Source: a virus
Length of the DNA stretch: 64,000 nucleotides
Virus record (IMG/VR): IMGVR_UViG_3300045988_165212
Direction: 5' to 3' (one strand)
Positions within the stretch are counted from its first letter, which is position 1. Each line of letters starts with the position of its first letter. Below, in pieces: positions 1 to 64,000 of the stretch. The notes under the pieces were generated by a model. It was not told the origin of the DNA, did no database searches, and was given only the letters and a program-made list of their open reading frames with translations. The position numbers and the translations under genes are program-made.

Positions 1-10
1 TATTCCAAAA

Positions 11-202
11 TTACGTTAAATCACGCTTGTGAATTTTCACTTGCGAAACTTTAGTATATAATTTTATGATATTTATGAGAGATTGGTCAATGTCAGAAGA
101 ATTTAATTCTGTAGCCACTCTTTCATAATGACGATTATTCAATGTACATTGGCAAAGCAAATGTATCATTAGTACGGTTACGATAATTTTCTTATAGTTC
201 AT
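11..202 (-). pseudogene. truncated member of the local lipoprotein paralogue family (63 aa)
   Basis: Signal peptide plus Cys (LLCQC). SDIDQSLINIIKLY aligns with NIDKSFLNIIKEY (214..738) and YIDDSIKDIIKQY (853..1461), but the ORF stops after 63 aa. Confidence 0.35.
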
Positions 203-213
203 ATCTTTTGTCT

Positions 214-738
214 TTAAAATGGTTTATATTGTGCACCTGTAGAAACGTCACACTGTTTATTGATTATTTTATATCCGTTTTTATAATCATATTTGACTAA
301 CCATCCGGTATGTTTGGTTTTATCAAAAAAATGGTTCAGCCATTTGTCTTGTGCAAGAACCTTACTTGGATAATTGGGATGTAATATTGTGTTTGATGAG
401 GATACTACATATACTTTTTTGTTTTTTAAAAGAAAGTAAAAGGATGGTAAGAACTTGTTTTTGAACATATCGTTAGCTTCAAAATGTGGAATGCTAAATT
501 CTCCAATGGTGAAATATATACCATTGCCATAGTATGTGGAAAGATCTGACTCTAAATTAAAGAAAACCACAATATTGCTATCGTTAGGATAAGCTGTTTC
601 ATATTCTTTTATAATATTTAAAAAGGACTTGTCGATGTTTGTAAGCTCTAATTCTTTAAGACGAGTAGTACTTTTGTTTTTGTTGCATGAACAGAAACAA
701 ATGGATAAAACGAAAGTGATAAATAAGATATGTTTCAT
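214..738 (-). CDS. lipoprotein, paralogue family, function unknown
   Basis: 174-aa ORF with lipoprotein-type signal (FVLSICFCSC). Shares blocks with 853..1461: FFNL, YFT.GEF.IP.FEA, W(L).. (F/Y)FD.T+H..WL. Confidence 0.6.
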   Translation of the reverse strand: MKHILFITFVLSICFCSCNKNKSTTRLKELELTNIDKSFLNIIKEYETAYPNDSNIVVFFNLESDLSTYYGNGIYFTIGEFSIPHFEANDMFKNKFLPSFYFLLKNKKVYVVSSSNTILHPNYPSKVLAQDKWLNHFFDKTKHTGWLVKYDYKNGYKIINKQCDVSTGAQYKPF

Positions 739-852
739 TTCTTATGATGTTTAAATGGATTAACAGATTTTTGGCAAGTAAGCTCCACATTCCCTAAAAG
801 GGCAAAAGCTCCTAGCCGTATTTGAACCACTTACGAAAATTCGGTTATAATT

Positions 853-1461
853 CTATTCTTCATTGTGTACGTTTTTGTTTCTTTTGAGAATTTGCTGGAA
901 AGTTTCTGTTTCTTCAATTATGGTTATACCTAATAGAGTTTCGACATGTTTGTTGATGACAGTGTATTCTTTATTTGTTTCATGGATTTTATCGTGGTTA
1001 ATCTTGTGTTGAATTAGCCATGCCTTATGTCTTGTGCAATCAAAATAATCTTTCAACCATGGATTGCTTGTAAATATATCCTTTGTAAATTTGGGTGTTA
1101 GTAGAACATTGCTTTTGGGAACAATGAAAATCTTTCTGCCGTTTAGTACAAAATAACATGATGGTATATAAGCATAAGATTTTGAAATCTCTGCTTCGAA
1201 CCTAGGGATATCAAATTCTCCTAAAGTGAAGTAGTCTGCAAGTCCGTATTCTTGATTTCGAATAGAATCAACTGGCAAATTAAAAAATAAGACCATACTG
1301 CTATCTTGTGGATACTCTTGCATGTATTGCTTAATAATATCCTTGATAGAATCATCAATATAAGACGATTCTATTTCTTTAATTTCTAAAAGTGCATCGT
1401 TCTTTTTGTTTGTACATTGACAAAAGAGTAATGCAATAAATATTAATAACAAATGTTTCAT
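853..1461 (-). CDS. lipoprotein, paralogue family, function unknown
   Basis: 202-aa ORF with signal peptide plus Cys (IALLFCQC). Clear paralogue of 214..738. Confidence 0.6.
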   Translation of the reverse strand: MKHLLLIFIALLFCQCTNKKNDALLEIKEIESSYIDDSIKDIIKQYMQEYPQDSSMVLFFNLPVDSIRNQEYGLADYFTLGEFDIPRFEAEISKSYAYIPSCYFVLNGRKIFIVPKSNVLLTPKFTKDIFTSNPWLKDYFDCTRHKAWLIQHKINHDKIHETNKEYTVINKHVETLLGITIIEETETFQQILKRNKNVHNEE

Positions 1462-1698
1462 ATTTATTTATTTTGAAAAGAATTTTATAATATAACTTAA
1501 ACTTATGTTGTATGTTTACGCCTTAATCCATTACAGAAAATTCTCTTAAATATTGCTTGTATTCTTGTATTATCTGCTCTTCTATTTCTGGCCCCATTCA
1601 AAACCAACTATAAGTATTGATATATAGGGGTGAATACTCTATAAGTTTTTCAGAAATATTTATTATATTTTTGTCTTTTATATGTCCTCTAGGTAAGT

Positions 1699-2103
1699 TT
1701 ATATACTGATTTTTAAGCCCCATATATATATATAGGTGGCATCCTTTACTAAAAGTGGTATGGTATCTGTTGTGGGATTTGATAAAAGTTGGCAGATTAT
1801 AGTTTGTAAACTATCGTTCTGCTTTCTGGTTATCTTTTGAGATTTGTGAAGATAAATTTCTCTAAATGAAATATCCTCAGTGTTGATTTTTTGATTATAG
1901 TGTAATCTTCTAATAATATCGAAAGAAAGTCCTCCACATATAGTTTCAATAGAATCTTTTCCATTATAACTTATGAGATAAGCTTTAGTCGTAGATGCTT
2001 GGTCATAAACAATAATTTGACAAGGCACATTCTTGCATTTGTTGTTACAAGAAGAAAGTGCCATCAGTACAATTCCTATTATAAATAATGTTCTATTTTT
2101 CAT
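1699..2103 (-). CDS. hypothetical lipoprotein
   Basis: 134-aa ORF with an N-terminal hydrophobic segment ending in LMALSSC. Confidence 0.5.
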   Translation of the reverse strand: MKNRTLFIIGIVLMALSSCNNKCKNVPCQIIVYDQASTTKAYLISYNGKDSIETICGGLSFDIIRRLHYNQKINTEDISFREIYLHKSQKITRKQNDSLQTIICQLLSNPTTDTIPLLVKDATYIYIWGLKISI

Positions 2104-2160
2104 GTGTTGTAATTTTTAAGTTGCTGCAAATATAGCCTTTTCCTTTTGTAATGTATGTTT

Positions 2161-2272
2161 TTTCATGGTTAATAATTCTAAAACACATAAACTTTATGCA
2201 AATAGTTACAAAAACTATCTCCAAACGTCTTTGTATTTGTAAGATTTAAAATTAATTTGTACTAAAATAAAA
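2161..2272. repeat. 112-bp direct repeat, copy 1 (duplicate of the glycosidase promoter/5' leader)
   Basis: Matches 4085..4196 at offset 1924, with 3 mismatches confined to the first 12 nt. Followed by a decayed 13-codon start (ATGAATTCAAAAGAAAAACTGGTG...TAA) resembling the glycosidase signal-peptide start. Confidence 0.9.
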
Positions 2273-2442
2273 TGAATTCAAAAGAAAAACTGGTGCTGTT
2301 TTCTTTGTATTAAGAGTTGAGTAGGATAAGTGGACCTGTTTCTTTGAAAATATATTCTTAATTATCTATAAAACTTTGGACTAACCCATCTTAAAATGAA
2401 GTATATTGTTTATATTTGCATATTATAATTTGGATTAAGATT

Positions 2443-2763
2443 ATGTCAAAGAATACAATGGCTAACAAACTTCCAAGGAAGTTGATACAGAAAATGGAAA
2501 TCGTGGGGGAGCAGATCAAGCTTGCCAGATTACGCCGCAACCTGAGCATGGCACAAGTTGCAGAAAGAGCAACCTGCTCAGAAGTTACACTTTGCAAGGT
2601 GGAGAAGGGATTGCCAACGGTTTCCATCGGAATCTACCTGCGTGTACTCTATGCACTTCAGTTGGATGATGACATCTTGCTCTTGGCAAAGGATGACAAA
2701 CTCGGAAGGGCATTGCAGGATATAGGACTGAAGAACCGACAAAGAGCAACTAAAAAAGGATAG
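2443..2763 (+). CDS. hipB: XRE-family HTH protein, HipB-like antitoxin
   Basis: ORF track gives 2416..2763; the likely ATG is at 2443. HTH segment IKLARLRRNLSMAQVAERATCSEVTLCKVEKG. The stop lies 3 nt before the HipA-like ORF. Confidence 0.7.
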   Translation: MSKNTMANKLPRKLIQKMEIVGEQIKLARLRRNLSMAQVAERATCSEVTLCKVEKGLPTVSIGIYLRVLYALQLDDDILLLAKDDKLGRALQDIGLKNRQRATKKG

Positions 2764-2765
2764 AA

Positions 2766-4019
2766 ATGGAACGACTGTTTGTTTTCGCAGATTTTAACTG
2801 GCTCGACAAAGCGGAGTTGATAGGGGAGTTGTGTTATGAGAAATTGCGCGGCTCTGATAGTTATGCCTTTAAGTTTGATGAAAACTGGCTTAAGATTTAT
2901 GGCGGAATTAAGCTTTCGGAGGACATCAATAACTATCCAGGCATGCAATACACCCAACCAGGAAGTGATATTTTCGGATGTTTTTCTGATGCATTGCCAG
3001 ATAGATGGGGACGTACCTTGCTTAAAAGAAGAGAACAGATACAGGCCGCTGAAGAAAAAAGAGCTGTCAGAACACTTTCTTCATTCGATTACCTCATGGG
3101 CATAGATGACTTCTCCAGAATGGGTGGCTTTAGATTTAAAAGGGAATTGGAAGGTGATTATATCAATATGTCACCATCTTTCAAGATTCCCCCATTAACA
3201 GAGATTAGAGAATTGATTCATGCCAGTCAGGAAGTGGAAAAATCCGAAGAGAATGATGTGTTGCCCGAGAAAAAATGGATAGCACAGCTTATCCAACCTG
3301 GTACCTCATTGGGTGGCGCAAGACCTAAAGCTGGTGTGTTGGATGAAAAAGGCAATCTATGTATTGCTAAGTTCCCTTCACGAAAGGATGACTATGACAT
3401 AGGACTTTGGGAGCATTTTTCTCATCTTCTTGCCCAAAAAGCAGGAATCCAGGCTGCTCAAACCAGGACATTGGGAGGACTAGGAAAATATCACACACTC
3501 CTGTCCAGACGCTTTGACAGAACAGATGAAGCCAAGAGAATACATTTTGCGTCATCCATGTCTCTGCTAGGATTAAAGGATGGTGATAATGCCCAAGGTG
3601 GTTATGGTTATCTTGATATAGTTGATTTCATACTCCAAGGTTGTTGCAACGTAGAGAAAAATCTTCAGGAACTCTACAGAAGGGTTGCCTTCAACATTTG
3701 TATTGGTAATTCTGATGACCACTTCAGAAACCATGGCTTTCTGCTGACACCAAAAGGATGGACTCTCTCTCCTGCCTATGATATGAACCCTACTCTTAAT
3801 GAATATCAGAGTCTTCTGATCAATGAATCTTCAAACAAGGCTGATATCCATGTTCTGCTTGATTCGTGCGAGAGTTATATGATTAAGAGGGAGGAGGCAG
3901 AAAACATTATTCAGGAGGTTCAAACGGCCGTTGATCTATGGGAAAATTTGGCGATTCAGCTTCAGATTCCTGCAAGAGAAATGGCTATGTTTAAGGAGAG
4001 ATTTAAACTTAACCTATAA
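2766..4019 (+). CDS. hipA: HipA-family serine/threonine kinase toxin
   Basis: 417 aa. Carries HipA-type motifs GTSLGGARPKAGV and IGNSDDHFRNHGFLL, and is tightly coupled to the upstream HTH gene. Confidence 0.8.
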   Translation: MERLFVFADFNWLDKAELIGELCYEKLRGSDSYAFKFDENWLKIYGGIKLSEDINNYPGMQYTQPGSDIFGCFSDALPDRWGRTLLKRREQIQAAEEKRAVRTLSSFDYLMGIDDFSRMGGFRFKRELEGDYINMSPSFKIPPLTEIRELIHASQEVEKSEENDVLPEKKWIAQLIQPGTSLGGARPKAGVLDEKGNLCIAKFPSRKDDYDIGLWEHFSHLLAQKAGIQAAQTRTLGGLGKYHTLLSRRFDRTDEAKRIHFASSMSLLGLKDGDNAQGGYGYLDIVDFILQGCCNVEKNLQELYRRVAFNICIGNSDDHFRNHGFLLTPKGWTLSPAYDMNPTLNEYQSLLINESSNKADIHVLLDSCESYMIKREEAENIIQEVQTAVDLWENLAIQLQIPAREMAMFKERFKLNL

Positions 4020-4084
4020 TATAATGAAGTAATATTCGTAATTACTTCATTATATTTAGGGTTACTTCTTCTAAATCTTTATCA

Positions 4085-4196
4085 TTTCATGTTTTGTAAT
4101 TCTAAAACACATAAACTTTATGCAAATAGTTACAAAAACTATCTCCAAACGTCTTTGTATTTGTAAGATTTAAAATTAATTTGTACTAAAATAAAA
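4085..4196. repeat. 112-bp direct repeat, copy 2 (immediately upstream of the glycosidase ATG at 4199)
   Basis: See 2161..2272. Confidence 0.9.
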
Positions 4197-4198
4197 AT

Positions 4199-7100
4199 AT
4201 GAAAATCGAAAGAAAGAGACTGGTACTCTTATCTCTTCTTATCTTTGGCGGCATCACCGCTTTTGCACAGAAAATCAGCAAAAACGTGATGCAGAAGATA
4301 TACGACGAGGTGAAGACACCTTATAAATACGGTATGGTAGTAGCTCCTAAGGACAACTACCACCAGATAGACTGTCCGATGGTGTACAGGGAGGGCGGCA
4401 AGTGGTATATGACCTATGTGGTATACAACGGCAAGGACGGAACGGATGGCAGAGGGTATGAAACATGGCTCGCTACCAGCGATGACCTGCTGCAATGGAA
4501 AACCCTGGGCAGACTGCTCTGCTATGCCGACAAGGGATGGGACATGAACCAGCGTGCTGGATATCCGGCGCTGATAGACTGGACCTGGAACGGATCTTAT
4601 GAGATGGCAAAATACAAAGGTCGCCACTGGATGAGCTATTTCGGTGGAGAAGGTACGGGCTATGAGGCCATCCGCAAGCCGCTCAATATGGGTATGGCTT
4701 CTACCAAAGGCGATATCACCCAGGCACATCCTTGGGAAACATTCCCTTCGCCTGTTCTCTCTATCAACGACAAAAGTGCACAGTGGTGGGAAAAACTCAC
4801 CCATTATAAAAGCACCGTCTACTGGGATAAGAACAAGACGTTGGGCAAACCTTTCGTCATGTTCTATAATGCCGGTGGCATCAACCCTGCCAACCAGCTG
4901 AAGGCAGAGCGTATCGGTATCGCCCTCTCCAGCAATATGACTTCCTGGCGCCGTCTGCCTCTCCGCACAGCCAAGCGAAAGACTGGCAATCCGGTGTTCT
5001 TCCATGAGGCTCCGGGCATCATTACGGGAGATGCACAGATCGTGAAGTTCCCGCATTATTATGTCATGTTCTATTTCTCTGCCTATAATCCGGAGAGAAA
5101 ATACAATGCCTACAATACATTTGCCGTAAGCCGGGACCTGGTGAACTGGCAGGACTGGGATGGAGCCGACCTGGTTTATCCTTCCAAACCTTATGATGAT
5201 ATGTTCGCCCATAAGAGTTATGTGCTGAAGCATCAGGGCGTGGTATACCATTTCTATTGTGCCGTGAACCATGCCGGACAGCGAGGCATCGCCGTGGCTA
5301 CGAGTGTGCCGATGGGACGTTCGCAGGTTTCTTTCCCGACACCCGAAAAGAAGGGAAAACGACAGATTGTGAGTCTGAATCAGGATTGGCAGGTAACCTT
5401 CGGCAAGACTTCGGAAGACAGCATCACGAAGAAGATGGGAACCTTCCGGGTGAATGTGCCTAGTAATCTGGACGATTATTACGGTTACCGCCAGCTGAAG
5501 CACGGCAACCTGCATGGTACCGCCACCTACGAGAAGCATTTCTCCGTTCATAAACAGACCGGAAAACGCTACTTCCTGCAGTTGGAAGGTGTGGGAACCT
5601 TTGCTACGGTCAAGGTGAACCGCAAGAGTTATCCGAAGGAACTGGTAGGCAGAACCAGCTTTACGCTCGATATCTCGGATGTACTTCGTGAGGGCGATAA
5701 TGTATTGAATGTCAAGGTAGAACATCCTGCCATGCAGACCAATAATCCTTGGCCTTGCGGCGGCTGTTCATCAGAATGGGGATTCTCGGAGGGCAGTCAG
5801 CCTTTCGGCATCTTCCGTCCGGTATCGCTCATCGAAACCGATGAGGTGAGGGTGGAGCCTTTCGGAGTACACGTCTGGAACAACGAGGCATGCGACAGCG
5901 TCTTTGTTGAAACCGAAGTGAAGAACTATTCCGACCATGAGCAGACCATCGAGGTAATCAGCAAACTGGCGCTGAGCAGTGGCAAGACCGCTTTCCGCCA
6001 GACCGGAAAGATTACCCTGAAGGCAGGCGAGACCCAGGTGGTCCGTCATCAGGCAAAGGTCAGCGATGCCCATCTGTGGAGCATCACGGATCCTTATCTC
6101 TATACCCTTTCCAGTATCATCAAACGAGAGGGCAAGACCATCGATGATGTGGCTACACCTTTCGGCATCCGCACCATCTCATGGCCGGTACTCCGACAGA
6201 AGCAGGCTGCGCTCCGTGGCGATTCAGCCCAGATGGATAAGAAAGACGGCAGATTCTATCTCAATGGCAGTCCGGTTTTCATCAACGGAACCTGCGATTA
6301 CGAGCACCTCTTCGGTCAGAGTCATGCCTTCTCTCACGAGCAGATTGCCTCCCGTGTCAAGATGATGCGTCAGGCAGGTTTCAATGCCTTCCGTGAGGCT
6401 CATCAGCCACATAATCTCTATTATCAGCAGTTGCTGGATGAGCAGGGCATGCTGTTCTGGAGTCAGTTCTCGGCACATGTCTGGTATGATACATCCGCCT
6501 TCCGCAAGAACTTCAAGCGTCTGCTGCGCCGTTGGATCAAGGAGCGCCGCAATTCGCCTAGCGTCATTCTCTGGGGCATTCAGAACGAGAGTGTGATGCC
6601 GAAGGATTTCACCGAGGAGTGTGCTGCCATTATCCGGGAGATGGACCCTACCGCTCAGACCATGCGCGCCATCACGACCTGTAATGGAGGAGAGGGAAGC
6701 GACTGGAATGTGATTCAGAACTGGAGCGGAACCTACGGCGGAACAGCCGATAAATATGATCAGGAATTGAAGCAGCCTAACCAGTTGCTGAATGGTGAAT
6801 ATGGTGCCTGGCGCACGCTCGGTTTCCGCAGTTCCGATGCAGAGAAACTGCATGCCGGTGATGCAAAGGCTCTGTCAAAAGCCTATACCGAAGATGCCTT
6901 TGTATCTCTTCTCGGCAAGAAGGCGATGCTGGCAGAGAGTGCCAGGGACAGCGTCTGCGGCCATTTCCAGTGGCTTTTCGTGTCGCATGAAAACCCGGGC
7001 AGAGTACAGCCGGATGAGGCTTACCGCCGTATCGACAAGGTGGGACCGTTCAATTACAAGGGACTTCTCACGCCTTGGGAACAGCCTACCGAAGGCTTCT

Positions 7101-8188
7101 ACTGGTATCGCAATCATTATACTAAGGTGCAGCCTGATACGCTTATGCCTACAGCTGCCGACCGCAGCAGAAATCTTCTGAAACCAGCCGAGGGTTATAC
7201 CTATCTGTATAGAGTGAACTGTGGCGGTGATGCCGTTACAGACAGTTATGGCAGCGAGTGGGAGCAGGACGACAGCGTCTATTCTCATTCCTGGGCAGAG
7301 CGTTTCGGCATGAATCCGTTTACGGCGAGTCAGGGACATATCACCTCCCGCATTCATGGCTTGAAATCATCATCTGCAGCCTCTCATCATGCTGCGGCTC
7401 ATGATGCACAGCTCTTCCAGTATTTCCGTTGGGGCCGTCATGCGCTGAACTATCAGTTTGCCGTTCCGGATGGAGAATATCGCGTAGAACTCTATTTTGC
7501 TGAGCCTTGGTTGGGCAAGCATGAGGGTGCCGGCATCGATTGTGAAGGCGAGCGCATCTTTGATGTAGCCATCAACGATTCCGTGGTAGTAGATGACCTC
7601 GACCTTTGGGCTGAGGCTGGCTTTGCGGGAGCCTGCAAGAAGGTGATAGATATCAAGGTAAAGGGCGGTCTGCTGACCATTTCTTTCCCGGAAGTAAAGG
7701 TGGGAGAGGCAATCATCTCTGCCATCGCCATTGCTGCCAAGGGAGAGATAGGAGATGCAGAAAAGTGGAATGTCGCCTTCAAGGGCAGCAAGCCTGAGAG
7801 CGGAATGAGCAAGACTTACTGGGCTGACCTGGATAAGGATGTGGTAGAGAAATATCCGAAGGAGCTGTTGCCTCAGGACAACGAAGTATTCCCGGCTGTG
7901 CGCTATAAGAGCAAGTCCTCAACCTGGACCATCAATCCTGGTGTAGCCCGCGAATACATGTTGCGTTTCCGCTATAAGAACACAACCGGTGAGCAACAGG
8001 TAGGCAGGTTGAAGATTGTGGACAGCAAGGGCATTGTCCTGCTGGATAGAGACATGACCTTCCCTGAAACGCCGAATAAGTTCAAAACCATCGGTACCAC
8101 TACTGATTCTCAGATCAATGCCGGTACCTATCAGATAATCCTCTCCGGTCTTCCGAACGTTTCGTTCGATTATCTGGAAGTGCAATAA
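4199..8188 (+). CDS. secreted multidomain glycoside hydrolase: N-terminal beta-propeller-like domain, GH2-type TIM barrel, malectin-like domain and C-terminal carbohydrate-binding-like domain
   Basis: 1329 aa with signal peptide MKIERKRLVLLSLLIFGGITAFAQ. GH2-like catalytic context ILWGIQNES (acid/base) and LLNGEYGAW (nucleophile). Malectin-like YRVNCGGDAVTDSYGSEWEQDD. Confidence 0.8.
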   Translation: MKIERKRLVLLSLLIFGGITAFAQKISKNVMQKIYDEVKTPYKYGMVVAPKDNYHQIDCPMVYREGGKWYMTYVVYNGKDGTDGRGYETWLATSDDLLQWKTLGRLLCYADKGWDMNQRAGYPALIDWTWNGSYEMAKYKGRHWMSYFGGEGTGYEAIRKPLNMGMASTKGDITQAHPWETFPSPVLSINDKSAQWWEKLTHYKSTVYWDKNKTLGKPFVMFYNAGGINPANQLKAERIGIALSSNMTSWRRLPLRTAKRKTGNPVFFHEAPGIITGDAQIVKFPHYYVMFYFSAYNPERKYNAYNTFAVSRDLVNWQDWDGADLVYPSKPYDDMFAHKSYVLKHQGVVYHFYCAVNHAGQRGIAVATSVPMGRSQVSFPTPEKKGKRQIVSLNQDWQVTFGKTSEDSITKKMGTFRVNVPSNLDDYYGYRQLKHGNLHGTATYEKHFSVHKQTGKRYFLQLEGVGTFATVKVNRKSYPKELVGRTSFTLDISDVLREGDNVLNVKVEHPAMQTNNPWPCGGCSSEWGFSEGSQPFGIFRPVSLIETDEVRVEPFGVHVWNNEACDSVFVETEVKNYSDHEQTIEVISKLALSSGKTAFRQTGKITLKAGETQVVRHQAKVSDAHLWSITDPYLYTLSSIIKREGKTIDDVATPFGIRTISWPVLRQKQAALRGDSAQMDKKDGRFYLNGSPVFINGTCDYEHLFGQSHAFSHEQIASRVKMMRQAGFNAFREAHQPHNLYYQQLLDEQGMLFWSQFSAHVWYDTSAFRKNFKRLLRRWIKERRNSPSVILWGIQNESVMPKDFTEECAAIIREMDPTAQTMRAITTCNGGEGSDWNVIQNWSGTYGGTADKYDQELKQPNQLLNGEYGAWRTLGFRSSDAEKLHAGDAKALSKAYTEDAFVSLLGKKAMLAESARDSVCGHFQWLFVSHENPGRVQPDEAYRRIDKVGPFNYKGLLTPWEQPTEGFYWYRNHYTKVQPDTLMPTAADRSRNLLKPAEGYTYLYRVNCGGDAVTDSYGSEWEQDDSVYSHSWAERFGMNPFTASQGHITSRIHGLKSSSAASHHAAAHDAQLFQYFRWGRHALNYQFAVPDGEYRVELYFAEPWLGKHEGAGIDCEGERIFDVAINDSVVVDDLDLWAEAGFAGACKKVIDIKVKGGLLTISFPEVKVGEAIISAIAIAAKGEIGDAEKWNVAFKGSKPESGMSKTYWADLDKDVVEKYPKELLPQDNEVFPAVRYKSKSSTWTINPGVAREYMLRFRYKNTTGEQQVGRLKIVDSKGIVLLDRDMTFPETPNKFKTIGTTTDSQINAGTYQIILSGLPNVSFDYLEVQ

Positions 8189-8192
8189 AAGG

Positions 8193-8267
8193 AAATCTGC
8201 GCCATTTGCGAAATCTGTGTGACTTAAGAATCTCACGCAGATGACGCAGATGGTGCAGATTTTTTTC
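8193..8267 (+). terminator. long imperfect hairpin plus T-tract downstream of the glycosidase
   Basis: AAATCTGCGCCATTTGCGAAATCTGTGTGA pairs imperfectly with TCTCACGCAGATGACGCAGATGGTGCAGATTT, followed by TTTTTTT. Confidence 0.55.
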
Positions 8268-8361
8268 TATCAGTATGGTTAAAATCGTTCTGGTTAGTAA
8301 AATGACGTATTATAATTCATTTTAATACCATTATTATGTTTCGGTCTACCCCATACCTACT

Positions 8362-9504
8362 CTATTGCACATTTTCCCCTATAACTTTTGAATATGGAAT
8401 CCCATTGACAAATAACGTAAATATCAAGTTTTTTTTATTGACATACCCTAAGTCTATAGCCATATTATACTTACCTTGTTTCTGTTTGCCTAATTTTCTA
8501 TTTACCAAAAATATACCATCTTGGGTATAAACTCCATAAGAAATATTCGCATCGTCTAAAAGCGAGTAACTCAAATTTACACCTGTATTATTAATATTTA
8601 CTGAATAGTTATTTGCTTTCAATAAATTTTGGCCTCTATCTTGTTGTTGCAACTTTTGACATTTTCCTTCTTTTGTTATCTTTCTACGAATTTCCTCATT
8701 GATAGAATCATCCGACAATTCGTTTTGCATAAGAACAGAGCAATATAAAGCTGAAGAATTCAAAATACGATTTCTTCCATTACAGGAAGAGATTGTTTCT
8801 AATCTTAAAATAGGATAGCGGTATCCAGGAGCATACCATCTATAAACATCATTTCTAACCAAAGCAGTATCACTCTTCATAAGACTATCAACTTTGTTAT
8901 AGGACAATTTAGGAATACTATCCAGTACACCATATTTTTGCAATTCTTTTTCCTTGCCATTAAACAATGAAGATACTAATCTTTGATTATGAATCAACAA
9001 TGTATTTGGCAGAGTATCTCTATCAATAGTTAGCAACGTACCTTTTCCTATGATTTTATACTTATATTTCCCACAAATATGCACCAAATCACCATGCACA
9101 TCGTCACCATGTGCTGAAAACCAACCTTTGCAGGAATCTTGTAAGCATAGGGGATAACGCAAGTCGATTTCGGCTTCATCATATTTAATTCTAGCTTGCT
9201 TATTTTGAAAGGCAACAAGATATAGTCCATCGCCTCGCTCATCATATAAGTATTTTGTTTTACCATCAAAACTGGCAATAAAAGCCTTTACTGTACTATC
9301 CCTATTTGAGAAAAAATGTAAATTTTGCTCATGTGAAAGTAGTTGAGCATCAGAAAAATCCCACATTTCTAGACTATCAGAAAGGGAGAAATTTTCTGAA
9401 AGTAATAATTCCGAAAACTTTAGGTTATCCCCTATGCGAATTTCATTTTGTCCTAAAATATGTATAGGGAACAATAACATAAGCAATAGTATCATTTTAT
9501 CCAT
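8362..9504 (-). CDS. secreted hypothetical protein, possible T9SS C-terminal sorting domain
   Basis: 380 aa with signal peptide MDKMILLLMLLFPIHILGQ. The C-terminal ~70 aa (VYTQDGIFLV..GKYNMAIDL..LIFTLFVNGIPYSKVIG) has a CTD-like pattern. Confidence 0.5.
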   Translation of the reverse strand: MDKMILLLMLLFPIHILGQNEIRIGDNLKFSELLLSENFSLSDSLEMWDFSDAQLLSHEQNLHFFSNRDSTVKAFIASFDGKTKYLYDERGDGLYLVAFQNKQARIKYDEAEIDLRYPLCLQDSCKGWFSAHGDDVHGDLVHICGKYKYKIIGKGTLLTIDRDTLPNTLLIHNQRLVSSLFNGKEKELQKYGVLDSIPKLSYNKVDSLMKSDTALVRNDVYRWYAPGYRYPILRLETISSCNGRNRILNSSALYCSVLMQNELSDDSINEEIRRKITKEGKCQKLQQQDRGQNLLKANNYSVNINNTGVNLSYSLLDDANISYGVYTQDGIFLVNRKLGKQKQGKYNMAIDLGYVNKKNLIFTLFVNGIPYSKVIGENVQ

Positions 9505-9527
9505 AACAACTATATGTAAAAGTAATT

Positions 9528-9890
9528 TTAATAATCCATAACCATACCTGTCTTTCGATAAAGTTGAATATAAACAGGCGATTCATAACTGTTACCATAT
9601 ACTTTCCAAGATTTTACATCCTTTACCACCTTTAAAGGATATTCATTCTTCTTCATGTATCCAAAATGAAGTTCATCCAATAACATAGAAGCAACTTCTG
9701 CCACACACTTAGGTGTAGAAATTATTCCTTCATTGTAAGAATACACAGTATTATCAGACTCATACAATGAATCTGATTTACTTTTAAACCACAATTTTTC
9801 ATTTATTTTTCCTTTATAACAAAACTCAATATTATCAAAACTAAAACTATCTGCCTTAGTCGTAATACCTACTAGATAACTACAAAACAT
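9528..9890 (-). CDS. hypothetical protein
   Basis: 120-aa ORF, AT-rich like its neighbour and on the same strand. Confidence 0.4.
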   Translation of the reverse strand: MFCSYLVGITTKADSFSFDNIEFCYKGKINEKLWFKSKSDSLYESDNTVYSYNEGIISTPKCVAEVASMLLDELHFGYMKKNEYPLKVVKDVKSWKVYGNSYESPVYIQLYRKTGMVMDY

Positions 9891-10206
9891 CCCAATAATT
9901 AAAGGGCACAGAACGAAGCGTATATAAAGCCTTATGCCTAAATATCGGGTGAAGTATTTGAAATATAGTTAGTTACGATAATCTTGCATGAATAGCGACA
10001 CAAAACGAAACGTTTACATGGGTTTAATTTTGGTTTAATTCTGTGGCCTCCTGGCTTGCGTTTGAGGGCGGTAGGATTGAATGAGGTTTACAAACGGCTT
10101 ACATGAGGATGATGGGACTTGTGCATGGGTGGCAATCGCTACCCTTTATTTTTGCCCTTTTATGATTATTTAAAATGCAAAATTATTCCATATAATTATT
10201 ATTTGG

Positions 10207-10214
10207 TATATTTG
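10207..10214 (+). promoter_or_regulatory. Bacteroidetes -7 promoter motif (TATATTTG = TAnnTTTG)
   Basis: Exact consensus match 24 nt upstream of the ATG at 10238. Confidence 0.3.
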
Positions 10215-10237
10215 CACCGAAATTTAAATGAATAGAT

Positions 10238-10480
10238 ATGGCAAAAGTTATACACGTCCATCTTATTGTGGGCAAACATAATGGCTTGAAAGACTTCTAC
10301 TTTTCAAGCATATCGGCGGTTTACACCGTGCTGACCTCTGAGGAGGTTGGTTGTACCAAGAGTTACTTGCTTCATGCTGGTCTGTCTGGCAATGGGTCAA
10401 TAATCACGAAACGAGCTATTATAAAGCAATCTACGCTCATTTCTGGCACTCGCCAAGGGTCTATGAAGGATGATGGTTAA
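10238..10480 (+). CDS. hypothetical small protein (80 aa)
   Basis: ORF with a -7 motif upstream and a hairpin plus T-run downstream (about 10531..10556). Unclear whether host or phage. Confidence 0.45.
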   Translation: MAKVIHVHLIVGKHNGLKDFYFSSISAVYTVLTSEEVGCTKSYLLHAGLSGNGSIITKRAIIKQSTLISGTRQGSMKDDG

Positions 10481-10579
10481 AATGCCGTTAGAACGGCTTA
10501 TTTACGGTGTTCAAACCGAATGTTAACGAGGGGGCTTCACGGCTCCCTTTTTTCATGCTCAAAAGTGGTGATTTTTGGG

Positions 10580-10637
10580 TAAGGGTTACACTAAGGGTTA
10601 CAGTTAAGGGTTACACTTTCGAGAATTAAGGGTTACA
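10580..10637 (+). promoter_or_regulatory. four direct copies of TAAGGGTTACA (candidate transposase or repressor binding sites at the phage left end)
   Basis: Exact 11-mers at 10580, 10592, 10605 and 10627. Looser G(G/T)TTACA copies at 10012, 10085 and 10739. Confidence 0.55.
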
Positions 10638-10791
10638 AAAGTGGGGTCGTTGGCATACAAAAAGCTGAACGAAGAAACTAACCACTTTTTGCGGTTAATT
10701 GTGAGGAAACTACCCCTTTCGGAGCAACGATTTTTGAAGTTTACACCTTATTATATATAATATATAGGGCTTTTTGGGCGATAAAGAGGGG

Positions 10792-10827
10792 GTGACACCC
10801 CACTTGGAGTGCCAAAGGGGGTGTCAC
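10792..10827 (-). terminator. hairpin just downstream of the repressor gene
   Basis: GTGACACCCC (10792-10801) pairs perfectly with GGGGTGTCAC (10818-10827) around a 16-nt loop. The following T-run is weak. Confidence 0.35.
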
Positions 10828-10834
10828 TATGGGG

Positions 10835-11545
10835 TTAAAAGAACTTGCTTATGCTACCAATGACCTCAAAGATATTCAATATCCTTGATTTCGGGTATTC
10901 TTGTTCATCGTATTCTTGCAAGTTGATTGGGATGAAACGGAACTTGTCAGGATCATCAGACTTGCGCAATATCTTGATGGTTCGTATCGTGTCAAGCACA
11001 ACAGCGTATATTTCGCCATACTGAACATCATCCAGCGTACATTGGCGAAGAGCAATGATGTCGCCATGATTGATTTTTGGCTCCATTGAATGGCCAGTGA
11101 CATTGCACCATAAATCAGCTTTCTCAAAACCACGGATGACAATGTTGGTTGCAGGAACACTAACCTGAGAGTTTAGTATCTCTGTGAAGCCACCAATGAA
11201 ATCTACATCATAGTATGGCTTACCAACATCTGGATCATCAGCGAGCTTTGGAGTGTTGAGTGTTAAACTTTCTTTATTGTGCGAAATGTTTTGCTCATTT
11301 TCTTTGCAGATAGATTCAAAATGCTTATCTGAACACCTATTTCTAAACATTTCGCCCTCTCCAGTGAGAAGCCAATCGCCTGAGATATATTCGCATTTTG
11401 AATATATCAACTCCGTATCAAAAGAACCTCTAAGCAACCAAGTATTGATTGTTTGAGGCTTAACGCCTATCTTTTCGGCAAATTTCGCCTTTATTCCACC
11501 AGAATAGTAGTCTATCAAAGCGTTTAATATCTCTATCTTATTCAT
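10835..11545 (-). CDS. phage repressor, N-terminal HTH plus C-terminal S24 (LexA/CI-like) peptidase domain
   Basis: 236 aa. HTH-like KFAEKIGVKPQTINTWL. S24 signature VTGHSMEPKINHGDIIAL and downstream TIKILRK. Divergent from the early operon. Confidence 0.8.
   Translation of the reverse strand: MNKIEILNALIDYYSGGIKAKFAEKIGVKPQTINTWLLRGSFDTELIYSKCEYISGDWLLTGEGEMFRNRCSDKHFESICKENEQNISHNKESLTLNTPKLADDPDVGKPYYDVDFIGGFTEILNSQVSVPATNIVIRGFEKADLWCNVTGHSMEPKINHGDIIALRQCTLDDVQYGEIYAVVLDTIRTIKILRKSDDPDKFRFIPINLQEYDEQEYPKSRILNIFEVIGSISKFF
11303..11330. promoter_or_regulatory. operator-like 28-mer, copy inside the repressor coding sequence
   Basis: TTTGCAGATAGATTCAAAATGCTTATCT matches 11593..11620 with one mismatch, exactly 290 bp away. 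Confidence 0.4.
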
Positions 11546-11592
11546 ATTGCGTATAAATTATATTCATTACGCGAAAATAATCGCTTTAAAAT

Positions 11593-11620
11593 TTTGCAGA
11601 TATATTCAAAATGCTTATCT
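11593..11620. promoter_or_regulatory. operator-like 28-mer, copy in the repressor/early intergenic region
   Basis: TTTGCAGATATATTCAAAATGCTTATCT. Overlaps a -7 motif TATCTTTG at 11616..11623. Confidence 0.4.
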
Positions 11621-11623
11621 TTG
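11616..11623 (+). promoter_or_regulatory. Bacteroidetes -7 motif (TATCTTTG), candidate early promoter
   Basis: Exact TAnnTTTG match about 105 nt upstream of the first early ORF. Confidence 0.3.
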
Positions 11624-11728
11624 CACCGTGTTACTAAAGGAACACAGCGCCAAAGATACAAAAAAGGCGTGAGAAAGACGAATTTTGCATCTTAAAAAGA
11701 TAAAACAAGATTTGTATAACGATTAAAA

Positions 11729-12178
11729 ATGGAAGCAATGAAAAAGTACATTGACGTAACAAGAGAAGTTCGCCAGGACATCATGGCAGCGTTCAACGTT
11801 ACAGGGAAAATGGTTTATTATGCCCTGAACTTTGATGCGAAGCGTGGCGAAAGTGACAAGGCAAAGCGCATCCGTGTATATGCCAAGCAGAAAGGTGGCA
11901 TTGTGATGATAGTTGCCCCAGAGGTTGAGACCATCCATGATGCAGATGGCTATATGCGCCAATACTTCCCCAATGGTGCAATGATTGAGTGCAACAAAGC
12001 CAATGGCAATGTGGATGTGTTCTACAAGGGCAAGATGATGAAGCAATACCAGGATGTGAAAATCAAGCAACTGGAAGAAATCCAAAGCATCTTTGCTGCA
12101 TGGACACAGAGGGATGCCGACATCTTGACTACCCCAGAGCTTTACAAAAAGTACGCAAGACCTGTTTGTGCCGAATAA
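11729..12178 (+). CDS. hypothetical early protein
   Basis: 149-aa ORF, first in the rightward early operon (the Ner-like position). No motif recognised. Confidence 0.55.
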   Translation: MEAMKKYIDVTREVRQDIMAAFNVTGKMVYYALNFDAKRGESDKAKRIRVYAKQKGGIVMIVAPEVETIHDADGYMRQYFPNGAMIECNKANGNVDVFYKGKMMKQYQDVKIKQLEEIQSIFAAWTQRDADILTTPELYKKYARPVCAE

Positions 12179-12193
12179 TCAAGGAGGTGAGAA

Positions 12194-14191
12194 ATGGAGT
12201 ATTACGGTAACACACTTTGCATTTCAGCACGTGAGCTTGTTGACGGTGGCATAATGACTGCCTCGAACTACAAGCAGCTATCTGCCAGGAAGCGCATCAA
12301 TGTGGTGCGTAGCGGTAAGGGGCAAGGACGTTATGCTCTGGTTGCCGTTGATAGCATTCCTACCATCTACCGCAAAATGGTGGATGAACTTTATCCTGGT
12401 GGTGACACTGTGAGACTGGAGGGTTGGATAACGTCCAACTATGAGACCGACCAAGCAGCCGTTGCTTTCTTCAACGACCGTGCCAAGACTGGGCTTGACC
12501 TCACACAAGAGAAAGTGAAGGAATATGTGGTGAATGCCTCTGTTCTGAACACTTGCATCAAGCTCTACAACCGTGCAAGCGCATCAAAGAAGCTGATGGG
12601 AGAAAAATACGACTGGGAAAAGATGGCAACCACCATCAAAACACTCAAAGAGAAATTTGGCCATACGCTACCTGCTTCAACCATGCGATTCAGAAAGAAA
12701 GTAGCCGAATACAAGAAGTTTGGCTATGCCTGTCTGATAAGTGGCAAGTTCGGAAACCAAAGCGCACGCAAGGTTGATTACAAGACGGAACGCTTGATTT
12801 TGGGCTTGGCAGTACTTCCTAACAAGCCATTCAACACAAGTGTCTTGGAACTATACAATTCGTTTGTTTGTGGTGAAATAGAGGTCTATGATCCTGAAAC
12901 TGGAGAACTATTCAACCCCGATGATTTCACAGACAAGAGCGGTGAACCAAAGGTTTTGAGTGAATCGACAATCACCAACTACTTGAACCGACCGAAAAAC
13001 AAGGTGCTAATTGAACATGAACTTATGAGTTACACCACCTTCATGCACGAACAGATGCCGCACATGCACCGCCATGCAGGTGAGTTCTCTTTGAGCCAAA
13101 TCACAATGGATGACGTGGACTTGACACGAAAGTTGAAAGACACCAAGCAGAGGGTTCACGCTTACTATGCTTATGATGTGGTCAGCCAATGTGTGATTGG
13201 CGCATCTTACGCAAGGAAAAAGGATGAAATCCTGGTGCTTGACTGCTTTAGGGATATGTTCCGACTGATAGAACGCAATGGTTGGGGTATGCCAGCAGGT
13301 ATTGAGGTTGAGAATCACTTGATGTCGCAATACAAGGACGGATTTCTGCAAGCAGGTGTCGCATTCCCATTCGTTCATTTCTGTGCGCCTCAGAACTCGC
13401 AAGAGAAATATGCAGAGAACTTGAACGGTGCGAAGAAACGCAGCATCATCCACAAGAACCATGAAGGCATTGGCCGTTTCTATGGAAAAGGCAAGTGGCG
13501 CACGGAAAGCAAGAAAATCAGTGACGAAACCAACGAGCTTTATGAGGATAAGGAATATTTCAGCTATGATCAACTGATAGCTGATGACCGCCAAGACAAC
13601 TATGAGTGGAATCACAGCTTGCACCCGAATCAAAAGAAGTACCCTGGTATGAGCAGATGGGACGTTCTTGTTGCCAACATCAATCCAACCCTTCAACCGC
13701 TTGACAAACTTACGCTTGCAAGATACATTGGTGAGAGAGTGGAAACAAGCATCAGAAGAAACTCCACCGTAAGAGTGGCATACGAAGATTGGTGGTTGAG
13801 CAAGACCGAAAAGCTGGAACGTCTGGAGCCAAACAACAATAAGGTGACGGCATACTACATTCCAGATGCAGACGGCAAGCCACAAGAGGTGTTCATCTTT
13901 CAAGGTGACAGATTCATTGACCAAGTGGAACGAGTGGAAACCTACAACCGTGTGATGGCAGAACAGACTGATGAAGACTTGGAGAAATACCAAGCACAAC
14001 AGAAGAAAGTTGCCTCGTTTACAAAATACGTCAAGGACAATGCCATTGGCAAGGTTGGAGTGATGAAGGTGGAAAAGAAACAGGAAGACATTGATGAATG
14101 TCTGGTGCTTCCACCGCCAAAGATAGAGGAACCCGATGAAGACCATCAAGAGGAAATGTCCATCGAGGAACGAGCTTTGGCCGACATTTAG
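12194..14191 (+). CDS. putative Mu A-like transposase
   Basis: 665 aa, between the repressor and a MuB-like ATPase. Integrase-core-like stretch ITMDDVDL...YAYDVVSQCVIGASY...GIEVENH. The catalytic-triad assignment is tentative. Confidence 0.65.
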   Translation: MEYYGNTLCISARELVDGGIMTASNYKQLSARKRINVVRSGKGQGRYALVAVDSIPTIYRKMVDELYPGGDTVRLEGWITSNYETDQAAVAFFNDRAKTGLDLTQEKVKEYVVNASVLNTCIKLYNRASASKKLMGEKYDWEKMATTIKTLKEKFGHTLPASTMRFRKKVAEYKKFGYACLISGKFGNQSARKVDYKTERLILGLAVLPNKPFNTSVLELYNSFVCGEIEVYDPETGELFNPDDFTDKSGEPKVLSESTITNYLNRPKNKVLIEHELMSYTTFMHEQMPHMHRHAGEFSLSQITMDDVDLTRKLKDTKQRVHAYYAYDVVSQCVIGASYARKKDEILVLDCFRDMFRLIERNGWGMPAGIEVENHLMSQYKDGFLQAGVAFPFVHFCAPQNSQEKYAENLNGAKKRSIIHKNHEGIGRFYGKGKWRTESKKISDETNELYEDKEYFSYDQLIADDRQDNYEWNHSLHPNQKKYPGMSRWDVLVANINPTLQPLDKLTLARYIGERVETSIRRNSTVRVAYEDWWLSKTEKLERLEPNNNKVTAYYIPDADGKPQEVFIFQGDRFIDQVERVETYNRVMAEQTDEDLEKYQAQQKKVASFTKYVKDNAIGKVGVMKVEKKQEDIDECLVLPPPKIEEPDEDHQEEMSIEERALADI

Positions 14192-14235
14192 ACATCATCC
14201 AAACATCATTATAATAACGATTAAAGATTACAGCT

Positions 14236-15111
14236 ATGATAATAACAGAAGCTACAAAGAAAAAGATATTGGCAGCGATAGCAGCCAACAGGTCAAACTA
14301 TCCAAGTGACGCAAAGCACGCAACCGCCATTGGTATCTCTACATCCATCTACAGCATGTTGAAGAATGGCCAGACAGAGAAGGCTCTGAGTGATGCAAAC
14401 TGGCTGAGCATTGCAAGAAAGTTGAATGTAGCCTTGCGTGATGAAATGGAATGGAAGGCAGCAGCAACGGAAACCTTCAAGTATATCACCAAGCAGATAG
14501 AGTTTTGCCAAGGCTCTGGACAAAGCAGCATCCTTTGTGATATACCCAACATAGGTAAAACGTTCACGGCACGCTATTATGTGCAAGGACACAAGAACGC
14601 TGTTTATATCGACTGTTCACAGGTGAAAACCAAATTGAAGTTAGTTCGCAAAATAGCATCTGAGTTTGGCGTGGATAGCAAAGGACATTATGCTGATGTG
14701 TATGAAGACTTGGTTTATTACCTTCGTTCCATCGAACACCCTCTTATCATCCTTGATGAAGCTGGTGATTTGCAGTATGAGGCATTCTTGGAACTCAAAG
14801 CCCTTTGGAATGCAACGGAACGCTGTTGTGCTTGGTACATGATGGGAGCGGACGGATTGAAGGAAAAAATCAACCGTTCCATTGAGTGCAAGAAAGTTGG
14901 TTATACAGAAATGCTGAGCCGTTACGGTGGCAGGTATTCCAAGGTTACACCAGACGATGGCAAAGAACGTGATAAGTTCTTGCGACATCAAGCGGAAGTC
15001 GTTGCAAAGGTGAACGCTCCTGAGGGTGCTGACATCGCAACCATCGTAAGAAAAACAAACGGCGGTTTGCGCCGTGTCTATACTGAGATTGAGAAACTGA
15101 AACTTGCATGA
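14236..15111 (+). CDS. AAA+ ATPase, MuB/TniB-like transposition helper
   Basis: 291 aa with degenerate Walker A (IPNIGKTF) and Walker B (LIILDEAGD). Lies immediately after the transposase candidate. Confidence 0.7.
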   Translation: MIITEATKKKILAAIAANRSNYPSDAKHATAIGISTSIYSMLKNGQTEKALSDANWLSIARKLNVALRDEMEWKAAATETFKYITKQIEFCQGSGQSSILCDIPNIGKTFTARYYVQGHKNAVYIDCSQVKTKLKLVRKIASEFGVDSKGHYADVYEDLVYYLRSIEHPLIILDEAGDLQYEAFLELKALWNATERCCAWYMMGADGLKEKINRSIECKKVGYTEMLSRYGGRYSKVTPDDGKERDKFLRHQAEVVAKVNAPEGADIATIVRKTNGGLRRVYTEIEKLKLA

Positions 15112-15359
15112 TTATGGGAAATAAGATAACGGTAACGTTCAATGATGGAAGCCGTAAGGTATTGAAATCACCAGACACATTGCAAAGCATTGATGAAAAA
15201 CGTGAAGCTCGTTTTGTCATGGACAATTTAAAAGTATGCAGAGGATGGTGTGATGGTGAGGTTGATGAAGATGGTAACTTTAGTGTATTTAGAACCATTC
15301 ATGGTGTATCACTTCCGTTTGAACATTTGATGGGTTGGTGTTATATAAAAGGTAGATAA
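15108..15359 (+). CDS. hypothetical protein
   Basis: 83-aa ORF with start overlapping the upstream stop. Confidence 0.45.
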   Translation: MIMGNKITVTFNDGSRKVLKSPDTLQSIDEKREARFVMDNLKVCRGWCDGEVDEDGNFSVFRTIHGVSLPFEHLMGWCYIKGR

Positions 15360-15361
15360 TT

Positions 15362-15985
15362 ATGGCAAAGCGAGCATATAGCCCCAGGGATATAGCTGCA
15401 AAGACATATATCACCATTCCCTGGGGTGAGAAGTGGAGCAAGGTATTTGGATTCCCTTCCATAACAGAAACATGGTTTGTGTCGGGGTCGAGCGCAAGTG
15501 GAAAGAGCAGCTTTGTGATGCAGCTTGCCAAAGAACTTTGCTCGTATGGTGGCGTTCTTTACCTGAGTTATGAGGAAGGTGTGAGCAAGAGCTTTCAAGA
15601 CCGCATCAACCGCTACAAGATGAATGAGGTGCAAGGCAAGTTTCGTGTGGCAACAGACGACACCCTTGACGATCTGAGGGCAAGGCTTAAAAAACGCAAG
15701 AGTGCCAAGTTTGTCATCATTGACAGCTTCCAATATTCAAATTGGAGCTATGAGCAAGCCAAGACGCTTGCAGATGACTTCCCTCGAAAGTGCTTCATAT
15801 TCATCAGCCAGGAATACAAGGGGCAACCGCTTGGCAAACCAGCAGCCCGATTGAAGTACATGGCAGGTATGAAGGTGAGAGTGCAAGGATATAAGGCATA
15901 TTGCCAAGGTCGTGCTATTGGTGAGGCAGGTGAGGCATTCACCGTATGGGAGGATGGAGTAATACAAACAAGCAACGAAACATAA
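15362..15985 (+). CDS. P-loop ATPase (RecA/DnaB-C-like)
   Basis: 207 aa with Walker A (GSSASGKSS) and Walker B (KFVIIDSF). Confidence 0.6.
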   Translation: MAKRAYSPRDIAAKTYITIPWGEKWSKVFGFPSITETWFVSGSSASGKSSFVMQLAKELCSYGGVLYLSYEEGVSKSFQDRINRYKMNEVQGKFRVATDDTLDDLRARLKKRKSAKFVIIDSFQYSNWSYEQAKTLADDFPRKCFIFISQEYKGQPLGKPAARLKYMAGMKVRVQGYKAYCQGRAIGEAGEAFTVWEDGVIQTSNET

Positions 15986-15990
15986 GGCGT

Positions 15991-16215
15991 ATGGACAAAT
16001 ACAAGGACGGTGATACCATTTTCGTCTTGATGACGGCAGAGCAATGCAAGTCGGTTATGAGAGAATGGCTTGAACGTGATTACGAGTGCGACTTGAATGT
16101 AATGCGCTCACAGAAGAATAAAGGCAAGTTTGTACTGAAAACAAAAAGTCTGATGTGGGCAAACAGAATCATCCAGTGGCATGGATATGAAAAAGTAACT
16201 TATCAAATAATATAG
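15991..16215 (+). CDS. hypothetical protein
   Basis: ORF track gives 15946..16215. The ATG at 15991 directly follows the upstream stop. Confidence 0.4.
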   Translation: MDKYKDGDTIFVLMTAEQCKSVMREWLERDYECDLNVMRSQKNKGKFVLKTKSLMWANRIIQWHGYEKVTYQII

Positions 16216-16218
16216 CTT

Positions 16219-16395
16219 ATGGAAGAAGTGATTGAAAGCCTGGTGGCAATCATCAAGGACAAGACAAAGGATTTTACCTACTTGGATCAAGAACAGATGT
16301 TCAGAGACTTGTCTGGCAGATTAAACGATATGTCGCTTGATGCCATGAAATGTGAGTATCTTGGTGAGAGAAAGGAGGTGGCAGACAATGAGTAA
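16219..16395 (+). CDS. hypothetical protein (58 aa, below the ORF-track cutoff)
   Basis: ATG at 16219 and TAA at 16393, read from the sequence (MEEVIESLVAIIKDK...). Fills an otherwise empty gap in a tightly packed operon. Confidence 0.35.
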   Translation: MEEVIESLVAIIKDKTKDFTYLDQEQMFRDLSGRLNDMSLDAMKCEYLGERKEVADNE

Positions 16396-16627
16396 AGAAC
16401 GAAGGGTGTTAGAACTGGTTTCACCATCATGCCAAGTCACCCATGAGAAAATAGTGAGTCAAGGGCATGAATGTGGATATTGCCACGGCAATGGTTACTT
16501 CTGGGGACGTGACGCCAATTGGGAAAGCGTGAAAGTTCCTTGCCCTATATGCCAAGGCAAGAAAGAAATGAAAGCCATCATTGAAATAACATGGCTACCA
16601 AACAATGAAAAGACAACTAAAAAATAA
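16388..16627 (+). CDS. small DnaJ-type zinc-finger protein
   Basis: Likely start at ATG 16388, preceded by AGGAGG. Motifs CGYCHGNG and CPICQGKK (CxxCxGxG-type). Confidence 0.5.
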   Translation: MSKERRVLELVSPSCQVTHEKIVSQGHECGYCHGNGYFWGRDANWESVKVPCPICQGKKEMKAIIEITWLPNNEKTTKK

Positions 16628-16633
16628 ACGAAT

Positions 16634-16903
16634 ATGAGTAAAATCAGTAATTGGTTCCATGCTATGCGTGAGAACTGCAAGAAAAAGGCTGAACAGAAAC
16701 GTGCAGCGCAAGTGAGAGAAGAAGCCAGGTCAAGACTACAGGCAAGAGAGTTCAATGGCAAGATATTCCTATGCTTCGACAATGTGCCAATACTGGAGAC
16801 GGAAGACTTGACCCTTGGCATGGCTGCAAGCGTGAAAGAGGCACGCCAGTATTTTATGACTTACAGAGGTGTCGGCCATGAAGCAGCAAGTAACGAACTT
16901 TAG
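16634..16903 (+). CDS. hypothetical protein
   Basis: 89-aa ORF in the operon. Confidence 0.45.
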   Translation: MSKISNWFHAMRENCKKKAEQKRAAQVREEARSRLQAREFNGKIFLCFDNVPILETEDLTLGMAASVKEARQYFMTYRGVGHEAASNEL

Positions 16904-17345
16904 CCGTTTCTTTGCCTCATTCAACGAACTGCCTTGCTATTGTGGCAGTCGTGAAGAGTTCAAGAAGGAAATTGTCAGTCAATACACTTTCGGACGCACA
17001 GAGAGCTTGAAGGAAATGACTTGGCAAGAGTACAATGATTGTTGTGACGGTCTGGAGAAACTGAGCGGTCGAAAAGATAGATTGAAACGCAATCGCAGCA
17101 TCTGCCTAAAGCTGATACAAGAGATTGGCGTGGACACAACCGACTGGCAGCGCATCAATGAGTTCTGCAAGCATCCTCGAATTTGCGGAAAGGAGTTTGC
17201 CAGAATCCGACTTGACGAAATGGAAGATTTCCAAAGAAAACTCAGAGCAATCAAGAAGAAAGGCGGTTTGAAAGAGAAAGAAGACGTGAACAATCCTGGC
17301 AGGATGGTGATGTATATCCCTTTGGATGGAATCCCTCATGCCTAA
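16878..17345 (+). CDS. hypothetical protein, possibly GemA/gp16-like
   Basis: ATG at 16878. The resemblance to the Mu gp16 (DUF1018) layout is recalled from memory only. Confidence 0.4.
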   Translation: MKQQVTNFSRFFASFNELPCYCGSREEFKKEIVSQYTFGRTESLKEMTWQEYNDCCDGLEKLSGRKDRLKRNRSICLKLIQEIGVDTTDWQRINEFCKHPRICGKEFARIRLDEMEDFQRKLRAIKKKGGLKEKEDVNNPGRMVMYIPLDGIPHA

Positions 17346-17374
17346 AAATACAACCCATTTTAAACGACAAGACA

Positions 17375-18109
17375 ATGGAAGAGAACAAGAAACAGACAGT
17401 AGAAATGACAGCGGAAGAGGCAGAAGCCTTCAAGCAGTTCCAAGAGAAGCAAGCCAAGGAAAAGGCTGCTAAGAAGCGCAAGGAAGACCGTGAGGCTTAC
17501 GCCCAGTTGGTGGACAACGAGATTGAGAGTGCCATCCCCGAACTTCGCAGCCTGTCAGAACAGATGCTTGCAGTGAAGAGCAAGGTTTATGAGAACTTTG
17601 CGGAAGTCATCAACATCAAGGCAAACGTGTTGAAGCTGACCAAGGACACCCAGCGCACACACACCTTCACCCATTCAAACGGAAAGATGCGCCTCACGCT
17701 TGGTTACAACTGCATTGATGACTACCGTGACACAGTGAATGACGGCATTGCCATCGTCAAGCAGTACATCGAGAGCCTTGCAACCGACACCAAAAGCAAG
17801 GAACTTGTGGCAACCATCCTACAGCTATTGAGCCGTGACGGAACAGGCAACTTGAAGGCAAGCCGTGTGTTGCAGCTTCGCAAACTGGCAGACAAGAGCG
17901 ACAACGACCAATTCAAGGAAGGTGTGCAAATCATCGAAGAGGCTTATCAGCCATCGCTCACCAAACAGTTCATCAGAGCTGAGTGGAAGGACGAACACAA
18001 CAAGTGGCACATCATCCCATTGAGTGTGACAGATGTAGAACAAACAGAAACTAAACAAGAAGCCAATGAAGACAACGACAACCAAGGCACCCAAGGTGGC
18101 ACTGTGTAG
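17375..18109 (+). CDS. hypothetical protein, possibly DUF3164-like (Mu-family)
   Basis: 244 aa. The pattern ..RLTLGYNCIDDYRD..LQLLSRDGTGNLKASRVLQLRKL.. resembles the DUF3164 layout as I remember it. Confidence 0.45.
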   Translation: MEENKKQTVEMTAEEAEAFKQFQEKQAKEKAAKKRKEDREAYAQLVDNEIESAIPELRSLSEQMLAVKSKVYENFAEVINIKANVLKLTKDTQRTHTFTHSNGKMRLTLGYNCIDDYRDTVNDGIAIVKQYIESLATDTKSKELVATILQLLSRDGTGNLKASRVLQLRKLADKSDNDQFKEGVQIIEEAYQPSLTKQFIRAEWKDEHNKWHIIPLSVTDVEQTETKQEANEDNDNQGTQGGTV

Positions 18110-18248
18110 AATGTGCCACGGCACTGGGAGAAAGGGCGAGGAAATTTGCCCACAATGTGAAGGAAGTGGACGTGTGACAGTGAGCTGTGAAATGACACTT
18201 GACATCCGTCCATATCATCCAAAGGTTAAACATACAACAAACAATTAG
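18066..18248 (+). CDS. small DnaJ-type zinc-finger protein
   Basis: CRMCHGTG x6 CPQCEGSG. Overlaps the upstream ORF by 44 nt. An alternative ATG at 18111 would remove the first Cys. Confidence 0.45.
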   Translation: MKTTTTKAPKVALCRMCHGTGRKGEEICPQCEGSGRVTVSCEMTLDIRPYHPKVKHTTNN

Positions 18249-18252
18249 CCCC

Positions 18253-18504
18253 ATGGGAAAGCGACGCGGACTAAGTTATCAGAAACGTGTTGCTGACATC
18301 AACAGGATATATGACCGGCATATCAAGGACGGTGTTCCAAACCGTGAGATATGGCGCAGGTTCATATATCCTGAGTATGCTATCAGTGAGCGTCAATTTT
18401 ACAATATATTGAAAGCGTCTGCTGAATCAAAGAATGAGATTCCAGCAGACGCTCAACCGTATCTTGATTTTTGGAATGATGAGCAAGGAAAAGACTATTA
18501 TTAA
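18253..18504 (+). CDS. hypothetical protein (possible regulator)
   Basis: ATG at 18253 (MGKRRGLSYQKR...). Basic N-terminus. No firm motif. Confidence 0.45.
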   Translation: MGKRRGLSYQKRVADINRIYDRHIKDGVPNREIWRRFIYPEYAISERQFYNILKASAESKNEIPADAQPYLDFWNDEQGKDYY

Positions 18505-19051
18505 GAGGATTCTGAATGACATCCGCGTTGACCTAAGTGACGAGTTTGACCAGAACTTTGAGCGAGAGGCATTTTTCAGCGAGGCATGGGAACGGCACAG
18601 AAGCCCCCTTCGACCAGGTGGGCATATTCTTGTTGATACAGGCACGCTGAGGAGAAGCGTCAGAAGCGAGATGAAGGAAACGAGCATCCGCTTCTTCACT
18701 GATTTGCCATACGCCGACATTCACAATGAAGGCGGTGAGATAGTGGTGACAAAACGAATGAAAGGCTATTTCTGGCACAAGTACATGGATGCCGCAGGTG
18801 CATTGACCTTTGCAAGGCGCAAGGACGGCACGCAGCGCAAGGACAAAAAGACACGGCACATCAGTGACGTGGCAGAGTTCTGGAAGTTCATGGCCTTGAA
18901 GAAGGAAGGCACGACAATCAAGATACCAAAGAGGCAGTTTCTGGGTTTGTCACCAGAGGTGGAAAAGGCAGTTACGGACATCATCGAGGATAATTTGCAA
19001 GAATACCTCGGAAAGGAAATGGAACATTTTGAAAAACGATTGAAGAAATGA
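18476..19051 (+). CDS. phage virion morphogenesis (Mu G-like) protein
   Basis: LVDTGTLRRSVRSE...FFTDLPYADIHNEGG matches the morphogenesis-family pattern (dtG.Lr.S...pYa..H..Gg). Confidence 0.6.
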   Translation: MMSKEKTIIKRILNDIRVDLSDEFDQNFEREAFFSEAWERHRSPLRPGGHILVDTGTLRRSVRSEMKETSIRFFTDLPYADIHNEGGEIVVTKRMKGYFWHKYMDAAGALTFARRKDGTQRKDKKTRHISDVAEFWKFMALKKEGTTIKIPKRQFLGLSPEVEKAVTDIIEDNLQEYLGKEMEHFEKRLKK

Positions 19052-19491
19052 GAAAAGAGATTTACAAGATGCTTTGTGAGCGTCTGGGCAATATACCAGA
19101 AATCAAGTATATTGACCTTTGGAACCACAATGTGGAGTTCATTGAACAAGAAGACAACTGGGAACGTCCAGCGGTGTTTGTGGAGCTTTGCCCAATCAAC
19201 TGGGAGGCTACGGTGGCAGGTATGCGCTATGTGACAGAAGCGAAAGTGAACTTGCACGTGGTGACAGACTGGTTGGGCAGCAGTGCAGCCAACAGCGACC
19301 AAAGAGAAGAGAGTTTGACCGTGTTTGACCTCTTGGAAAAGATTCACACAGCCCTGGCAGATGTGGACGGTGAACATTTCAAGGAGTTCGACATCAGCAA
19401 TTCGACAACCAACCACAACCATGAGGATATTTTGGAAAACATTGAAACTTATAGTTATGTGGGTTACAGAGAACTTGGCCAGTCCAAGTAA
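19048..19491 (+). CDS. hypothetical structural or neck protein
   Basis: 147-aa ORF translationally coupled to the morphogenesis gene. Confidence 0.45.
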   Translation: MRKEIYKMLCERLGNIPEIKYIDLWNHNVEFIEQEDNWERPAVFVELCPINWEATVAGMRYVTEAKVNLHVVTDWLGSSAANSDQREESLTVFDLLEKIHTALADVDGEHFKEFDISNSTTNHNHEDILENIETYSYVGYRELGQSK

Positions 19492-19501
19492 ATATAATTA
19501 A

Positions 19502-19537
19502 AGCATCCGATGCCTTGACAGCTTCGGATGCTTTTTT
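19502..19537. terminator. bidirectional rho-independent terminator
   Basis: AGCATCCGA (19502-19510) pairs with TCGGATGCT (19524-19532). T-run on the plus side and an A-run/T-rich flank on the other. Sits between convergent genes. Confidence 0.7.
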
Positions 19538-19563
19538 AATGTCCTTCGGATGTCGTTTGACCC

Positions 19564-20046
19564 TTACTGATACAAGCTCAAATCAAAAGCATCCTTCTTC
19601 TTCCATCCCTCAGCCAAGGTGTTTTGCACATATTCGGTGGCTTTCAGATAAAAGTCGGCGAGTTCTTCAAGTGTGTCAAACGTATGGTATGACGGTTCAT
19701 CCTCAGTTCCAAACTTGAACGTTACTGGCAGCGTCTTTCCTTCCGTTTGCACGGCAAGGTCATAAGCAGCCTTATAGTTGAACTGGTTTTCAGTGGATAG
19801 CCACACTGCCTGACCCTTATATGTGAAGCCAGAAATGATGGCTTGGTCAGTCTGTTCGTTGTACCAGTCCAAGACGGTTCGCTTGATGTCATCCACAGAA
19901 GGCTTGCCATTGGTAAACTCTGCCTCCATGTAGTTGGCCGAACCGTCCTCTTTAACTATGACATCCCAACGGATGCGCCATTTGTTCTTGACGGGGTTCA
20001 CGCATTCAAGCAGTTTCACCACCGCACTTCCTTCTGTTCGTTTCAT
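19564..20046 (-). CDS. hypothetical protein translationally coupled to the DGR RT (possibly DUF4376-like)
   Basis: 160 aa. Its start overlaps the RT stop (TAATG). No Avd-like features. Confidence 0.55.
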   Translation of the reverse strand: MKRTEGSAVVKLLECVNPVKNKWRIRWDVIVKEDGSANYMEAEFTNGKPSVDDIKRTVLDWYNEQTDQAIISGFTYKGQAVWLSTENQFNYKAAYDLAVQTEGKTLPVTFKFGTEDEPSYHTFDTLEELADFYLKATEYVQNTLAEGWKKKDAFDLSLYQ

Positions 20047-21347
20047 TAGCTAAATACGTATTTGGTTCTACCTTTGCCAAATGTCTCTGTTCTGATAGTT
20101 GTCTCAAAAGGCAAGCCATCTGGCAGTTCACTAATCTGTTGGAGAATATTCTTCATTTCCTCCGAATTGGTGAAAAACTTCTTTGCCTCACCGTTCTGTT
20201 CGATGGAGACAATGCAGCGGTCTTCGCCTTGCTCAGTCTTGATGCCAAGCTCGAAGTCCTTCACGATGATTGGTAAGTTCACTAATTCCCTGATGCTTAC
20301 CACTGACCCAGGGAAACGCTTCTTGCCATCCGCTGGCTTATAAGAAACGTTCAAATCTTTAAATGATCTCATTGTTTTGCCTGTTAATTTATTAAACAAT
20401 CTATTACAGTCGGCGTGCTTTGTCATGCCATAGAAACTGGCAATCAGCTCACGCCTTCTTTTCCTCGATTTAACCTCGTGCATTTTTCGGGCAAACTTCT
20501 GCTTGATACGCTTGCGTATCGCCACATGGTCGGGATATATGACATATCCCAAGAAGTCAATGCCCTCATCCACTGGGAACACCCTTTCATTTGGCTTTAT
20601 CTCCAAATCAATCTGGTTCACCTGAGAGTGGATAATTTCACGAATCACCCATAATTCCGCTTTCGTTTTACCAAGCACAAGGCCGTCATCACAATATCTG
20701 TAGAAATGAGCGACCCCACACTTATCTTTCAAATAGTGGTCTAAAAATACAGACAACAACAAGTTGCCAGTGGCTTGCGAGCTTCTTAGTCCAAAGCTGA
20801 TGCCTCTGTCCAGCATGGTAACAAAGGATTCCAACATAACGAGCAGCTTCTGGTCTTTGAACACACGGCGGTAGCACCACATGGCAAAGTCTTGACGAAC
20901 ATTCTCATAGAAATGTCTGATGTCAAACTTGTAGGCATATAGCGTGCCTTCTGGGTCATGCTGCATATCTTGACGAATTACCTTCATAAGGTCGTGCGTG
21001 CCACGTTCCTTGATGGATGCTGCTGTTGTGCGTATGTAACGTCTTTGCAGATGTCTGTCCACCACGGACATTATAGCATGGACACCTATGCGGTCTTTCA
21101 TCGAAAGAATCTGCAAGTTCCTTTCTTTGCCGTATTCGTGGATTGTGCGCTCACGGTAGCCACTCACACGGAAAGAGCCATTGGCAATTTGCTCTGTTAG
21201 CTCCTTAATCACCTCTTCACGATGCGCAAGCAAGTAGCGTCCCTGACGTGAGCGTTTCCGCTTCTTGCCACGGAGAACTTCATCAAACGACTCTGACATA
21301 TTGGAGTAGTCAATGATTTCTTCTATGATGTAACCTTCTCTACGCAT
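20046..21347 (-). CDS. DGR-type reverse transcriptase with a ~130-aa C-terminal extension
   Basis: RT motifs: GKERNLQILSMKDRIGVHAI, YAYKFDIRHFYENV, GLRSSQATGNLLLSVFLDHYL, FYRYCDDGLVLG and GIDFLGYVI. Adjacent to the Asn-codon-rich repeat. Confidence 0.9.
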   Translation of the reverse strand: MRREGYIIEEIIDYSNMSESFDEVLRGKKRKRSRQGRYLLAHREEVIKELTEQIANGSFRVSGYRERTIHEYGKERNLQILSMKDRIGVHAIMSVVDRHLQRRYIRTTAASIKERGTHDLMKVIRQDMQHDPEGTLYAYKFDIRHFYENVRQDFAMWCYRRVFKDQKLLVMLESFVTMLDRGISFGLRSSQATGNLLLSVFLDHYLKDKCGVAHFYRYCDDGLVLGKTKAELWVIREIIHSQVNQIDLEIKPNERVFPVDEGIDFLGYVIYPDHVAIRKRIKQKFARKMHEVKSRKRRRELIASFYGMTKHADCNRLFNKLTGKTMRSFKDLNVSYKPADGKKRFPGSVVSIRELVNLPIIVKDFELGIKTEQGEDRCIVSIEQNGEAKKFFTNSEEMKNILQQISELPDGLPFETTIRTETFGKGRTKYVFS

Positions 21348-21497
21348 TGTTAATAATTTTATGGCCTTTTGGCCTTCCTGTCTCTGGGCCTGACTTCTTC
21401 GAGCCGTAAGAACGGCCTACCAAACTCCACCCAACACTTGATTTTTCAGCTTTCCCATATTGGTAGTTTGCTGAGGTTCGTTTCCCTCGGCTCCATG
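21348..21497 (-). ncRNA. 150-nt spacer between the DGR repeat and the RT (candidate DGR RNA spacer)
   Basis: Non-coding. Contains small hairpins, e.g. GCCGT-TCTT-ACGGC and GGCC-AAAA-GGCC. Position analogous to the TR-Sp-RT arrangement. Confidence 0.35.
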
Positions 21498-21664
21498 TTA
21501 GGAATCACGTCCCTGGTATGGTAGGCCGATTGATGGTGTAATCAGTTTGTCCAGGCGTGAGCCGACATTCGCATTCGCATTCGCTGCATCGTTATTCGCA
21601 TTCGCATTCACGACACCGCCATTCGCATTCGCGTTGTTGTACCCACGATAAACCACACGGCTTA
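21498..21664 (-). repeat. DGR repeat copy in VR position (in-frame 3' end of the tail-fibre ORF)
   Basis: Encodes SRVVYRGYNNANANGGVVNANANNDAANANANVGSRLDKL...; 11 AAY codons in 27 residues. Identical to 48213..48379. Confidence 0.7.
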
Positions 21665-24600
21665 CTGATGTGCTTATCCAATATATATCACTATAATATG
21701 TACTGGACGAACCGCTGACATTACCAACAGGCACAACATCCATGTATTTGCCATGATAAACGGCTGTTACCCAGTTTCCGCTGTTAGTCGTACCTTTTAC
21801 CATTCGTGTGCTTCCGTCTGGCATCCAAATGCGCCACTTGCCAGCATTGCCACTGTCATTTGGCAAATCCACATTGTCCATCATATCGTACTTGTTGCCG
21901 AATATGTCTTCATAACCCAAACAACAAGTATTATTTACTTGCTTGACATCTACGGCTCCATATTCACCATTAACCTTGTACCAAGCGTATTGGTTCACCA
22001 AGTTGTCAATGAGCGAATTTGTGACATTTGCGTTGATTGCCTTTGCAGCCTTGTAGCCAATGGTGTCAGTCATACCGTATGCCATTGTTCCGCCTGTAGT
22101 TCTCATGTTGGTGTGCTGACCTGCTCCACATTGATCTTGGGCATCCCTACGACCATACTTGGCAAAGAACAAGTTGGCAATGGCACTGTGCATACTTGCG
22201 TCAATCTGCTGCATACCACGTTGAACACTGTAATAATGGAAGTCGCTCCATGCCATGTTTGCTGTGGTGCTGCCACCAGTAACCACAGCCCTAAGTTTAT
22301 CACCCACAACGGAACTTCCAACAGTTGCACACAAACAATCATCCTCATTGACCCAATCGGGTTCCATATCCTCAATCTTGTCGCTGTTGCTCAATACCAC
22401 CTTGTCAAACTCAGCGGTCTGCAATACAGTAAAGTTGAGGTATGTCGCATCAGAAGGAATGTCGGAAATCAAGTACATACCTGCCTCAAACTTATTGCTA
22501 AGTGTTGGCACAACGATGGTTTTGACTACCTTTCCCGAATCATCCGTGAAAATGCTTCCAACAAGATTGCTGCCTGGCACAGAAGGAAAACGAACACGCT
22601 TATAGCCTGATACAGACACACGACAAACGGCATAGCTGCTATCTGCTGTATATGAGTTTTGCAAGGTGTTCTTGCCACTCATTACCTTATATCCTTTGCG
22701 ATAATTGCCACCATTTTGTATTTCACTCAGCAAAATGACTGTTGCTTTCGGAACAGATGGCATGGCAACATTACTACTGTAGCAGCTATAATGCTTACCA
22801 TTCAGGTAGTCATTGATTCCCTTGATCCATCTGTGAGGCTCGAACATCATAATGTCGCCCTCTGAGCCATCCAACTTTGCTGCGGTGCAATTAGCCACCT
22901 CTGCTGCATCTGCATAATAATTGGAGTTCTCATCATGCAATGGATATATGGTGACAATGCCATCAAGATTGTTTGCAATGGTATCAACACCAGCTATCTT
23001 GATGTTTCTTGTTGTAGGCTTCTTTGTAACCTTGGCAAGAACACGATGACGCTTCTTCAAAAGTGCCGTGATATGACCACTTGGCACATAGTCATTGCCA
23101 TACTTATAGCCAGTCTTATTGTCAAGGTTGGACACATTGGCATCATCCGCAACAGTGTCATCAAACTCAATCATCGTGTATTCTGGTTGAATGATGTTCA
23201 GCTCTGGGAAATGTTCTTGCCACTTCTTGTATTCTTCATCAGCTATGTATGAAGTGAGGCGATAAGTGCCAACCAGACGGCATGAATCCACATTGCCACC
23301 GTTTTCATCAACACCACCCATCGAAAGCATATTCTTTAGCATGGTTCCGTCACCTTCCATGTCTATGCCTGTAATTCGTAGATACTTCACTTTGCTGCAT
23401 CTGCTGTAAAGTGTCTGCCAATTTATCAATGGGCAATTATCCACAACCAGACGTGTGACATTTGAGGTTCCTTCAAGTGTGAGACCACTGTTTGTGAGCT
23501 TGCTCAGATAGCGGAGTTCCAAGGTTTGCAGCGTTGAAGGCAACACAACTGTCTTCAATGGTGAACCTTGTGCGAAGCTCACGCCTGTCAAAGCACTCTT
23601 CCCTGCACGGAATGTTTCCAGCTTGGTGTTTGCGCTCAAATCAATGCCTGTGAAGCTGGTGGATTTCAAACCAGTCATATTGAGCGTGCGAAGGTTCTTG
23701 CATCCGTTCACAAGCAATGCGTTGAGCGTTGTCTGTGTCGCAGCACAACTTACATCAAGCGTGCGAAGTGCCGAACAGTTGTTGAGGTTCAACGTCTGCA
23801 AGATGGCATGGCTCACGTCCGTAAGGTCAAGCCCCATGATGCGACTTGCACCATACACGTATTGTGGATCATTCACAATCAAGTCGGTGTCAAGTGTCAG
23901 TTGCACCATACTGCCTGTGTCTTCTGCCAGGACTGCACTCTGATGCGGTGTGCCACTCGTATAGCCATAACCGAAATAATAACGCTCACTTGACGTTATC
24001 TTTATCTTTCGGTTGTCGCTACCGAACTTATAGCCAAAGTAAGCAGCAAAGCTATCCTTGCGGTATGTACCACACACATATTGGCTATCCAGCAGCGCAA
24101 AACGGTTTTGGATGGTGAACGTGCGGTGTGCGTAACGGCTTCCCTGCAAGGCATAGAGGTAATTGTAATAATTCGTTCCATCCGCTGATGTCACGCCTTC
24201 CGTCAAAGGAGTGATATACTTGTATATGCCATCCTTGTTGTAGATTCGTTCACACCAGTTGCCCATCTGTTCCACATTGAACATATTAAGCACATATTCG
24301 AGGCTCATGTTTGAGCGAATCTTGTCAGCCACCTCTCTCAATTTGTCTGGGCATCCTCTGACAAGTTCCCAAAGAACGCTGTCATGTCCAGCAAAGGCAT
24401 AGGAGCCAATGCTTTCATCCAAGGTTTCCCATGTAATGGTATAGTCATACTTCAAGACGGAATCATTGCGCTCACCAAAGATGGTGTCCATGTCGTATGG
24501 AATGAACTGCCAGTGAAGACCGTCCCATGTGACAAGCATCATGTTCTTGGCACGGTTATCCACCGCCATGAAATAGTCCGTTATCACATACCATGCAAAT

Positions 24601-27600
24601 GGGCTGTCATTGTCAAAGTAATCATTGTACTCTGCATAGAACTTGCTTGGATTTCCCTTGCATGAGAGAATCCACGACCAAAGACGCTTGACCGCTGCCT
24701 TGTCTTCCTCATTGGCGGTTTCCCAAGTGTCATCAGCCTTGAAACGGAACTCCAGGGCATCGGCAAATGAAGTCATGTCAGCCGTACCAAACAAGCAAAG
24801 TGTCTCAGAGTTGTTCAAGAACTCCAAGCAGATACATTTGTTTCGCTGTCCGTTCAAAGCTGCTGCATCATTGAAGCCCTCAATGCCCTCAAAGCCATAG
24901 ATGGCTGCACTGCCACTTTTCTCATTGTTGAAATTGTACTTGCCAAGGTAGATGTTTTCACCAGTATTGTCATTGTCATAGAACAAATCAATAGGGAAAC
25001 CATCCACACCAATACGGACATCATAGTTGCCTGTATATGTCTTTTGTGGTGGTGTGAGCCATCCGCAACGCTTCCAGATGTCATTGACTATCTTCACGGC
25101 TCCAGTGTTATGAGTGGAAGAGGAATCTGAGAAATCCGCTTTCAAACAGAAAATATTTATTGGACGTGCGCCTGGCTTGAATGAATAGGTACATTCAGGA
25201 ACTTCCACACCATTCACATACAGCTTGGTTCCATACTTGCTTGAACGGCTGAAATACAAGCGGTAGTTCTTTCTTGGATAAGTGGTTGATGATGTTCCCT
25301 GTATGCGCAATCCGCACTGGTATATGATGAAATCATATTCCTTGCCATAGGCAGAATAGAAATAGATGTCAACAGGCACTTCAAACTTCTTGTTGTTGGT
25401 CTGATTCACAAGATTCACATCGCCCACAATGCGCATCACGCTCTTGCCCTTGGCTCTGAGCTTATCCATATCAACGTCCGTACCTTCATCATTCATCACC
25501 TGATTGTTCTCGAACAGCACAACCATTTCATCAGTAGTAGGACGATCCACCATGTAGTTGGCAAGTTCTTCATCATCGCCAAGCGCACGGTTATAGACAC
25601 GGATGTTTCTCAGTTCCACATCTGCACTATCGCTTCCAACCTTGATGTTGACAGGTGTCGATTGCAAAAGACTGTCGGTGTTGGCATACTGCTTCGCACC
25701 GCAAAGAATACCGTTTACATAGAGTTCCAACAGACGGTTGCCAGACTTCTCTTGCACGACAAAGGCAATTTTCAAGTTCAAGCCACTCGCAAAAAGCGTA
25801 TTGACCTCCGTTCCTGCCCCTGTTCTCATTATAGCCTCTTGTGTGGTCAGCTTGAAGCCGACATTGCCATTCATGCAATCAATGACAACACCGTTTCTGT
25901 CTGTCACATTGGAACACATCAGTTCCATTTCATAAGTGGCTCCATTGGTTGTGGCATCGCTCTTGAATGGTGTGTAACCGATTTCGATGTTTGCCCCATT
26001 GGTCAGTTTCAAAGCGTCACCAGTCCATCCGTTGCTTTTCCAGTCAAAGCCATTGAACGTGGTTCTAATGCCGTTATAAGTCCATTCGGACGGTGTACTT
26101 TCACTGTTGCTTCTGCCTGATGCTGTAAGTTTCAGTTGCAAGCCAGATGTTGTCTCATTCAGGTCAATGCCACTTTCATTCACATCAATGTAGAAATTGT
26201 ATTCAGTGACACCACACTTGAATTTCATTTGGTTTGTTCCCTTTTCAAGGAATCGGTTTGTGTAAATCTGTGTGGTTCTTGGCACACTTACATTCTGCGT
26301 CTTGATGTCATTGCGATATACAGACACATCCGCTGGTGTCGCTGTTGGGTCATAGGCAACGAACTCAAATTTTACTTGCTCATATTGTCCAGCTTCCAAA
26401 GTTGGTGCCAAATGGTCTTTTGTAAAGATACGACCATCCGAGTGCGTCATCATGGTTCCGATAAAAGGCGAATTGCTGCCTGTTTTCAGAATATCCATAT
26501 AGATGCTATCGCTCTTCAAGGTCAAGTCTGCACTTGCCTCCATTTCTGCCACCATTTGGATGGTGTGCCTTCCCACACTGAATGCGGTCATTGACAACGA
26601 GAAACTGCTGTTGGTCGTTCCGCTTCGTGTTATGGTGTGGGCATTCTGCTGTTTGCCATCCACATAAAGCGTCACCACCTTGGTTCCCGAGCCACTTATT
26701 GCGTATGGAATACTGATGGTCTCGTTTGTCCCATAGCCACCCTTTGCAATGGCTTCTGCAAGGTTGAAACTGCTTGCCAGGGATAACGTCACGACCTTTA
26801 CGCTCACATAGCTCTGTTTCATCTGCTTCTTGCCAGTTGTCGGATCAGTAGTGGATGCTTTTACATATATGTCGGTTGTACCAACCTGCAAGTATTTGGA
26901 GAGGTCAAGCGTATAACTTCCCTTGCTCACATCCTCGATGGTGTCATGGTACATGGTGATTGAACCACGTTTCATTTCAATCTCAATGGTTGCTTTCTGG
27001 CCTGTTGACGTACCTTTCTCATCACCGCTGCTATATTGGTGGTCGTAAGAGTATGTGAGTTGCGCACTGCCACCTTCCTTGATGACACTGTTGTTGACGG
27101 ATGCGCCCAATACAATCTTTGTGGTGGAAGTTTCACCACCACCGCCACCTTTTCCTGCTGGTATGTCCAAGCCCACGACTTCCGCACCACTCTTGTTGGT
27201 TAAGGTAAGATGTACCGTGCTTTCATCCTCACTAAGTTCAGCATTGCCACCAAAGATGGTGTTTGCCTCCACCTCATTGAGCTTCGCCGTCACTGCTGAG
27301 TTCTGCACAGGGTTCGTGCTGTTTGCGTCAAGACTTTCATCAACCTCAGTTTCCTTGATGGTCACATTCACGTTGCCAGTGGAATCAGGTGTTTGCTTCG
27401 TGCCATTTACCGTTATACTCTTGACAGTCCCTGCACCGCCGAAATCTTCCCAACTTGAAATTGATTCCCAGCTTGAAAGATTCGTGCCAATGAATTGCTT
27501 GGTCTCCCACTTGCCTTGTGATACCTCATAAGTTATGCAACGTCCCTTGGCACGCTGCTTTTCCTCCACTGCTTTGATGGCAGTGGCAAGCGTATAGTAA

Positions 27601-28322
27601 CCGTTTTCAAGCGGAACTTGCTCAGTCACATTGTACGTGTTACCGCCACCGCTGCCACTGATTTCAACAAGGTCATTTTCTTCATCGCTCCAAACATAGA
27701 GAACATCACCACAAAGATAAACCTTGTTTTTCTGTATGCTTGAAACATCCTCACCACGGTACAATTCCGCATTGGGAACACCTTCAACAGCCCAGTTGCC
27801 GTAATACTTGCCACCCACATAATAGGCAAATTGCTTTTGGCTCTGCACATAGACGATTACACCGCCCTTGGCAATGGATGATTGAAGTTGTATTGTGGCA
27901 GATTCCACCATATAGGAAAAACGTGCCGTTGCACCATTGAAAGCAGCCTTGGCTACATTCTCGTATTTAGCCACAACCTCAGATGCAGCAGCCACAGCAC
28001 TATTAGCTTCTTCCGCTGCATCAGAAGCTGCTGACGCGGCTGCATTGGCTGCACTTGCAGCAGAATTTGCGACCTGTGTGATAGAATACACGGTTTGCGC
28101 TGCTTCCGTTGCTCGATTTGCTGCACTTACTGCATTTGCCACAGCATCCTCCGCTGGTTTGGTCAGCAGCTTTATTGGCGCACTCACTACTTCCTCACCT
28201 CGTAAGGCTGGAAGGCTCATAATACCGTCCAAGCTATCTACTTGCTCCAGTTCATCTACACCTTGCGATTCAGCTTTCATCGCATTGAGTAGTTCTTGCT
28301 TCTCTTCGTTTGTCAATGCCAT
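21498..28322 (-). CDS. giant tail fibre / receptor-binding protein, DGR target (LamG-like, CotH-like, LRR and C-terminal lectin-like/VR domains)
   Basis: 2274 aa. LamG-like LELYVNGILCG..IRVYNRALGDDE. CotH-like YPRKNYRLYF, LKADFSDSS and NRAKNMMLVTWDGLHWQFIPYDMDTIFG. LRR run NCSALRTLDVS..CKNLRTLNMTGL... C-terminus has CLGYEDIFGNKYDMMDNV plus the VR. Confidence 0.85.
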   Translation of the reverse strand: MALTNEEKQELLNAMKAESQGVDELEQVDSLDGIMSLPALRGEEVVSAPIKLLTKPAEDAVANAVSAANRATEAAQTVYSITQVANSAASAANAAASAASDAAEEANSAVAAASEVVAKYENVAKAAFNGATARFSYMVESATIQLQSSIAKGGVIVYVQSQKQFAYYVGGKYYGNWAVEGVPNAELYRGEDVSSIQKNKVYLCGDVLYVWSDEENDLVEISGSGGGNTYNVTEQVPLENGYYTLATAIKAVEEKQRAKGRCITYEVSQGKWETKQFIGTNLSSWESISSWEDFGGAGTVKSITVNGTKQTPDSTGNVNVTIKETEVDESLDANSTNPVQNSAVTAKLNEVEANTIFGGNAELSEDESTVHLTLTNKSGAEVVGLDIPAGKGGGGGETSTTKIVLGASVNNSVIKEGGSAQLTYSYDHQYSSGDEKGTSTGQKATIEIEMKRGSITMYHDTIEDVSKGSYTLDLSKYLQVGTTDIYVKASTTDPTTGKKQMKQSYVSVKVVTLSLASSFNLAEAIAKGGYGTNETISIPYAISGSGTKVVTLYVDGKQQNAHTITRSGTTNSSFSLSMTAFSVGRHTIQMVAEMEASADLTLKSDSIYMDILKTGSNSPFIGTMMTHSDGRIFTKDHLAPTLEAGQYEQVKFEFVAYDPTATPADVSVYRNDIKTQNVSVPRTTQIYTNRFLEKGTNQMKFKCGVTEYNFYIDVNESGIDLNETTSGLQLKLTASGRSNSESTPSEWTYNGIRTTFNGFDWKSNGWTGDALKLTNGANIEIGYTPFKSDATTNGATYEMELMCSNVTDRNGVVIDCMNGNVGFKLTTQEAIMRTGAGTEVNTLFASGLNLKIAFVVQEKSGNRLLELYVNGILCGAKQYANTDSLLQSTPVNIKVGSDSADVELRNIRVYNRALGDDEELANYMVDRPTTDEMVVLFENNQVMNDEGTDVDMDKLRAKGKSVMRIVGDVNLVNQTNNKKFEVPVDIYFYSAYGKEYDFIIYQCGLRIQGTSSTTYPRKNYRLYFSRSSKYGTKLYVNGVEVPECTYSFKPGARPINIFCLKADFSDSSSTHNTGAVKIVNDIWKRCGWLTPPQKTYTGNYDVRIGVDGFPIDLFYDNDNTGENIYLGKYNFNNEKSGSAAIYGFEGIEGFNDAAALNGQRNKCICLEFLNNSETLCLFGTADMTSFADALEFRFKADDTWETANEEDKAAVKRLWSWILSCKGNPSKFYAEYNDYFDNDSPFAWYVITDYFMAVDNRAKNMMLVTWDGLHWQFIPYDMDTIFGERNDSVLKYDYTITWETLDESIGSYAFAGHDSVLWELVRGCPDKLREVADKIRSNMSLEYVLNMFNVEQMGNWCERIYNKDGIYKYITPLTEGVTSADGTNYYNYLYALQGSRYAHRTFTIQNRFALLDSQYVCGTYRKDSFAAYFGYKFGSDNRKIKITSSERYYFGYGYTSGTPHQSAVLAEDTGSMVQLTLDTDLIVNDPQYVYGASRIMGLDLTDVSHAILQTLNLNNCSALRTLDVSCAATQTTLNALLVNGCKNLRTLNMTGLKSTSFTGIDLSANTKLETFRAGKSALTGVSFAQGSPLKTVVLPSTLQTLELRYLSKLTNSGLTLEGTSNVTRLVVDNCPLINWQTLYSRCSKVKYLRITGIDMEGDGTMLKNMLSMGGVDENGGNVDSCRLVGTYRLTSYIADEEYKKWQEHFPELNIIQPEYTMIEFDDTVADDANVSNLDNKTGYKYGNDYVPSGHITALLKKRHRVLAKVTKKPTTRNIKIAGVDTIANNLDGIVTIYPLHDENSNYYADAAEVANCTAAKLDGSEGDIMMFEPHRWIKGINDYLNGKHYSCYSSNVAMPSVPKATVILLSEIQNGGNYRKGYKVMSGKNTLQNSYTADSSYAVCRVSVSGYKRVRFPSVPGSNLVGSIFTDDSGKVVKTIVVPTLSNKFEAGMYLISDIPSDATYLNFTVLQTAEFDKVVLSNSDKIEDMEPDWVNEDDCLCATVGSSVVGDKLRAVVTGGSTTANMAWSDFHYYSVQRGMQQIDASMHSAIANLFFAKYGRRDAQDQCGAGQHTNMRTTGGTMAYGMTDTIGYKAAKAINANVTNSLIDNLVNQYAWYKVNGEYGAVDVKQVNNTCCLGYEDIFGNKYDMMDNVDLPNDSGNAGKWRIWMPDGSTRMVKGTTNSGNWVTAVYHGKYMDVVPVGNVSGSSSTYYSDIYWISTSVSRVVYRGYNNANANGGVVNANANNDAANANANVGSRLDKLITPSIGLPYQGRDS

Positions 28323-28324
28323 AG

Positions 28325-28609
28325 TTATTCGTTTTTATCCGTTTGACAATTTAGTTGCTCATTCAAAGCGTCTATGATACTTGGAAAACAATAGTGTTCC
28401 ACAAGTTCTTTTATGAGATTGACTTCATCATCGGAAAATTCCGTTGCACCATTGCTCTCATATATTTTGAAAGCCAAATGATGTGCTTTTATTCCCATGG
28501 AACGAGTGTAAACCAAATTTGCAATGGTTTCACGAGCGTCACCTGTTTGCTTTCTTTTTTTACTAATCCCTACAGGAATAGTGAAATTTTGAAAATCTAT
28601 TTTTGCCAT
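28325..28609 (-). CDS. hypothetical protein
   Basis: 94-aa ORF between the baseplate and tail-fibre genes. Confidence 0.45.
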   Translation of the reverse strand: MAKIDFQNFTIPVGISKKRKQTGDARETIANLVYTRSMGIKAHHLAFKIYESNGATEFSDDEVNLIKELVEHYCFPSIIDALNEQLNCQTDKNE

Positions 28610-28619
28610 ATCTTGTTTT

Positions 28620-31600
28620 TTAACGGTTTATGTCTAATACTTGACCATAATAGGAGCCACTAACATAAGTAAGGGCTATGCTTACACTGTCACCTTTTCC
28701 TAAGCAAAGTTGGTCTGTGTTTCTGTTATCATCACGCCAATGTCCTCCATCATGGTTTAGCAAATCGCCATCACCATTTATTTTAACATAAACATTGTTA
28801 GAACTCTTTGAGCTATTTATGATTTTAACAGGGACACAAAAGGTTTTACTTTCTTCTATTCCAAGCTGCAATCGTATTTCATCCAATTTTGGCAAGGAAA
28901 CCCATGTGTTACCAGAAGAATTATTAAAAGCGGTCAATGTCGTACCATGGTCGAGTGTTATGATGTAAGCTGTACCTGCTTTTGTTGTATTGATAATTCT
29001 ACCAATTTCTAAGAATCCTCCATCACATACAATAGCTCCTTTTGTATAAAGTGCAACATCACGACTCAAGACATTATCACTTATTATTTTCACTGCTGGC
29101 AAATAACAGTCACCAGGATCAGGATTCATCTGCCGATAAAAATAACCAGCACAATTGCACCAGGAAGTTGATTCTGTCTGTTGTGGGTCTGCACCATTGC
29201 CAATAGCAACCTTTATGTTAGCCACATCACCTGGCTTGAATACTCCTACTTGTGATTGTAACTTAATCAGTCCTGGTCTAATTGCCGCTAAATCTTGTTT
29301 ATAACTATTATCTGTCCATTTTGCTGGGTCGCCATAATACAAGCCTTGGTTGTCTATCAGGAAATATCCTATTTTGCCTTCATAAGCCTCAATTTTACCT
29401 TTTATCTTGGCATTTTGTGCCTCAATGCTACCATCCTCCAATATTTTGAAATTTTCGTTGGCAGTCACAAGTCCTTCCAGCTTGATGTTGTCGGCACAGA
29501 TATGCACACCGCTTTCCAAATTTCCATTTTCATCTTTTGTGACGAATGCGGAAATGTCTGCCTGTTTGACAATGTTCTTGTCTTCATCTACCGCTGTGGC
29601 AAACATACCAGCAAAAGCCTCGATGCTGACATAATTGCCAATTTTCTCATTCAATCCCATCATGTCAGAATTGTACTGTTGCAACCATTCTGCATAGTCT
29701 GTAGCTGTCACAAGTCCAGCTTGGTTCTTTAGACTTCCGTCCTCATTGAACCTTTGGCTGATAAGTTCATTATACTTTGCTGTTGTTATGATGTCGCTTT
29801 CAGACAAAACATTGCCGTCCTTATCAAAATTTTGGGCTGCAATCTTTACAAGTGTTTCACTTTGTTCAAACAGCGTCTTATACTTGTATGCCAATGATTC
29901 CACACGGTCAGTTGAAAGAATGAGCATATACAGATAGATGTCGCCTGTGAAGCTCAGTTTGAAGTCACCAGTACCATTCCAAAGGCCATTGCAAGAATAT
30001 TGCTTGTAGCCATCAGTCTCAGCAATTTCCTCTTCAACGTGCATGGAGTTGAAATTTTCAAAGCCAGTCTTATCAACATTCTCAAACTCCACGGTCAATG
30101 TGCCAGCCTTGGCACATCTGTAGAAGAACGTGAGGAAAACAGGAATTGCCTCTTTGGTTCCGTCTTCTCTTGTGGTCATTGGTGGAATGCTCTGCAAATT
30201 GGTGTTCTTCTGGCTGATGTACTTGTTTCTGATGCGTACAACAGTTCTGCCCATGTCCTTACAGACACTTGCGCTGTTGCCACGTTTGGACAAAGCCTTT
30301 CCGTTAGTCCATATCCAACGATTGCCAGCGAGGAAGAAAACCGTTTCGTTCTCTGTAGCCCATTTGTCCATGCCATCAGAAAAGGCTGGATTGTTCAAAT
30401 AGCCTCGATCACTTGCAAAGTCCTGTCTCAGTCCCTCAACAGCGGATTCAATCTTTCCTTCCGTTATCTCGAACTTGGTCTTGATGTCTTCACCAGTCAC
30501 CAAGAGAAATGTACCACGTAAGTAGGCATTATCTGAATAAAGACCGTTTCCATGTGGTTGGTTGTTGGACGGAAACCAATCATCCTTGATTCCGTCAAGA
30601 TTGCCAAGTCTTGCACGCAAGGCATTGGTGAAACTCTTGCCATTCACACCATCCATGACATCAATCCTGGGCTGTCCGTCTTCTGTCGCTGATATGAGTA
30701 TGAGGTTTTGGCGATTGCTGTTTGTGGTGTTGCCCATCAATACACATTCATCGCCTTCTGCTGGTTCCGTCTTGTCAAACTCTTCCTTGGCTACAAGAAT
30801 GCCATCACCGTTCACACCTGCGACCTCGACCCAATAACTTTTCAGATTTGCACCCGTGAAGGTTTGACATCGCATCAAGTCATGTGCAACAAAAGTGTTT
30901 TCTTGCTCGAAGCGAATGAGGTAATAACCATCTTGCTCTTCAACACTCTTTATCTTGCCATTGGCTGCACTTACGCAAATCTGACCGCCGACACTCCTAA
31001 TCTTATTTATCAAGAGTTCAAAGATGGTCATTATCTGGCGCACGGTCAGTTTGTCAACAGTAAGATTGGAAAGACCACTTTCATCAATCCAAAGCTGCCA
31101 TCCCTCACCATTGAAGCCATCAACAAACTTGGCACTTCCCAAAAATTGGCGCACCACCATTGTCAGCAGTTCACCATTGCCTTTGCCATCCAAGTGACCA
31201 CCTGCAACGCCCTCCACAAAGTCACCGAGGTCAATACCCTCATCAAAGATGATTTTCTTTTTCGCTCGATCAATTTTCTTCTTACTAAGAAATTCCCTTT
31301 GGCTTCTTCGAGCTGAGAACAGATTTGTGTCAGTTGGCAAAGTGTTGTCCCATGTACGGATGATGTCTGGCAAACTTCCAGATGTGCGCTCACGTGTATA
31401 GTTCTTGATGTTGACCAAGCTGTCATTCACCTGATCCAATGTGCCACTTTGGAGTGCATCACTGATTTCCAAGTCCACTTGTGAAGGCAAGACAACCTTT
31501 CTTGTTATCTTGGTTATTCGGCTGCTTCTATACCCAGTATCAAGGAAAAACTTCTCACTTTCAAGCCTTACCCTACGACCAACGAACAAGTCTGCATTGT

Positions 31601-32846
31601 TCTGTTCCACCCAAACATGGTCGGTCTTGCCTTTGTAGATGCTGATGTCTTGCCAGTGTTCCGCATTATATTGGTCAACAGCCGTGCGGAACTCTTCTTC
31701 AGCAAGGGTGTAATATTCATCTGGCATTCTGATGTTCCAGAGAATGTAATGGTTGCCCTCTTTGGGAACAAGATTACCACCAGGCAGTTGCGTGTCATCA
31801 TCGTATGGCCATATCGTGATAATTTCAAACTCACGTGTCTTGCTGTCGAAATTCACCTCAAAGTAATGATCATCATCTGTTCCAAGACCTGCGAGTTCAC
31901 CATCTTGGAAGGAAACACGCTTTACCTCATTGGCAAGCTCGTATTCATTTGGGTCGAAATTGAGCGTATCATCCTTGAAGTAATAGATGATGAAAGGATT
32001 GCCGTCATCATCCGTCTTTGTCTCAGAGCGCACGCTGCTGACCAACCCTAAACGCCGTGGGTATATGCCGGAAAAGGCATCTTGCTCATAATGGTCATAT
32101 ATGCCGTATTCCTCAGTATGAAGTTCGATGTATTTCAAGCCACCAGGCAACATCAAGCGATTATGACCATATTTCTCTGGGTCGATGTTTCGTGTGCTGC
32201 CAATCGGGAACAGACGTGTGTAGAACTTGGCTGTGTTGCTGGTGTCTCGCTCCAGTTCTGTCAATCCATTGCCATAGCCAATGGCAAGTTCCTCACCATG
32301 TTCACAACGGCAAATGTTTACAGTTTGCCCCTCAATCCACCATTCGGCCTTTCCACCTACCTTTTCAGCGATTTCCTTCAAGGCTTCATCGCAATACTTA
32401 CCATCATAGTCAATGACAATGTTATCAGTGCCATCCACTTGGCCAATCTTCCAGTCAGTAGTATGATCCAAGCCATTATTGATGCACTTCACTATCATCT
32501 TCACATGGTCACGTGGTGGAGCCGTGAGAGTGAACACTGGTTCTGCGTTGCCGTCAGTGGTTTCAAGCACCAGGAAACGTTTGATGATGCTCTCAATGCC
32601 ATATAGCTTCAAGTCATACACCCATTCTGTTTCACTGTTCTGCTTTGGGGCATACTTTTCCATCAGCCAATAACGTTCGCCCTCAAAGTCCGTGTAATCA
32701 TTCACGTCAAGGGTAATGTTGGCATAATGGGTGAATGAAAGGGTGAGGATGTTGTCACCCTGCACCTCCTTCACTTGTGTTGAGCTGTCATCAGGGGCAA
32801 TCTCAGCCTTTGCATAGCCTGTTTTGTCGTATATTGTTTGAACCAT
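28620..32846 (-). CDS. tail-associated / baseplate hub protein (Tal-like minor structural protein)
   Basis: 1408 aa, two genes downstream of the tape measure. The N-terminus resembles siphophage tail-tip proteins. Confidence 0.65.
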   Translation of the reverse strand: MVQTIYDKTGYAKAEIAPDDSSTQVKEVQGDNILTLSFTHYANITLDVNDYTDFEGERYWLMEKYAPKQNSETEWVYDLKLYGIESIIKRFLVLETTDGNAEPVFTLTAPPRDHVKMIVKCINNGLDHTTDWKIGQVDGTDNIVIDYDGKYCDEALKEIAEKVGGKAEWWIEGQTVNICRCEHGEELAIGYGNGLTELERDTSNTAKFYTRLFPIGSTRNIDPEKYGHNRLMLPGGLKYIELHTEEYGIYDHYEQDAFSGIYPRRLGLVSSVRSETKTDDDGNPFIIYYFKDDTLNFDPNEYELANEVKRVSFQDGELAGLGTDDDHYFEVNFDSKTREFEIITIWPYDDDTQLPGGNLVPKEGNHYILWNIRMPDEYYTLAEEEFRTAVDQYNAEHWQDISIYKGKTDHVWVEQNNADLFVGRRVRLESEKFFLDTGYRSSRITKITRKVVLPSQVDLEISDALQSGTLDQVNDSLVNIKNYTRERTSGSLPDIIRTWDNTLPTDTNLFSARRSQREFLSKKKIDRAKKKIIFDEGIDLGDFVEGVAGGHLDGKGNGELLTMVVRQFLGSAKFVDGFNGEGWQLWIDESGLSNLTVDKLTVRQIMTIFELLINKIRSVGGQICVSAANGKIKSVEEQDGYYLIRFEQENTFVAHDLMRCQTFTGANLKSYWVEVAGVNGDGILVAKEEFDKTEPAEGDECVLMGNTTNSNRQNLILISATEDGQPRIDVMDGVNGKSFTNALRARLGNLDGIKDDWFPSNNQPHGNGLYSDNAYLRGTFLLVTGEDIKTKFEITEGKIESAVEGLRQDFASDRGYLNNPAFSDGMDKWATENETVFFLAGNRWIWTNGKALSKRGNSASVCKDMGRTVVRIRNKYISQKNTNLQSIPPMTTREDGTKEAIPVFLTFFYRCAKAGTLTVEFENVDKTGFENFNSMHVEEEIAETDGYKQYSCNGLWNGTGDFKLSFTGDIYLYMLILSTDRVESLAYKYKTLFEQSETLVKIAAQNFDKDGNVLSESDIITTAKYNELISQRFNEDGSLKNQAGLVTATDYAEWLQQYNSDMMGLNEKIGNYVSIEAFAGMFATAVDEDKNIVKQADISAFVTKDENGNLESGVHICADNIKLEGLVTANENFKILEDGSIEAQNAKIKGKIEAYEGKIGYFLIDNQGLYYGDPAKWTDNSYKQDLAAIRPGLIKLQSQVGVFKPGDVANIKVAIGNGADPQQTESTSWCNCAGYFYRQMNPDPGDCYLPAVKIISDNVLSRDVALYTKGAIVCDGGFLEIGRIINTTKAGTAYIITLDHGTTLTAFNNSSGNTWVSLPKLDEIRLQLGIEESKTFCVPVKIINSSKSSNNVYVKINGDGDLLNHDGGHWRDDNRNTDQLCLGKGDSVSIALTYVSGSYYGQVLDINR

Positions 32847-32870
32847 GTTTCAATACTGTTGTAATGTCAT

Positions 32871-33335
32871 TTAAATGATGGGGACTGGCTCACGGAATTT
32901 CACTTTGAACTTGCTTGCCTGCACACCATCTTTCCATATATAGGTCAGAGGCTTAAACTTTCCACAATCCAAGAATCTCATGTGCAATGTCAAGTCAAGG
33001 TCAGGAAAAGCGAAGTCAAGCCAACCGTTTTTGCCTTGCTTCAGGAACTTGATGAAATCAGCATACGATTTCAACCATCCTTCCTTGGTCTTGTTATACA
33101 TGGCAAAATACAGTTCCACGTCACGAGCTTCATTCTTTGGTGTCAATACGTCAGAGTATTTTTCACCATCCTCCTCTCTAATGTTCACTGCCGTTTCATC
33201 CTTTGTCTTGCTTGGTGTAAGTATGGCGGTCAGATTGGCCATGTCGCCCTTTTTGTCTTCTGTCAGAAAAACACCATATTCTTTCCAGATGTCAGTGCCA
33301 TTGACCAGTACCTGGCCACTAAGTATTTCATCCAT
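32871..33335 (-). CDS. putative distal tail protein
   Basis: 154 aa, directly after the tape measure. Called by position only. Confidence 0.4.
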   Translation of the reverse strand: MDEILSGQVLVNGTDIWKEYGVFLTEDKKGDMANLTAILTPSKTKDETAVNIREEDGEKYSDVLTPKNEARDVELYFAMYNKTKEGWLKSYADFIKFLKQGKNGWLDFAFPDLDLTLHMRFLDCGKFKPLTYIWKDGVQASKFKVKFREPVPII

Positions 33336-33336
33336 A

Positions 33337-36300
33337 TTATTTCATTTTAAGTCCATCACGAATAATCTTTCTTATTTCCTCCTTGATGTCGTTCAGATGC
33401 GTGACACTCATTCCTGTGTTTTCGGCAATGCGTGCCAGATGGCTTTCAGCCACATTCATCTTCTCGACCACGTTTTCAAGTTGGTCATCCATGCTTGACC
33501 AATGTTGCAAGCCACTGGTGAACATACCTTCGAGCTTTGTGCCTTGATCTTGTGCCATGGCTGAGAAACCGCCACTTTTACCACTTTGGCTTGTGCTGCT
33601 GTTACCAGTGTACCCAGTGGCTTCTGCAAGTTTGTCACGCAAGGCAATGGCATCTTTTACATAGCCCATGTATTCCTCTTGGAGTGCATTGCGCTCTGCC
33701 TCTGTCAGGTCATTGTCTTCCATAGCAGCACCAAACTTCTTCCACCATTCCTTTAGCTTGTCAGCATAGATTTCACCAATCTGGTTTGAAAGCATGGCAC
33801 GCATGAAGTATTCTGACAGATCATCAGCCATATCTTCAGCCGTGGCATTCATATCCATAAGGGTGTCCACAAAGCTGTCATACATGGAATCGAAGGAAAT
33901 GCCAGTCAATCCCTCATAGAGTTCATCGGTCAGTTCCTCCAGTTTGCCAGCCTGGTCTATGTAGTCATTCAGCTTGTCAGCAACGTCATTTCCATAACCA
34001 CCCTTGCCAGTGTTCTTGATATATTCCCAAATACCGACATTGGAGCGAAGTTTCTTCATTTCCTCTGGGCTAAGACTCCAGAGATCACCATTGAAGTCTT
34101 CTTTTACGTTCTGCTTGATCCAGGCAGTTTGGTCATTGTTGAAGCCATTCCAATAGTAGTTCCAACTATGATGCTTTTTCCAATAACCGGCTTGCGCCTT
34201 TGCCATATCCAGATAATTCTGGTTGGCTTCTTGCTGGTTGGCGTATGCCTGTTGATAGGCTACTACTGATTTTGTTCCCTTGCTTGCCTTGATTTCGTCT
34301 GTCAAATCCTCGATGGCATATTGCAGAAGCTCGTTGCGCTTGGTCAAGTCGTCAATGGTCTTTTGCACCTTGGCTTCATTGCCATTCAAACCGAAAAGGT
34401 CAAGGTCATCAATGCCAAACCAACTGCCAATGCCACTGACCAAACCTTGCAAGATGTTGCCCACATCCTTGATGATGGACAAAACGATTTCAGGCAAATC
34501 CTCAACAATTTTTTCCACACAATCGGCGATTTTGTTCAAGAGGTCATCAATGAAGCCCTTTGGATCATCACCAAGCGCATCAATGATTTGAAGGATTGCG
34601 CCAATGATACCGCCTATCTTGCCACCAAGCTCATTCAATGACTTGCCTATTCCGTCTGAGCCTTTTCCAAGTGAGGTAATGAGTTTGCTCATACCATTGG
34701 CAAAGCCATACAGGGAACCATTTGACATTTCATTCAGATAGTTGGTGAAGTTCTGAATGCCTTGCGCTGCTGCATTGGTGTTGTCCGTGAGCGTCTGGCG
34801 TGCCTTGTTGCTTTCATCCTGTGCCTCCGTTTGCTCAGTGGCAGTGGCATCGACCTTTCCTTGTGCAATATCAACCGCTTTCTGGGCAATTTCCTTTGAG
34901 GTGTCATCAGTAGCAGCAGCCAAGTTTGCTTGCGCCTTTTCCAGTTCATCGACCGCCCTTGTGTGGGCATCCGTCTTGTTTTGGAGATTTCGCACGCTTT
35001 CTTGGTATGCCGTGACATTCTTGGAGATTGTACCCCATATCTTGAAGTTGAACGGACTGGTGCTTTCCGCACCTGTCTCTTGCTTCAACTTGGCTTGCAA
35101 GTCAGTGTAAGTCTTTTTGTTTTCAGCAGACAAAGCCTTGAACTCAGCCGTCTTCATGTACGTCTCCACCTTGCCAAGTGTCTCTTTTGCCACATCTTTC
35201 AGCACATTGCCCACGCCCTCAAAGGTAGTACCCCAGTCTATATCCAGGGCAAGGCTCTTGGCATCCACTTGGCTCATGGCGGTGTCACGCTGCTTTTCGA
35301 GTGCCTTCACCTTCCACTGTTTTTCATCAGCAGTGCCAGCACCCTCATTCACCTCCTTAATCTTTTCAGCATATTCCTTGGCAATGGCATACTTTTGTTC
35401 TTGTATGGTTCCATACTCCTTCAAATAGTCTGTCATGGCAAGCAACTCATCCTTCAAGGCTTCCTTGTTGGCTTCCTCGATGGCCTTAGTTCTGCTTTTC
35501 TCGTTCAAGGCGTGCGCCTCGTTAATGGCATCGGTCTGTTCCGTGGTAAGTCCATTTGTACCAGTGGCAATGCCTGCTTTCTTGTTATCTCGTTTCCATG
35601 CGGTTTCTTGCTTGTTTATCTCGTTCTTCTGAGCCTGATAGTCGTTTTCTATCTGGCGAAGTTTCTTTTCCAAGCCTTCTTGCATGGTATTAATTTCTTC
35701 CTCGTCATTTTTACGTTGCAGTTCTGCAAGTTCCTGACCCACCTTTTCCTTGGTCTGCTTGCGGCGTTCTTCCGCTGCTTCTTCCTTGGCTCTTGCAGCT
35801 TCCGCCTTGGCTGCTGCCTTTTGTGCTTTCTCGCTGTCTTTGTCCGAACCAGGTTTGCGTGAATCATATTCCTTTTTGGCAAGTTCCATTTTTTCCTTTA
35901 GTTCCTTTGCCTTTTTGTCATATTCTTCTTTGGTTAGGTTGTTTGAGCCTTTGCTGATGAAGTCGTTGTATTTCTTCAATGCTACTTGATAAGCCCTCTT
36001 GTCGGCTGCGCCCCAATCAGAACTTGATTTTCTTGGTTCATTACGGCGGTTCTGCTCAGATTTCAATTTGTTGAGTTGATACTGCAATTCATCCTTGGTG
36101 TATGTGCCACGGATATTTTTGCCGTCATTGGTTGTATAGCCATATTTATGACCAGACATATTCATTCGGGCAATGAGGCTTTCGCGCTCCTTTATCTGCT
36201 TTTTCAGATCGTTGTTGCTGACCCTTGTGAGATTGTCAAAGTAAGCGTTCACAGAATCCTTGCGCACCTGCTTGTTTAGGTTCTGTTGCTTCTTTTGAAG

Positions 36301-37821
36301 GTTTTTGAGTTCGGCTTCCTCTTTCTTGCTCAAACCTCCGACTTTCTTCATACTTGTACCAGAGCTATTGCTTTCAACCCACTTTTCCGTGCGCTGTTTT
36401 GCTTCAAGCTCTTTGATGCGTTTGTTTACGCTGTTGAGTTCGTTCTTTGGCTTTGTTATGCTTTGCCCAGCCTCCAACTCAGCAATCTCCAACTTGATTT
36501 TCTTGATGTTTTTCAGCTTCTCATACTCTGTGTCATATTTGGCAAAGATAGCAGGGTATTTCTGTTCGAGGCGATTCAATGCCTCACGTCTTGTGTCGGT
36601 GCTGAGAGCTTCATCACCAGCAATGGAACAAAGCTCTTCCATCTTGCGTTTGTGTTCTTCCTCAGCCTCAATGACCTTTTGTTTTTGCGCCTCATAGTCT
36701 TCATCGGCTGCTTGCATCAGTTCTGTTTCCGTCTTCATGGAAACCATTACGGCGATAACACTTGCAATGGCTGTGGCAACCAATACGTATGGATTGCTTA
36801 GCATGGTAGCGTTAAGCAGCTTCTGCGCTTTCTCCACCATGACAATCCAACCGTAGTGAATGGCTTCCGCTGCGGTCATGCCACCAATACCAACCGTTAT
36901 GAGACTGTGGACTGCTGCCACCGTCATGCAAGCCGTGCGGTATGTTCCATAAGTGGCAACCAATCCCATCAGAACACGTCCGAATTGCTCATAATGTTCC
37001 ACGATATAGGAGACACCGCTAAGTGTTGTATTGATAACACCCTCGCTTTGCTTACCTAAGTCGTTGAACATTGTTGAAATAGCATCTTCGATGTTGCTTA
37101 TCTGTCCTGATATGGTCTTGCTCTGTTCCTCCATCAAGCCACCGAACTTACTGCCTTCACCAGTAAGGTTCTCTATGACTTTCTGCACTTCTGGGAATCC
37201 CACCTTGCCAGCCTCCACCAAGTCCTTCACCTTGCTTTCTGCCACACCAAACACCTTGGCGAGTTCCTGGATCATCGGAATGCCACGACCTGTGAACTGG
37301 TTAAGGTCTTGCGTGTAAAGTCTGCCTTGCGCCATCGTTGTTCCGTACAGATAAACGAGTTCATTCAATGGCATACTAAGACCTGCGGCAATGTCACCCA
37401 GACGAATCAAGGTTTCGTTCACCTTCTCTGCCTCCATGCCATACGCCAAGAGTTGTTTCGCACCCTGTGCCACACCTTCAAGGCCATACGGTGTCGTGGC
37501 TGCTGTATGAATCAGCTGAGCCATCAGATTATCGGCTTTGTCTGCACTGCCAAGCATGACATTGAAAGCCACCTCCAATTTCTGGAACTCGCCCCTGACA
37601 GTAGCGACCTCCGTAATAACCTGCTTCATGGAAAAAGCCATGCCAAGCCCCATGAGCGACTTTTTCACCCTGTCGCTCATGTTCTCCAGTCCACTCAATC
37701 CTTTCTTGGCTTCATCGGTGTAACCCTTCAAGGCATCCATCTTCTTGTTTACCCTGTCAAGTCCACCGCTGATGCGGTCAAGGAGTTCAATTTCTATTGC
37801 TACCGTCTTGCCTTTGCTCAT
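33337..37821 (-). CDS. tail tape measure protein
   Basis: 1494 aa. TMP core LSMPLNELVYLYGTTMAQGRLYTQDLNQFTGRGIPMIQELAKVFG, long coiled-coil regions and internal TM segments. Confidence 0.9.
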   Translation of the reverse strand: MSKGKTVAIEIELLDRISGGLDRVNKKMDALKGYTDEAKKGLSGLENMSDRVKKSLMGLGMAFSMKQVITEVATVRGEFQKLEVAFNVMLGSADKADNLMAQLIHTAATTPYGLEGVAQGAKQLLAYGMEAEKVNETLIRLGDIAAGLSMPLNELVYLYGTTMAQGRLYTQDLNQFTGRGIPMIQELAKVFGVAESKVKDLVEAGKVGFPEVQKVIENLTGEGSKFGGLMEEQSKTISGQISNIEDAISTMFNDLGKQSEGVINTTLSGVSYIVEHYEQFGRVLMGLVATYGTYRTACMTVAAVHSLITVGIGGMTAAEAIHYGWIVMVEKAQKLLNATMLSNPYVLVATAIASVIAVMVSMKTETELMQAADEDYEAQKQKVIEAEEEHKRKMEELCSIAGDEALSTDTRREALNRLEQKYPAIFAKYDTEYEKLKNIKKIKLEIAELEAGQSITKPKNELNSVNKRIKELEAKQRTEKWVESNSSGTSMKKVGGLSKKEEAELKNLQKKQQNLNKQVRKDSVNAYFDNLTRVSNNDLKKQIKERESLIARMNMSGHKYGYTTNDGKNIRGTYTKDELQYQLNKLKSEQNRRNEPRKSSSDWGAADKRAYQVALKKYNDFISKGSNNLTKEEYDKKAKELKEKMELAKKEYDSRKPGSDKDSEKAQKAAAKAEAARAKEEAAEERRKQTKEKVGQELAELQRKNDEEEINTMQEGLEKKLRQIENDYQAQKNEINKQETAWKRDNKKAGIATGTNGLTTEQTDAINEAHALNEKSRTKAIEEANKEALKDELLAMTDYLKEYGTIQEQKYAIAKEYAEKIKEVNEGAGTADEKQWKVKALEKQRDTAMSQVDAKSLALDIDWGTTFEGVGNVLKDVAKETLGKVETYMKTAEFKALSAENKKTYTDLQAKLKQETGAESTSPFNFKIWGTISKNVTAYQESVRNLQNKTDAHTRAVDELEKAQANLAAATDDTSKEIAQKAVDIAQGKVDATATEQTEAQDESNKARQTLTDNTNAAAQGIQNFTNYLNEMSNGSLYGFANGMSKLITSLGKGSDGIGKSLNELGGKIGGIIGAILQIIDALGDDPKGFIDDLLNKIADCVEKIVEDLPEIVLSIIKDVGNILQGLVSGIGSWFGIDDLDLFGLNGNEAKVQKTIDDLTKRNELLQYAIEDLTDEIKASKGTKSVVAYQQAYANQQEANQNYLDMAKAQAGYWKKHHSWNYYWNGFNNDQTAWIKQNVKEDFNGDLWSLSPEEMKKLRSNVGIWEYIKNTGKGGYGNDVADKLNDYIDQAGKLEELTDELYEGLTGISFDSMYDSFVDTLMDMNATAEDMADDLSEYFMRAMLSNQIGEIYADKLKEWWKKFGAAMEDNDLTEAERNALQEEYMGYVKDAIALRDKLAEATGYTGNSSTSQSGKSGGFSAMAQDQGTKLEGMFTSGLQHWSSMDDQLENVVEKMNVAESHLARIAENTGMSVTHLNDIKEEIRKIIRDGLKMK

Positions 37822-38258
37822 TTCAATTTACTTTGGAAAAATCCTACAATGTCATCGGCTTCCTCCTTGGCACTTCTTTCGTCCTTGGGCTTGCCGTTCT
37901 TTTTCTTGCTAACATAATGTGGGGCATCACTCAGCATCATAATCAAGGTTTGGTAATTGACACCATTAAGGATATAGTCAACGCTCCAACCTGTTTCGCT
38001 TGCTATCTGCCACACAAAACCGAAAGGGCTATGGGAACCTTCGAATTCGCTCGTTAACTCCCTTTCTTCTTTTGGCTCTTCCTCAGCTTCATCGGATTCA
38101 CCGCTTCTGCCGATTTGATAATATCTGTAAAACTGTCCGTTCCCATCAGCCCGACAAATTTCTTTATCACGCTGACAAGATACTTGTTTTCCATCCAGTT
38201 TCTCACAACCCATGCCGTTAAGCCAACAAACAGATGTCGGCTTATCCAGCCACGACAA
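37818..38258 (-). CDS. -1 frame extension of the tail assembly chaperone (T-like part)
   Basis: Open in the -1 frame relative to 38054..38545, with a 205-nt overlap. Has no ATG of its own (the track start is TTG). Confidence 0.5.
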   Translation of the reverse strand: MSWLDKPTSVCWLNGMGCEKLDGKQVSCQRDKEICRADGNGQFYRYYQIGRSGESDEAEEEPKEERELTSEFEGSHSPFGFVWQIASETGWSVDYILNGVNYQTLIMMLSDAPHYVSKKKNGKPKDERSAKEEADDIVGFFQSKLK

Positions 38259-38545
38259 AGGGTGTAAGCTATCATGCGACTGATTTTCTTGCCATGATCA
38301 GCAAGGAATCTCATTTCTTCCTCCTTGGAGAAATGCCACATTTCTTCACTGGTCACGCCCATTGCCAGCCATTCCCTTGCAATTCTGATTTGTCCTGCCA
38401 AGGTAGGTCGGCGCATGGTCACACGTAAATGAATGGACTTTTTGCAAAAAGGAAGGTGCAACTCCTTCAATGGCACTGAAAGACCAGTGTCCAAAAGGGC
38501 TTCCGCACCTTCCTTTTCTATTAGTCTGATGGTGTTCTCATCCAT
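38054..38545 (-). CDS. tail assembly chaperone (G-like)
   Basis: 163 aa, between the tube and tape-measure genes. Confidence 0.6.
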   Translation of the reverse strand: MDENTIRLIEKEGAEALLDTGLSVPLKELHLPFCKKSIHLRVTMRRPTLAGQIRIAREWLAMGVTSEEMWHFSKEEEMRFLADHGKKISRMIAYTLCRGWISRHLFVGLTAWVVRNWMENKYLVSVIKKFVGLMGTDSFTDIIKSAEAVNPMKLRKSQKKKGS

Positions 38546-38548
38546 ACA

Positions 38549-39076
38549 CTAAACCTTCACGCTGTTTGCCTGGCTGGTGGATGATGCACTTAATGGATTG
38601 GCCGTGTCATTGATTTCGTATGGCGCACTACCATCAGAAGGCTTGTTCACCTTCAACTGACATTCCAGCTTCGATACCTCTGTAAGTGTGAGCTTGCCAC
38701 CGAGATTGGCCAAGATTGTTGCATTCGGTATGGTGCAAGTCTGGCCTGAAACAAAGTCAATAGTCCATTTGCCAGAAAGATGCACAAGGCTTGTTGGTGC
38801 TTTCCAGCCTGTGTACTTCCCAGTAGTTCCTACGAGAGTACCACCAAGCACCATCTGAATGTTCTCGTAGTTCAACTGTATTATGTTGAATGTTGGCGAG
38901 ATTGTTGCATTTTTAGTTGGAATTGTCAGCACTGGCGCATCGGGAACTTGCTCTGCATCAATGTCAGTACTCTCAGGCTTTGTGCCGCCCCAGTCCCATG
39001 AACCTTTCTCAATGTAGCCAATGGTCTTTTCACCAAACTTTACGGCTCCAATGCCGTACATGAAATTCTTATTCAT
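38549..39076 (-). CDS. major tail (tube) protein
   Basis: 175 aa. Called from its position upstream of the chaperone pair and its composition. No sheath gene is present. Confidence 0.65.
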   Translation of the reverse strand: MNKNFMYGIGAVKFGEKTIGYIEKGSWDWGGTKPESTDIDAEQVPDAPVLTIPTKNATISPTFNIIQLNYENIQMVLGGTLVGTTGKYTGWKAPTSLVHLSGKWTIDFVSGQTCTIPNATILANLGGKLTLTEVSKLECQLKVNKPSDGSAPYEINDTANPLSASSTSQANSVKV

Positions 39077-39582
39077 TTTTTTCTTGTTTTGATTGTGATT
39101 ATTATGCCAGACACCAGTCCGACAATAAAACTGAATATTGCCACTTTAACAGGGTTTGAACATTGTTCTTTCTCTGTTTTAATGGTGTTAGAGAGTTCTG
39201 CGTTTTGCTTTGCCAGCTTCTTGTTTTGTTCCTCATAATAGAGGCACAACACTTGCAAGCTGTCACAAGAGGCATCAATGTATATCACATCTTTACCATC
39301 TTGCTTTCCAACGCTTGCCTTCACGTTGGCACGCCCTTGCTTGTTGCCAAAGGATGCACCAGACGGCAAACAGCCTATGCTGTCAAGTGGAATGATCAGA
39401 TGCACCTGGTCTTGTGGCACCTTTTCCATCCACATTATTTTTGTCGTGGTCTGTTTGCTTTCTACGCTGTCCCTTACCACCTTTTCCTCTTCCTGGGTTG
39501 TCATCGTCTTCGTCGAGCGACAACTCACTGCTGACAGGGCAAGAATTGCGATGAGGACAAAGTTTGATAGCCTCGATCGCAC
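39073..39582 (-). CDS. lipoprotein with C-terminal TM helix (spanin-like)
   Basis: In-frame GTG at 39582 gives MRSRLSNFVLIAILALSAVSC (lipobox). C-terminal TM VAIFSFIVGLVSGIIITI. An alternative ATG lies at 39660. Overlaps 39383..39841 in another frame. Confidence 0.45.
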   Translation of the reverse strand: MRSRLSNFVLIAILALSAVSCRSTKTMTTQEEEKVVRDSVESKQTTTKIMWMEKVPQDQVHLIIPLDSIGCLPSGASFGNKQGRANVKASVGKQDGKDVIYIDASCDSLQVLCLYYEEQNKKLAKQNAELSNTIKTEKEQCSNPVKVAIFSFIVGLVSGIIITIKTRKK

Positions 39583-39841
39583 GACTGAGCCGATTGATTG
39601 AAAGACGTATCCTGTGGTTTTCAGCCGTAAGCCCTTCCACGACCTTTGTAATGTCTTCATATTTCTGTTGTGTTTCCAACAGCACCTTTGAAATGTCTTC
39701 GTACATACCTTTATATGTGTCATGCACGACCTTGGCATTCTTGGCATTGTTGGCTTTTCTGTTGGCAAACCAAACGATGGCAGCACCTATGCCGCCCGAT
39801 GGTATTGCCCACTGGATGAATTGCAGTAAAAAGTCTGCCAT
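39383..39841 (-). CDS. N-terminal TM plus coiled-coil protein (i-spanin-like or holin-like)
   Basis: 152 aa. TM segment FIQWAIPSGGIGAAIVWFA, then a helical region. Directly downstream of the amidase. Confidence 0.45.
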   Translation of the reverse strand: MADFLLQFIQWAIPSGGIGAAIVWFANRKANNAKNAKVVHDTYKGMYEDISKVLLETQQKYEDITKVVEGLTAENHRIRLSINRLSRAIEAIKLCPHRNSCPVSSELSLDEDDDNPGRGKGGKGQRRKQTDHDKNNVDGKGATRPGASDHST

Positions 39842-39863
39842 CGTTATCTTTTGTTTTATGGGG

Positions 39864-40334
39864 TTAAACTTGCTTGATACCTATTGAGCGCAACCACTCT
39901 TGCACGTTGAATGATGGGCAAGCCTTATGGCTGTTCAGCTCGTTGTGGCCAATGATGCGGATGGAAGGAAAACGTTCATGGAAGTTGCGCACATATTCGG
40001 TCAAAGCCTTTTTCTGTGCATCCGTTCTGGTGTCCTTGGCTGTCTTTCCATCAGAGGCAAGTCCACCGACATAAACAACGTGACGGCTCACAGAGTTGAA
40101 ACCTGCTGCACCATTGGTGATTTCCCATGGATCAACCTCAGCATCCTCATTGTTCTTCACAAGTCGCTCCACCTTTCCGTCAAGGTGTATCATGTCGGTA
40201 TAGCCAACCTGCTTCCATCCACGACCGCCCTTGCTCACTGGGTCGGTGTGCCAGTGGCGAATTTCGTCACTGGACACCTCACGACCTTCTTTTGTTGCGG
40301 TGCAATGCAGCACCAGATATTTCATTCGTGCCAT
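39864..40334 (-). CDS. N-acetylmuramoyl-L-alanine amidase endolysin (Amidase_2 / T7-lysozyme-like)
   Basis: LVLHCTAT, RGWKQVGYTDMI and IIGHNELNSHKACPSFNV (His/His/Cys zinc-ligand pattern). Confidence 0.85.
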   Translation of the reverse strand: MARMKYLVLHCTATKEGREVSSDEIRHWHTDPVSKGGRGWKQVGYTDMIHLDGKVERLVKNNEDAEVDPWEITNGAAGFNSVSRHVVYVGGLASDGKTAKDTRTDAQKKALTEYVRNFHERFPSIRIIGHNELNSHKACPSFNVQEWLRSIGIKQV

Positions 40335-40336
40335 GA

Positions 40337-41398
40337 CTATGCAGCACTGTAGTCGCTCATCATTACGACACCTGCATCAGCTTTCTTTGGCATACAGATG
40401 AAACGATGGCGGAAGTTGATTTTGTTTCGCTGGTACTCAGGATCGTTCTCTGATGCGCTCCAATACATCTTGGTCGAACCAGTGGCCTTGAATACACGAG
40501 GAACATAGAAGGCAAATGAGCATTGGAACTCACCAGTTTCAGCAGCCTTGCCCAAATCCTTCTTAACACCTGCTGTGGTATAGAGAGGATTGTTTGCAAA
40601 CTCGTAGATGTCGAAGCCATACAAGCGGCCAACGGTTCCGTCATTGCGGTTGATGTTGTACTGTTCACGGAAGGTCTGCTCTGTTTCCAGAAGGTCATTG
40701 ATGTGGTCAGAGCAAAGCACCGCTCTTCGTCCCATTGCTGGAACTCCCAAGGCATCCATCTTTCGCTTCATGTCGAGCAAGTCGTTCTTGGTCATCTTCA
40801 AGCGTCCTGTAGCTGCATCCCTCTCACCAGTGGTTTTCAGCACTGGTGTCTTAGCCGTGTTCTGCTTGGCACAGAGTGCATGGGCTGCTTTGGCAAACTT
40901 GGCATCATTGATGGCATTTCCGTGCGCTTCCTTCACACGTGCAATCTTGTCGTAGCTGATGGCATAAAGCTCATCATCAGTGATTGGTGTAACCTTAGTC
41001 TGGAACTTATCAAGGCTGATGCTAATGTCCTTGTCATCCAGTTTCTGCAAGTCAATAGGATATGTGGTGTTGTTGACCAATACATCAGGATCAACACCTA
41101 CATCTACCAAGTGGATGACATCATTCTCCACCACGCTTGATGCGTCAGGAATGCCGTCAAGCCAAGTGGCTTCCAAGCCACGGCGAAGGTATTTCACCAT
41201 TTCACCAGTCCACACCTCTTTATATACTCCAGCACGCAATGCGCCTTGAGCTACCTCACCGCCTATTACGGTGGCGATACAGTTCATGCCCACGGCTCCC
41301 ACTACAGGTGAAAAGCCAAGGACTGCACCGAAAACACTGCCAGTAATGCAGTTGAAAAGCACTGCCATTGTCAGTGCAAGTAATCTGTTCATTTTCAT
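40337..41398 (-). CDS. major capsid protein
   Basis: The track ORF extends to 41566, but ATGs at 41398 and 41392 follow the upstream stop at 41424. Follows the protease. EVWTGEMVKYLR..NDVIHLVDVGVDPDVLVNNTTYP resembles phage coat proteins as I remember them. Confidence 0.7.
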   Translation of the reverse strand: MKMNRLLALTMAVLFNCITGSVFGAVLGFSPVVGAVGMNCIATVIGGEVAQGALRAGVYKEVWTGEMVKYLRRGLEATWLDGIPDASSVVENDVIHLVDVGVDPDVLVNNTTYPIDLQKLDDKDISISLDKFQTKVTPITDDELYAISYDKIARVKEAHGNAINDAKFAKAAHALCAKQNTAKTPVLKTTGERDAATGRLKMTKNDLLDMKRKMDALGVPAMGRRAVLCSDHINDLLETEQTFREQYNINRNDGTVGRLYGFDIYEFANNPLYTTAGVKKDLGKAAETGEFQCSFAFYVPRVFKATGSTKMYWSASENDPEYQRNKINFRHRFICMPKKADAGVVMMSDYSAA

Positions 41399-41423
41399 TC
41401 TTCTTGTTTTATGGTTTGACTTT

Positions 41424-42362
41424 TTAGATTTCACACTCCATGCCATACTCAGCCTTGAAAAGACGCTTGTATTCATCGGGATTCTCCGAGCGCATCTTTT
41501 CCAGCTCTTCGCCTGGCACTTCACTAAACTTTGAATAAGTGGTTTTCTGCTGAGTTGGCGAACCACCCTGATGGCCGACTACAGAACTGAGCTTCACCAT
41601 CGGACTCATGGCTGCAAAAGTCTGCTTCAAGTCATCCACGCCAATCTTCTTGCCGAGGTTGATGAAATGCTCCTTCTTGTCTTCACTGATGCGTTTCTCA
41701 GTGATGGCAGTCTCCACGGTTGTTGTAATGGCAGAGAGTGTGAGCTGGGCTTTCTCCTTGGCAAGCGTCTCTTTCTCTGTCTCTGCTTCCTTCAGCGAAT
41801 TGATTTTCTGAAGGATGGTCGCCTCGTCTGCCGTCTCAGGCAATCCGAGCTGTGCGCACAAAATTTTCTGTTCCATTTGCTTGTTGTTTAAATTTTTGTT
41901 GTTACTGAGCAAGGTCAGCGGATTCTTTCCGTCCTTGCCTAATGTGATTTGTTCGCCGTTCTTTCTCATTACGATGGCATCGTCATTGGCTCCTATGTCC
42001 ACAACTGACACTTCAAAGAGTTTGCTCTTGGTGATGGTCTTGTATTTCTGACCAGGAACAATCACCTCTGGGTCTTCACTCTCTTCAACGATGTCAATGC
42101 CCACACTCACCATTTTCAGGCTACCAAACTCCCATTGCTTCTTGCACTGCTTGGAGAGTGGTGTGGCTTCATCGAACATCAGTTCACCAGTCACCTCATC
42201 GTTATCCACTTTGAGGTCTTTCACATAGCCAATCACATTGCCACGTTCGTGCATATAAAGAAGTACGGGATTGCGACAATACTGTTGCACATCCATGCCC
42301 TCTGTCAGTACACGACCACCGTAACTGTTAAGGCTGTTGTTTGAAATTCTTACTCGTTTCAT
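41424..42362 (-). CDS. prohead protease (HK97/S78-like) fused to a scaffold-like C-terminus
   Basis: Likely start at ATG 42362. PVLLYMHERGNVIGYV..SVGIDIV..LFEVSVVDIGANDDA, followed by a coiled-coil tail. Confidence 0.75.
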   Translation of the reverse strand: MKRVRISNNSLNSYGGRVLTEGMDVQQYCRNPVLLYMHERGNVIGYVKDLKVDNDEVTGELMFDEATPLSKQCKKQWEFGSLKMVSVGIDIVEESEDPEVIVPGQKYKTITKSKLFEVSVVDIGANDDAIVMRKNGEQITLGKDGKNPLTLLSNNKNLNNKQMEQKILCAQLGLPETADEATILQKINSLKEAETEKETLAKEKAQLTLSAITTTVETAITEKRISEDKKEHFINLGKKIGVDDLKQTFAAMSPMVKLSSVVGHQGGSPTQQKTTYSKFSEVPGEELEKMRSENPDEYKRLFKAEYGMECEI

Positions 42363-42434
42363 TTTCTCGCTTTTTGCGTTTTGCGCTGCAATATTACTGC
42401 TTAATTTACTGACCGCCAAAAAAGTGTGAAATGA

Positions 42435-42531
42435 TTGCACACTTCTATGAAATGGTTGCACACTATTTTGGTGATGCTACCGAATTGTTGCAATTTTGCA
42501 CTGCATTTGATTTTTTAATAAAGTATTGCAC
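42435..42531. promoter_or_regulatory. TTGCAC(A) repeats in the divergent late intergenic region
   Basis: TTGCAC at 42435, 42456, 42496 and 42526, plus TTGCAA at 42488. All lie between the divergent protease and TerS genes. Confidence 0.4.
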
Positions 42532-42996
42532 ATGACAAAAGCTGAAATAGAAAAGAAACGTTCATTGGCTCGAACACTGTTCATGTCGGGTATGGAACAG
42601 GCTGAGATTGCCGAAAAGGTAGGCATCTCACGTGTCACCATATCCAAGTGGTGTGTGGCTGATGGATGGAAGGAGGCACGTGCGGCCAAGAGTGTCACAC
42701 GTCCCGAACTGGTCAATAAGCTGTTGTTGACCATTGATGCGCTCATAACGCAAGTGAATGAATCTGGTGATCCAATGGCGATGGCTGGACTGGGTGACAA
42801 GCTCGCAAAGCTCTCTTCTGTCATTGAGAAACTTGACAAGAAAGCTAATGTGGTGGATGTCATCGAGGTGTCCATGATGTTTAGCAAGTGGTTGGAGTTC
42901 CGTGCCAAGTCTGACCATACGATAACAACCGAGCTGATGAAGCAAATCAATCATCTGCAAGACTTGTTTATCATGGAACAGATGGGTGTCAAATAA
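42532..42996 (+). CDS. terminase small subunit (HTH)
   Basis: ATG at 42532. EQAEIAEKVGISRVTISKW. Immediately upstream of TerL. Confidence 0.65.
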   Translation: MTKAEIEKKRSLARTLFMSGMEQAEIAEKVGISRVTISKWCVADGWKEARAAKSVTRPELVNKLLLTIDALITQVNESGDPMAMAGLGDKLAKLSSVIEKLDKKANVVDVIEVSMMFSKWLEFRAKSDHTITTELMKQINHLQDLFIMEQMGVK

Positions 42997-43005
42997 TATA
43001 GGTAT

Positions 43006-44565
43006 ATGGCAACAGCAGCAGAAAAGAAACTCGCATACGAGCAATGGAAGGAACGGTGCAAGCAAGTTCAGTCTTTCACCGACACCTCTCTTATGCGCAA
43101 GGAAACGCCCATTGAGAAGGAAAAGCGTATTCGTAGGCTGCAATCCAATTATGCCGCATTTTGCGAGTATTACTTTCCACACTTCTTGCAGCTTCGTGAC
43201 AAGACCACTGGTGAGGTGATTCGCACCATTCACAATGCTCCTTTTCACAACCAGGCTGCACAGAAGGTGAAGAACACCCCAAACCTCAAAGCGGTGTTCA
43301 TGTGGCCACGTGGCCACGCCAAGTCCACCCACATGGACATCTTTACCCCTTTGTGGCTGATGTTTCAGGCAAAGCGTCTGATTAACTTCATGGTGGTTGT
43401 GGGCAAGTCAGAGGATAGTGCCAACCGCTTGCTTGGCGACATTCAGGCTGAATTGGAGTACAACCAACGCATCATTGCCGACTTTGGCGCACAGAAGAAC
43501 GCTGGTGACTGGCAAGAAGGTGAGTTCAAGACCAAGGACGGCGTGAAGTTCCTTGCTTGTGGTCGTGGACAATCACCACGTGGTTTGCGTGATCGTGAGG
43601 CACGTCCAGACTACATTGTTATTGATGACCTTGACGATGATGAGCTTTGCCGTAATGAGAAGCGTGTGCATGACCTTACCGACTGGGTGAAAGAAGCCCT
43701 TTTCGGTTCGCTTGACGTGGGTCGTGGTCGCTTCATCATGGTGGGCAACCTCATTTCCAAGACATCAGTTCTCTTCAACCTGGCACATACCAAGGGTGTG
43801 TTTCTGTCTAAGATTGTGGCGGTTGATGCTAATGGTGAACCTGTCTGGCGTGAGAAATGGACAAAGGAAGAGGCTCAGGCATACGCCGACTTTGTGGGAT
43901 TCCGTGCTTGGAACAAAGAAATGATGCACAATCCTATCAAGGATGGCACGATATTTCGCCATGACTGGATTCGCTACAAGAAGGTTCTTCCACTCAATAA
44001 GTATGACCAACTTATTTGCTACACCGACCCTTCTTTCAAATCGACCACGGCAAACGACTATAAGGCTTCACGTTTCTGGGGAAAGATAGGCACTGAGTTT
44101 CATTTGATTGATTGCTATGTCCGTCAAGATACCGTTGGCGGTATGGTCAGATGGCTCTACAACCTTTATGAATCCTTGCCTGATGATGTCACGGTGTCGT
44201 TCTTCATGGAGGCGAACTTTCTGCAAGATACCATTCTTGATGAGTTCACGGAAGAGGGCAACCGCCGTGGCTACCAGTTGCCGATTACAGGCGACAAGCG
44301 CAAGAAGCCAGAAAAGTTGCAGCGCATTGAGGCCGTTTCTCCTTTATGGGAACGTGGCTTTGTGTTCTACAATGAGGCGTTGAAGGAATCTCCAGATATG
44401 CAAGTGGGCATCGAACAGACGCTTTCACTCGAACGTGGCAGTCGTGTGCATGATGATGCGCCCGATGCTGATGAGGGTGCTATATGGATGCTCCAGCGCA
44501 ACACTCGACAAGTTATTTACAAACCGAGGTTTGGCAAGCGTCCGACCTCTAAAAACAGTTGGTAA
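43006..44565 (+). CDS. terminase large subunit
   Basis: 519 aa. Walker A-like WPRGHAKST, Walker B YIVIDDLDDDE, and a C-terminal nuclease-like VHDDAPDADEGA. Confidence 0.9.
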   Translation: MATAAEKKLAYEQWKERCKQVQSFTDTSLMRKETPIEKEKRIRRLQSNYAAFCEYYFPHFLQLRDKTTGEVIRTIHNAPFHNQAAQKVKNTPNLKAVFMWPRGHAKSTHMDIFTPLWLMFQAKRLINFMVVVGKSEDSANRLLGDIQAELEYNQRIIADFGAQKNAGDWQEGEFKTKDGVKFLACGRGQSPRGLRDREARPDYIVIDDLDDDELCRNEKRVHDLTDWVKEALFGSLDVGRGRFIMVGNLISKTSVLFNLAHTKGVFLSKIVAVDANGEPVWREKWTKEEAQAYADFVGFRAWNKEMMHNPIKDGTIFRHDWIRYKKVLPLNKYDQLICYTDPSFKSTTANDYKASRFWGKIGTEFHLIDCYVRQDTVGGMVRWLYNLYESLPDDVTVSFFMEANFLQDTILDEFTEEGNRRGYQLPITGDKRKKPEKLQRIEAVSPLWERGFVFYNEALKESPDMQVGIEQTLSLERGSRVHDDAPDADEGAIWMLQRNTRQVIYKPRFGKRPTSKNSW

Positions 44566-44566
44566 T

Positions 44567-44797
44567 ATGATTAGACTATTCAAAGATTTGCTTTTCGCTT
44601 GGCGTTACAAGCGTGCCGTCAAAGAAGCCATCATGCTCTCCCAAGGCAGTGGCTTGAAGTATTATGTTCTTTACATGAATGGTGGTTTGAAGGTTGTACC
44701 CAAGCAGACCATCAAGACGCTTGTGAAGCGTCATCGTTTCAAGAAGGGTACAAAGGTTGAAGACATTGAGCGGCGTGCCTTGTTTGTGACAAAGTAA
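44567..44797 (+). CDS. hypothetical protein
   Basis: ATG at 44567, right after the TerL stop. 76 aa. Confidence 0.4.
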   Translation: MIRLFKDLLFAWRYKRAVKEAIMLSQGSGLKYYVLYMNGGLKVVPKQTIKTLVKRHRFKKGTKVEDIERRALFVTK

Positions 44798-44808
44798 GGA
44801 GGTGAATC

Positions 44809-45228
44809 ATGTTTATAACAGAAGATGATTATAAGGTGGTTATCGGCGACACCGCCATGAAGGTGGTTTCTCAGGCTTCTGCCGAGAATCGTGCCAATGC
44901 CGAGCGTGAGGCACAGGAGGAAATTTCGGGCTATCTGCGTCCAAAGTACGATTGTGATGCGGTGTTTGCTGCGGAAGGCGAAAAGCGCAACCATCAGATT
45001 GTGATGTTCACTTGCGACATTGCCCTTTACCACATGGTTTCGGCTATGCCTCAAAAGATGGGTTCCGACATTCGTAAGGAACGCTATGAGCGTGCCATCA
45101 AGTGGTTAGAGGGTGTTCAGTCTGGCAAGATTGTTCCTGACCTGCCACTGGTGCTGGATGACAACGGTGAAATGGTTGGCAGTTCCATTGTCTATGGCTG
45201 TCAGCGTAAACTTAGACATAATTGGTAA
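44809..45228 (+). CDS. hypothetical protein, possibly DUF1320/Mu gp36-like
   Basis: 139 aa, immediately upstream of the portal as in Mu-like phages. Confidence 0.45.
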   Translation: MFITEDDYKVVIGDTAMKVVSQASAENRANAEREAQEEISGYLRPKYDCDAVFAAEGEKRNHQIVMFTCDIALYHMVSAMPQKMGSDIRKERYERAIKWLEGVQSGKIVPDLPLVLDDNGEMVGSSIVYGCQRKLRHNW

Positions 45229-45233
45229 ACGAC

Positions 45234-46550
45234 ATGGGATATATTCAGAATTTTATACAGAGCATAACAAGCAAGCCACGCATCTTGCACACCTCGCATG
45301 GTGATTTCAATCTTGCCAAGGCTTCTGGGCGCAAGAACGTCCAGAAAATAGTGGCACAGCTACAACGCACCACTGAGGCACTCACACGCTCTGATATGCA
45401 AGACTGGCGCAATGCCTGGCAGATGGCAATCAGTGTGGAAAGTCCAAACCGTCAACGTCTCTATGACATCTATCGGGACGCTGATGTTGATGCGCACCTT
45501 TCGGGATGCGTTGAACAGCGCAAGGGCTTTGTGATGGCTCGTTCCTTCAAGATCATTGACAAGAATGAGAATGTGAAGGATGATGCGCTGCACTATTTCA
45601 ACCAGGCATGGTTTAAGCAACTTTTGCGCCTTGCCTTGGATTCCATCTATTGGGGTCACTCGCTCATTGAGCTTGGCGACATTACCACTGATGGTGACGG
45701 TTGTCCATGCTTCAATGGTGTGAAGCTGATAAACCGCAAGTATGTCATTCCTGAGTATGGGCGTGTTATCACAGATCTTGGCATGGACTGGACTACTGGC
45801 ATCGACTACCATCAGCCACCTTTCACAGACTGGCTCATTGAGGCAGGTCAGCCTGATGATTTGGGACTTTATTTGAAGGCTGCTGCACATACCATCCCGA
45901 AAAAGAACACGCTTGCCTTCTGGGACACATTTGGTGAAATATTTGGTATGCCTATGCGCATTGGCCACACCACCGTCCGTGACGAAAAGGAGCTTTCCAA
46001 GATGGAGAACATGATGGCTACCATGGGAACTGAGTTCTGGGCTTTGTTTCCAGAGGGTACTGACATTGAGGTGGTGGAAAGCACCAAGGGCGATGCGTTC
46101 AATGTGTATGACAAGCGTGTTGACCGTGCCAACTCCGAGCTGTCAAAGCTCATTATTGGTCAGACCATGACCATTGAGGATGGCAGTAGCCTTTCACAGT
46201 CGCAAACCCATCTTGAAGTGTTCCAGAACCTTGTGGAGAGTGATGCGGATATGTTGGCAGACCTTGTGAACAATCAGCTAATTCCTCGCATGGTGAAACT
46301 TGGCTTTCCTCTTCAAGGTTTGCGCTTTGCATGGGATGATGCAGTTGATTACACTCCAGAACAGCAATTCACATACGAAAAGATGATTGCAGACCGCTAT
46401 GAGGTCGATCCAAAGTATTTCGCCGACAAGTACAATATGCCAGTGGGTGAACGCCGGCAGCAACAGGTTCCTTCACCAGACCCTGATGATGGTGGTGATA
46501 ACGGCAAAGACCCAAAGAAGCAGCACAACGCACGTCCTTTTTTCGATTAA
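45234..46550 (+). CDS. portal protein (Mu gp29/DUF935-like)
   Basis: About 438 aa. RQRLYDIYRDADVDAHLSGCVEQRKGFV. Lies between the terminase and MuF. Confidence 0.8.
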   Translation: MGYIQNFIQSITSKPRILHTSHGDFNLAKASGRKNVQKIVAQLQRTTEALTRSDMQDWRNAWQMAISVESPNRQRLYDIYRDADVDAHLSGCVEQRKGFVMARSFKIIDKNENVKDDALHYFNQAWFKQLLRLALDSIYWGHSLIELGDITTDGDGCPCFNGVKLINRKYVIPEYGRVITDLGMDWTTGIDYHQPPFTDWLIEAGQPDDLGLYLKAAAHTIPKKNTLAFWDTFGEIFGMPMRIGHTTVRDEKELSKMENMMATMGTEFWALFPEGTDIEVVESTKGDAFNVYDKRVDRANSELSKLIIGQTMTIEDGSSLSQSQTHLEVFQNLVESDADMLADLVNNQLIPRMVKLGFPLQGLRFAWDDAVDYTPEQQFTYEKMIADRYEVDPKYFADKYNMPVGERRQQQVPSPDPDDGGDNGKDPKKQHNARPFFD

Positions 46551-46564
46551 GCCCCACCGACTAT

Positions 46565-48016
46565 GTGGGGCTGCACCAACGGTATGCCACCATCCTTGGA
46601 AACAAGACACTGACATTGGCTGCACCCATCAAGGATGAACTACGTGAGGAACTTTGCAAGAAGTTTGCAAAGATGATGTCTGCACTCTTCAAGCAGAAGG
46701 GTGCAAACTTCGACATCAACATCATAGCCTCTGATGAGGCACAAGACTTTATCAATACGCACACCTCTGTTCTTGACAGTTCTTTTCAAAAGGTAGAAAT
46801 GTCCGACCTCATGCGCCAACGTCTTACACGCTCCAACTATATCTTTAGTGGAATGAAGACGTTCCATGAACTCAATGAGGCTTTTCCATCCTTGCTTGAT
46901 GAGAATGGCAATAAAAAGACGTTTGAACGCTTTTTGAACGATGTCCGAAAGATAGATGAAACGTATAACTCCAACTATCTACGTGCTGAATACAACTTTG
47001 TTCAGGCATCAGCGGAAATGGCTGCAAAGTGGGAAAAGTTCATGGAGGATGGTGATCATTATTATCTCCAGTATCGAACCCAGCATGATGACAAGGTTCG
47101 ACCAGAACACGCCTCGCTTGACCGTGTGACACTTCCACCGTCCGATTCATTCTGGGAATCATATTACCCACCTAACGGATGGAATTGCCGTTGCACGGTG
47201 GTTCAGGTTCTTAAACGAAAGTATGAGCCTACACCGCACGATGAAGCCATGTCACTGGGTGAGGAAGCTTTGCAGACTGATAAAAAAGGAATATTCCGTT
47301 TCAATTCGGGTAAGGAGCAAAAGACGGTTCCTGACTACAACCCTTATACCATCAAGCGGTGTCGTGACTGTGATATTGCAAAGGGTAAGTTGAATCTTGA
47401 CAGAAAGCCTGTTGCAGACAATGAACTTTGTGCTGCTTGCCGATTGGTACATAAATGCGCCAATGCGTACACTGATTCAGGAAAAACAAATCTTTCTGTT
47501 GAAGACCGTGATGCGATACTTGCAAAGCCTTTGGATGAACAATATTTCACCAAATACATTGGCATCAAAGGAAAAGTATTGCAACATGAGTTGGCTTGCT
47601 CTACAGCAGAAGACTATAAACGTGTTTTGGATGTAGCTAAGGCTTTTGCTGATGAATTTGGTGATTGTTTACTAAATCCTGAAATTCAATTCACCGCAAC
47701 AAGTGGAAGAAGAAAGGTTTATGATATGCTTCCAGAAGACAGTAAAGCAAACCCAGATTTGAAAGTGGGCGAATTTGGATATATTGATGTGAAATCACCT
47801 GAAAAAGTTATGAACTGTTGTCGCAATGCGAACCATGCTTCTGATGCACAAAATGCTTGCGTTTGTCTGACAGACCATTGCTTTAGAAAGCCAATTACGG
47901 AAAGACAAATTCAAGATAGGAACAAAGCTATTTGGGATAGTGAACAATATCACCATGACTACATCTTTTGGTATGTCAATGGTAAGCTCAGAAAATACAA
48001 GAGACCAATGGAATAA
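46565..48016 (+). CDS. MuF / SPP1 gp7-family head morphogenesis protein with a C-terminal extension
   Basis: QYRTQHDDKVRPEHASLDRV...PPNGWNCRCTV signature. The start is uncertain (GTG 46565, or ATG 46673). The ~220-aa extension has two CxxC pairs and NPD..x10..DVK. Confidence 0.8.
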   Translation: MGLHQRYATILGNKTLTLAAPIKDELREELCKKFAKMMSALFKQKGANFDINIIASDEAQDFINTHTSVLDSSFQKVEMSDLMRQRLTRSNYIFSGMKTFHELNEAFPSLLDENGNKKTFERFLNDVRKIDETYNSNYLRAEYNFVQASAEMAAKWEKFMEDGDHYYLQYRTQHDDKVRPEHASLDRVTLPPSDSFWESYYPPNGWNCRCTVVQVLKRKYEPTPHDEAMSLGEEALQTDKKGIFRFNSGKEQKTVPDYNPYTIKRCRDCDIAKGKLNLDRKPVADNELCAACRLVHKCANAYTDSGKTNLSVEDRDAILAKPLDEQYFTKYIGIKGKVLQHELACSTAEDYKRVLDVAKAFADEFGDCLLNPEIQFTATSGRRKVYDMLPEDSKANPDLKVGEFGYIDVKSPEKVMNCCRNANHASDAQNACVCLTDHCFRKPITERQIQDRNKAIWDSEQYHHDYIFWYVNGKLRKYKRPME

Positions 48017-48179
48017 TCCGTTGGCCTCAGGTTCTGCAACGTCGCACGCTGCTTTCAGTGGTTATCAGTACTTCGCTCTCCACGCTGCAAAGATAGTAAT
48101 AAATTTCAATATAGCAACTAAATTACAACATTTTTTAAGGTTATTCGTTATAAAATGTATAGCAACAGAGTTTTATACG

Positions 48180-48187
48180 TAACTTTG
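48180..48187 (+). promoter_or_regulatory. Bacteroidetes -7 promoter motif (TAACTTTG) upstream of the TR-position repeat
   Basis: Exact TAnnTTTG match 25 nt upstream of the repeat edge at 48213, in a 196-bp unique non-coding stretch. Confidence 0.4.
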
Positions 48188-48212
48188 CAGCCCAAAAGGT
48201 GGAATTTCCCAA

Positions 48213-48379
48213 TAAGCCGTGTGGTTTATCGTGGGTACAACAACGCGAATGCGAATGGCGGTGTCGTGAATGCGAATGCGAATAACGATGCAGCGAATGC
48301 GAATGCGAATGTCGGCTCACGCCTGGACAAACTGATTACACCATCAATCGGCCTACCATACCAGGGACGTGATTCCTAA
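48213..48379 (+). repeat. DGR repeat copy in TR position (non-coding context, followed by spacer and RT)
   Basis: Identical to the reverse complement of 21498..21664. The upstream context is unique and non-coding. The 74-aa track ORF 48155..48379 is judged read-through, not a gene. Confidence 0.6.
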
Positions 48380-48529
48380 CATGGAGCCGAGGGAAACGAA
48401 CCTCAGCAAACTACCAATATGGGAAAGCTGAAAAATCAAGTGTTGGGTGGAGTTTGGTAGGCCGTTCTTACGGCTCGAAGAAGTCAGGCCCAGAGACAGG
48501 AAGGCCAAAAGGCCATAAAATTATTAACA
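48380..48529 (+). ncRNA. spacer between TR-position repeat and RT (copy)
   Basis: Reverse-complement copy of 21348..21497. Confidence 0.35.
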
Positions 48530-49831
48530 ATGCGTAGAGAAGGTTACATCATAGAAGAAATCATTGACTACTCCAATATGTCAGAGTCGTTTGATGAAGT
48601 TCTCCGTGGCAAGAAGCGGAAACGCTCACGTCAGGGACGCTACTTGCTTGCGCATCGTGAAGAGGTGATTAAGGAGCTAACAGAGCAAATTGCCAATGGC
48701 TCTTTCCGTGTGAGTGGCTACCGTGAGCGCACAATCCACGAATACGGCAAAGAAAGGAACTTGCAGATTCTTTCGATGAAAGACCGCATAGGTGTCCATG
48801 CTATAATGTCCGTGGTGGACAGACATCTGCAAAGACGTTACATACGCACAACAGCAGCATCCATCAAGGAACGTGGCACGCACGACCTTATGAAGGTAAT
48901 TCGTCAAGATATGCAGCATGACCCAGAAGGCACGCTATATGCCTACAAGTTTGACATCAGACATTTCTATGAGAATGTTCGTCAAGACTTTGCCATGTGG
49001 TGCTACCGCCGTGTGTTCAAAGACCAGAAGCTGCTCGTTATGTTGGAATCCTTTGTTACCATGCTGGACAGAGGCATCAGCTTTGGACTAAGAAGCTCGC
49101 AAGCCACTGGCAACTTGTTGTTGTCTGTATTTTTAGACCACTATTTGAAAGATAAGTGTGGGGTCGCTCATTTCTACAGATATTGTGATGACGGCCTTGT
49201 GCTTGGTAAAACGAAAGCGGAATTATGGGTGATTCGTGAAATTATCCACTCTCAGGTGAACCAGATTGATTTGGAGATAAAGCCAAATGAAAGGGTGTTC
49301 CCAGTGGATGAGGGCATTGACTTCTTGGGATATGTCATATATCCCGACCATGTGGCGATACGCAAGCGTATCAAGCAGAAGTTTGCCCGAAAAATGCACG
49401 AGGTTAAATCGAGGAAAAGAAGGCGTGAGCTGATTGCCAGTTTCTATGGCATGACAAAGCACGCCGACTGTAATAGATTGTTTAATAAATTAACAGGCAA
49501 AACAATGAGATCATTTAAAGATTTGAACGTTTCTTATAAGCCAGCGGATGGCAAGAAGCGTTTCCCTGGGTCAGTGGTAAGCATCAGGGAATTAGTGAAC
49601 TTACCAATCATCGTGAAGGACTTCGAGCTTGGCATCAAGACTGAGCAAGGCGAAGACCGCTGCATTGTCTCCATCGAACAGAACGGTGAGGCAAAGAAGT
49701 TTTTCACCAATTCGGAGGAAATGAAGAATATTCTCCAACAGATTAGTGAACTGCCAGATGGCTTGCCTTTTGAGACAACTATCAGAACAGAGACATTTGG
49801 CAAAGGTAGAACCAAATACGTATTTAGCTAA
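48530..49831 (+). CDS. DGR-type reverse transcriptase (arm copy)
   Basis: Translation identical to 20046..21347. Confidence 0.9.
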   Translation: MRREGYIIEEIIDYSNMSESFDEVLRGKKRKRSRQGRYLLAHREEVIKELTEQIANGSFRVSGYRERTIHEYGKERNLQILSMKDRIGVHAIMSVVDRHLQRRYIRTTAASIKERGTHDLMKVIRQDMQHDPEGTLYAYKFDIRHFYENVRQDFAMWCYRRVFKDQKLLVMLESFVTMLDRGISFGLRSSQATGNLLLSVFLDHYLKDKCGVAHFYRYCDDGLVLGKTKAELWVIREIIHSQVNQIDLEIKPNERVFPVDEGIDFLGYVIYPDHVAIRKRIKQKFARKMHEVKSRKRRRELIASFYGMTKHADCNRLFNKLTGKTMRSFKDLNVSYKPADGKKRFPGSVVSIRELVNLPIIVKDFELGIKTEQGEDRCIVSIEQNGEAKKFFTNSEEMKNILQQISELPDGLPFETTIRTETFGKGRTKYVFS

Positions 49832-50313
49832 TGAAACGAACAGAAGGAAGTGCGGTGGTGAAACTGCTTGAATGCGTGAACCCCGTCAAGAACAAATGGC
49901 GCATCCGTTGGGATGTCATAGTTAAAGAGGACGGTTCGGCCAACTACATGGAGGCAGAGTTTACCAATGGCAAGCCTTCTGTGGATGACATCAAGCGAAC
50001 CGTCTTGGACTGGTACAACGAACAGACTGACCAAGCCATCATTTCTGGCTTCACATATAAGGGTCAGGCAGTGTGGCTATCCACTGAAAACCAGTTCAAC
50101 TATAAGGCTGCTTATGACCTTGCCGTGCAAACGGAAGGAAAGACGCTGCCAGTAACGTTCAAGTTTGGAACTGAGGATGAACCGTCATACCATACGTTTG
50201 ACACACTTGAAGAACTCGCCGACTTTTATCTGAAAGCCACCGAATATGTGCAAAACACCTTGGCTGAGGGATGGAAGAAGAAGGATGCTTTTGATTTGAG
50301 CTTGTATCAGTAA
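49831..50313 (+). CDS. RT-coupled hypothetical protein (arm copy)
   Basis: Identical to 19564..20046. Confidence 0.55.
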   Translation: MKRTEGSAVVKLLECVNPVKNKWRIRWDVIVKEDGSANYMEAEFTNGKPSVDDIKRTVLDWYNEQTDQAIISGFTYKGQAVWLSTENQFNYKAAYDLAVQTEGKTLPVTFKFGTEDEPSYHTFDTLEELADFYLKATEYVQNTLAEGWKKKDAFDLSLYQ

Positions 50314-50339
50314 GGGTCAAACGACATCCGAAGGACATT

Positions 50340-50375
50340 AAAAAAGCATCCGAAGCTGTCAAGGCATCGGATGCT
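50340..50375. terminator. bidirectional terminator (arm copy)
   Basis: Mirror of 19502..19537. Confidence 0.7.
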
Positions 50376-50385
50376 TTAATTATAT

Positions 50386-50829
50386 TTACTTGGACTGGCC
50401 AAGTTCTCTGTAACCCACATAACTATAAGTTTCAATGTTTTCCAAAATATCCTCATGGTTGTGGTTGGTTGTCGAATTGCTGATGTCGAACTCCTTGAAA
50501 TGTTCACCGTCCACATCTGCCAGGGCTGTGTGAATCTTTTCCAAGAGGTCAAACACGGTCAAACTCTCTTCTCTTTGGTCGCTGTTGGCTGCACTGCTGC
50601 CCAACCAGTCTGTCACCACGTGCAAGTTCACTTTCGCTTCTGTCACATAGCGCATACCTGCCACCGTAGCCTCCCAGTTGATTGGGCAAAGCTCCACAAA
50701 CACCGCTGGACGTTCCCAGTTGTCTTCTTGTTCAATGAACTCCACATTGTGGTTCCAAAGGTCAATATACTTGATTTCTGGTATATTGCCCAGACGCTCA
50801 CAAAGCATCTTGTAAATCTCTTTTCTCAT
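50386..50829 (-). CDS. hypothetical structural protein (arm copy)
   Basis: Identical to 19048..19491. Confidence 0.45.
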   Translation of the reverse strand: MRKEIYKMLCERLGNIPEIKYIDLWNHNVEFIEQEDNWERPAVFVELCPINWEATVAGMRYVTEAKVNLHVVTDWLGSSAANSDQREESLTVFDLLEKIHTALADVDGEHFKEFDISNSTTNHNHEDILENIETYSYVGYRELGQSK

Positions 50830-51401
50830 TTCTTCAATCGTTTTTCAAAATGTTCCATTTCCTTTCCGAGGTATTCTTGCAAATTATCCTCGATGATGTC
50901 CGTAACTGCCTTTTCCACCTCTGGTGACAAACCCAGAAACTGCCTCTTTGGTATCTTGATTGTCGTGCCTTCCTTCTTCAAGGCCATGAACTTCCAGAAC
51001 TCTGCCACGTCACTGATGTGCCGTGTCTTTTTGTCCTTGCGCTGCGTGCCGTCCTTGCGCCTTGCAAAGGTCAATGCACCTGCGGCATCCATGTACTTGT
51101 GCCAGAAATAGCCTTTCATTCGTTTTGTCACCACTATCTCACCGCCTTCATTGTGAATGTCGGCGTATGGCAAATCAGTGAAGAAGCGGATGCTCGTTTC
51201 CTTCATCTCGCTTCTGACGCTTCTCCTCAGCGTGCCTGTATCAACAAGAATATGCCCACCTGGTCGAAGGGGGCTTCTGTGCCGTTCCCATGCCTCGCTG
51301 AAAAATGCCTCTCGCTCAAAGTTCTGGTCAAACTCGTCACTTAGGTCAACGCGGATGTCATTCAGAATCCTCTTAATAATAGTCTTTTCCTTGCTCATCA
51401 T
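50826..51401 (-). CDS. virion morphogenesis protein (arm copy)
   Basis: Mirror of 18476..19051. Confidence 0.6.
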   Translation of the reverse strand: MMSKEKTIIKRILNDIRVDLSDEFDQNFEREAFFSEAWERHRSPLRPGGHILVDTGTLRRSVRSEMKETSIRFFTDLPYADIHNEGGEIVVTKRMKGYFWHKYMDAAGALTFARRKDGTQRKDKKTRHISDVAEFWKFMALKKEGTTIKIPKRQFLGLSPEVEKAVTDIIEDNLQEYLGKEMEHFEKRLKK

Positions 51402-51624
51402 TCCAAAAATCAAGATACGGTTGAGCGTCTGCTGGAATCTCATTCTTTGATTCAGCAGACGCTTTCAATATATTGTAAAATTGACGCTCACTGATAGCAT
51501 ACTCAGGATATATGAACCTGCGCCATATCTCACGGTTTGGAACACCGTCCTTGATATGCCGGTCATATATCCTGTTGATGTCAGCAACACGTTTCTGATA
51601 ACTTAGTCCGCGTCGCTTTCCCAT
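51373..51624 (-). CDS. hypothetical protein (arm copy)
   Basis: Mirror of 18253..18504. Confidence 0.45.
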   Translation of the reverse strand: MGKRRGLSYQKRVADINRIYDRHIKDGVPNREIWRRFIYPEYAISERQFYNILKASAESKNEIPADAQPYLDFWNDEQGKDYY

Positions 51625-51628
51625 GGGG

Positions 51629-51811
51629 CTAATTGTTTGTTGTATGTTTAACCTTTGGATGATATGGACGGATGTCAAGTGTCATTTCACAGCTCACTGT
51701 CACACGTCCACTTCCTTCACATTGTGGGCAAATTTCCTCGCCCTTTCTCCCAGTGCCGTGGCACATTCTACACAGTGCCACCTTGGGTGCCTTGGTTGTC
51801 GTTGTCTTCAT
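51629..51811 (-). CDS. small zinc-finger protein (arm copy)
   Basis: Identical to 18066..18248. Confidence 0.45.
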   Translation of the reverse strand: MKTTTTKAPKVALCRMCHGTGRKGEEICPQCEGSGRVTVSCEMTLDIRPYHPKVKHTTNN

Positions 51812-52502
51812 TGGCTTCTTGTTTAGTTTCTGTTTGTTCTACATCTGTCACACTCAATGGGATGATGTGCCACTTGTTGTGTTCGTCCTTCCACTCAGCT
51901 CTGATGAACTGTTTGGTGAGCGATGGCTGATAAGCCTCTTCGATGATTTGCACACCTTCCTTGAATTGGTCGTTGTCGCTCTTGTCTGCCAGTTTGCGAA
52001 GCTGCAACACACGGCTTGCCTTCAAGTTGCCTGTTCCGTCACGGCTCAATAGCTGTAGGATGGTTGCCACAAGTTCCTTGCTTTTGGTGTCGGTTGCAAG
52101 GCTCTCGATGTACTGCTTGACGATGGCAATGCCGTCATTCACTGTGTCACGGTAGTCATCAATGCAGTTGTAACCAAGCGTGAGGCGCATCTTTCCGTTT
52201 GAATGGGTGAAGGTGTGTGTGCGCTGGGTGTCCTTGGTCAGCTTCAACACGTTTGCCTTGATGTTGATGACTTCCGCAAAGTTCTCATAAACCTTGCTCT
52301 TCACTGCAAGCATCTGTTCTGACAGGCTGCGAAGTTCGGGGATGGCACTCTCAATCTCGTTGTCCACCAACTGGGCGTAAGCCTCACGGTCTTCCTTGCG
52401 CTTCTTAGCAGCCTTTTCCTTGGCTTGCTTCTCTTGGAACTGCTTGAAGGCTTCTGCCTCTTCCGCTGTCATTTCTACTGTCTGTTTCTTGTTCTCTTCC
52501 AT
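51768..52502 (-). CDS. DUF3164-like hypothetical protein (arm copy)
   Basis: Identical to 17375..18109. Confidence 0.45.
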   Translation of the reverse strand: MEENKKQTVEMTAEEAEAFKQFQEKQAKEKAAKKRKEDREAYAQLVDNEIESAIPELRSLSEQMLAVKSKVYENFAEVINIKANVLKLTKDTQRTHTFTHSNGKMRLTLGYNCIDDYRDTVNDGIAIVKQYIESLATDTKSKELVATILQLLSRDGTGNLKASRVLQLRKLADKSDNDQFKEGVQIIEEAYQPSLTKQFIRAEWKDEHNKWHIIPLSVTDVEQTETKQEANEDNDNQGTQGGTV

Positions 52503-52531
52503 TGTCTTGTCGTTTAAAATGGGTTGTATTT

Positions 52532-52999
52532 TTAGGCATGAGGGATTCCATCCAAAGGGATATACATCACCATCCTGCCAGGATTGTTCACGTCTTCTTT
52601 CTCTTTCAAACCGCCTTTCTTCTTGATTGCTCTGAGTTTTCTTTGGAAATCTTCCATTTCGTCAAGTCGGATTCTGGCAAACTCCTTTCCGCAAATTCGA
52701 GGATGCTTGCAGAACTCATTGATGCGCTGCCAGTCGGTTGTGTCCACGCCAATCTCTTGTATCAGCTTTAGGCAGATGCTGCGATTGCGTTTCAATCTAT
52801 CTTTTCGACCGCTCAGTTTCTCCAGACCGTCACAACAATCATTGTACTCTTGCCAAGTCATTTCCTTCAAGCTCTCTGTGCGTCCGAAAGTGTATTGACT
52901 GACAATTTCCTTCTTGAACTCTTCACGACTGCCACAATAGCAAGGCAGTTCGTTGAATGAGGCAAAGAAACGGCTAAAGTTCGTTACTTGCTGCTTCAT
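52532..52999 (-). CDS. GemA-like hypothetical protein (arm copy)
   Basis: Mirror of 16878..17345. Confidence 0.4.
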   Translation of the reverse strand: MKQQVTNFSRFFASFNELPCYCGSREEFKKEIVSQYTFGRTESLKEMTWQEYNDCCDGLEKLSGRKDRLKRNRSICLKLIQEIGVDTTDWQRINEFCKHPRICGKEFARIRLDEMEDFQRKLRAIKKKGGLKEKEDVNNPGRMVMYIPLDGIPHA

Positions 53000-53243
53000 G
53001 GCCGACACCTCTGTAAGTCATAAAATACTGGCGTGCCTCTTTCACGCTTGCAGCCATGCCAAGGGTCAAGTCTTCCGTCTCCAGTATTGGCACATTGTCG
53101 AAGCATAGGAATATCTTGCCATTGAACTCTCTTGCCTGTAGTCTTGACCTGGCTTCTTCTCTCACTTGCGCTGCACGTTTCTGTTCAGCCTTTTTCTTGC
53201 AGTTCTCACGCATAGCATGGAACCAATTACTGATTTTACTCAT
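52974..53243 (-). CDS. hypothetical protein (arm copy)
   Basis: Identical to 16634..16903. Confidence 0.45.
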   Translation of the reverse strand: MSKISNWFHAMRENCKKKAEQKRAAQVREEARSRLQAREFNGKIFLCFDNVPILETEDLTLGMAASVKEARQYFMTYRGVGHEAASNEL

Positions 53244-53249
53244 ATTCGT

Positions 53250-53489
53250 TTATTTTTTAGTTGTCTTTTCATTGTTTGGTAGCCATGTTATTTCAATGAT
53301 GGCTTTCATTTCTTTCTTGCCTTGGCATATAGGGCAAGGAACTTTCACGCTTTCCCAATTGGCGTCACGTCCCCAGAAGTAACCATTGCCGTGGCAATAT
53401 CCACATTCATGCCCTTGACTCACTATTTTCTCATGGGTGACTTGGCATGATGGTGAAACCAGTTCTAACACCCTTCGTTCTTTACTCAT
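53250..53489 (-). CDS. small zinc-finger protein (arm copy)
   Basis: Mirror of 16388..16627. Confidence 0.5.
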   Translation of the reverse strand: MSKERRVLELVSPSCQVTHEKIVSQGHECGYCHGNGYFWGRDANWESVKVPCPICQGKKEMKAIIEITWLPNNEKTTKK

Positions 53490-53658
53490 TGTCTGCCACC
53501 TCCTTTCTCTCACCAAGATACTCACATTTCATGGCATCAAGCGACATATCGTTTAATCTGCCAGACAAGTCTCTGAACATCTGTTCTTGATCCAAGTAGG
53601 TAAAATCCTTTGTCTTGTCCTTGATGATTGCCACCAGGCTTTCAATCACTTCTTCCAT
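53482..53658 (-). CDS. hypothetical 58-aa protein (arm copy)
   Basis: Mirror of 16219..16395. Confidence 0.35.
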   Translation of the reverse strand: MEEVIESLVAIIKDKTKDFTYLDQEQMFRDLSGRLNDMSLDAMKCEYLGERKEVADNE

Positions 53659-53661
53659 AAG

Positions 53662-53886
53662 CTATATTATTTGATAAGTTACTTTTTCATATCCATGCCA
53701 CTGGATGATTCTGTTTGCCCACATCAGACTTTTTGTTTTCAGTACAAACTTGCCTTTATTCTTCTGTGAGCGCATTACATTCAAGTCGCACTCGTAATCA
53801 CGTTCAAGCCATTCTCTCATAACCGACTTGCATTGCTCTGCCGTCATCAAGACGAAAATGGTATCACCGTCCTTGTATTTGTCCAT
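53662..53886 (-). CDS. hypothetical protein (arm copy)
   Basis: Mirror of 15991..16215. Confidence 0.4.
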   Translation of the reverse strand: MDKYKDGDTIFVLMTAEQCKSVMREWLERDYECDLNVMRSQKNKGKFVLKTKSLMWANRIIQWHGYEKVTYQII

Positions 53887-53891
53887 ACGCC

Positions 53892-54515
53892 TTATGTTTC
53901 GTTGCTTGTTTGTATTACTCCATCCTCCCATACGGTGAATGCCTCACCTGCCTCACCAATAGCACGACCTTGGCAATATGCCTTATATCCTTGCACTCTC
54001 ACCTTCATACCTGCCATGTACTTCAATCGGGCTGCTGGTTTGCCAAGCGGTTGCCCCTTGTATTCCTGGCTGATGAATATGAAGCACTTTCGAGGGAAGT
54101 CATCTGCAAGCGTCTTGGCTTGCTCATAGCTCCAATTTGAATATTGGAAGCTGTCAATGATGACAAACTTGGCACTCTTGCGTTTTTTAAGCCTTGCCCT
54201 CAGATCGTCAAGGGTGTCGTCTGTTGCCACACGAAACTTGCCTTGCACCTCATTCATCTTGTAGCGGTTGATGCGGTCTTGAAAGCTCTTGCTCACACCT
54301 TCCTCATAACTCAGGTAAAGAACGCCACCATACGAGCAAAGTTCTTTGGCAAGCTGCATCACAAAGCTGCTCTTTCCACTTGCGCTCGACCCCGACACAA
54401 ACCATGTTTCTGTTATGGAAGGGAATCCAAATACCTTGCTCCACTTCTCACCCCAGGGAATGGTGATATATGTCTTTGCAGCTATATCCCTGGGGCTATA
54501 TGCTCGCTTTGCCAT
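53892..54515 (-). CDS. P-loop ATPase (arm copy)
   Basis: Identical to 15362..15985. Confidence 0.6.
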   Translation of the reverse strand: MAKRAYSPRDIAAKTYITIPWGEKWSKVFGFPSITETWFVSGSSASGKSSFVMQLAKELCSYGGVLYLSYEEGVSKSFQDRINRYKMNEVQGKFRVATDDTLDDLRARLKKRKSAKFVIIDSFQYSNWSYEQAKTLADDFPRKCFIFISQEYKGQPLGKPAARLKYMAGMKVRVQGYKAYCQGRAIGEAGEAFTVWEDGVIQTSNET

Positions 54516-54517
54516 AA

Positions 54518-54769
54518 TTATCTACCTTTTATATAACACCAACCCATCAAATGTTCAAACGGAAGTGATACACCATGAATGGTTCTAAATACACTAAAGT
54601 TACCATCTTCATCAACCTCACCATCACACCATCCTCTGCATACTTTTAAATTGTCCATGACAAAACGAGCTTCACGTTTTTCATCAATGCTTTGCAATGT
54701 GTCTGGTGATTTCAATACCTTACGGCTTCCATCATTGAACGTTACCGTTATCTTATTTCCCATAATCAT
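54518..54769 (-). CDS. hypothetical protein (arm copy)
   Basis: Identical to 15108..15359. Confidence 0.45.
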   Translation of the reverse strand: MIMGNKITVTFNDGSRKVLKSPDTLQSIDEKREARFVMDNLKVCRGWCDGEVDEDGNFSVFRTIHGVSLPFEHLMGWCYIKGR

Positions 54770-55641
54770 GCAAGTTTCAGTTTCTCAATCTCAGTATAGA
54801 CACGGCGCAAACCGCCGTTTGTTTTTCTTACGATGGTTGCGATGTCAGCACCCTCAGGAGCGTTCACCTTTGCAACGACTTCCGCTTGATGTCGCAAGAA
54901 CTTATCACGTTCTTTGCCATCGTCTGGTGTAACCTTGGAATACCTGCCACCGTAACGGCTCAGCATTTCTGTATAACCAACTTTCTTGCACTCAATGGAA
55001 CGGTTGATTTTTTCCTTCAATCCGTCCGCTCCCATCATGTACCAAGCACAACAGCGTTCCGTTGCATTCCAAAGGGCTTTGAGTTCCAAGAATGCCTCAT
55101 ACTGCAAATCACCAGCTTCATCAAGGATGATAAGAGGGTGTTCGATGGAACGAAGGTAATAAACCAAGTCTTCATACACATCAGCATAATGTCCTTTGCT
55201 ATCCACGCCAAACTCAGATGCTATTTTGCGAACTAACTTCAATTTGGTTTTCACCTGTGAACAGTCGATATAAACAGCGTTCTTGTGTCCTTGCACATAA
55301 TAGCGTGCCGTGAACGTTTTACCTATGTTGGGTATATCACAAAGGATGCTGCTTTGTCCAGAGCCTTGGCAAAACTCTATCTGCTTGGTGATATACTTGA
55401 AGGTTTCCGTTGCTGCTGCCTTCCATTCCATTTCATCACGCAAGGCTACATTCAACTTTCTTGCAATGCTCAGCCAGTTTGCATCACTCAGAGCCTTCTC
55501 TGTCTGGCCATTCTTCAACATGCTGTAGATGGATGTAGAGATACCAATGGCGGTTGCGTGCTTTGCGTCACTTGGATAGTTTGACCTGTTGGCTGCTATC
55601 GCTGCCAATATCTTTTTCTTTGTAGCTTCTGTTATTATCAT
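54766..55641 (-). CDS. MuB-like AAA+ ATPase (arm copy)
   Basis: Identical to 14236..15111. Confidence 0.7.
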   Translation of the reverse strand: MIITEATKKKILAAIAANRSNYPSDAKHATAIGISTSIYSMLKNGQTEKALSDANWLSIARKLNVALRDEMEWKAAATETFKYITKQIEFCQGSGQSSILCDIPNIGKTFTARYYVQGHKNAVYIDCSQVKTKLKLVRKIASEFGVDSKGHYADVYEDLVYYLRSIEHPLIILDEAGDLQYEAFLELKALWNATERCCAWYMMGADGLKEKINRSIECKKVGYTEMLSRYGGRYSKVTPDDGKERDKFLRHQAEVVAKVNAPEGADIATIVRKTNGGLRRVYTEIEKLKLA

Positions 55642-55685
55642 AGCTGTAATCTTTAATCGTTATTATAATGATGTTTGGATGATGT

Positions 55686-57683
55686 CTAAATGTCGGCCAA
55701 AGCTCGTTCCTCGATGGACATTTCCTCTTGATGGTCTTCATCGGGTTCCTCTATCTTTGGCGGTGGAAGCACCAGACATTCATCAATGTCTTCCTGTTTC
55801 TTTTCCACCTTCATCACTCCAACCTTGCCAATGGCATTGTCCTTGACGTATTTTGTAAACGAGGCAACTTTCTTCTGTTGTGCTTGGTATTTCTCCAAGT
55901 CTTCATCAGTCTGTTCTGCCATCACACGGTTGTAGGTTTCCACTCGTTCCACTTGGTCAATGAATCTGTCACCTTGAAAGATGAACACCTCTTGTGGCTT
56001 GCCGTCTGCATCTGGAATGTAGTATGCCGTCACCTTATTGTTGTTTGGCTCCAGACGTTCCAGCTTTTCGGTCTTGCTCAACCACCAATCTTCGTATGCC
56101 ACTCTTACGGTGGAGTTTCTTCTGATGCTTGTTTCCACTCTCTCACCAATGTATCTTGCAAGCGTAAGTTTGTCAAGCGGTTGAAGGGTTGGATTGATGT
56201 TGGCAACAAGAACGTCCCATCTGCTCATACCAGGGTACTTCTTTTGATTCGGGTGCAAGCTGTGATTCCACTCATAGTTGTCTTGGCGGTCATCAGCTAT
56301 CAGTTGATCATAGCTGAAATATTCCTTATCCTCATAAAGCTCGTTGGTTTCGTCACTGATTTTCTTGCTTTCCGTGCGCCACTTGCCTTTTCCATAGAAA
56401 CGGCCAATGCCTTCATGGTTCTTGTGGATGATGCTGCGTTTCTTCGCACCGTTCAAGTTCTCTGCATATTTCTCTTGCGAGTTCTGAGGCGCACAGAAAT
56501 GAACGAATGGGAATGCGACACCTGCTTGCAGAAATCCGTCCTTGTATTGCGACATCAAGTGATTCTCAACCTCAATACCTGCTGGCATACCCCAACCATT
56601 GCGTTCTATCAGTCGGAACATATCCCTAAAGCAGTCAAGCACCAGGATTTCATCCTTTTTCCTTGCGTAAGATGCGCCAATCACACATTGGCTGACCACA
56701 TCATAAGCATAGTAAGCGTGAACCCTCTGCTTGGTGTCTTTCAACTTTCGTGTCAAGTCCACGTCATCCATTGTGATTTGGCTCAAAGAGAACTCACCTG
56801 CATGGCGGTGCATGTGCGGCATCTGTTCGTGCATGAAGGTGGTGTAACTCATAAGTTCATGTTCAATTAGCACCTTGTTTTTCGGTCGGTTCAAGTAGTT
56901 GGTGATTGTCGATTCACTCAAAACCTTTGGTTCACCGCTCTTGTCTGTGAAATCATCGGGGTTGAATAGTTCTCCAGTTTCAGGATCATAGACCTCTATT
57001 TCACCACAAACAAACGAATTGTATAGTTCCAAGACACTTGTGTTGAATGGCTTGTTAGGAAGTACTGCCAAGCCCAAAATCAAGCGTTCCGTCTTGTAAT
57101 CAACCTTGCGTGCGCTTTGGTTTCCGAACTTGCCACTTATCAGACAGGCATAGCCAAACTTCTTGTATTCGGCTACTTTCTTTCTGAATCGCATGGTTGA
57201 AGCAGGTAGCGTATGGCCAAATTTCTCTTTGAGTGTTTTGATGGTGGTTGCCATCTTTTCCCAGTCGTATTTTTCTCCCATCAGCTTCTTTGATGCGCTT
57301 GCACGGTTGTAGAGCTTGATGCAAGTGTTCAGAACAGAGGCATTCACCACATATTCCTTCACTTTCTCTTGTGTGAGGTCAAGCCCAGTCTTGGCACGGT
57401 CGTTGAAGAAAGCAACGGCTGCTTGGTCGGTCTCATAGTTGGACGTTATCCAACCCTCCAGTCTCACAGTGTCACCACCAGGATAAAGTTCATCCACCAT
57501 TTTGCGGTAGATGGTAGGAATGCTATCAACGGCAACCAGAGCATAACGTCCTTGCCCCTTACCGCTACGCACCACATTGATGCGCTTCCTGGCAGATAGC
57601 TGCTTGTAGTTCGAGGCAGTCATTATGCCACCGTCAACAAGCTCACGTGCTGAAATGCAAAGTGTGTTACCGTAATACTCCAT
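55686..57683 (-). CDS. putative Mu A-like transposase (arm copy)
   Basis: Identical to 12194..14191. Confidence 0.65.
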   Translation of the reverse strand: MEYYGNTLCISARELVDGGIMTASNYKQLSARKRINVVRSGKGQGRYALVAVDSIPTIYRKMVDELYPGGDTVRLEGWITSNYETDQAAVAFFNDRAKTGLDLTQEKVKEYVVNASVLNTCIKLYNRASASKKLMGEKYDWEKMATTIKTLKEKFGHTLPASTMRFRKKVAEYKKFGYACLISGKFGNQSARKVDYKTERLILGLAVLPNKPFNTSVLELYNSFVCGEIEVYDPETGELFNPDDFTDKSGEPKVLSESTITNYLNRPKNKVLIEHELMSYTTFMHEQMPHMHRHAGEFSLSQITMDDVDLTRKLKDTKQRVHAYYAYDVVSQCVIGASYARKKDEILVLDCFRDMFRLIERNGWGMPAGIEVENHLMSQYKDGFLQAGVAFPFVHFCAPQNSQEKYAENLNGAKKRSIIHKNHEGIGRFYGKGKWRTESKKISDETNELYEDKEYFSYDQLIADDRQDNYEWNHSLHPNQKKYPGMSRWDVLVANINPTLQPLDKLTLARYIGERVETSIRRNSTVRVAYEDWWLSKTEKLERLEPNNNKVTAYYIPDADGKPQEVFIFQGDRFIDQVERVETYNRVMAEQTDEDLEKYQAQQKKVASFTKYVKDNAIGKVGVMKVEKKQEDIDECLVLPPPKIEEPDEDHQEEMSIEERALADI

Positions 57684-57698
57684 TTCTCACCTCCTTGA

Positions 57699-58148
57699 TT
57701 ATTCGGCACAAACAGGTCTTGCGTACTTTTTGTAAAGCTCTGGGGTAGTCAAGATGTCGGCATCCCTCTGTGTCCATGCAGCAAAGATGCTTTGGATTTC
57801 TTCCAGTTGCTTGATTTTCACATCCTGGTATTGCTTCATCATCTTGCCCTTGTAGAACACATCCACATTGCCATTGGCTTTGTTGCACTCAATCATTGCA
57901 CCATTGGGGAAGTATTGGCGCATATAGCCATCTGCATCATGGATGGTCTCAACCTCTGGGGCAACTATCATCACAATGCCACCTTTCTGCTTGGCATATA
58001 CACGGATGCGCTTTGCCTTGTCACTTTCGCCACGCTTCGCATCAAAGTTCAGGGCATAATAAACCATTTTCCCTGTAACGTTGAACGCTGCCATGATGTC
58101 CTGGCGAACTTCTCTTGTTACGTCAATGTACTTTTTCATTGCTTCCAT
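57699..58148 (-). CDS. hypothetical early protein (arm copy)
   Basis: Identical to 11729..12178. Confidence 0.55.
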   Translation of the reverse strand: MEAMKKYIDVTREVRQDIMAAFNVTGKMVYYALNFDAKRGESDKAKRIRVYAKQKGGIVMIVAPEVETIHDADGYMRQYFPNGAMIECNKANGNVDVFYKGKMMKQYQDVKIKQLEEIQSIFAAWTQRDADILTTPELYKKYARPVCAE

Positions 58149-58331
58149 TTTTAATCGTTATACAAATCTTGTTTTATCTTTTTAAGATGCAAAATTCGTC
58201 TTTCTCACGCCTTTTTTGTATCTTTGGCGCTGTGTTCCTTTAGTAACACGGTGCAAAGATAAGCATTTTGAATATATCTGCAAAATTTTAAAGCGATTAT
58301 TTTCGCGTAATGAATATAATTTATACGCAAT

Positions 58332-59042
58332 ATGAATAAGATAGAGATATTAAACGCTTTGATAGACTACTATTCTGGTGGAATAAAGGCGAAATTTGCC
58401 GAAAAGATAGGCGTTAAGCCTCAAACAATCAATACTTGGTTGCTTAGAGGTTCTTTTGATACGGAGTTGATATATTCAAAATGCGAATATATCTCAGGCG
58501 ATTGGCTTCTCACTGGAGAGGGCGAAATGTTTAGAAATAGGTGTTCAGATAAGCATTTTGAATCTATCTGCAAAGAAAATGAGCAAAACATTTCGCACAA
58601 TAAAGAAAGTTTAACACTCAACACTCCAAAGCTCGCTGATGATCCAGATGTTGGTAAGCCATACTATGATGTAGATTTCATTGGTGGCTTCACAGAGATA
58701 CTAAACTCTCAGGTTAGTGTTCCTGCAACCAACATTGTCATCCGTGGTTTTGAGAAAGCTGATTTATGGTGCAATGTCACTGGCCATTCAATGGAGCCAA
58801 AAATCAATCATGGCGACATCATTGCTCTTCGCCAATGTACGCTGGATGATGTTCAGTATGGCGAAATATACGCTGTTGTGCTTGACACGATACGAACCAT
58901 CAAGATATTGCGCAAGTCTGATGATCCTGACAAGTTCCGTTTCATCCCAATCAACTTGCAAGAATACGATGAACAAGAATACCCGAAATCAAGGATATTG
59001 AATATCTTTGAGGTCATTGGTAGCATAAGCAAGTTCTTTTAA
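58332..59042 (+). CDS. S24-type phage repressor (arm copy)
   Basis: Identical to 10835..11545. Confidence 0.8.
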   Translation: MNKIEILNALIDYYSGGIKAKFAEKIGVKPQTINTWLLRGSFDTELIYSKCEYISGDWLLTGEGEMFRNRCSDKHFESICKENEQNISHNKESLTLNTPKLADDPDVGKPYYDVDFIGGFTEILNSQVSVPATNIVIRGFEKADLWCNVTGHSMEPKINHGDIIALRQCTLDDVQYGEIYAVVLDTIRTIKILRKSDDPDKFRFIPINLQEYDEQEYPKSRILNIFEVIGSISKFF

Positions 59043-59239
59043 CCCCATAGTGACACCCCCTTTGGCACTCCAAGTGGGGTGTCACCCCCTCTTTATCGCC
59101 CAAAAAGCCCTATATATTATATATAATAAGGTGTAAACTTCAAAAATCGTTGCTCCGAAAGGGGTAGTTTCCTCACAATTAACCGCAAAAAGTGGTTAGT
59201 TTCTTCGTTCAGCTTTTTGTATGCCAACGACCCCACTTT

Positions 59240-59297
59240 TGTAACCCTTAATTCTCGAAAGTGTAACCCTTAACTGTAACCCTTAGTGTAACCCTTA
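59240..59297 (-). promoter_or_regulatory. four TAAGGGTTACA repeats (arm copy)
   Basis: Mirror of 10580..10637. Confidence 0.55.
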
Positions 59298-59396
59298 CCC
59301 AAAAATCACCACTTTTGAGCATGAAAAAAGGGAGCCGTGAAGCCCCCTCGTTAACATTCGGTTTGAACACCGTAAATAAGCCGTTCTAACGGCATT

Positions 59397-59639
59397 TTAA
59401 CCATCATCCTTCATAGACCCTTGGCGAGTGCCAGAAATGAGCGTAGATTGCTTTATAATAGCTCGTTTCGTGATTATTGACCCATTGCCAGACAGACCAG
59501 CATGAAGCAAGTAACTCTTGGTACAACCAACCTCCTCAGAGGTCAGCACGGTGTAAACCGCCGATATGCTTGAAAAGTAGAAGTCTTTCAAGCCATTATG
59601 TTTGCCCACAATAAGATGGACGTGTATAACTTTTGCCAT
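59397..59639 (-). CDS. hypothetical small protein (arm copy)
   Basis: Identical to 10238..10480. Confidence 0.45.
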   Translation of the reverse strand: MAKVIHVHLIVGKHNGLKDFYFSSISAVYTVLTSEEVGCTKSYLLHAGLSGNGSIITKRAIIKQSTLISGTRQGSMKDDG

Positions 59640-59986
59640 ATCTATTCATTTAAATTTCGGTGCAAATATACCAAATAATAATTATATGGAATAATTTTGC
59701 ATTTTAAATAATCATAAAAGGGCAAAAATAAAGGGTAGCGATTGCCACCCATGCACAAGTCCCATCATCCTCATGTAAGCCGTTTGTAAACCTCATTCAA
59801 TCCTACCGCCCTCAAACGCAAGCCAGGAGGCCACAGAATTAAACCAAAATTAAACCCATGTAAACGTTTCGTTTTGTGTCGCTATTCATGCAAGATTATC
59901 GTAACTAACTATATTTCAAATACTTCACCCGATATTTAGGCATAAGGCTTTATATACGCTTCGTTCTGTGCCCTTTAATTATTGGG

Positions 59987-60349
59987 ATGTTTTGTAGTTA
60001 TCTAGTAGGTATTACGACTAAGGCAGATAGTTTTAGTTTTGATAATATTGAGTTTTGTTATAAAGGAAAAATAAATGAAAAATTGTGGTTTAAAAGTAAA
60101 TCAGATTCATTGTATGAGTCTGATAATACTGTGTATTCTTACAATGAAGGAATAATTTCTACACCTAAGTGTGTGGCAGAAGTTGCTTCTATGTTATTGG
60201 ATGAACTTCATTTTGGATACATGAAGAAGAATGAATATCCTTTAAAGGTGGTAAAGGATGTAAAATCTTGGAAAGTATATGGTAACAGTTATGAATCGCC
60301 TGTTTATATTCAACTTTATCGAAAGACAGGTATGGTTATGGATTATTAA
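59987..60349 (+). CDS. hypothetical protein (arm copy)
   Basis: Identical to 9528..9890. Confidence 0.4.
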   Translation: MFCSYLVGITTKADSFSFDNIEFCYKGKINEKLWFKSKSDSLYESDNTVYSYNEGIISTPKCVAEVASMLLDELHFGYMKKNEYPLKVVKDVKSWKVYGNSYESPVYIQLYRKTGMVMDY

Positions 60350-60372
60350 AATTACTTTTACATATAGTTGTT

Positions 60373-61515
60373 ATGGATAAAATGATACTATTGCTTATGT
60401 TATTGTTCCCTATACATATTTTAGGACAAAATGAAATTCGCATAGGGGATAACCTAAAGTTTTCGGAATTATTACTTTCAGAAAATTTCTCCCTTTCTGA
60501 TAGTCTAGAAATGTGGGATTTTTCTGATGCTCAACTACTTTCACATGAGCAAAATTTACATTTTTTCTCAAATAGGGATAGTACAGTAAAGGCTTTTATT
60601 GCCAGTTTTGATGGTAAAACAAAATACTTATATGATGAGCGAGGCGATGGACTATATCTTGTTGCCTTTCAAAATAAGCAAGCTAGAATTAAATATGATG
60701 AAGCCGAAATCGACTTGCGTTATCCCCTATGCTTACAAGATTCCTGCAAAGGTTGGTTTTCAGCACATGGTGACGATGTGCATGGTGATTTGGTGCATAT
60801 TTGTGGGAAATATAAGTATAAAATCATAGGAAAAGGTACGTTGCTAACTATTGATAGAGATACTCTGCCAAATACATTGTTGATTCATAATCAAAGATTA
60901 GTATCTTCATTGTTTAATGGCAAGGAAAAAGAATTGCAAAAATATGGTGTACTGGATAGTATTCCTAAATTGTCCTATAACAAAGTTGATAGTCTTATGA
61001 AGAGTGATACTGCTTTGGTTAGAAATGATGTTTATAGATGGTATGCTCCTGGATACCGCTATCCTATTTTAAGATTAGAAACAATCTCTTCCTGTAATGG
61101 AAGAAATCGTATTTTGAATTCTTCAGCTTTATATTGCTCTGTTCTTATGCAAAACGAATTGTCGGATGATTCTATCAATGAGGAAATTCGTAGAAAGATA
61201 ACAAAAGAAGGAAAATGTCAAAAGTTGCAACAACAAGATAGAGGCCAAAATTTATTGAAAGCAAATAACTATTCAGTAAATATTAATAATACAGGTGTAA
61301 ATTTGAGTTACTCGCTTTTAGACGATGCGAATATTTCTTATGGAGTTTATACCCAAGATGGTATATTTTTGGTAAATAGAAAATTAGGCAAACAGAAACA
61401 AGGTAAGTATAATATGGCTATAGACTTAGGGTATGTCAATAAAAAAAACTTGATATTTACGTTATTTGTCAATGGGATTCCATATTCAAAAGTTATAGGG
61501 GAAAATGTGCAATAG
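60373..61515 (+). CDS. secreted hypothetical protein (arm copy)
   Basis: Identical to 8362..9504. Confidence 0.5.
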   Translation: MDKMILLLMLLFPIHILGQNEIRIGDNLKFSELLLSENFSLSDSLEMWDFSDAQLLSHEQNLHFFSNRDSTVKAFIASFDGKTKYLYDERGDGLYLVAFQNKQARIKYDEAEIDLRYPLCLQDSCKGWFSAHGDDVHGDLVHICGKYKYKIIGKGTLLTIDRDTLPNTLLIHNQRLVSSLFNGKEKELQKYGVLDSIPKLSYNKVDSLMKSDTALVRNDVYRWYAPGYRYPILRLETISSCNGRNRILNSSALYCSVLMQNELSDDSINEEIRRKITKEGKCQKLQQQDRGQNLLKANNYSVNINNTGVNLSYSLLDDANISYGVYTQDGIFLVNRKLGKQKQGKYNMAIDLGYVNKKNLIFTLFVNGIPYSKVIGENVQ

Positions 61516-61609
61516 AGTAGGTATGGGGTAGACCGAAACATAATAATGGTATTAAAATGAATTATAATACGTCATTTTACTAACCAGAACGATTTTAACC
61601 ATACTGATA

Positions 61610-61684
61610 GAAAAAAATCTGCACCATCTGCGTCATCTGCGTGAGATTCTTAAGTCACACAGATTTCGCAAATGGCGCAGATTT
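61610..61684 (-). terminator. long hairpin terminator (arm copy)
   Basis: Mirror of 8193..8267. Confidence 0.55.
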
Positions 61685-61688
61685 CCTT

Positions 61689-64000
61689 TTATTGCACTTC
61701 CAGATAATCGAACGAAACGTTCGGAAGACCGGAGAGGATTATCTGATAGGTACCGGCATTGATCTGAGAATCAGTAGTGGTACCGATGGTTTTGAACTTA
61801 TTCGGCGTTTCAGGGAAGGTCATGTCTCTATCCAGCAGGACAATGCCCTTGCTGTCCACAATCTTCAACCTGCCTACCTGTTGCTCACCGGTTGTGTTCT
61901 TATAGCGGAAACGCAACATGTATTCGCGGGCTACACCAGGATTGATGGTCCAGGTTGAGGACTTGCTCTTATAGCGCACAGCCGGGAATACTTCGTTGTC
62001 CTGAGGCAACAGCTCCTTCGGATATTTCTCTACCACATCCTTATCCAGGTCAGCCCAGTAAGTCTTGCTCATTCCGCTCTCAGGCTTGCTGCCCTTGAAG
62101 GCGACATTCCACTTTTCTGCATCTCCTATCTCTCCCTTGGCAGCAATGGCGATGGCAGAGATGATTGCCTCTCCCACCTTTACTTCCGGGAAAGAAATGG
62201 TCAGCAGACCGCCCTTTACCTTGATATCTATCACCTTCTTGCAGGCTCCCGCAAAGCCAGCCTCAGCCCAAAGGTCGAGGTCATCTACTACCACGGAATC
62301 GTTGATGGCTACATCAAAGATGCGCTCGCCTTCACAATCGATGCCGGCACCCTCATGCTTGCCCAACCAAGGCTCAGCAAAATAGAGTTCTACGCGATAT
62401 TCTCCATCCGGAACGGCAAACTGATAGTTCAGCGCATGACGGCCCCAACGGAAATACTGGAAGAGCTGTGCATCATGAGCCGCAGCATGATGAGAGGCTG
62501 CAGATGATGATTTCAAGCCATGAATGCGGGAGGTGATATGTCCCTGACTCGCCGTAAACGGATTCATGCCGAAACGCTCTGCCCAGGAATGAGAATAGAC
62601 GCTGTCGTCCTGCTCCCACTCGCTGCCATAACTGTCTGTAACGGCATCACCGCCACAGTTCACTCTATACAGATAGGTATAACCCTCGGCTGGTTTCAGA
62701 AGATTTCTGCTGCGGTCGGCAGCTGTAGGCATAAGCGTATCAGGCTGCACCTTAGTATAATGATTGCGATACCAGTAGAAGCCTTCGGTAGGCTGTTCCC
62801 AAGGCGTGAGAAGTCCCTTGTAATTGAACGGTCCCACCTTGTCGATACGGCGGTAAGCCTCATCCGGCTGTACTCTGCCCGGGTTTTCATGCGACACGAA
62901 AAGCCACTGGAAATGGCCGCAGACGCTGTCCCTGGCACTCTCTGCCAGCATCGCCTTCTTGCCGAGAAGAGATACAAAGGCATCTTCGGTATAGGCTTTT
63001 GACAGAGCCTTTGCATCACCGGCATGCAGTTTCTCTGCATCGGAACTGCGGAAACCGAGCGTGCGCCAGGCACCATATTCACCATTCAGCAACTGGTTAG
63101 GCTGCTTCAATTCCTGATCATATTTATCGGCTGTTCCGCCGTAGGTTCCGCTCCAGTTCTGAATCACATTCCAGTCGCTTCCCTCTCCTCCATTACAGGT
63201 CGTGATGGCGCGCATGGTCTGAGCGGTAGGGTCCATCTCCCGGATAATGGCAGCACACTCCTCGGTGAAATCCTTCGGCATCACACTCTCGTTCTGAATG
63301 CCCCAGAGAATGACGCTAGGCGAATTGCGGCGCTCCTTGATCCAACGGCGCAGCAGACGCTTGAAGTTCTTGCGGAAGGCGGATGTATCATACCAGACAT
63401 GTGCCGAGAACTGACTCCAGAACAGCATGCCCTGCTCATCCAGCAACTGCTGATAATAGAGATTATGTGGCTGATGAGCCTCACGGAAGGCATTGAAACC
63501 TGCCTGACGCATCATCTTGACACGGGAGGCAATCTGCTCGTGAGAGAAGGCATGACTCTGACCGAAGAGGTGCTCGTAATCGCAGGTTCCGTTGATGAAA
63601 ACCGGACTGCCATTGAGATAGAATCTGCCGTCTTTCTTATCCATCTGGGCTGAATCGCCACGGAGCGCAGCCTGCTTCTGTCGGAGTACCGGCCATGAGA
63701 TGGTGCGGATGCCGAAAGGTGTAGCCACATCATCGATGGTCTTGCCCTCTCGTTTGATGATACTGGAAAGGGTATAGAGATAAGGATCCGTGATGCTCCA
63801 CAGATGGGCATCGCTGACCTTTGCCTGATGACGGACCACCTGGGTCTCGCCTGCCTTCAGGGTAATCTTTCCGGTCTGGCGGAAAGCGGTCTTGCCACTG
63901 CTCAGCGCCAGTTTGCTGATTACCTCGATGGTCTGCTCATGGTCGGAATAGTTCTTCACTTCGGTTTCAACAAAGACGCTGTCGCATGCCTCGTTGTTCC
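61689..64000 (-). CDS. C-terminal 770 codons of the multidomain glycosidase (arm copy, cut by the window edge)
   Basis: Mirror of 5877..8188. The track ORF 61689..63959 begins at an internal Met, but the reading frame stays open to the window edge. Confidence 0.8.
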   Translation of the reverse strand, partial: NNEACDSVFVETEVKNYSDHEQTIEVISKLALSSGKTAFRQTGKITLKAGETQVVRHQAKVSDAHLWSITDPYLYTLSSIIKREGKTIDDVATPFGIRTISWPVLRQKQAALRGDSAQMDKKDGRFYLNGSPVFINGTCDYEHLFGQSHAFSHEQIASRVKMMRQAGFNAFREAHQPHNLYYQQLLDEQGMLFWSQFSAHVWYDTSAFRKNFKRLLRRWIKERRNSPSVILWGIQNESVMPKDFTEECAAIIREMDPTAQTMRAITTCNGGEGSDWNVIQNWSGTYGGTADKYDQELKQPNQLLNGEYGAWRTLGFRSSDAEKLHAGDAKALSKAYTEDAFVSLLGKKAMLAESARDSVCGHFQWLFVSHENPGRVQPDEAYRRIDKVGPFNYKGLLTPWEQPTEGFYWYRNHYTKVQPDTLMPTAADRSRNLLKPAEGYTYLYRVNCGGDAVTDSYGSEWEQDDSVYSHSWAERFGMNPFTASQGHITSRIHGLKSSSAASHHAAAHDAQLFQYFRWGRHALNYQFAVPDGEYRVELYFAEPWLGKHEGAGIDCEGERIFDVAINDSVVVDDLDLWAEAGFAGACKKVIDIKVKGGLLTISFPEVKVGEAIISAIAIAAKGEIGDAEKWNVAFKGSKPESGMSKTYWADLDKDVVEKYPKELLPQDNEVFPAVRYKSKSSTWTINPGVAREYMLRFRYKNTTGEQQVGRLKIVDSKGIVLLDRDMTFPETPNKFKTIGTTTDSQINAGTYQIILSGLPNVSFDYLEVQ

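Follow-up and report, generated by a model that had tools for sequence, protein, structure and literature searches.

In the window (the whole 64,000-nt stretch of the IMG/VR record analysed here), a 26.5-kb phage core stands between two long arms, each of which is written as the reverse complement of the other. The question raised by this arrangement is whether the palindrome belongs to a chromosome or to the construction of the contig.

Geometry of the palindrome

Direct comparison of 5877..21664 with 48213..64000 read in reverse complement (x maps to 69877-x) gave no mismatch in 15,788 positions, and the earlier note was right to call the palindrome perfect. It is the only pair of large inverted repeats in the window, the letters of which include no N. 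Complementarity drops to background directly inside 21665/48212. The inner arm edge (48213/21664) is the start of the TR/VR homology, so that identity does stop, as had been claimed, at the 5' edge of the DGR repeat. Position 5877 pairs with 64000, which makes the outer arm boundary a mere window end; of the arms of 15.8 kb that the note described, the exact identity stands, but their length is a minimum only, and they may extend further. The arms carry the 3' part of a GH2/malectin glycosidase, two small host ORFs, the phage left end, an S24 repressor, MuA- and MuB-like genes, the early operon, an Avd-like gene, the reverse transcriptase (RT) and a spacer, and Pfam, PHROGs and sequence comparisons bear out the content first listed for them (host genes, left end, early operon, RT, spacer). 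A simple fold-back or missing-adapter read is ruled out by the 26.5-kb non-palindromic core.

1..9903, no strand: host left flank (Pfam; 100% identical to L051 of ERZ27229799:k119_275841; homology to the empty sites L020-L027 ends at 9903)
5877..21664, no strand: left arm, in itself real sequence (reverse complement of 48213..64000), with an aberrant attachment to the core at 21664/21665
9904..9930, plus strand: phage left end (TAAAGGGCACAGAACGAAGCG...), from the window against empty site L024 and another insertion, L005
10835..11545, minus strand: S24-peptidase repressor (Pfam PF00717)
12194..14191, plus strand: MuA-like transposase (phrog_310; 31% amino acid identity to Hankyphage MuA)
14236..15111, plus strand: MuB-like AAA protein (AAA_22; 28% amino acid identity to Hankyphage MuB)
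18434..19491, plus strand: Neck1/Phage_tail_S homologue and a 147-aa ORF, the end of the early-strand block (tblastn against Hankyphage Neck1)
21665..48212, no strand: unique core, 26.5 kb (PHROGs; synteny with Hankyphage; 100% identical to L012 outside the repeat)
48213..64000, no strand: right arm, natively attached to the core, with the phage left end at 59973 and host DNA from 59974

Prophage and host flank

The element belongs to the Mu-type transposable prophages, measures ~38.7 kb and has Bacteroides Hankyphage p00 as a relative. The Mu-like hallmark is present near the left end, where the phrog_310 transposase and the AAA_22 ATPase lie behind the S24 repressor in synteny with Hankyphage, and PF05069 is present in loci homologous to the Neck1/Phage_tail_S region at 18434..19491. 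In the core, PHROGs place tail fibre, minor tail, hub, tape measure, tail, lysis, capsid and protease genes on the minus strand, and TerS, TerL, adaptor, portal and MuF genes on the plus strand, the last followed by 196 nt of non-coding DNA.

The host left flank contains small ORFs, a hipA/HTH cassette, a GH2-malectin glycosidase (4199..8188) and a 380-aa ORF; a further host ORF of 120 aa is the remnant of a 135-aa gene interrupted by the prophage. A target-site copy, ATAAT, lies at 9899..9903, just before the phage left end, and comparison with the empty site showed that this 5-bp duplication flanks the prophage. A Mu-type transposition product would have its junction at a phage end, whereas here it coincides with the DGR repeat, and this origin was rejected for the palindrome.

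The exact S24 repressor protein is recorded in 919 blocks, and the ten contigs displayed share the arm layout but have ten different host flanks; among all displayed contigs carrying the phage, at least ten flanks are distinct. A megablast of 32 kb of the window against complete phage records in the GenBank phage set gave no match. The phage is a very widespread transposable phage of the gut, with no close complete genome in the GenBank phage set searched.

The DGR and its repeats

The repeat at the arm edges belongs to a DGR whose RT and Avd-like genes appear in both arms.

19564..20046, minus strand: Avd-like DUF4376 gene, left-arm copy (Pfam DUF4376; 63% amino acid identity to Avd of jmh72_hp)
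20046..21347, minus strand: DGR reverse transcriptase, left-arm copy (Pfam RVT_1; 82% amino acid identity to RT of jmh72_hp)
21348..21550, minus strand: TR-to-RT spacer, left-arm copy, misplaced directly after the tail-fibre gene (alignment with native VR ends)
21551..21664, minus strand: TR sequence in the place of the VR, equal to the TR of 9 of 10 independent contigs
21498..28322, minus strand: chimeric tail-fibre ORF of 2274 aa, ending ...GSRLDKLITPSIGLPYQGRDS and stop (the native protein, 2279 aa, ends ...GSRLAFRGQIVWAQSVSAFKSISEVA and stop)
48017..48212, plus strand: non-coding leader of the TR (same flank in all TR-bearing loci)
48213..48326, plus strand: native template repeat, TR (114-nt TR/VR homology)
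48327..50313, plus strand: spacer, RT (48530..49831) and Avd-like gene (49831..50313) in native context (order in independent loci)

The RT is of the DGR type (RVT_1) and stands beside the template repeat, with 203 nt between the end of the repeat and the RT gene downstream. A putative Avd is the 160-aa DUF4376 protein, which shares 63% amino acid identity with the protein annotated as Avd in jmh72_hp. The last ~45 nt of the TR leader are homologous to the upstream flank of the Hankyphage TR (..TTTGCA...AAAGGTGG...CCCA(A)TA).

TR and VR are inverted repeats of 114 nt, ~85–90% identical. The repeat does lie at the arm edge, as first reported, but its extent of 21498-21664/48213-48379 was too long: the homology covers 114 nt (48213..48326/21551..21664) and not 167, and the stretch from there out to 21498/48379 is spacer flanking the TR. 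The longest exact TR/VR match, TAAGCCGTGTGGTTTATCGTGGGTAC(A), measures 24–27 nt and begins at 48213, the arm edge; it is the only exact block of at least 21 nt.

Native VRs, available from five contigs, differ from the TR at 12–17 positions, all but one of them TR adenines. In the window, by contrast with these native copies, there is no adenine-only TR/VR pattern: none of the 28 adenines in the first 112 nt of the repeat at 21551..21664 is changed, and as both copies have the TR sequence, no VR exists anywhere in the window. That the repeat in the fibre gene is identical to the TR might suggest retrohoming, in which cDNA of unmutated TR-RNA replaced the VR and dragged flanking sequence along. 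In the DGR model, priming takes place in the spacer and the cDNA spans the TR alone (PMC12135933, PMC5758913); it cannot carry the RT, Avd, 9.6 kb of early genes and more than 4 kb of host DNA, and 28 unmutated adenines are improbable where all five native VRs carry changes. This reading has almost no probability and is effectively refuted, because the copied flank is 15.8 kb long.

Native layout in independent loci

The two junctions between core and arms differ in what precedes the repeat. On the left, the tail-fibre flank leads into an unmutated TR, then the spacer and the RT; on the right, MuF is followed by non-coding DNA, the TR, the spacer and the RT. The native order, read from 32 independent loci with a TR, starts with host DNA, the left end and the early genes; Avd, RT and TR come next, on the opposite strand, and are followed by head genes, tail genes, right end and host, and the tail genes finish with the tail fibre that carries the VR. 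It follows from this order that TR and VR are inverted, 26.5 kb apart. The layout was surveyed in 24 contigs from a look-up of the RT, 23 from a look-up of the repressor and 13 viral loci, and in every locus displayed across these three sets non-coding DNA, TR, spacer and RT lie downstream of MuF. In the RT set, MuF was upstream of the RT in 24 of the 24 contigs inspected, and each locus displayed from them had MuF, TR, RT and Avd, then early genes on the opposite strand. A layout of the p00 type with collapsed direct VR and TR, suggested by the synteny of fibre, repeat, RT and Avd with p00, was rejected because the early block, not the right end, follows Avd, and because TR, RT and Avd are downstream of MuF in every locus displayed. 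A 433-aa ORF beside the prophage in one locus (L013) has the length of the RT but is unrelated to it.

A census of 37 independent loci gave 32 native TR junctions, five native VR junctions, and neither a chimeric nor a reciprocal junction. The comparison with these loci identifies the right junction as native and the left as the false one. Missing at the left junction are the genuine VR and the final 22 fibre codons, as well as the phage's right end and the host DNA beyond it. In contigs with the same tail genes, the native VR is followed by AFRGQIVWAQSVSAFKSISEVA and a stop, ~215 bp, and the right end; neither the coding tail after the VR nor the native right-end sequence was found in the window when up to 3 mismatches were allowed. 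The native 2279-aa fibre gene is present in three loci (L012-L014), and an exact look-up of the 2274-aa chimeric protein returned no record. Two other assemblies (L015, L016) stop within the VR, an indication that the spot is hard to assemble.

These results agree with the main claims of the earlier note. It had proposed that TR and VR are inverted and that the contig, having entered one copy, continues in the neighbouring sequence of the other, which the independent assemblies show; that one arm would be spurious, which holds for the junction of the left one (in 0 of 37 loci, against 32 of 32 TR-bearing loci for the right one); that no phage right end is present, as the search with up to 3 mismatches found; and that the true flank of VR or TR is missing together with the right end. 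The missing flank is that of the VR, comprising 22 codons, ~215 bp, the right end, ATAAT and a host flank with RHS/Imm-NTF2-2.

A left junction of exactly this form would also arise if homologous recombination between TR and VR flipped the core in part of the population and an assembler merged the isomers into a palindrome. The 114-nt inverted repeats, their ~85–90% identity and the exact block of 24–27 nt at the crossover point would allow for this, but the reciprocal junction (non-coding DNA, repeat, AFRG tail, right end) is found neither in the window nor in the 37 loci. RecA-type recombination usually needs an exact length equal to or greater than this block, which is therefore at or below the minimum. 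The product would truncate the conserved C-terminus of the tail fibre, and the palindromic contig would remain wrong even so. Inversion isomers are a decidedly improbable source.

The same lysogen in a second assembly

The MEGAHIT contig ERZ27229799:k119_275841 (67.9 kb) contains the same lysogen at the same host site. In a comparison covering 41 kb of this contig, host left flank and phage were 100.000% identical to the window over 19,890 bp, while the core had 11 mismatches in 21,296 bp, all of them A-to-N changes in the VR. Its right end is normal, ATAAT is duplicated as a 5-bp target site, and the remaining, right-hand half of the empty site seen in L024 follows. The spacing between its loci L051 and L012 is 7141 bp both in the record and in the window, and the right arm is colinear with it.

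The sequence as given has the form of a real inverted duplication of the chromosome, in which template switching or an exchange between sister strands at TR and VR would have copied the host left flank and a third of the prophage in reverse; fold-back duplications mediated by inverted repeats are known from bacteria and yeast. Such a duplication is very unlikely. The 100% identical lysogen has an ordinary structure elsewhere, both ends of the window run into the same host flank and leave the right flank unattached, and a circular chromosome would need a second palindromic junction. At more than 64 kb, the structure cannot be a packaged phage genome of ~39 kb, and complete agreement of the arms over 15,788 positions is consistent with one sequence having been written out twice.

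Origin of the palindrome

The palindrome is very probably an artefact of contig construction at an inverted repeat, and not a structure of the chromosome, because the same prophage at the same host site has been assembled normally elsewhere, with its right end and right host flank. The arms show no divergence, the switch point falls on a sequence that is inverted at both ends of the core, and the true alternative exit exists in the same lysogen (L012) and is missing from the window.

The real genome has the form X-TR'-M-VR-W. Here X is the host left flank, phage left end, early genes, and Avd and RT on the opposite strand; M is the 26.5-kb core of structural genes; and W runs from the final 22 tail-fibre codons through the phage right end into the host DNA on that side. 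The assembler's path, or an underlying chimeric read or molecule, would enter the VR from the tail-fibre side and switch to the TR, probably within the only long exact TR/VR block, TAAGCCGTGTGGTTTATCGTGGGTAC(A), starting at the arm edge. Leaving along the TR's own flank, it would write X a second time in reverse and lose W. The true exit from the VR would carry A-to-N variants at 21,551-21,664 and continue into GCCTTCCGCGGTCAAATCGTC. The mis-join step itself we infer; it may have been, for example, a chimeric read, or a de Bruijn graph that collapsed at small k and lost its low-coverage VR variants to pruning.

Two points count against an artefact. Many unitig-based assemblers normally do not reuse one unitig in both orientations, and the exact block of 24–27 nt could serve as a real, if inefficient, substrate for recombination. 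That the chimeric junction is real, with ectopic recombination or template switching between TR and VR flipping or fold-back-duplicating the 26.5-kb structural module, is nevertheless unlikely; if it were true, the DGR's own repeats would be a hotspot of rearrangement, at the cost of a functional tail fibre. The chimeric junction was looked for in viral_contigs, genome_contigs and metagenome_contigs, and the reciprocal junction in viral_contigs, without a match; these scans carry no weight since the positive control, the native VR with its tail-fibre flank, was blank in all three collections as well, and the native TR control, with 13 matches, was the sole probe to match. Between an error of assembler or chimeric read and a rare real recombinant molecule, parsimony almost certainly decides for the error.

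Accordingly, neither an inverted duplication nor a phage with inverted repeats at its termini should be deduced from the contig, and nor should a DGR in which VR equals TR. Any gene count, prophage boundary or DGR call based on this contig would be wrong, with the fibre chimeric, RT, Avd and early genes doubled, and the right end absent. The underlying biology is real and of a known kind, a DGR that acts across 26.5 kb on a target of the opposite strand. There is a general trap here: inverted TR and VR offer assemblers a wrong exit, and palindromic contigs centred on DGR phages are suspect.

Comparison with known systems

Palindromic contigs have been described as errors of short-read assembly, with 81 such contigs in assemblies of M. 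bovis (PMC9455707). The window resembles these hairpin contigs in its perfect reverse-complement arms, in the switch at a shared inverted repeat, in the loss of one true flank, and in the normal structure seen in other assemblies of the same strain. It differs in that the genomic repeat copies, TR and diversified VR, are not identical, so that collapse needs a small-k step, heterogeneity of the VR or a chimeric read; and, unlike a simple fold-back read, it has 26.5 kb of unique core between the arms.

The Hankyphage references used (p00, BK010646; jmh72_hp, PV107408) are Mu-like transposable phages with a tail-fibre DGR. Hankyphage transposes by MuA/MuB-type proteins, inserting at random with 5-bp target duplications (PMC6199706), and the present phage shares MuA/MuB-type transposition, random insertion (at least ten different host flanks) and a 5-bp duplication, here ATAAT. 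The tail module and DGR are homologous (amino acid identity 82% for RT, 63% for Avd, 55% for tail fibre, 71% for hub), as is the TR leader, and in both a large tail-fibre gene has the VR at its 3' end, with the AFRG... tail after it. In contrast, proteins of the early and head modules are only 25–33% identical, and the absence of a megablast match for 32 kb of the window places the phage outside the species and genus of p00. The right end of p00-type phages contains VR and TR as direct repeats with a distance of 370 bp, whereas here MuF and the early block enclose TR, RT and Avd, with the VR inverted and 26.5 kb away, and the right end comes ~215 bp after the fibre gene, without thyA or methyltransferase genes.

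Phage DGRs with non-adjacent targets are known, in which the VR lies within 50 kb of the RT gene in the same prophage (Wu et al. 2018, PMC5758913). The present DGR is like these in that its target VR is apart from TR and RT within one prophage; in the published cases one target is usually adjacent (PMC5758913), while the only VR found here is the distant, inverted one.

The palindrome and its limits

As the earlier note had claimed, the two arms of the palindrome (5877..21664 and 48213..64000) match each other perfectly in reverse complement, without a mismatch over 15,788 bases. Just inward of both limits, complementarity is at background level. No other large inverted repeat occurs in the window, which has no N bases. 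So large a perfect repeat cannot have arisen by chance. Under the pairing rule x <-> 69877-x, position 5877 lies opposite 64000, so that the outer arm edge merely reflects where the window stops, and 15,788 bases is a lower bound for the arms. The inner edge falls, again as claimed, on the repeat of the diversity-generating retroelement (DGR): the longest exact match between template repeat (TR) and variable repeat (VR) starts at 48213. The gene content is as follows.

Arms (Pfam, PHROGs): GH2/malectin glycosidase, two small host ORFs, S24 repressor, MuA-type transposase (phrog_310), MuB-type AAA protein, early operon
Arms, opposite strand (Pfam, PHROGs): DUF4376 (Avd-like) gene, reverse transcriptase (RT)
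Core, minus strand: tail fibre, minor tail, hub, tape measure, capsid, protease
Core, plus strand: TerS, TerL, adaptor, portal, MuF

The same lysogen in ordinary form

Homology between the window and empty-site host contigs ends at 9903, and phage homology begins at 9904. The empty site reads ..CCCAATAAT|GAAACTTGC.., the left phage/host junction of the window ..CCCAATAAT|TAAAGGGCAC.., and the right phage/host junction, seen in the public-contig locus L012, ..GCGGATTAT|ATAAT GAAACTTGC.. The target duplication is 5 bp (ATAAT); 5-bp target duplications have been reported for Hankyphage (PMC6199706). It lies within the 135-aa gene of an RHS-toxin/Imm-NTF2-2 immunity cluster, which the prophage cuts 32 nt from the gene start, leaving a 120-aa remnant ORF (window 9528-9903; empty-site contig L024, 8495-8902; L012, 21579-24227).

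Used as a marker of this particular insertion, the remnant led to a further locus, L051, which shares one 67,910-bp MEGAHIT contig (ERZ27229799:k119_275841) with L012. Window 1..19890 matches L051 at 100.000% identity. Against L012, window 42846..21551 has 11 mismatches, each an A-to-N change within the VR. In the record the two loci lie 7141 bp apart, as do positions 42846 and 49987 of the window. From this identity and equal spacing, the contig comprises the right arm and core of the window and then runs on through the VR and the phage right end into the right host flank; its structure is the ordinary one, with no palindrome. An inverted duplication, if real, would leave the right host flank unattached, and a circular chromosome would have to contain another palindromic junction; at >64 kb the duplication would also be too large for a packaged genome. 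In another assembly of this lysogen, ERZ28569202 scaffold_594 (loci L052 and L016), the contig breaks off within or shortly after the VR (L016 end 21313), as it does in L015, an independent assembly of the phage (end 21327). These ends show that assemblers have trouble at this spot, and they agree with a disruption of short-read assembly by VR heterogeneity at the very place of the mis-join in the window.

The left host flank also carries a toxin-antitoxin-like cassette of hipA (417 aa) and HTH (115 aa) genes (window 2305-4096) between 123-nt direct repeats that are 93% identical (2150-2272 and 4074-4196). The related host contig L020 has a single repeat copy and no cassette, so the cassette behaves as an insertion/deletion unit.

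The two inner junctions

Twenty-four contigs bearing the exact RT, from MEGAHIT, SPAdes and JGI assemblies plus one NCBI genome, have the order TerS, TerL, adaptor, portal, MuF, TR, RT, Avd in every locus listed; past Avd, on the opposite strand, come a 147-aa gene, Neck1, the early genes, MuB and MuA, then the repressor and host DNA. Contigs listed via the repressor show the identical arm layout with ten different host flanks, as expected of Mu-like random insertion. Because independent contigs share this native layout, the arm is correct within itself, and at 48213 the right junction has its native form. The non-coding leader of the window TR is homologous to the Hankyphage TR leader. Just upstream of TR (window 48160-48212), TACGTAACTTTGCAG fits TAnnTTTG, the Bacteroides -7 promoter motif, and a similar motif before the Hankyphage TR suggests a putative dedicated promoter for TR RNA.

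The MuF-family head protein is 483 aa long in the window (46565-48016) and most contigs, and 679 aa in three others (L002, L007, L009; gene about 7449-9488), a C-terminal extension polymorphism.

At the left junction (21664/21665) the window departs from the native form. In contigs with an identical 1408-aa minor tail protein, the native fibre gene encodes 2279 aa, and its repeat shows 12-17 differences from the window repeat, all but one at TR adenines; by this pattern it is a textbook VR. Past ...CGCCTGG the native sequence continues GCCTTCCGCGG..., coding for AFRGQIVWAQSVSAFKSISEVA*, and the fibre stop is followed by ~215 bp with two hairpins and then the phage end ...GCGGATTAT, beyond which contigs of different insertion sites diverge. 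The window fibre-gene repeat is TR exactly (0/28 adenines changed) and leads into the TR spacer and RT, so that the fibre ORF ends ...GSRLDKLITPSIGLPYQGRDS*. A retrohoming product would be unable to carry the 15.8 kb of flank that follows. The VR tail and right end are not found in the window, in agreement with the earlier remark that the phage right end is missing.

Across all fetched loci there are 32 native TR junctions, 5 native VR junctions, 0 chimeric junctions (tail-fibre flank, TR, spacer/RT) and 0 reciprocal junctions (non-coding leader, repeat, native VR tail/right end). Exact look-up of the chimeric 2274-aa fibre protein gave no record. Neither the chimeric nor the reciprocal junction turned up when the collections were scanned, but controls for the native VR with this flank gave no match either, so these scans do not count as evidence. 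If TR and VR had really recombined in inversion, the left junction would result, but a reciprocal one would be predicted, which is absent from the window and the fetched loci, and the fibre would be truncated. Inversion, inverted duplication and retrohoming are, even jointly, improbable.

Proposed origin of the probable mis-join

The palindrome is very probably an artefact with a false left junction. The true genome is X-TR'-M-VR-W, in which TR and VR are in inverted orientation and separated by 26.5 kb; X is the left host flank, phage left end, early genes and Avd/RT, M the 26.5-kb core, and W the fibre 3' end, right end and right host flank. An assembly graph with TR and VR in one node would permit the walk X-R-M-R'-X', which is the form of the window. 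When the TR context is compared with each of five native VR contexts, the longest exact match measures 24-27 nt and starts at the arm edge, 48213 (48215 in one of the five); the next longest exact blocks are 13-20 nt. A join at the longer block may be the outcome of a k=21 step, or of a chimeric read formed from short homology, and would be favoured especially if single VR variants were rare. Assembly errors in the form of palindromic contigs have been described in other data (PMC9455707). The earlier note had preferred a reading in which TR and VR are inverted and a crossing into the flank of the other copy made one arm spurious; the independent assemblies, and the same lysogen assembled normally, support it.

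Relationship to known phages and DGRs

The RT is 82% identical to those of Bacteroides Hankyphage relatives. Tail and DGR proteins are 55-82% identical to those of the annotated Hankyphage genome jmh72_hp, whereas early and head proteins are just 25-33% identical, and there is no DNA-level match among complete GenBank phage records. On these comparisons the phage is a mosaic: its tail and DGR module is of Hankyphage type, and its early and head modules are distant. The p00-type Hankyphages have VR (the fibre gene end) and TR at the right end as direct repeats with 370 bp between them; next come RT, Avd, thyA, methylase and the right end itself. Here, in contrast, TR, RT and Avd lie between MuF and the early block (48017-50313), inverted to VR and 26.5 kb away; Neck1 and the 147-aa gene (18434-19491) are on the early-operon strand; and the right-end thyA and methyltransferase genes are lacking, with ~215 bp from fibre gene to right end. 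The native prophage is ~38.7 kb in size; in the window the phage covers 9904-21664 and 21665-48212, and loci L002-L011 and L041-L050 represent it elsewhere. It is very common in public gut assemblies, where 3228 blocks contain the exact RT protein and 919 the exact repressor, and it sits at many insertion sites.

As a structure, the palindrome is not a real feature; the underlying system is a Mu-like prophage carrying a Hankyphage-type DGR whose target is inverted and not adjacent. The phage is noteworthy in being common in gut metagenomes without a close complete genome among GenBank phage records. It is not a new kind of system, and DGRs with a non-adjacent target elsewhere in their prophage, within 50 kb, are already known (PMC5758913).

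Follow-up and report, generated by a model that had tools for sequence, protein, structure and literature searches.

The window analysed here, a stretch of 64,000 nucleotides, very probably carries one real diversity-generating retroelement (DGR) of a Mu-like prophage together with a fold-back misjoin at the template repeat (TR), most likely an error of assembly. The direct neighbourhood of target gene and reverse transcriptase (RT) in this window is most likely an assembly artefact, and the element itself is unexceptional: it belongs to a known system and is related to a known element. Its carrier is a common ~38.7-kb Mu-like transposable prophage of gut Bacteroidales, related to Hankyphage (Table 1).

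The two arms of an inverted repeat of 15,791 nt (5877–21667 versus 48210–64000) differ at a single position, an A at 48212 against a G at 21665, and only the end of the window cuts the repeat. The right arm holds a complete second RT, a second DUF4376 gene, early genes and the phage left end, and the repeat takes in ~4 kb of host DNA. The host/phage boundary (9899/9900) was placed by divergence from eight of ten independent prophage copies, and the left-end sequence is similar to that of Hankyphage p00. A preliminary description of this DNA had reported a second copy of the 3′ end of the target ORF from 48213; an exact copy does exist, but instead of being a repeat of 167 nt it forms the inner tip of the 15,791-nt one. 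The inner junction of the right arm (MuF, spacer, TR) is genuine; the window lacks the true variable repeat (VR), the VR tail and the right end of the phage.

Table 1. Features of the 64,000-nt window.
Feature	Position	Strand	Remarks
Host (Bacteroidales) chromosome flank	1..9899		HTH/HipA toxin-antitoxin pair 2416-4019; GH2 + malectin glycosidase 4199-8188 (Pfam)
Left arm of inverted repeat	5877..21667		Host flank, phage left end at 9900, repressor, MuA, MuB, early genes, then tail_S-like, 147-aa gene, DUF4376, RT, TR
MuA	12194-14191		Left arm
MuB	14236-15111		Left arm
tail_S-like	18434-19051		Left arm
Hairpin then T-run	19500..19537		Between convergent DUF4376 and 147-aa genes; sequence inspection
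DUF4376, mirror copy	19564-20046	-	Left arm
RT, mirror copy, 433 aa	20046-21347	-	Left arm
RT-3 RNA, mirror copy	21385-21531
Unique segment, 26,542 nt	21668..48209		Between repeat arms
2274-aa ORF	21498-28322	-	Gap of 150 nt to RT ORF
Chimeric 3′ end of 2274-aa ORF	21498..21667	-	TR mirror (21551-21667) + TR-downstream spacer to chance stop
27-nt stretch identical in the strain's TR and true VR	21638..21664	-	Repeat positions 3-29; longest identical run
Authentic target body (giant tail protein)	21668..28322	-	55% identity to p00 target
CotH-like domain	~24462-25310	-	Pfam CotH at residues 1005-1287 of 2274-aa ORF product
Tail protein, 1408 aa	28620-32846	-	Unique segment
Tape measure	33337-37821	-	Unique segment; tail/head genes also here
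TerS	42526-42996	+	Unique segment
TerL	43006-44565	+	Unique segment
Portal	45222-46550	+	Unique segment
MuF	46565-48016	+	Unique segment; then 193-nt spacer
Promoter-like motif TAACTTTG	48180..48187	+	Putative; 23 nt upstream of TR
Right arm of inverted repeat	48210..64000		Through phage left end at 59977 into same host flank, reversed
TR, genuine, 117 nt	48210..48326	+	31 adenines; 11 AAY codons in VR reading frame
Structured ncRNA RT-3 (Rfam RF03068)	48346..48492	+	Between TR and RT
DGR reverse transcriptase, 433 aa, native-context copy	48530..49831	+	Pfam RVT_1
DUF4376 protein, 160 aa	49831..50313	+	Pfam DUF4376; start overlaps RT stop (TAATG)

The RT ORF and the 2274-aa ORF exist, 150 nt apart, as first described, and the C-terminal string RVVYRGYNNANANGGVVNANANNDAANANANVGSRL is present, but the last ~45 codons, previously read as a VR, are unmutated TR followed by TR-downstream non-coding RNA. 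The final 56 codons of the ORF consist of TR plus spacer, and the last 11 of them overlap the mirror copy of the RT-3 RNA; each TR copy carries a full RT-3 and then an RT. We assign the 3′-end segment to the TR because it continues into sequence resembling the p00 TR–RT spacer and not the p00 VR tail. The 2274-aa ORF is a chimera that ends in TR and non-coding spacer, most likely because a fold-back misjoin crossed into the TR. Instead of the GFR-type motif proposed for it, its product ends in GSRL-DKLITPSIGLPYQGRDS before the stop, where true homologues read GSRL-AFRGQIVWAQSVSAFKSISEVA; the family-invariant C-terminal residues A378, F379, R380, A386 and S388 (alignment A1) are missing. Nor does the window hold an AAY-rich TR/VR pair, as both copies are the identical TR with no A-mismatched partner. 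The true target has 2279 aa in loci L013–L015, with the VR ending 62 nt before the stop, and five different flanks begin ~216 nt after the true target end. The 3′ boundary of TR/VR homology is GTCGGCTCACGCCTGG. A hairpin, GGCAGTTAGGATGGTGTTCTAACTGCC, is found ~100 nt downstream in the true target locus.

An independent MEGAHIT contig (ERZ27229799:k119_275841) from the same strain carries this prophage, inserted at the identical site, in ordinary 38.7-kb form. This contig is colinear with and 100% identical to window positions 1–18188, and identical to positions 42846–21551 bar 11 sites, all of them A in the window versus G/T and all within 21568–21637; the target body is 100% identical up to the VR. 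The stretch between these compared parts, itself compared by length and not by sequence, is 8842 nt, exactly the length predicted by a cassette adjoining MuF. Relative to the left arm, the unique segment (21668–48209) has the opposite orientation in this contig, and its cassette adjoins MuF on the strand opposite to the VR, from which it is 26.5 kb away.

The same contig bears on the compact canonical arrangement, in which the 2274-aa ORF would close with a VR of ~45 codons, with the RT 150 nt downstream and the TR at 48213–48379. Although both ORFs, the RT motifs and an exact match of 167 nt exist, and canonical Hankyphage does have target, VR, TR and RT on one strand, we consider this arrangement very improbable. 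Between target and RT, canonical Hankyphage carries two repeats and the window one; the repeat copies are identical bar one base over 15.8 kb; the ORF end matches TR plus RT-3 spacer and not a VR tail; and the same-strain contig shows a mutated VR, a different target C-terminus and no RT after the target. The compact layout was rejected on the TR identity of the ORF end, the 15.8-kb repeat and the same-strain contig. Fetched loci from independent assemblies gave 43 normal TR contexts, with the cassette after MuF, and seven normal VR contexts, and the idea that the RT truly lies beside its target is not borne out by these or by the same-strain contig.

At the junction the VR-type G is kept at 21665, and beyond 21638 the sequence is wholly TR-type; the crossover, by misjoin or recombination, must lie within 21638–21664. 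A real junction, produced by recombination or template switching between the inverted TR and VR (e.g. in replicative transposition) in minority molecules that were then assembled, is unlikely in our judgement. The position of the crossover within the sole long identical stretch of 27 nt and the retained G would both fit such an event, as would a reciprocal-type junction in the unrelated IMG/VR contig L106 (MuF, TR-upstream sequence, mutated VR, VR tail, right end), which crosses the same stretch. However, one arm including host DNA is duplicated, unlike in a simple inversion; the window has neither the reciprocal junction nor the right end; the encoded target would be without the invariant C-terminal residues; the same strain assembles normally elsewhere; and an abnormal junction was seen in only 1/51 fetched loci. 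Searches of the gene index, IMG/VR, JGI metagenomes and GTDB genomes turned up neither the chimeric product nor its junction.

Two observations count against misassembly: 27 exact TR/VR bases are short for a misjoin by a large-k de Bruijn assembler, and the reciprocal junction of L106 also fits recurrent real recombination. That the junctions of the window and of L106 are both real products of recurrent TR/VR recombination or template switching seems unlikely. If true, the repeats of the DGR itself would invert or fold back the whole structural module and yield defective genomes; such damage may be a price paid for the split layout, with a possible connection to the defective particles that have been reported in Hankyphage.

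Under the preferred reading, a real DGR with a fold-back misjoin, the genuine cassette runs from the promoter-like motif through TR, RT-3 RNA and RT to DUF4376 just after MuF, and its sole target is the giant CotH-containing tail protein, with its 3′ end 26.5 kb away on the opposite strand beside the phage right end. As homology to Hankyphage and BPP-1 suggests, the RT would copy the TR-RNA, which has a structured 3′ spacer, with misincorporation opposite adenines, and the cDNA would replace the VR in trans, recoding 11 AAY codons of the C-terminal ligand-binding domain. With TR and VR mutually inverted and sharing the 27-nt stretch, the assembler (or, less probably, recombination) would have crossed from target into TR and the path run back out along the same arm, giving a fold-back contig in the order host, left end, early genes, RT, TR, target through to MuF, TR, RT, early genes, left end and host. 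The contig would thereby have lost the true VR, the 25 final codons of the target gene and the right end of the phage.

The RT is 73–82% identical at the amino acid level to Hankyphage RTs, and the four motif strings noted earlier are present at residues 85, 141, 190 and 218; the RT has both YCDD and an SQ-containing motif. Compared with the TR, eight VRs are changed at 107 TR-adenine positions and 6 others (Fisher p 1.5e-62), and the same-strain VR at 12 positions, all A-to-N, the variation in each case being differences between assemblies. The presence of a DGR, and adenine-specific variation in related genomes, were thus correctly anticipated, and from these differences between assemblies we infer that the DGR is active in this lineage. 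The only NCBIfam matches of the RT are to group II intron RT/maturase (72 bits versus a cut-off of 300), Drt3a and Drt2, which might suggest a group II intron, retron or defence RT lying near a repeat by chance. This is barely conceivable, given that all these matches are far under their cut-offs, that the RT is so similar to that of an experimentally active DGR (Hankyphage; PMC12135933), that the TR adjoins the RT and matching remote VRs vary only at adenines, and that TR and RT are separated by an RT-associated structured RNA. A grouping with group II intron or retron RTs is contradicted by the Hankyphage identity and the sub-threshold matches.

The TR is identical in nine of ten independent assemblies; sequence upstream of the copy at 48210 is similar to that upstream of the p00 TR, and downstream sequence aligns to the p00 TR–RT spacer. 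This copy is the genuine TR in its native context and not the partner of a VR within the window. The motif upstream of it matches the Bacteroides -7 promoter consensus, TAnnTTTG, and as a putative promoter may drive a TR-RNA/RT transcript. RT-3 was matched over the full model (1–148) and scored 126.9 bits (gathering score 40.5, E 5e-32). In BPP-1 the spacer RNA primes cDNA synthesis; RT-3 sits where that RNA sits and by analogy may have the same role. The exact RT protein occurs in 3228 assembly blocks, after MuF in all ten of the places shown, and the order portal-MuF-TR-RT-DUF4376 was conserved in 10/10 independent long contigs. Of 80 related loci, 79 have the DUF4376 gene after the RT. The model of its product (pLDDT 92.7) consists of a beta-sheet and three helices and has no PDB match, and its BFVD matches are DUF4376 proteins of many phages, including phages without DGRs. 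It has no NCBIfam match, and no Avd accessory protein (four-helix bundle) was found by Pfam or NCBIfam; DUF4376 is a conserved partner of this RT clade and is not Avd-like. The hairpin and T-run at 19500–19537 are probably a bidirectional terminator closing the TR-RT-DUF4376 unit, judging from sequence inspection.

The target is, as had been supposed, a giant tail protein of a Mu-like prophage (~2279 aa, CotH-containing). A C-type lectin domain has been reported in the p00 homologue (Benler 2018 PMC6199706). An AlphaFold model of the true C-terminal fragment had a pLDDT of 59 (<50 in the VR region), and this low-confidence model gave no significant Foldseek PDB match; profile searches against PDB gave E > 1 and no Pfam lectin domain was matched. 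Homologues of the p00 MuA-like and MuB-like genes are present, the former with no Pfam match of its own, and AAA_22, Portal_Mu, Mu_F, Gp36, tail_S and DUF3164 were matched. Insertion sites comprise at least five different left flanks and at least five different right flanks.

Hankyphage (p00, BK010646; PMC6199706, PMC12135933), also a Mu-like transposable temperate phage of gut Bacteroidales, is the closest described relative, in agreement with the suspicion that this element is a relative rather than new. Beyond the RT, identity is 63% for the DUF4376 partner, 55% for the CotH-containing target and 55–73% for tape measure and tail proteins, and the 117-nt TR, TR–RT spacer and VR tail are homologous. 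In contrast, early, head and packaging genes are only 25–40% identical and there is almost no nucleotide similarity: megablast of 24 kb against p00-type genomes covered ≤2% of the query at 73–79% identity, with no p00 match for the DGR region. The genus criterion used for Hankyphage is >70% intergenomic similarity (PMC12135933), and given the low nucleotide similarity the present phage is therefore not of the same genus. In p00, target and cassette share a strand, the cassette coming after the target close to the right end (VR–TR spacing 370 nt); here the cassette comes after MuF, 26.5 kb from the VR on the other strand, the tail_S/147-aa block has the reverse orientation, and the x-ThyA-methylase genes are absent.

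The DGR of Bordetella phage BPP-1 has the order mtd-avd-TR-brt. Like the present element, it combines an RT with a TR containing AAY codons, shows adenine-specific changes in a VR located 3′-terminally in a tail receptor-binding gene, and has a structured RNA separating TR from RT; this RNA is RT-3 here and RT-10, at the same position, in BPP-1 (Weinberg 2017, PMC5737381). Here, however, there is no Avd homologue, a DUF4376 protein following the RT instead, and the target is remote, on the opposite strand, ~2279 aa long and with a CotH-like domain, its lectin fold not confirmed. Giant multi-domain CotH-containing prophage targets have also been described as 'domain group 3' among Bacteroides DGR variable proteins (>2,000 aa, several domains, a CotH-kinase-like motif, prophage-encoded; bioRxiv 10.1101/2024.11.15.621889), in a study that classifies targets and not cassette layout and whose text is without Hankyphage or DUF4376.

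DGRs act in trans, and two putatively phage-associated DGRs without an adjacent target, with a single target ~20 kb away, have been described (Wu et al., 2018, PMC5758913). Their layout is of the same kind. In the present analysis the split layout was found in ~25 of 80 related Bacteroidales genome loci, isolates included. It is widespread in Bacteroidales, with hosts in Bacteroides, Mediterranea, Prevotella, Alloprevotella, Muribaculaceae and Hoylesella.

The 433-aa reverse transcriptase (RT) and the 2274-aa ORF of a giant CotH-containing tail protein lie where the preliminary description had placed them, and its four RT motif strings and N/A-rich C-terminal string were all found in the window. 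The 167-nt segment that it took for a second copy of the end of this ORF is really part of a long inverted repeat, identified by a repeat search, the arms of which have a single mismatch (21665/48212) and which is bounded only by the window end. In addition to a second complete RT, the repeat holds a second DUF4376 gene and all early genes. True long inverted terminal repeats of the phage were ruled out, as the arms extend into host DNA past the mapped left end.

Features of the window, with positions in nucleotides
Feature	Position	Remarks
Host DNA	1-9899	GH2 and malectin; HipA with HTH partner
Direct repeat in host flank	2150-2272 and 4074-4196	123 nt, 93% identity
HTH (HipB-like)/HipA toxin-antitoxin pair	2416-4019	about 6 kb from prophage left end
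Inverted repeat	5877-21667 and 48210-64000	15,791 nt
Phage left end	59977; mirror at 9900	divergence from 8 of 10 loci
42-nt motif (...ATAACGATTAAARAT...ATG)	11703-11744, 14201-14242, 15119-15160; mirrored 55635-55676, 58133-58174	
RT	20046-21347 (-)	433 aa
Mirror RT-3 RNA	21531-21385	overlaps last 11 codons of giant ORF
Giant ORF	21498-28322 (-)	2274 aa; 150 nt from RT
(GCGAAT)n units of template repeat	21567-21635 / 48242-48310	
MuF-like protein	46565-48016	483 aa
75-aa ORF	47955-48182	spans MuF end and AT-rich spacer 5' of template repeat
RT-3 RNA (Rfam)	48346-48492	126.9 bits, full-length match
Second complete RT	48530-49831	inside inverted repeat
Host DNA, reversed	59978-64000	same as 1-9899

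In Hankyphage (p00), a Bacteroides phage, the parts of the diversity-generating retroelement (DGR) follow one another on one strand as target, variable repeat (VR), 255 nt, template repeat (TR), 208 nt, RT and DUF4376. We aligned its VR and TR regions to both window copies. Past ...CGCCTGG, both are homologous to the Hankyphage TR-to-RT spacer, and the Hankyphage VR tail (GCCTTCCGCGGC..., AFRG...) was found after neither; the sequence 5' of the 48210 copy also resembles the Hankyphage TR upstream region. An RT-3 RNA follows in both arms; such RT-class RNA motifs have been described beside RT genes, with RT-10 located between TR and RT in BPP-1 (PMC5737381). Given this continuation into the TR-RT spacer, the TR-like upstream sequence and the RT-3 RNA, both window copies are TR. 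The 3' end of the giant ORF, which had been read as a VR, therefore consists over its last 56 codons of TR and non-coding spacer. Fresh non-mutagenic homing behind this TR-like end was ruled out, as the identity runs 15.6 kb past the repeat. The TR is itself internally repetitive, and the repeat finder also returned extra 42-nt inverted matches within it (I2, I3; 83%, offset by 27 nt).

The exact RT protein is present in 3228 assembly blocks. All 10 long contigs examined, from MEGAHIT, SPAdes and JGI assemblies and one NCBI genome, have portal-MuF before the RT and DUF4376 after it. Beyond DUF4376 they carry, on the other strand, a 147-aa gene, tail_S, the early genes, MuB, MuA and the repressor, after which the host genes differ. 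Since this order recurs in all of these independent contigs, the MuF-side junction at 48210 is genuine. Look-up of a 1408-aa tail protein led to the true target, which has 2279 aa and ends in ...VGSRLAFRGQIVWAQSVSAFKSISEVA before its stop codon. Five loci part into differing flanks about 216 nt past this stop, and this point of divergence is the phage right end; neither the VR tail nor this right end is in the window. The phage left end, at 59977, resembles that of Hankyphage.

Several minor features of these regions were recorded. The two copies of the 123-nt repeat in the host flank precede the HTH/HipA pair and the GH2 gene, respectively. Three early genes, among them a 149-aa gene and MuB, have the 42-nt ATAACGATTAAARAT motif immediately ahead of their start codons, where it may serve them jointly in translation initiation or regulation. 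The MuF-like protein has the same length in most loci as in the window and 679 aa in some strains (L003, L008 and L010), a polymorphism of about 200 aa; Pfam Phage_Mu_F is matched by residues 121-212 only. The 75-aa ORF predicted by some gene callers (L005, L009 and L012) overlaps the promoter-like region, is dissimilar to the small Hankyphage ORF between VR and TR, and looks non-coding.

The host GH2 protein was also found on contig ERZ27229799:k119_275841 (67,910 nt), the source of locus L013, which comes from the same strain. The left part of this contig is 100% identical to window 1-18188, and its right part differs from window 42846-21551 only at 11 sites, located at 21568-21637, all of which are A in the window versus G or T in the contig. 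The unfetched gap of 8,842 nt between them is exactly the length predicted by the order tail_S, 147-aa gene, DUF4376, RT, TR and MuF...TerS, so the contig reads host, left end, early genes, RT cassette (reversed) and MuF...TerS (reversed); it continues with protease...target, VR, right end and a different host flank, giving a phage length of about 38,710 nt. By comparison, the 26.5-kb unique segment is inverted in the window, which also contains the left arm twice. The longest identity between the TR and VR of this strain is 27 bases (repeat positions 3-29), which places the crossover within 21638-21664. TAAT/ATAAT occurs on both sides of the prophage in the correctly assembled contig (window 9895-9899; L013 past the right end), consistent with a 4-5-bp target-site duplication of Mu-like transposition, the ends being ambiguous by one base.

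The target-RT junction of the window is probably a misassembly: one arm is duplicated with host DNA included, the phage right end is lost, the resulting ORF is without the invariant C-terminal residues of the target, and the same strain is assembled normally elsewhere. No record was found for the chimeric 2274-aa product by exact matching, and the window-type junction had no further match in IMG/VR (two different anchors), JGI metagenomes or GTDB genomes. The fetched loci comprised 43 normal TR contexts, seven normal VR contexts and one abnormal junction, at about positions 2000-2450 of L106 (IMGVR_UViG_3300045988_151757), where portal-MuF is followed by the TR-upstream spacer, a TR-type start (CAA), a mutated VR-type repeat, the VR tail, the right end and flank. 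A mirror-image fold-back was ruled out for L106, its right-end/flank junction occurring just once. Its junction is the reciprocal of that in the window, with the crossover in the same stretch; this was the only match in IMG/VR and there was none in JGI metagenomes. The appearance of a reciprocal junction in an unrelated contig, and a stretch common to TR and VR of just 27 nt, would also fit a real rearrangement by recombination or template switching between TR and VR in a minority of molecules, which we nevertheless consider unlikely. Independent contigs of the phage (L016, L017 and L021) end inside or just past the VR. With several contigs ending there, one reciprocal junction and the fold-back of the window, assembly of this phage repeatedly breaks at the hypervariable VR, which has an inverted copy in the TR. 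What looks like a "compact DGR" or an "inverted terminal repeat" in contigs of this kind can thus be an artefact, and the giant ORF derived from it carries a false C-terminus.

The TR is identical across nine of 10 assemblies and contains 31 adenines and 11 in-frame AAY codons. Across eight true VRs, 107 differences from the TR fall on adenine positions and six on others (Fisher p 1.5e-62), and the few non-adenine differences match an alternative TR allele in L008. The single matching VR lies 26.5 kb from the TR, on the other strand. A promoter-like TAACTTTG is situated 23 nt upstream of the TR, the DUF4376 gene start overlaps the RT stop, and a hairpin, a putative terminator, lies past the cassette end. 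In an alignment of 41 C-terminal target fragments, variable columns are interleaved with invariant ones, and the post-VR residues A378, F379, R380, A386 and S388, missing from the window ORF, are invariant. On the model of the homologous BPP-1 and Hankyphage DGRs, the RT would copy the TR-spacer RNA with adenine-specific misincorporation, and the cDNA would replace the VR in trans, which would diversify the tip of the tail protein. VR diversification by the Hankyphage DGR has been demonstrated both in culture and in virions (PMC12135933); the differences between samples suggest that the DGR is also active in the present lineage. In L024 the VR falls 12 nt short of the TR length, two GCGAAT-type units (GTGAGTGCTTACGATGCC versus GTGAATGCGAATGCGAATAACGATGCAG) having been lost in frame from its internally repetitive section.

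The DUF4376 protein comes next after the RT in 79 of 80 related loci. Its model (pLDDT 92.7) combines a beta-sheet with three long helices; an NCBIfam search of the protein and a fold search for PDB relatives gave no match, and BFVD returned only other DUF4376 proteins, from many phages including some not known as DGR carriers. On these grounds of sequence and fold it was ruled out as Avd. The partner conserved in this RT clade is thus DUF4376 rather than Avd, which puts the "Avd" label of some Hankyphage annotations in question. In a search for the proposed lectin fold, the true C-terminal target fragment (P0001) was modelled by AlphaFold2 from the 41-sequence alignment at low confidence (pLDDT 59); Foldseek against the PDB gave only weak CBM/jelly-roll matches to the N-terminal part of this model, and the fragment profile reached only E > 1 against PDB sequences.

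This DGR is of the Hankyphage type, a system already known and experimentally studied. The 80 RT relatives in Bacteroidales genomes show two layouts: the canonical Hankyphage order target-VR-TR-RT-DUF4376-x-ThyA-methylase, and a MuF-adjacent one, to which the present phage belongs, in about 25 loci from Bacteroides, Mediterranea, Prevotella, Alloprevotella, Muribaculaceae and Hoylesella. In most MuF-adjacent cassettes (L028-L102) x-ThyA-methylase, usual in this layout, and TR-RT-DUF4376 form one travelling block; the ThyA/methylase order differs between lineages, and these three genes are absent from the phage of the window and from L084. No complete genome of this lineage was found among deposited phages, a nucleotide search with the DGR region and 24 kb of phage returning short faecal fragments only. 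Phage-associated DGRs with a sole target about 20 kb away have been noted (Wu et al., PMC5758913), and Bacteroides DGR targets include a recognised class of CotH-containing variable proteins of >2,000 aa (bioRxiv 10.1101/2024.11.15.621889), so that the novelty is limited to another example of a known system. In this very common gut prophage lineage about 27 kb separate the cassette from its sole target, which is encoded on the opposite strand. The DGR survey pipeline of Roux et al. looks within 20 kb of the RT (PMC8144416) and would miss the true TR/VR pairing here; as the distance exceeds this limit, copies with a correct assembly may be listed as RTs that have no target.
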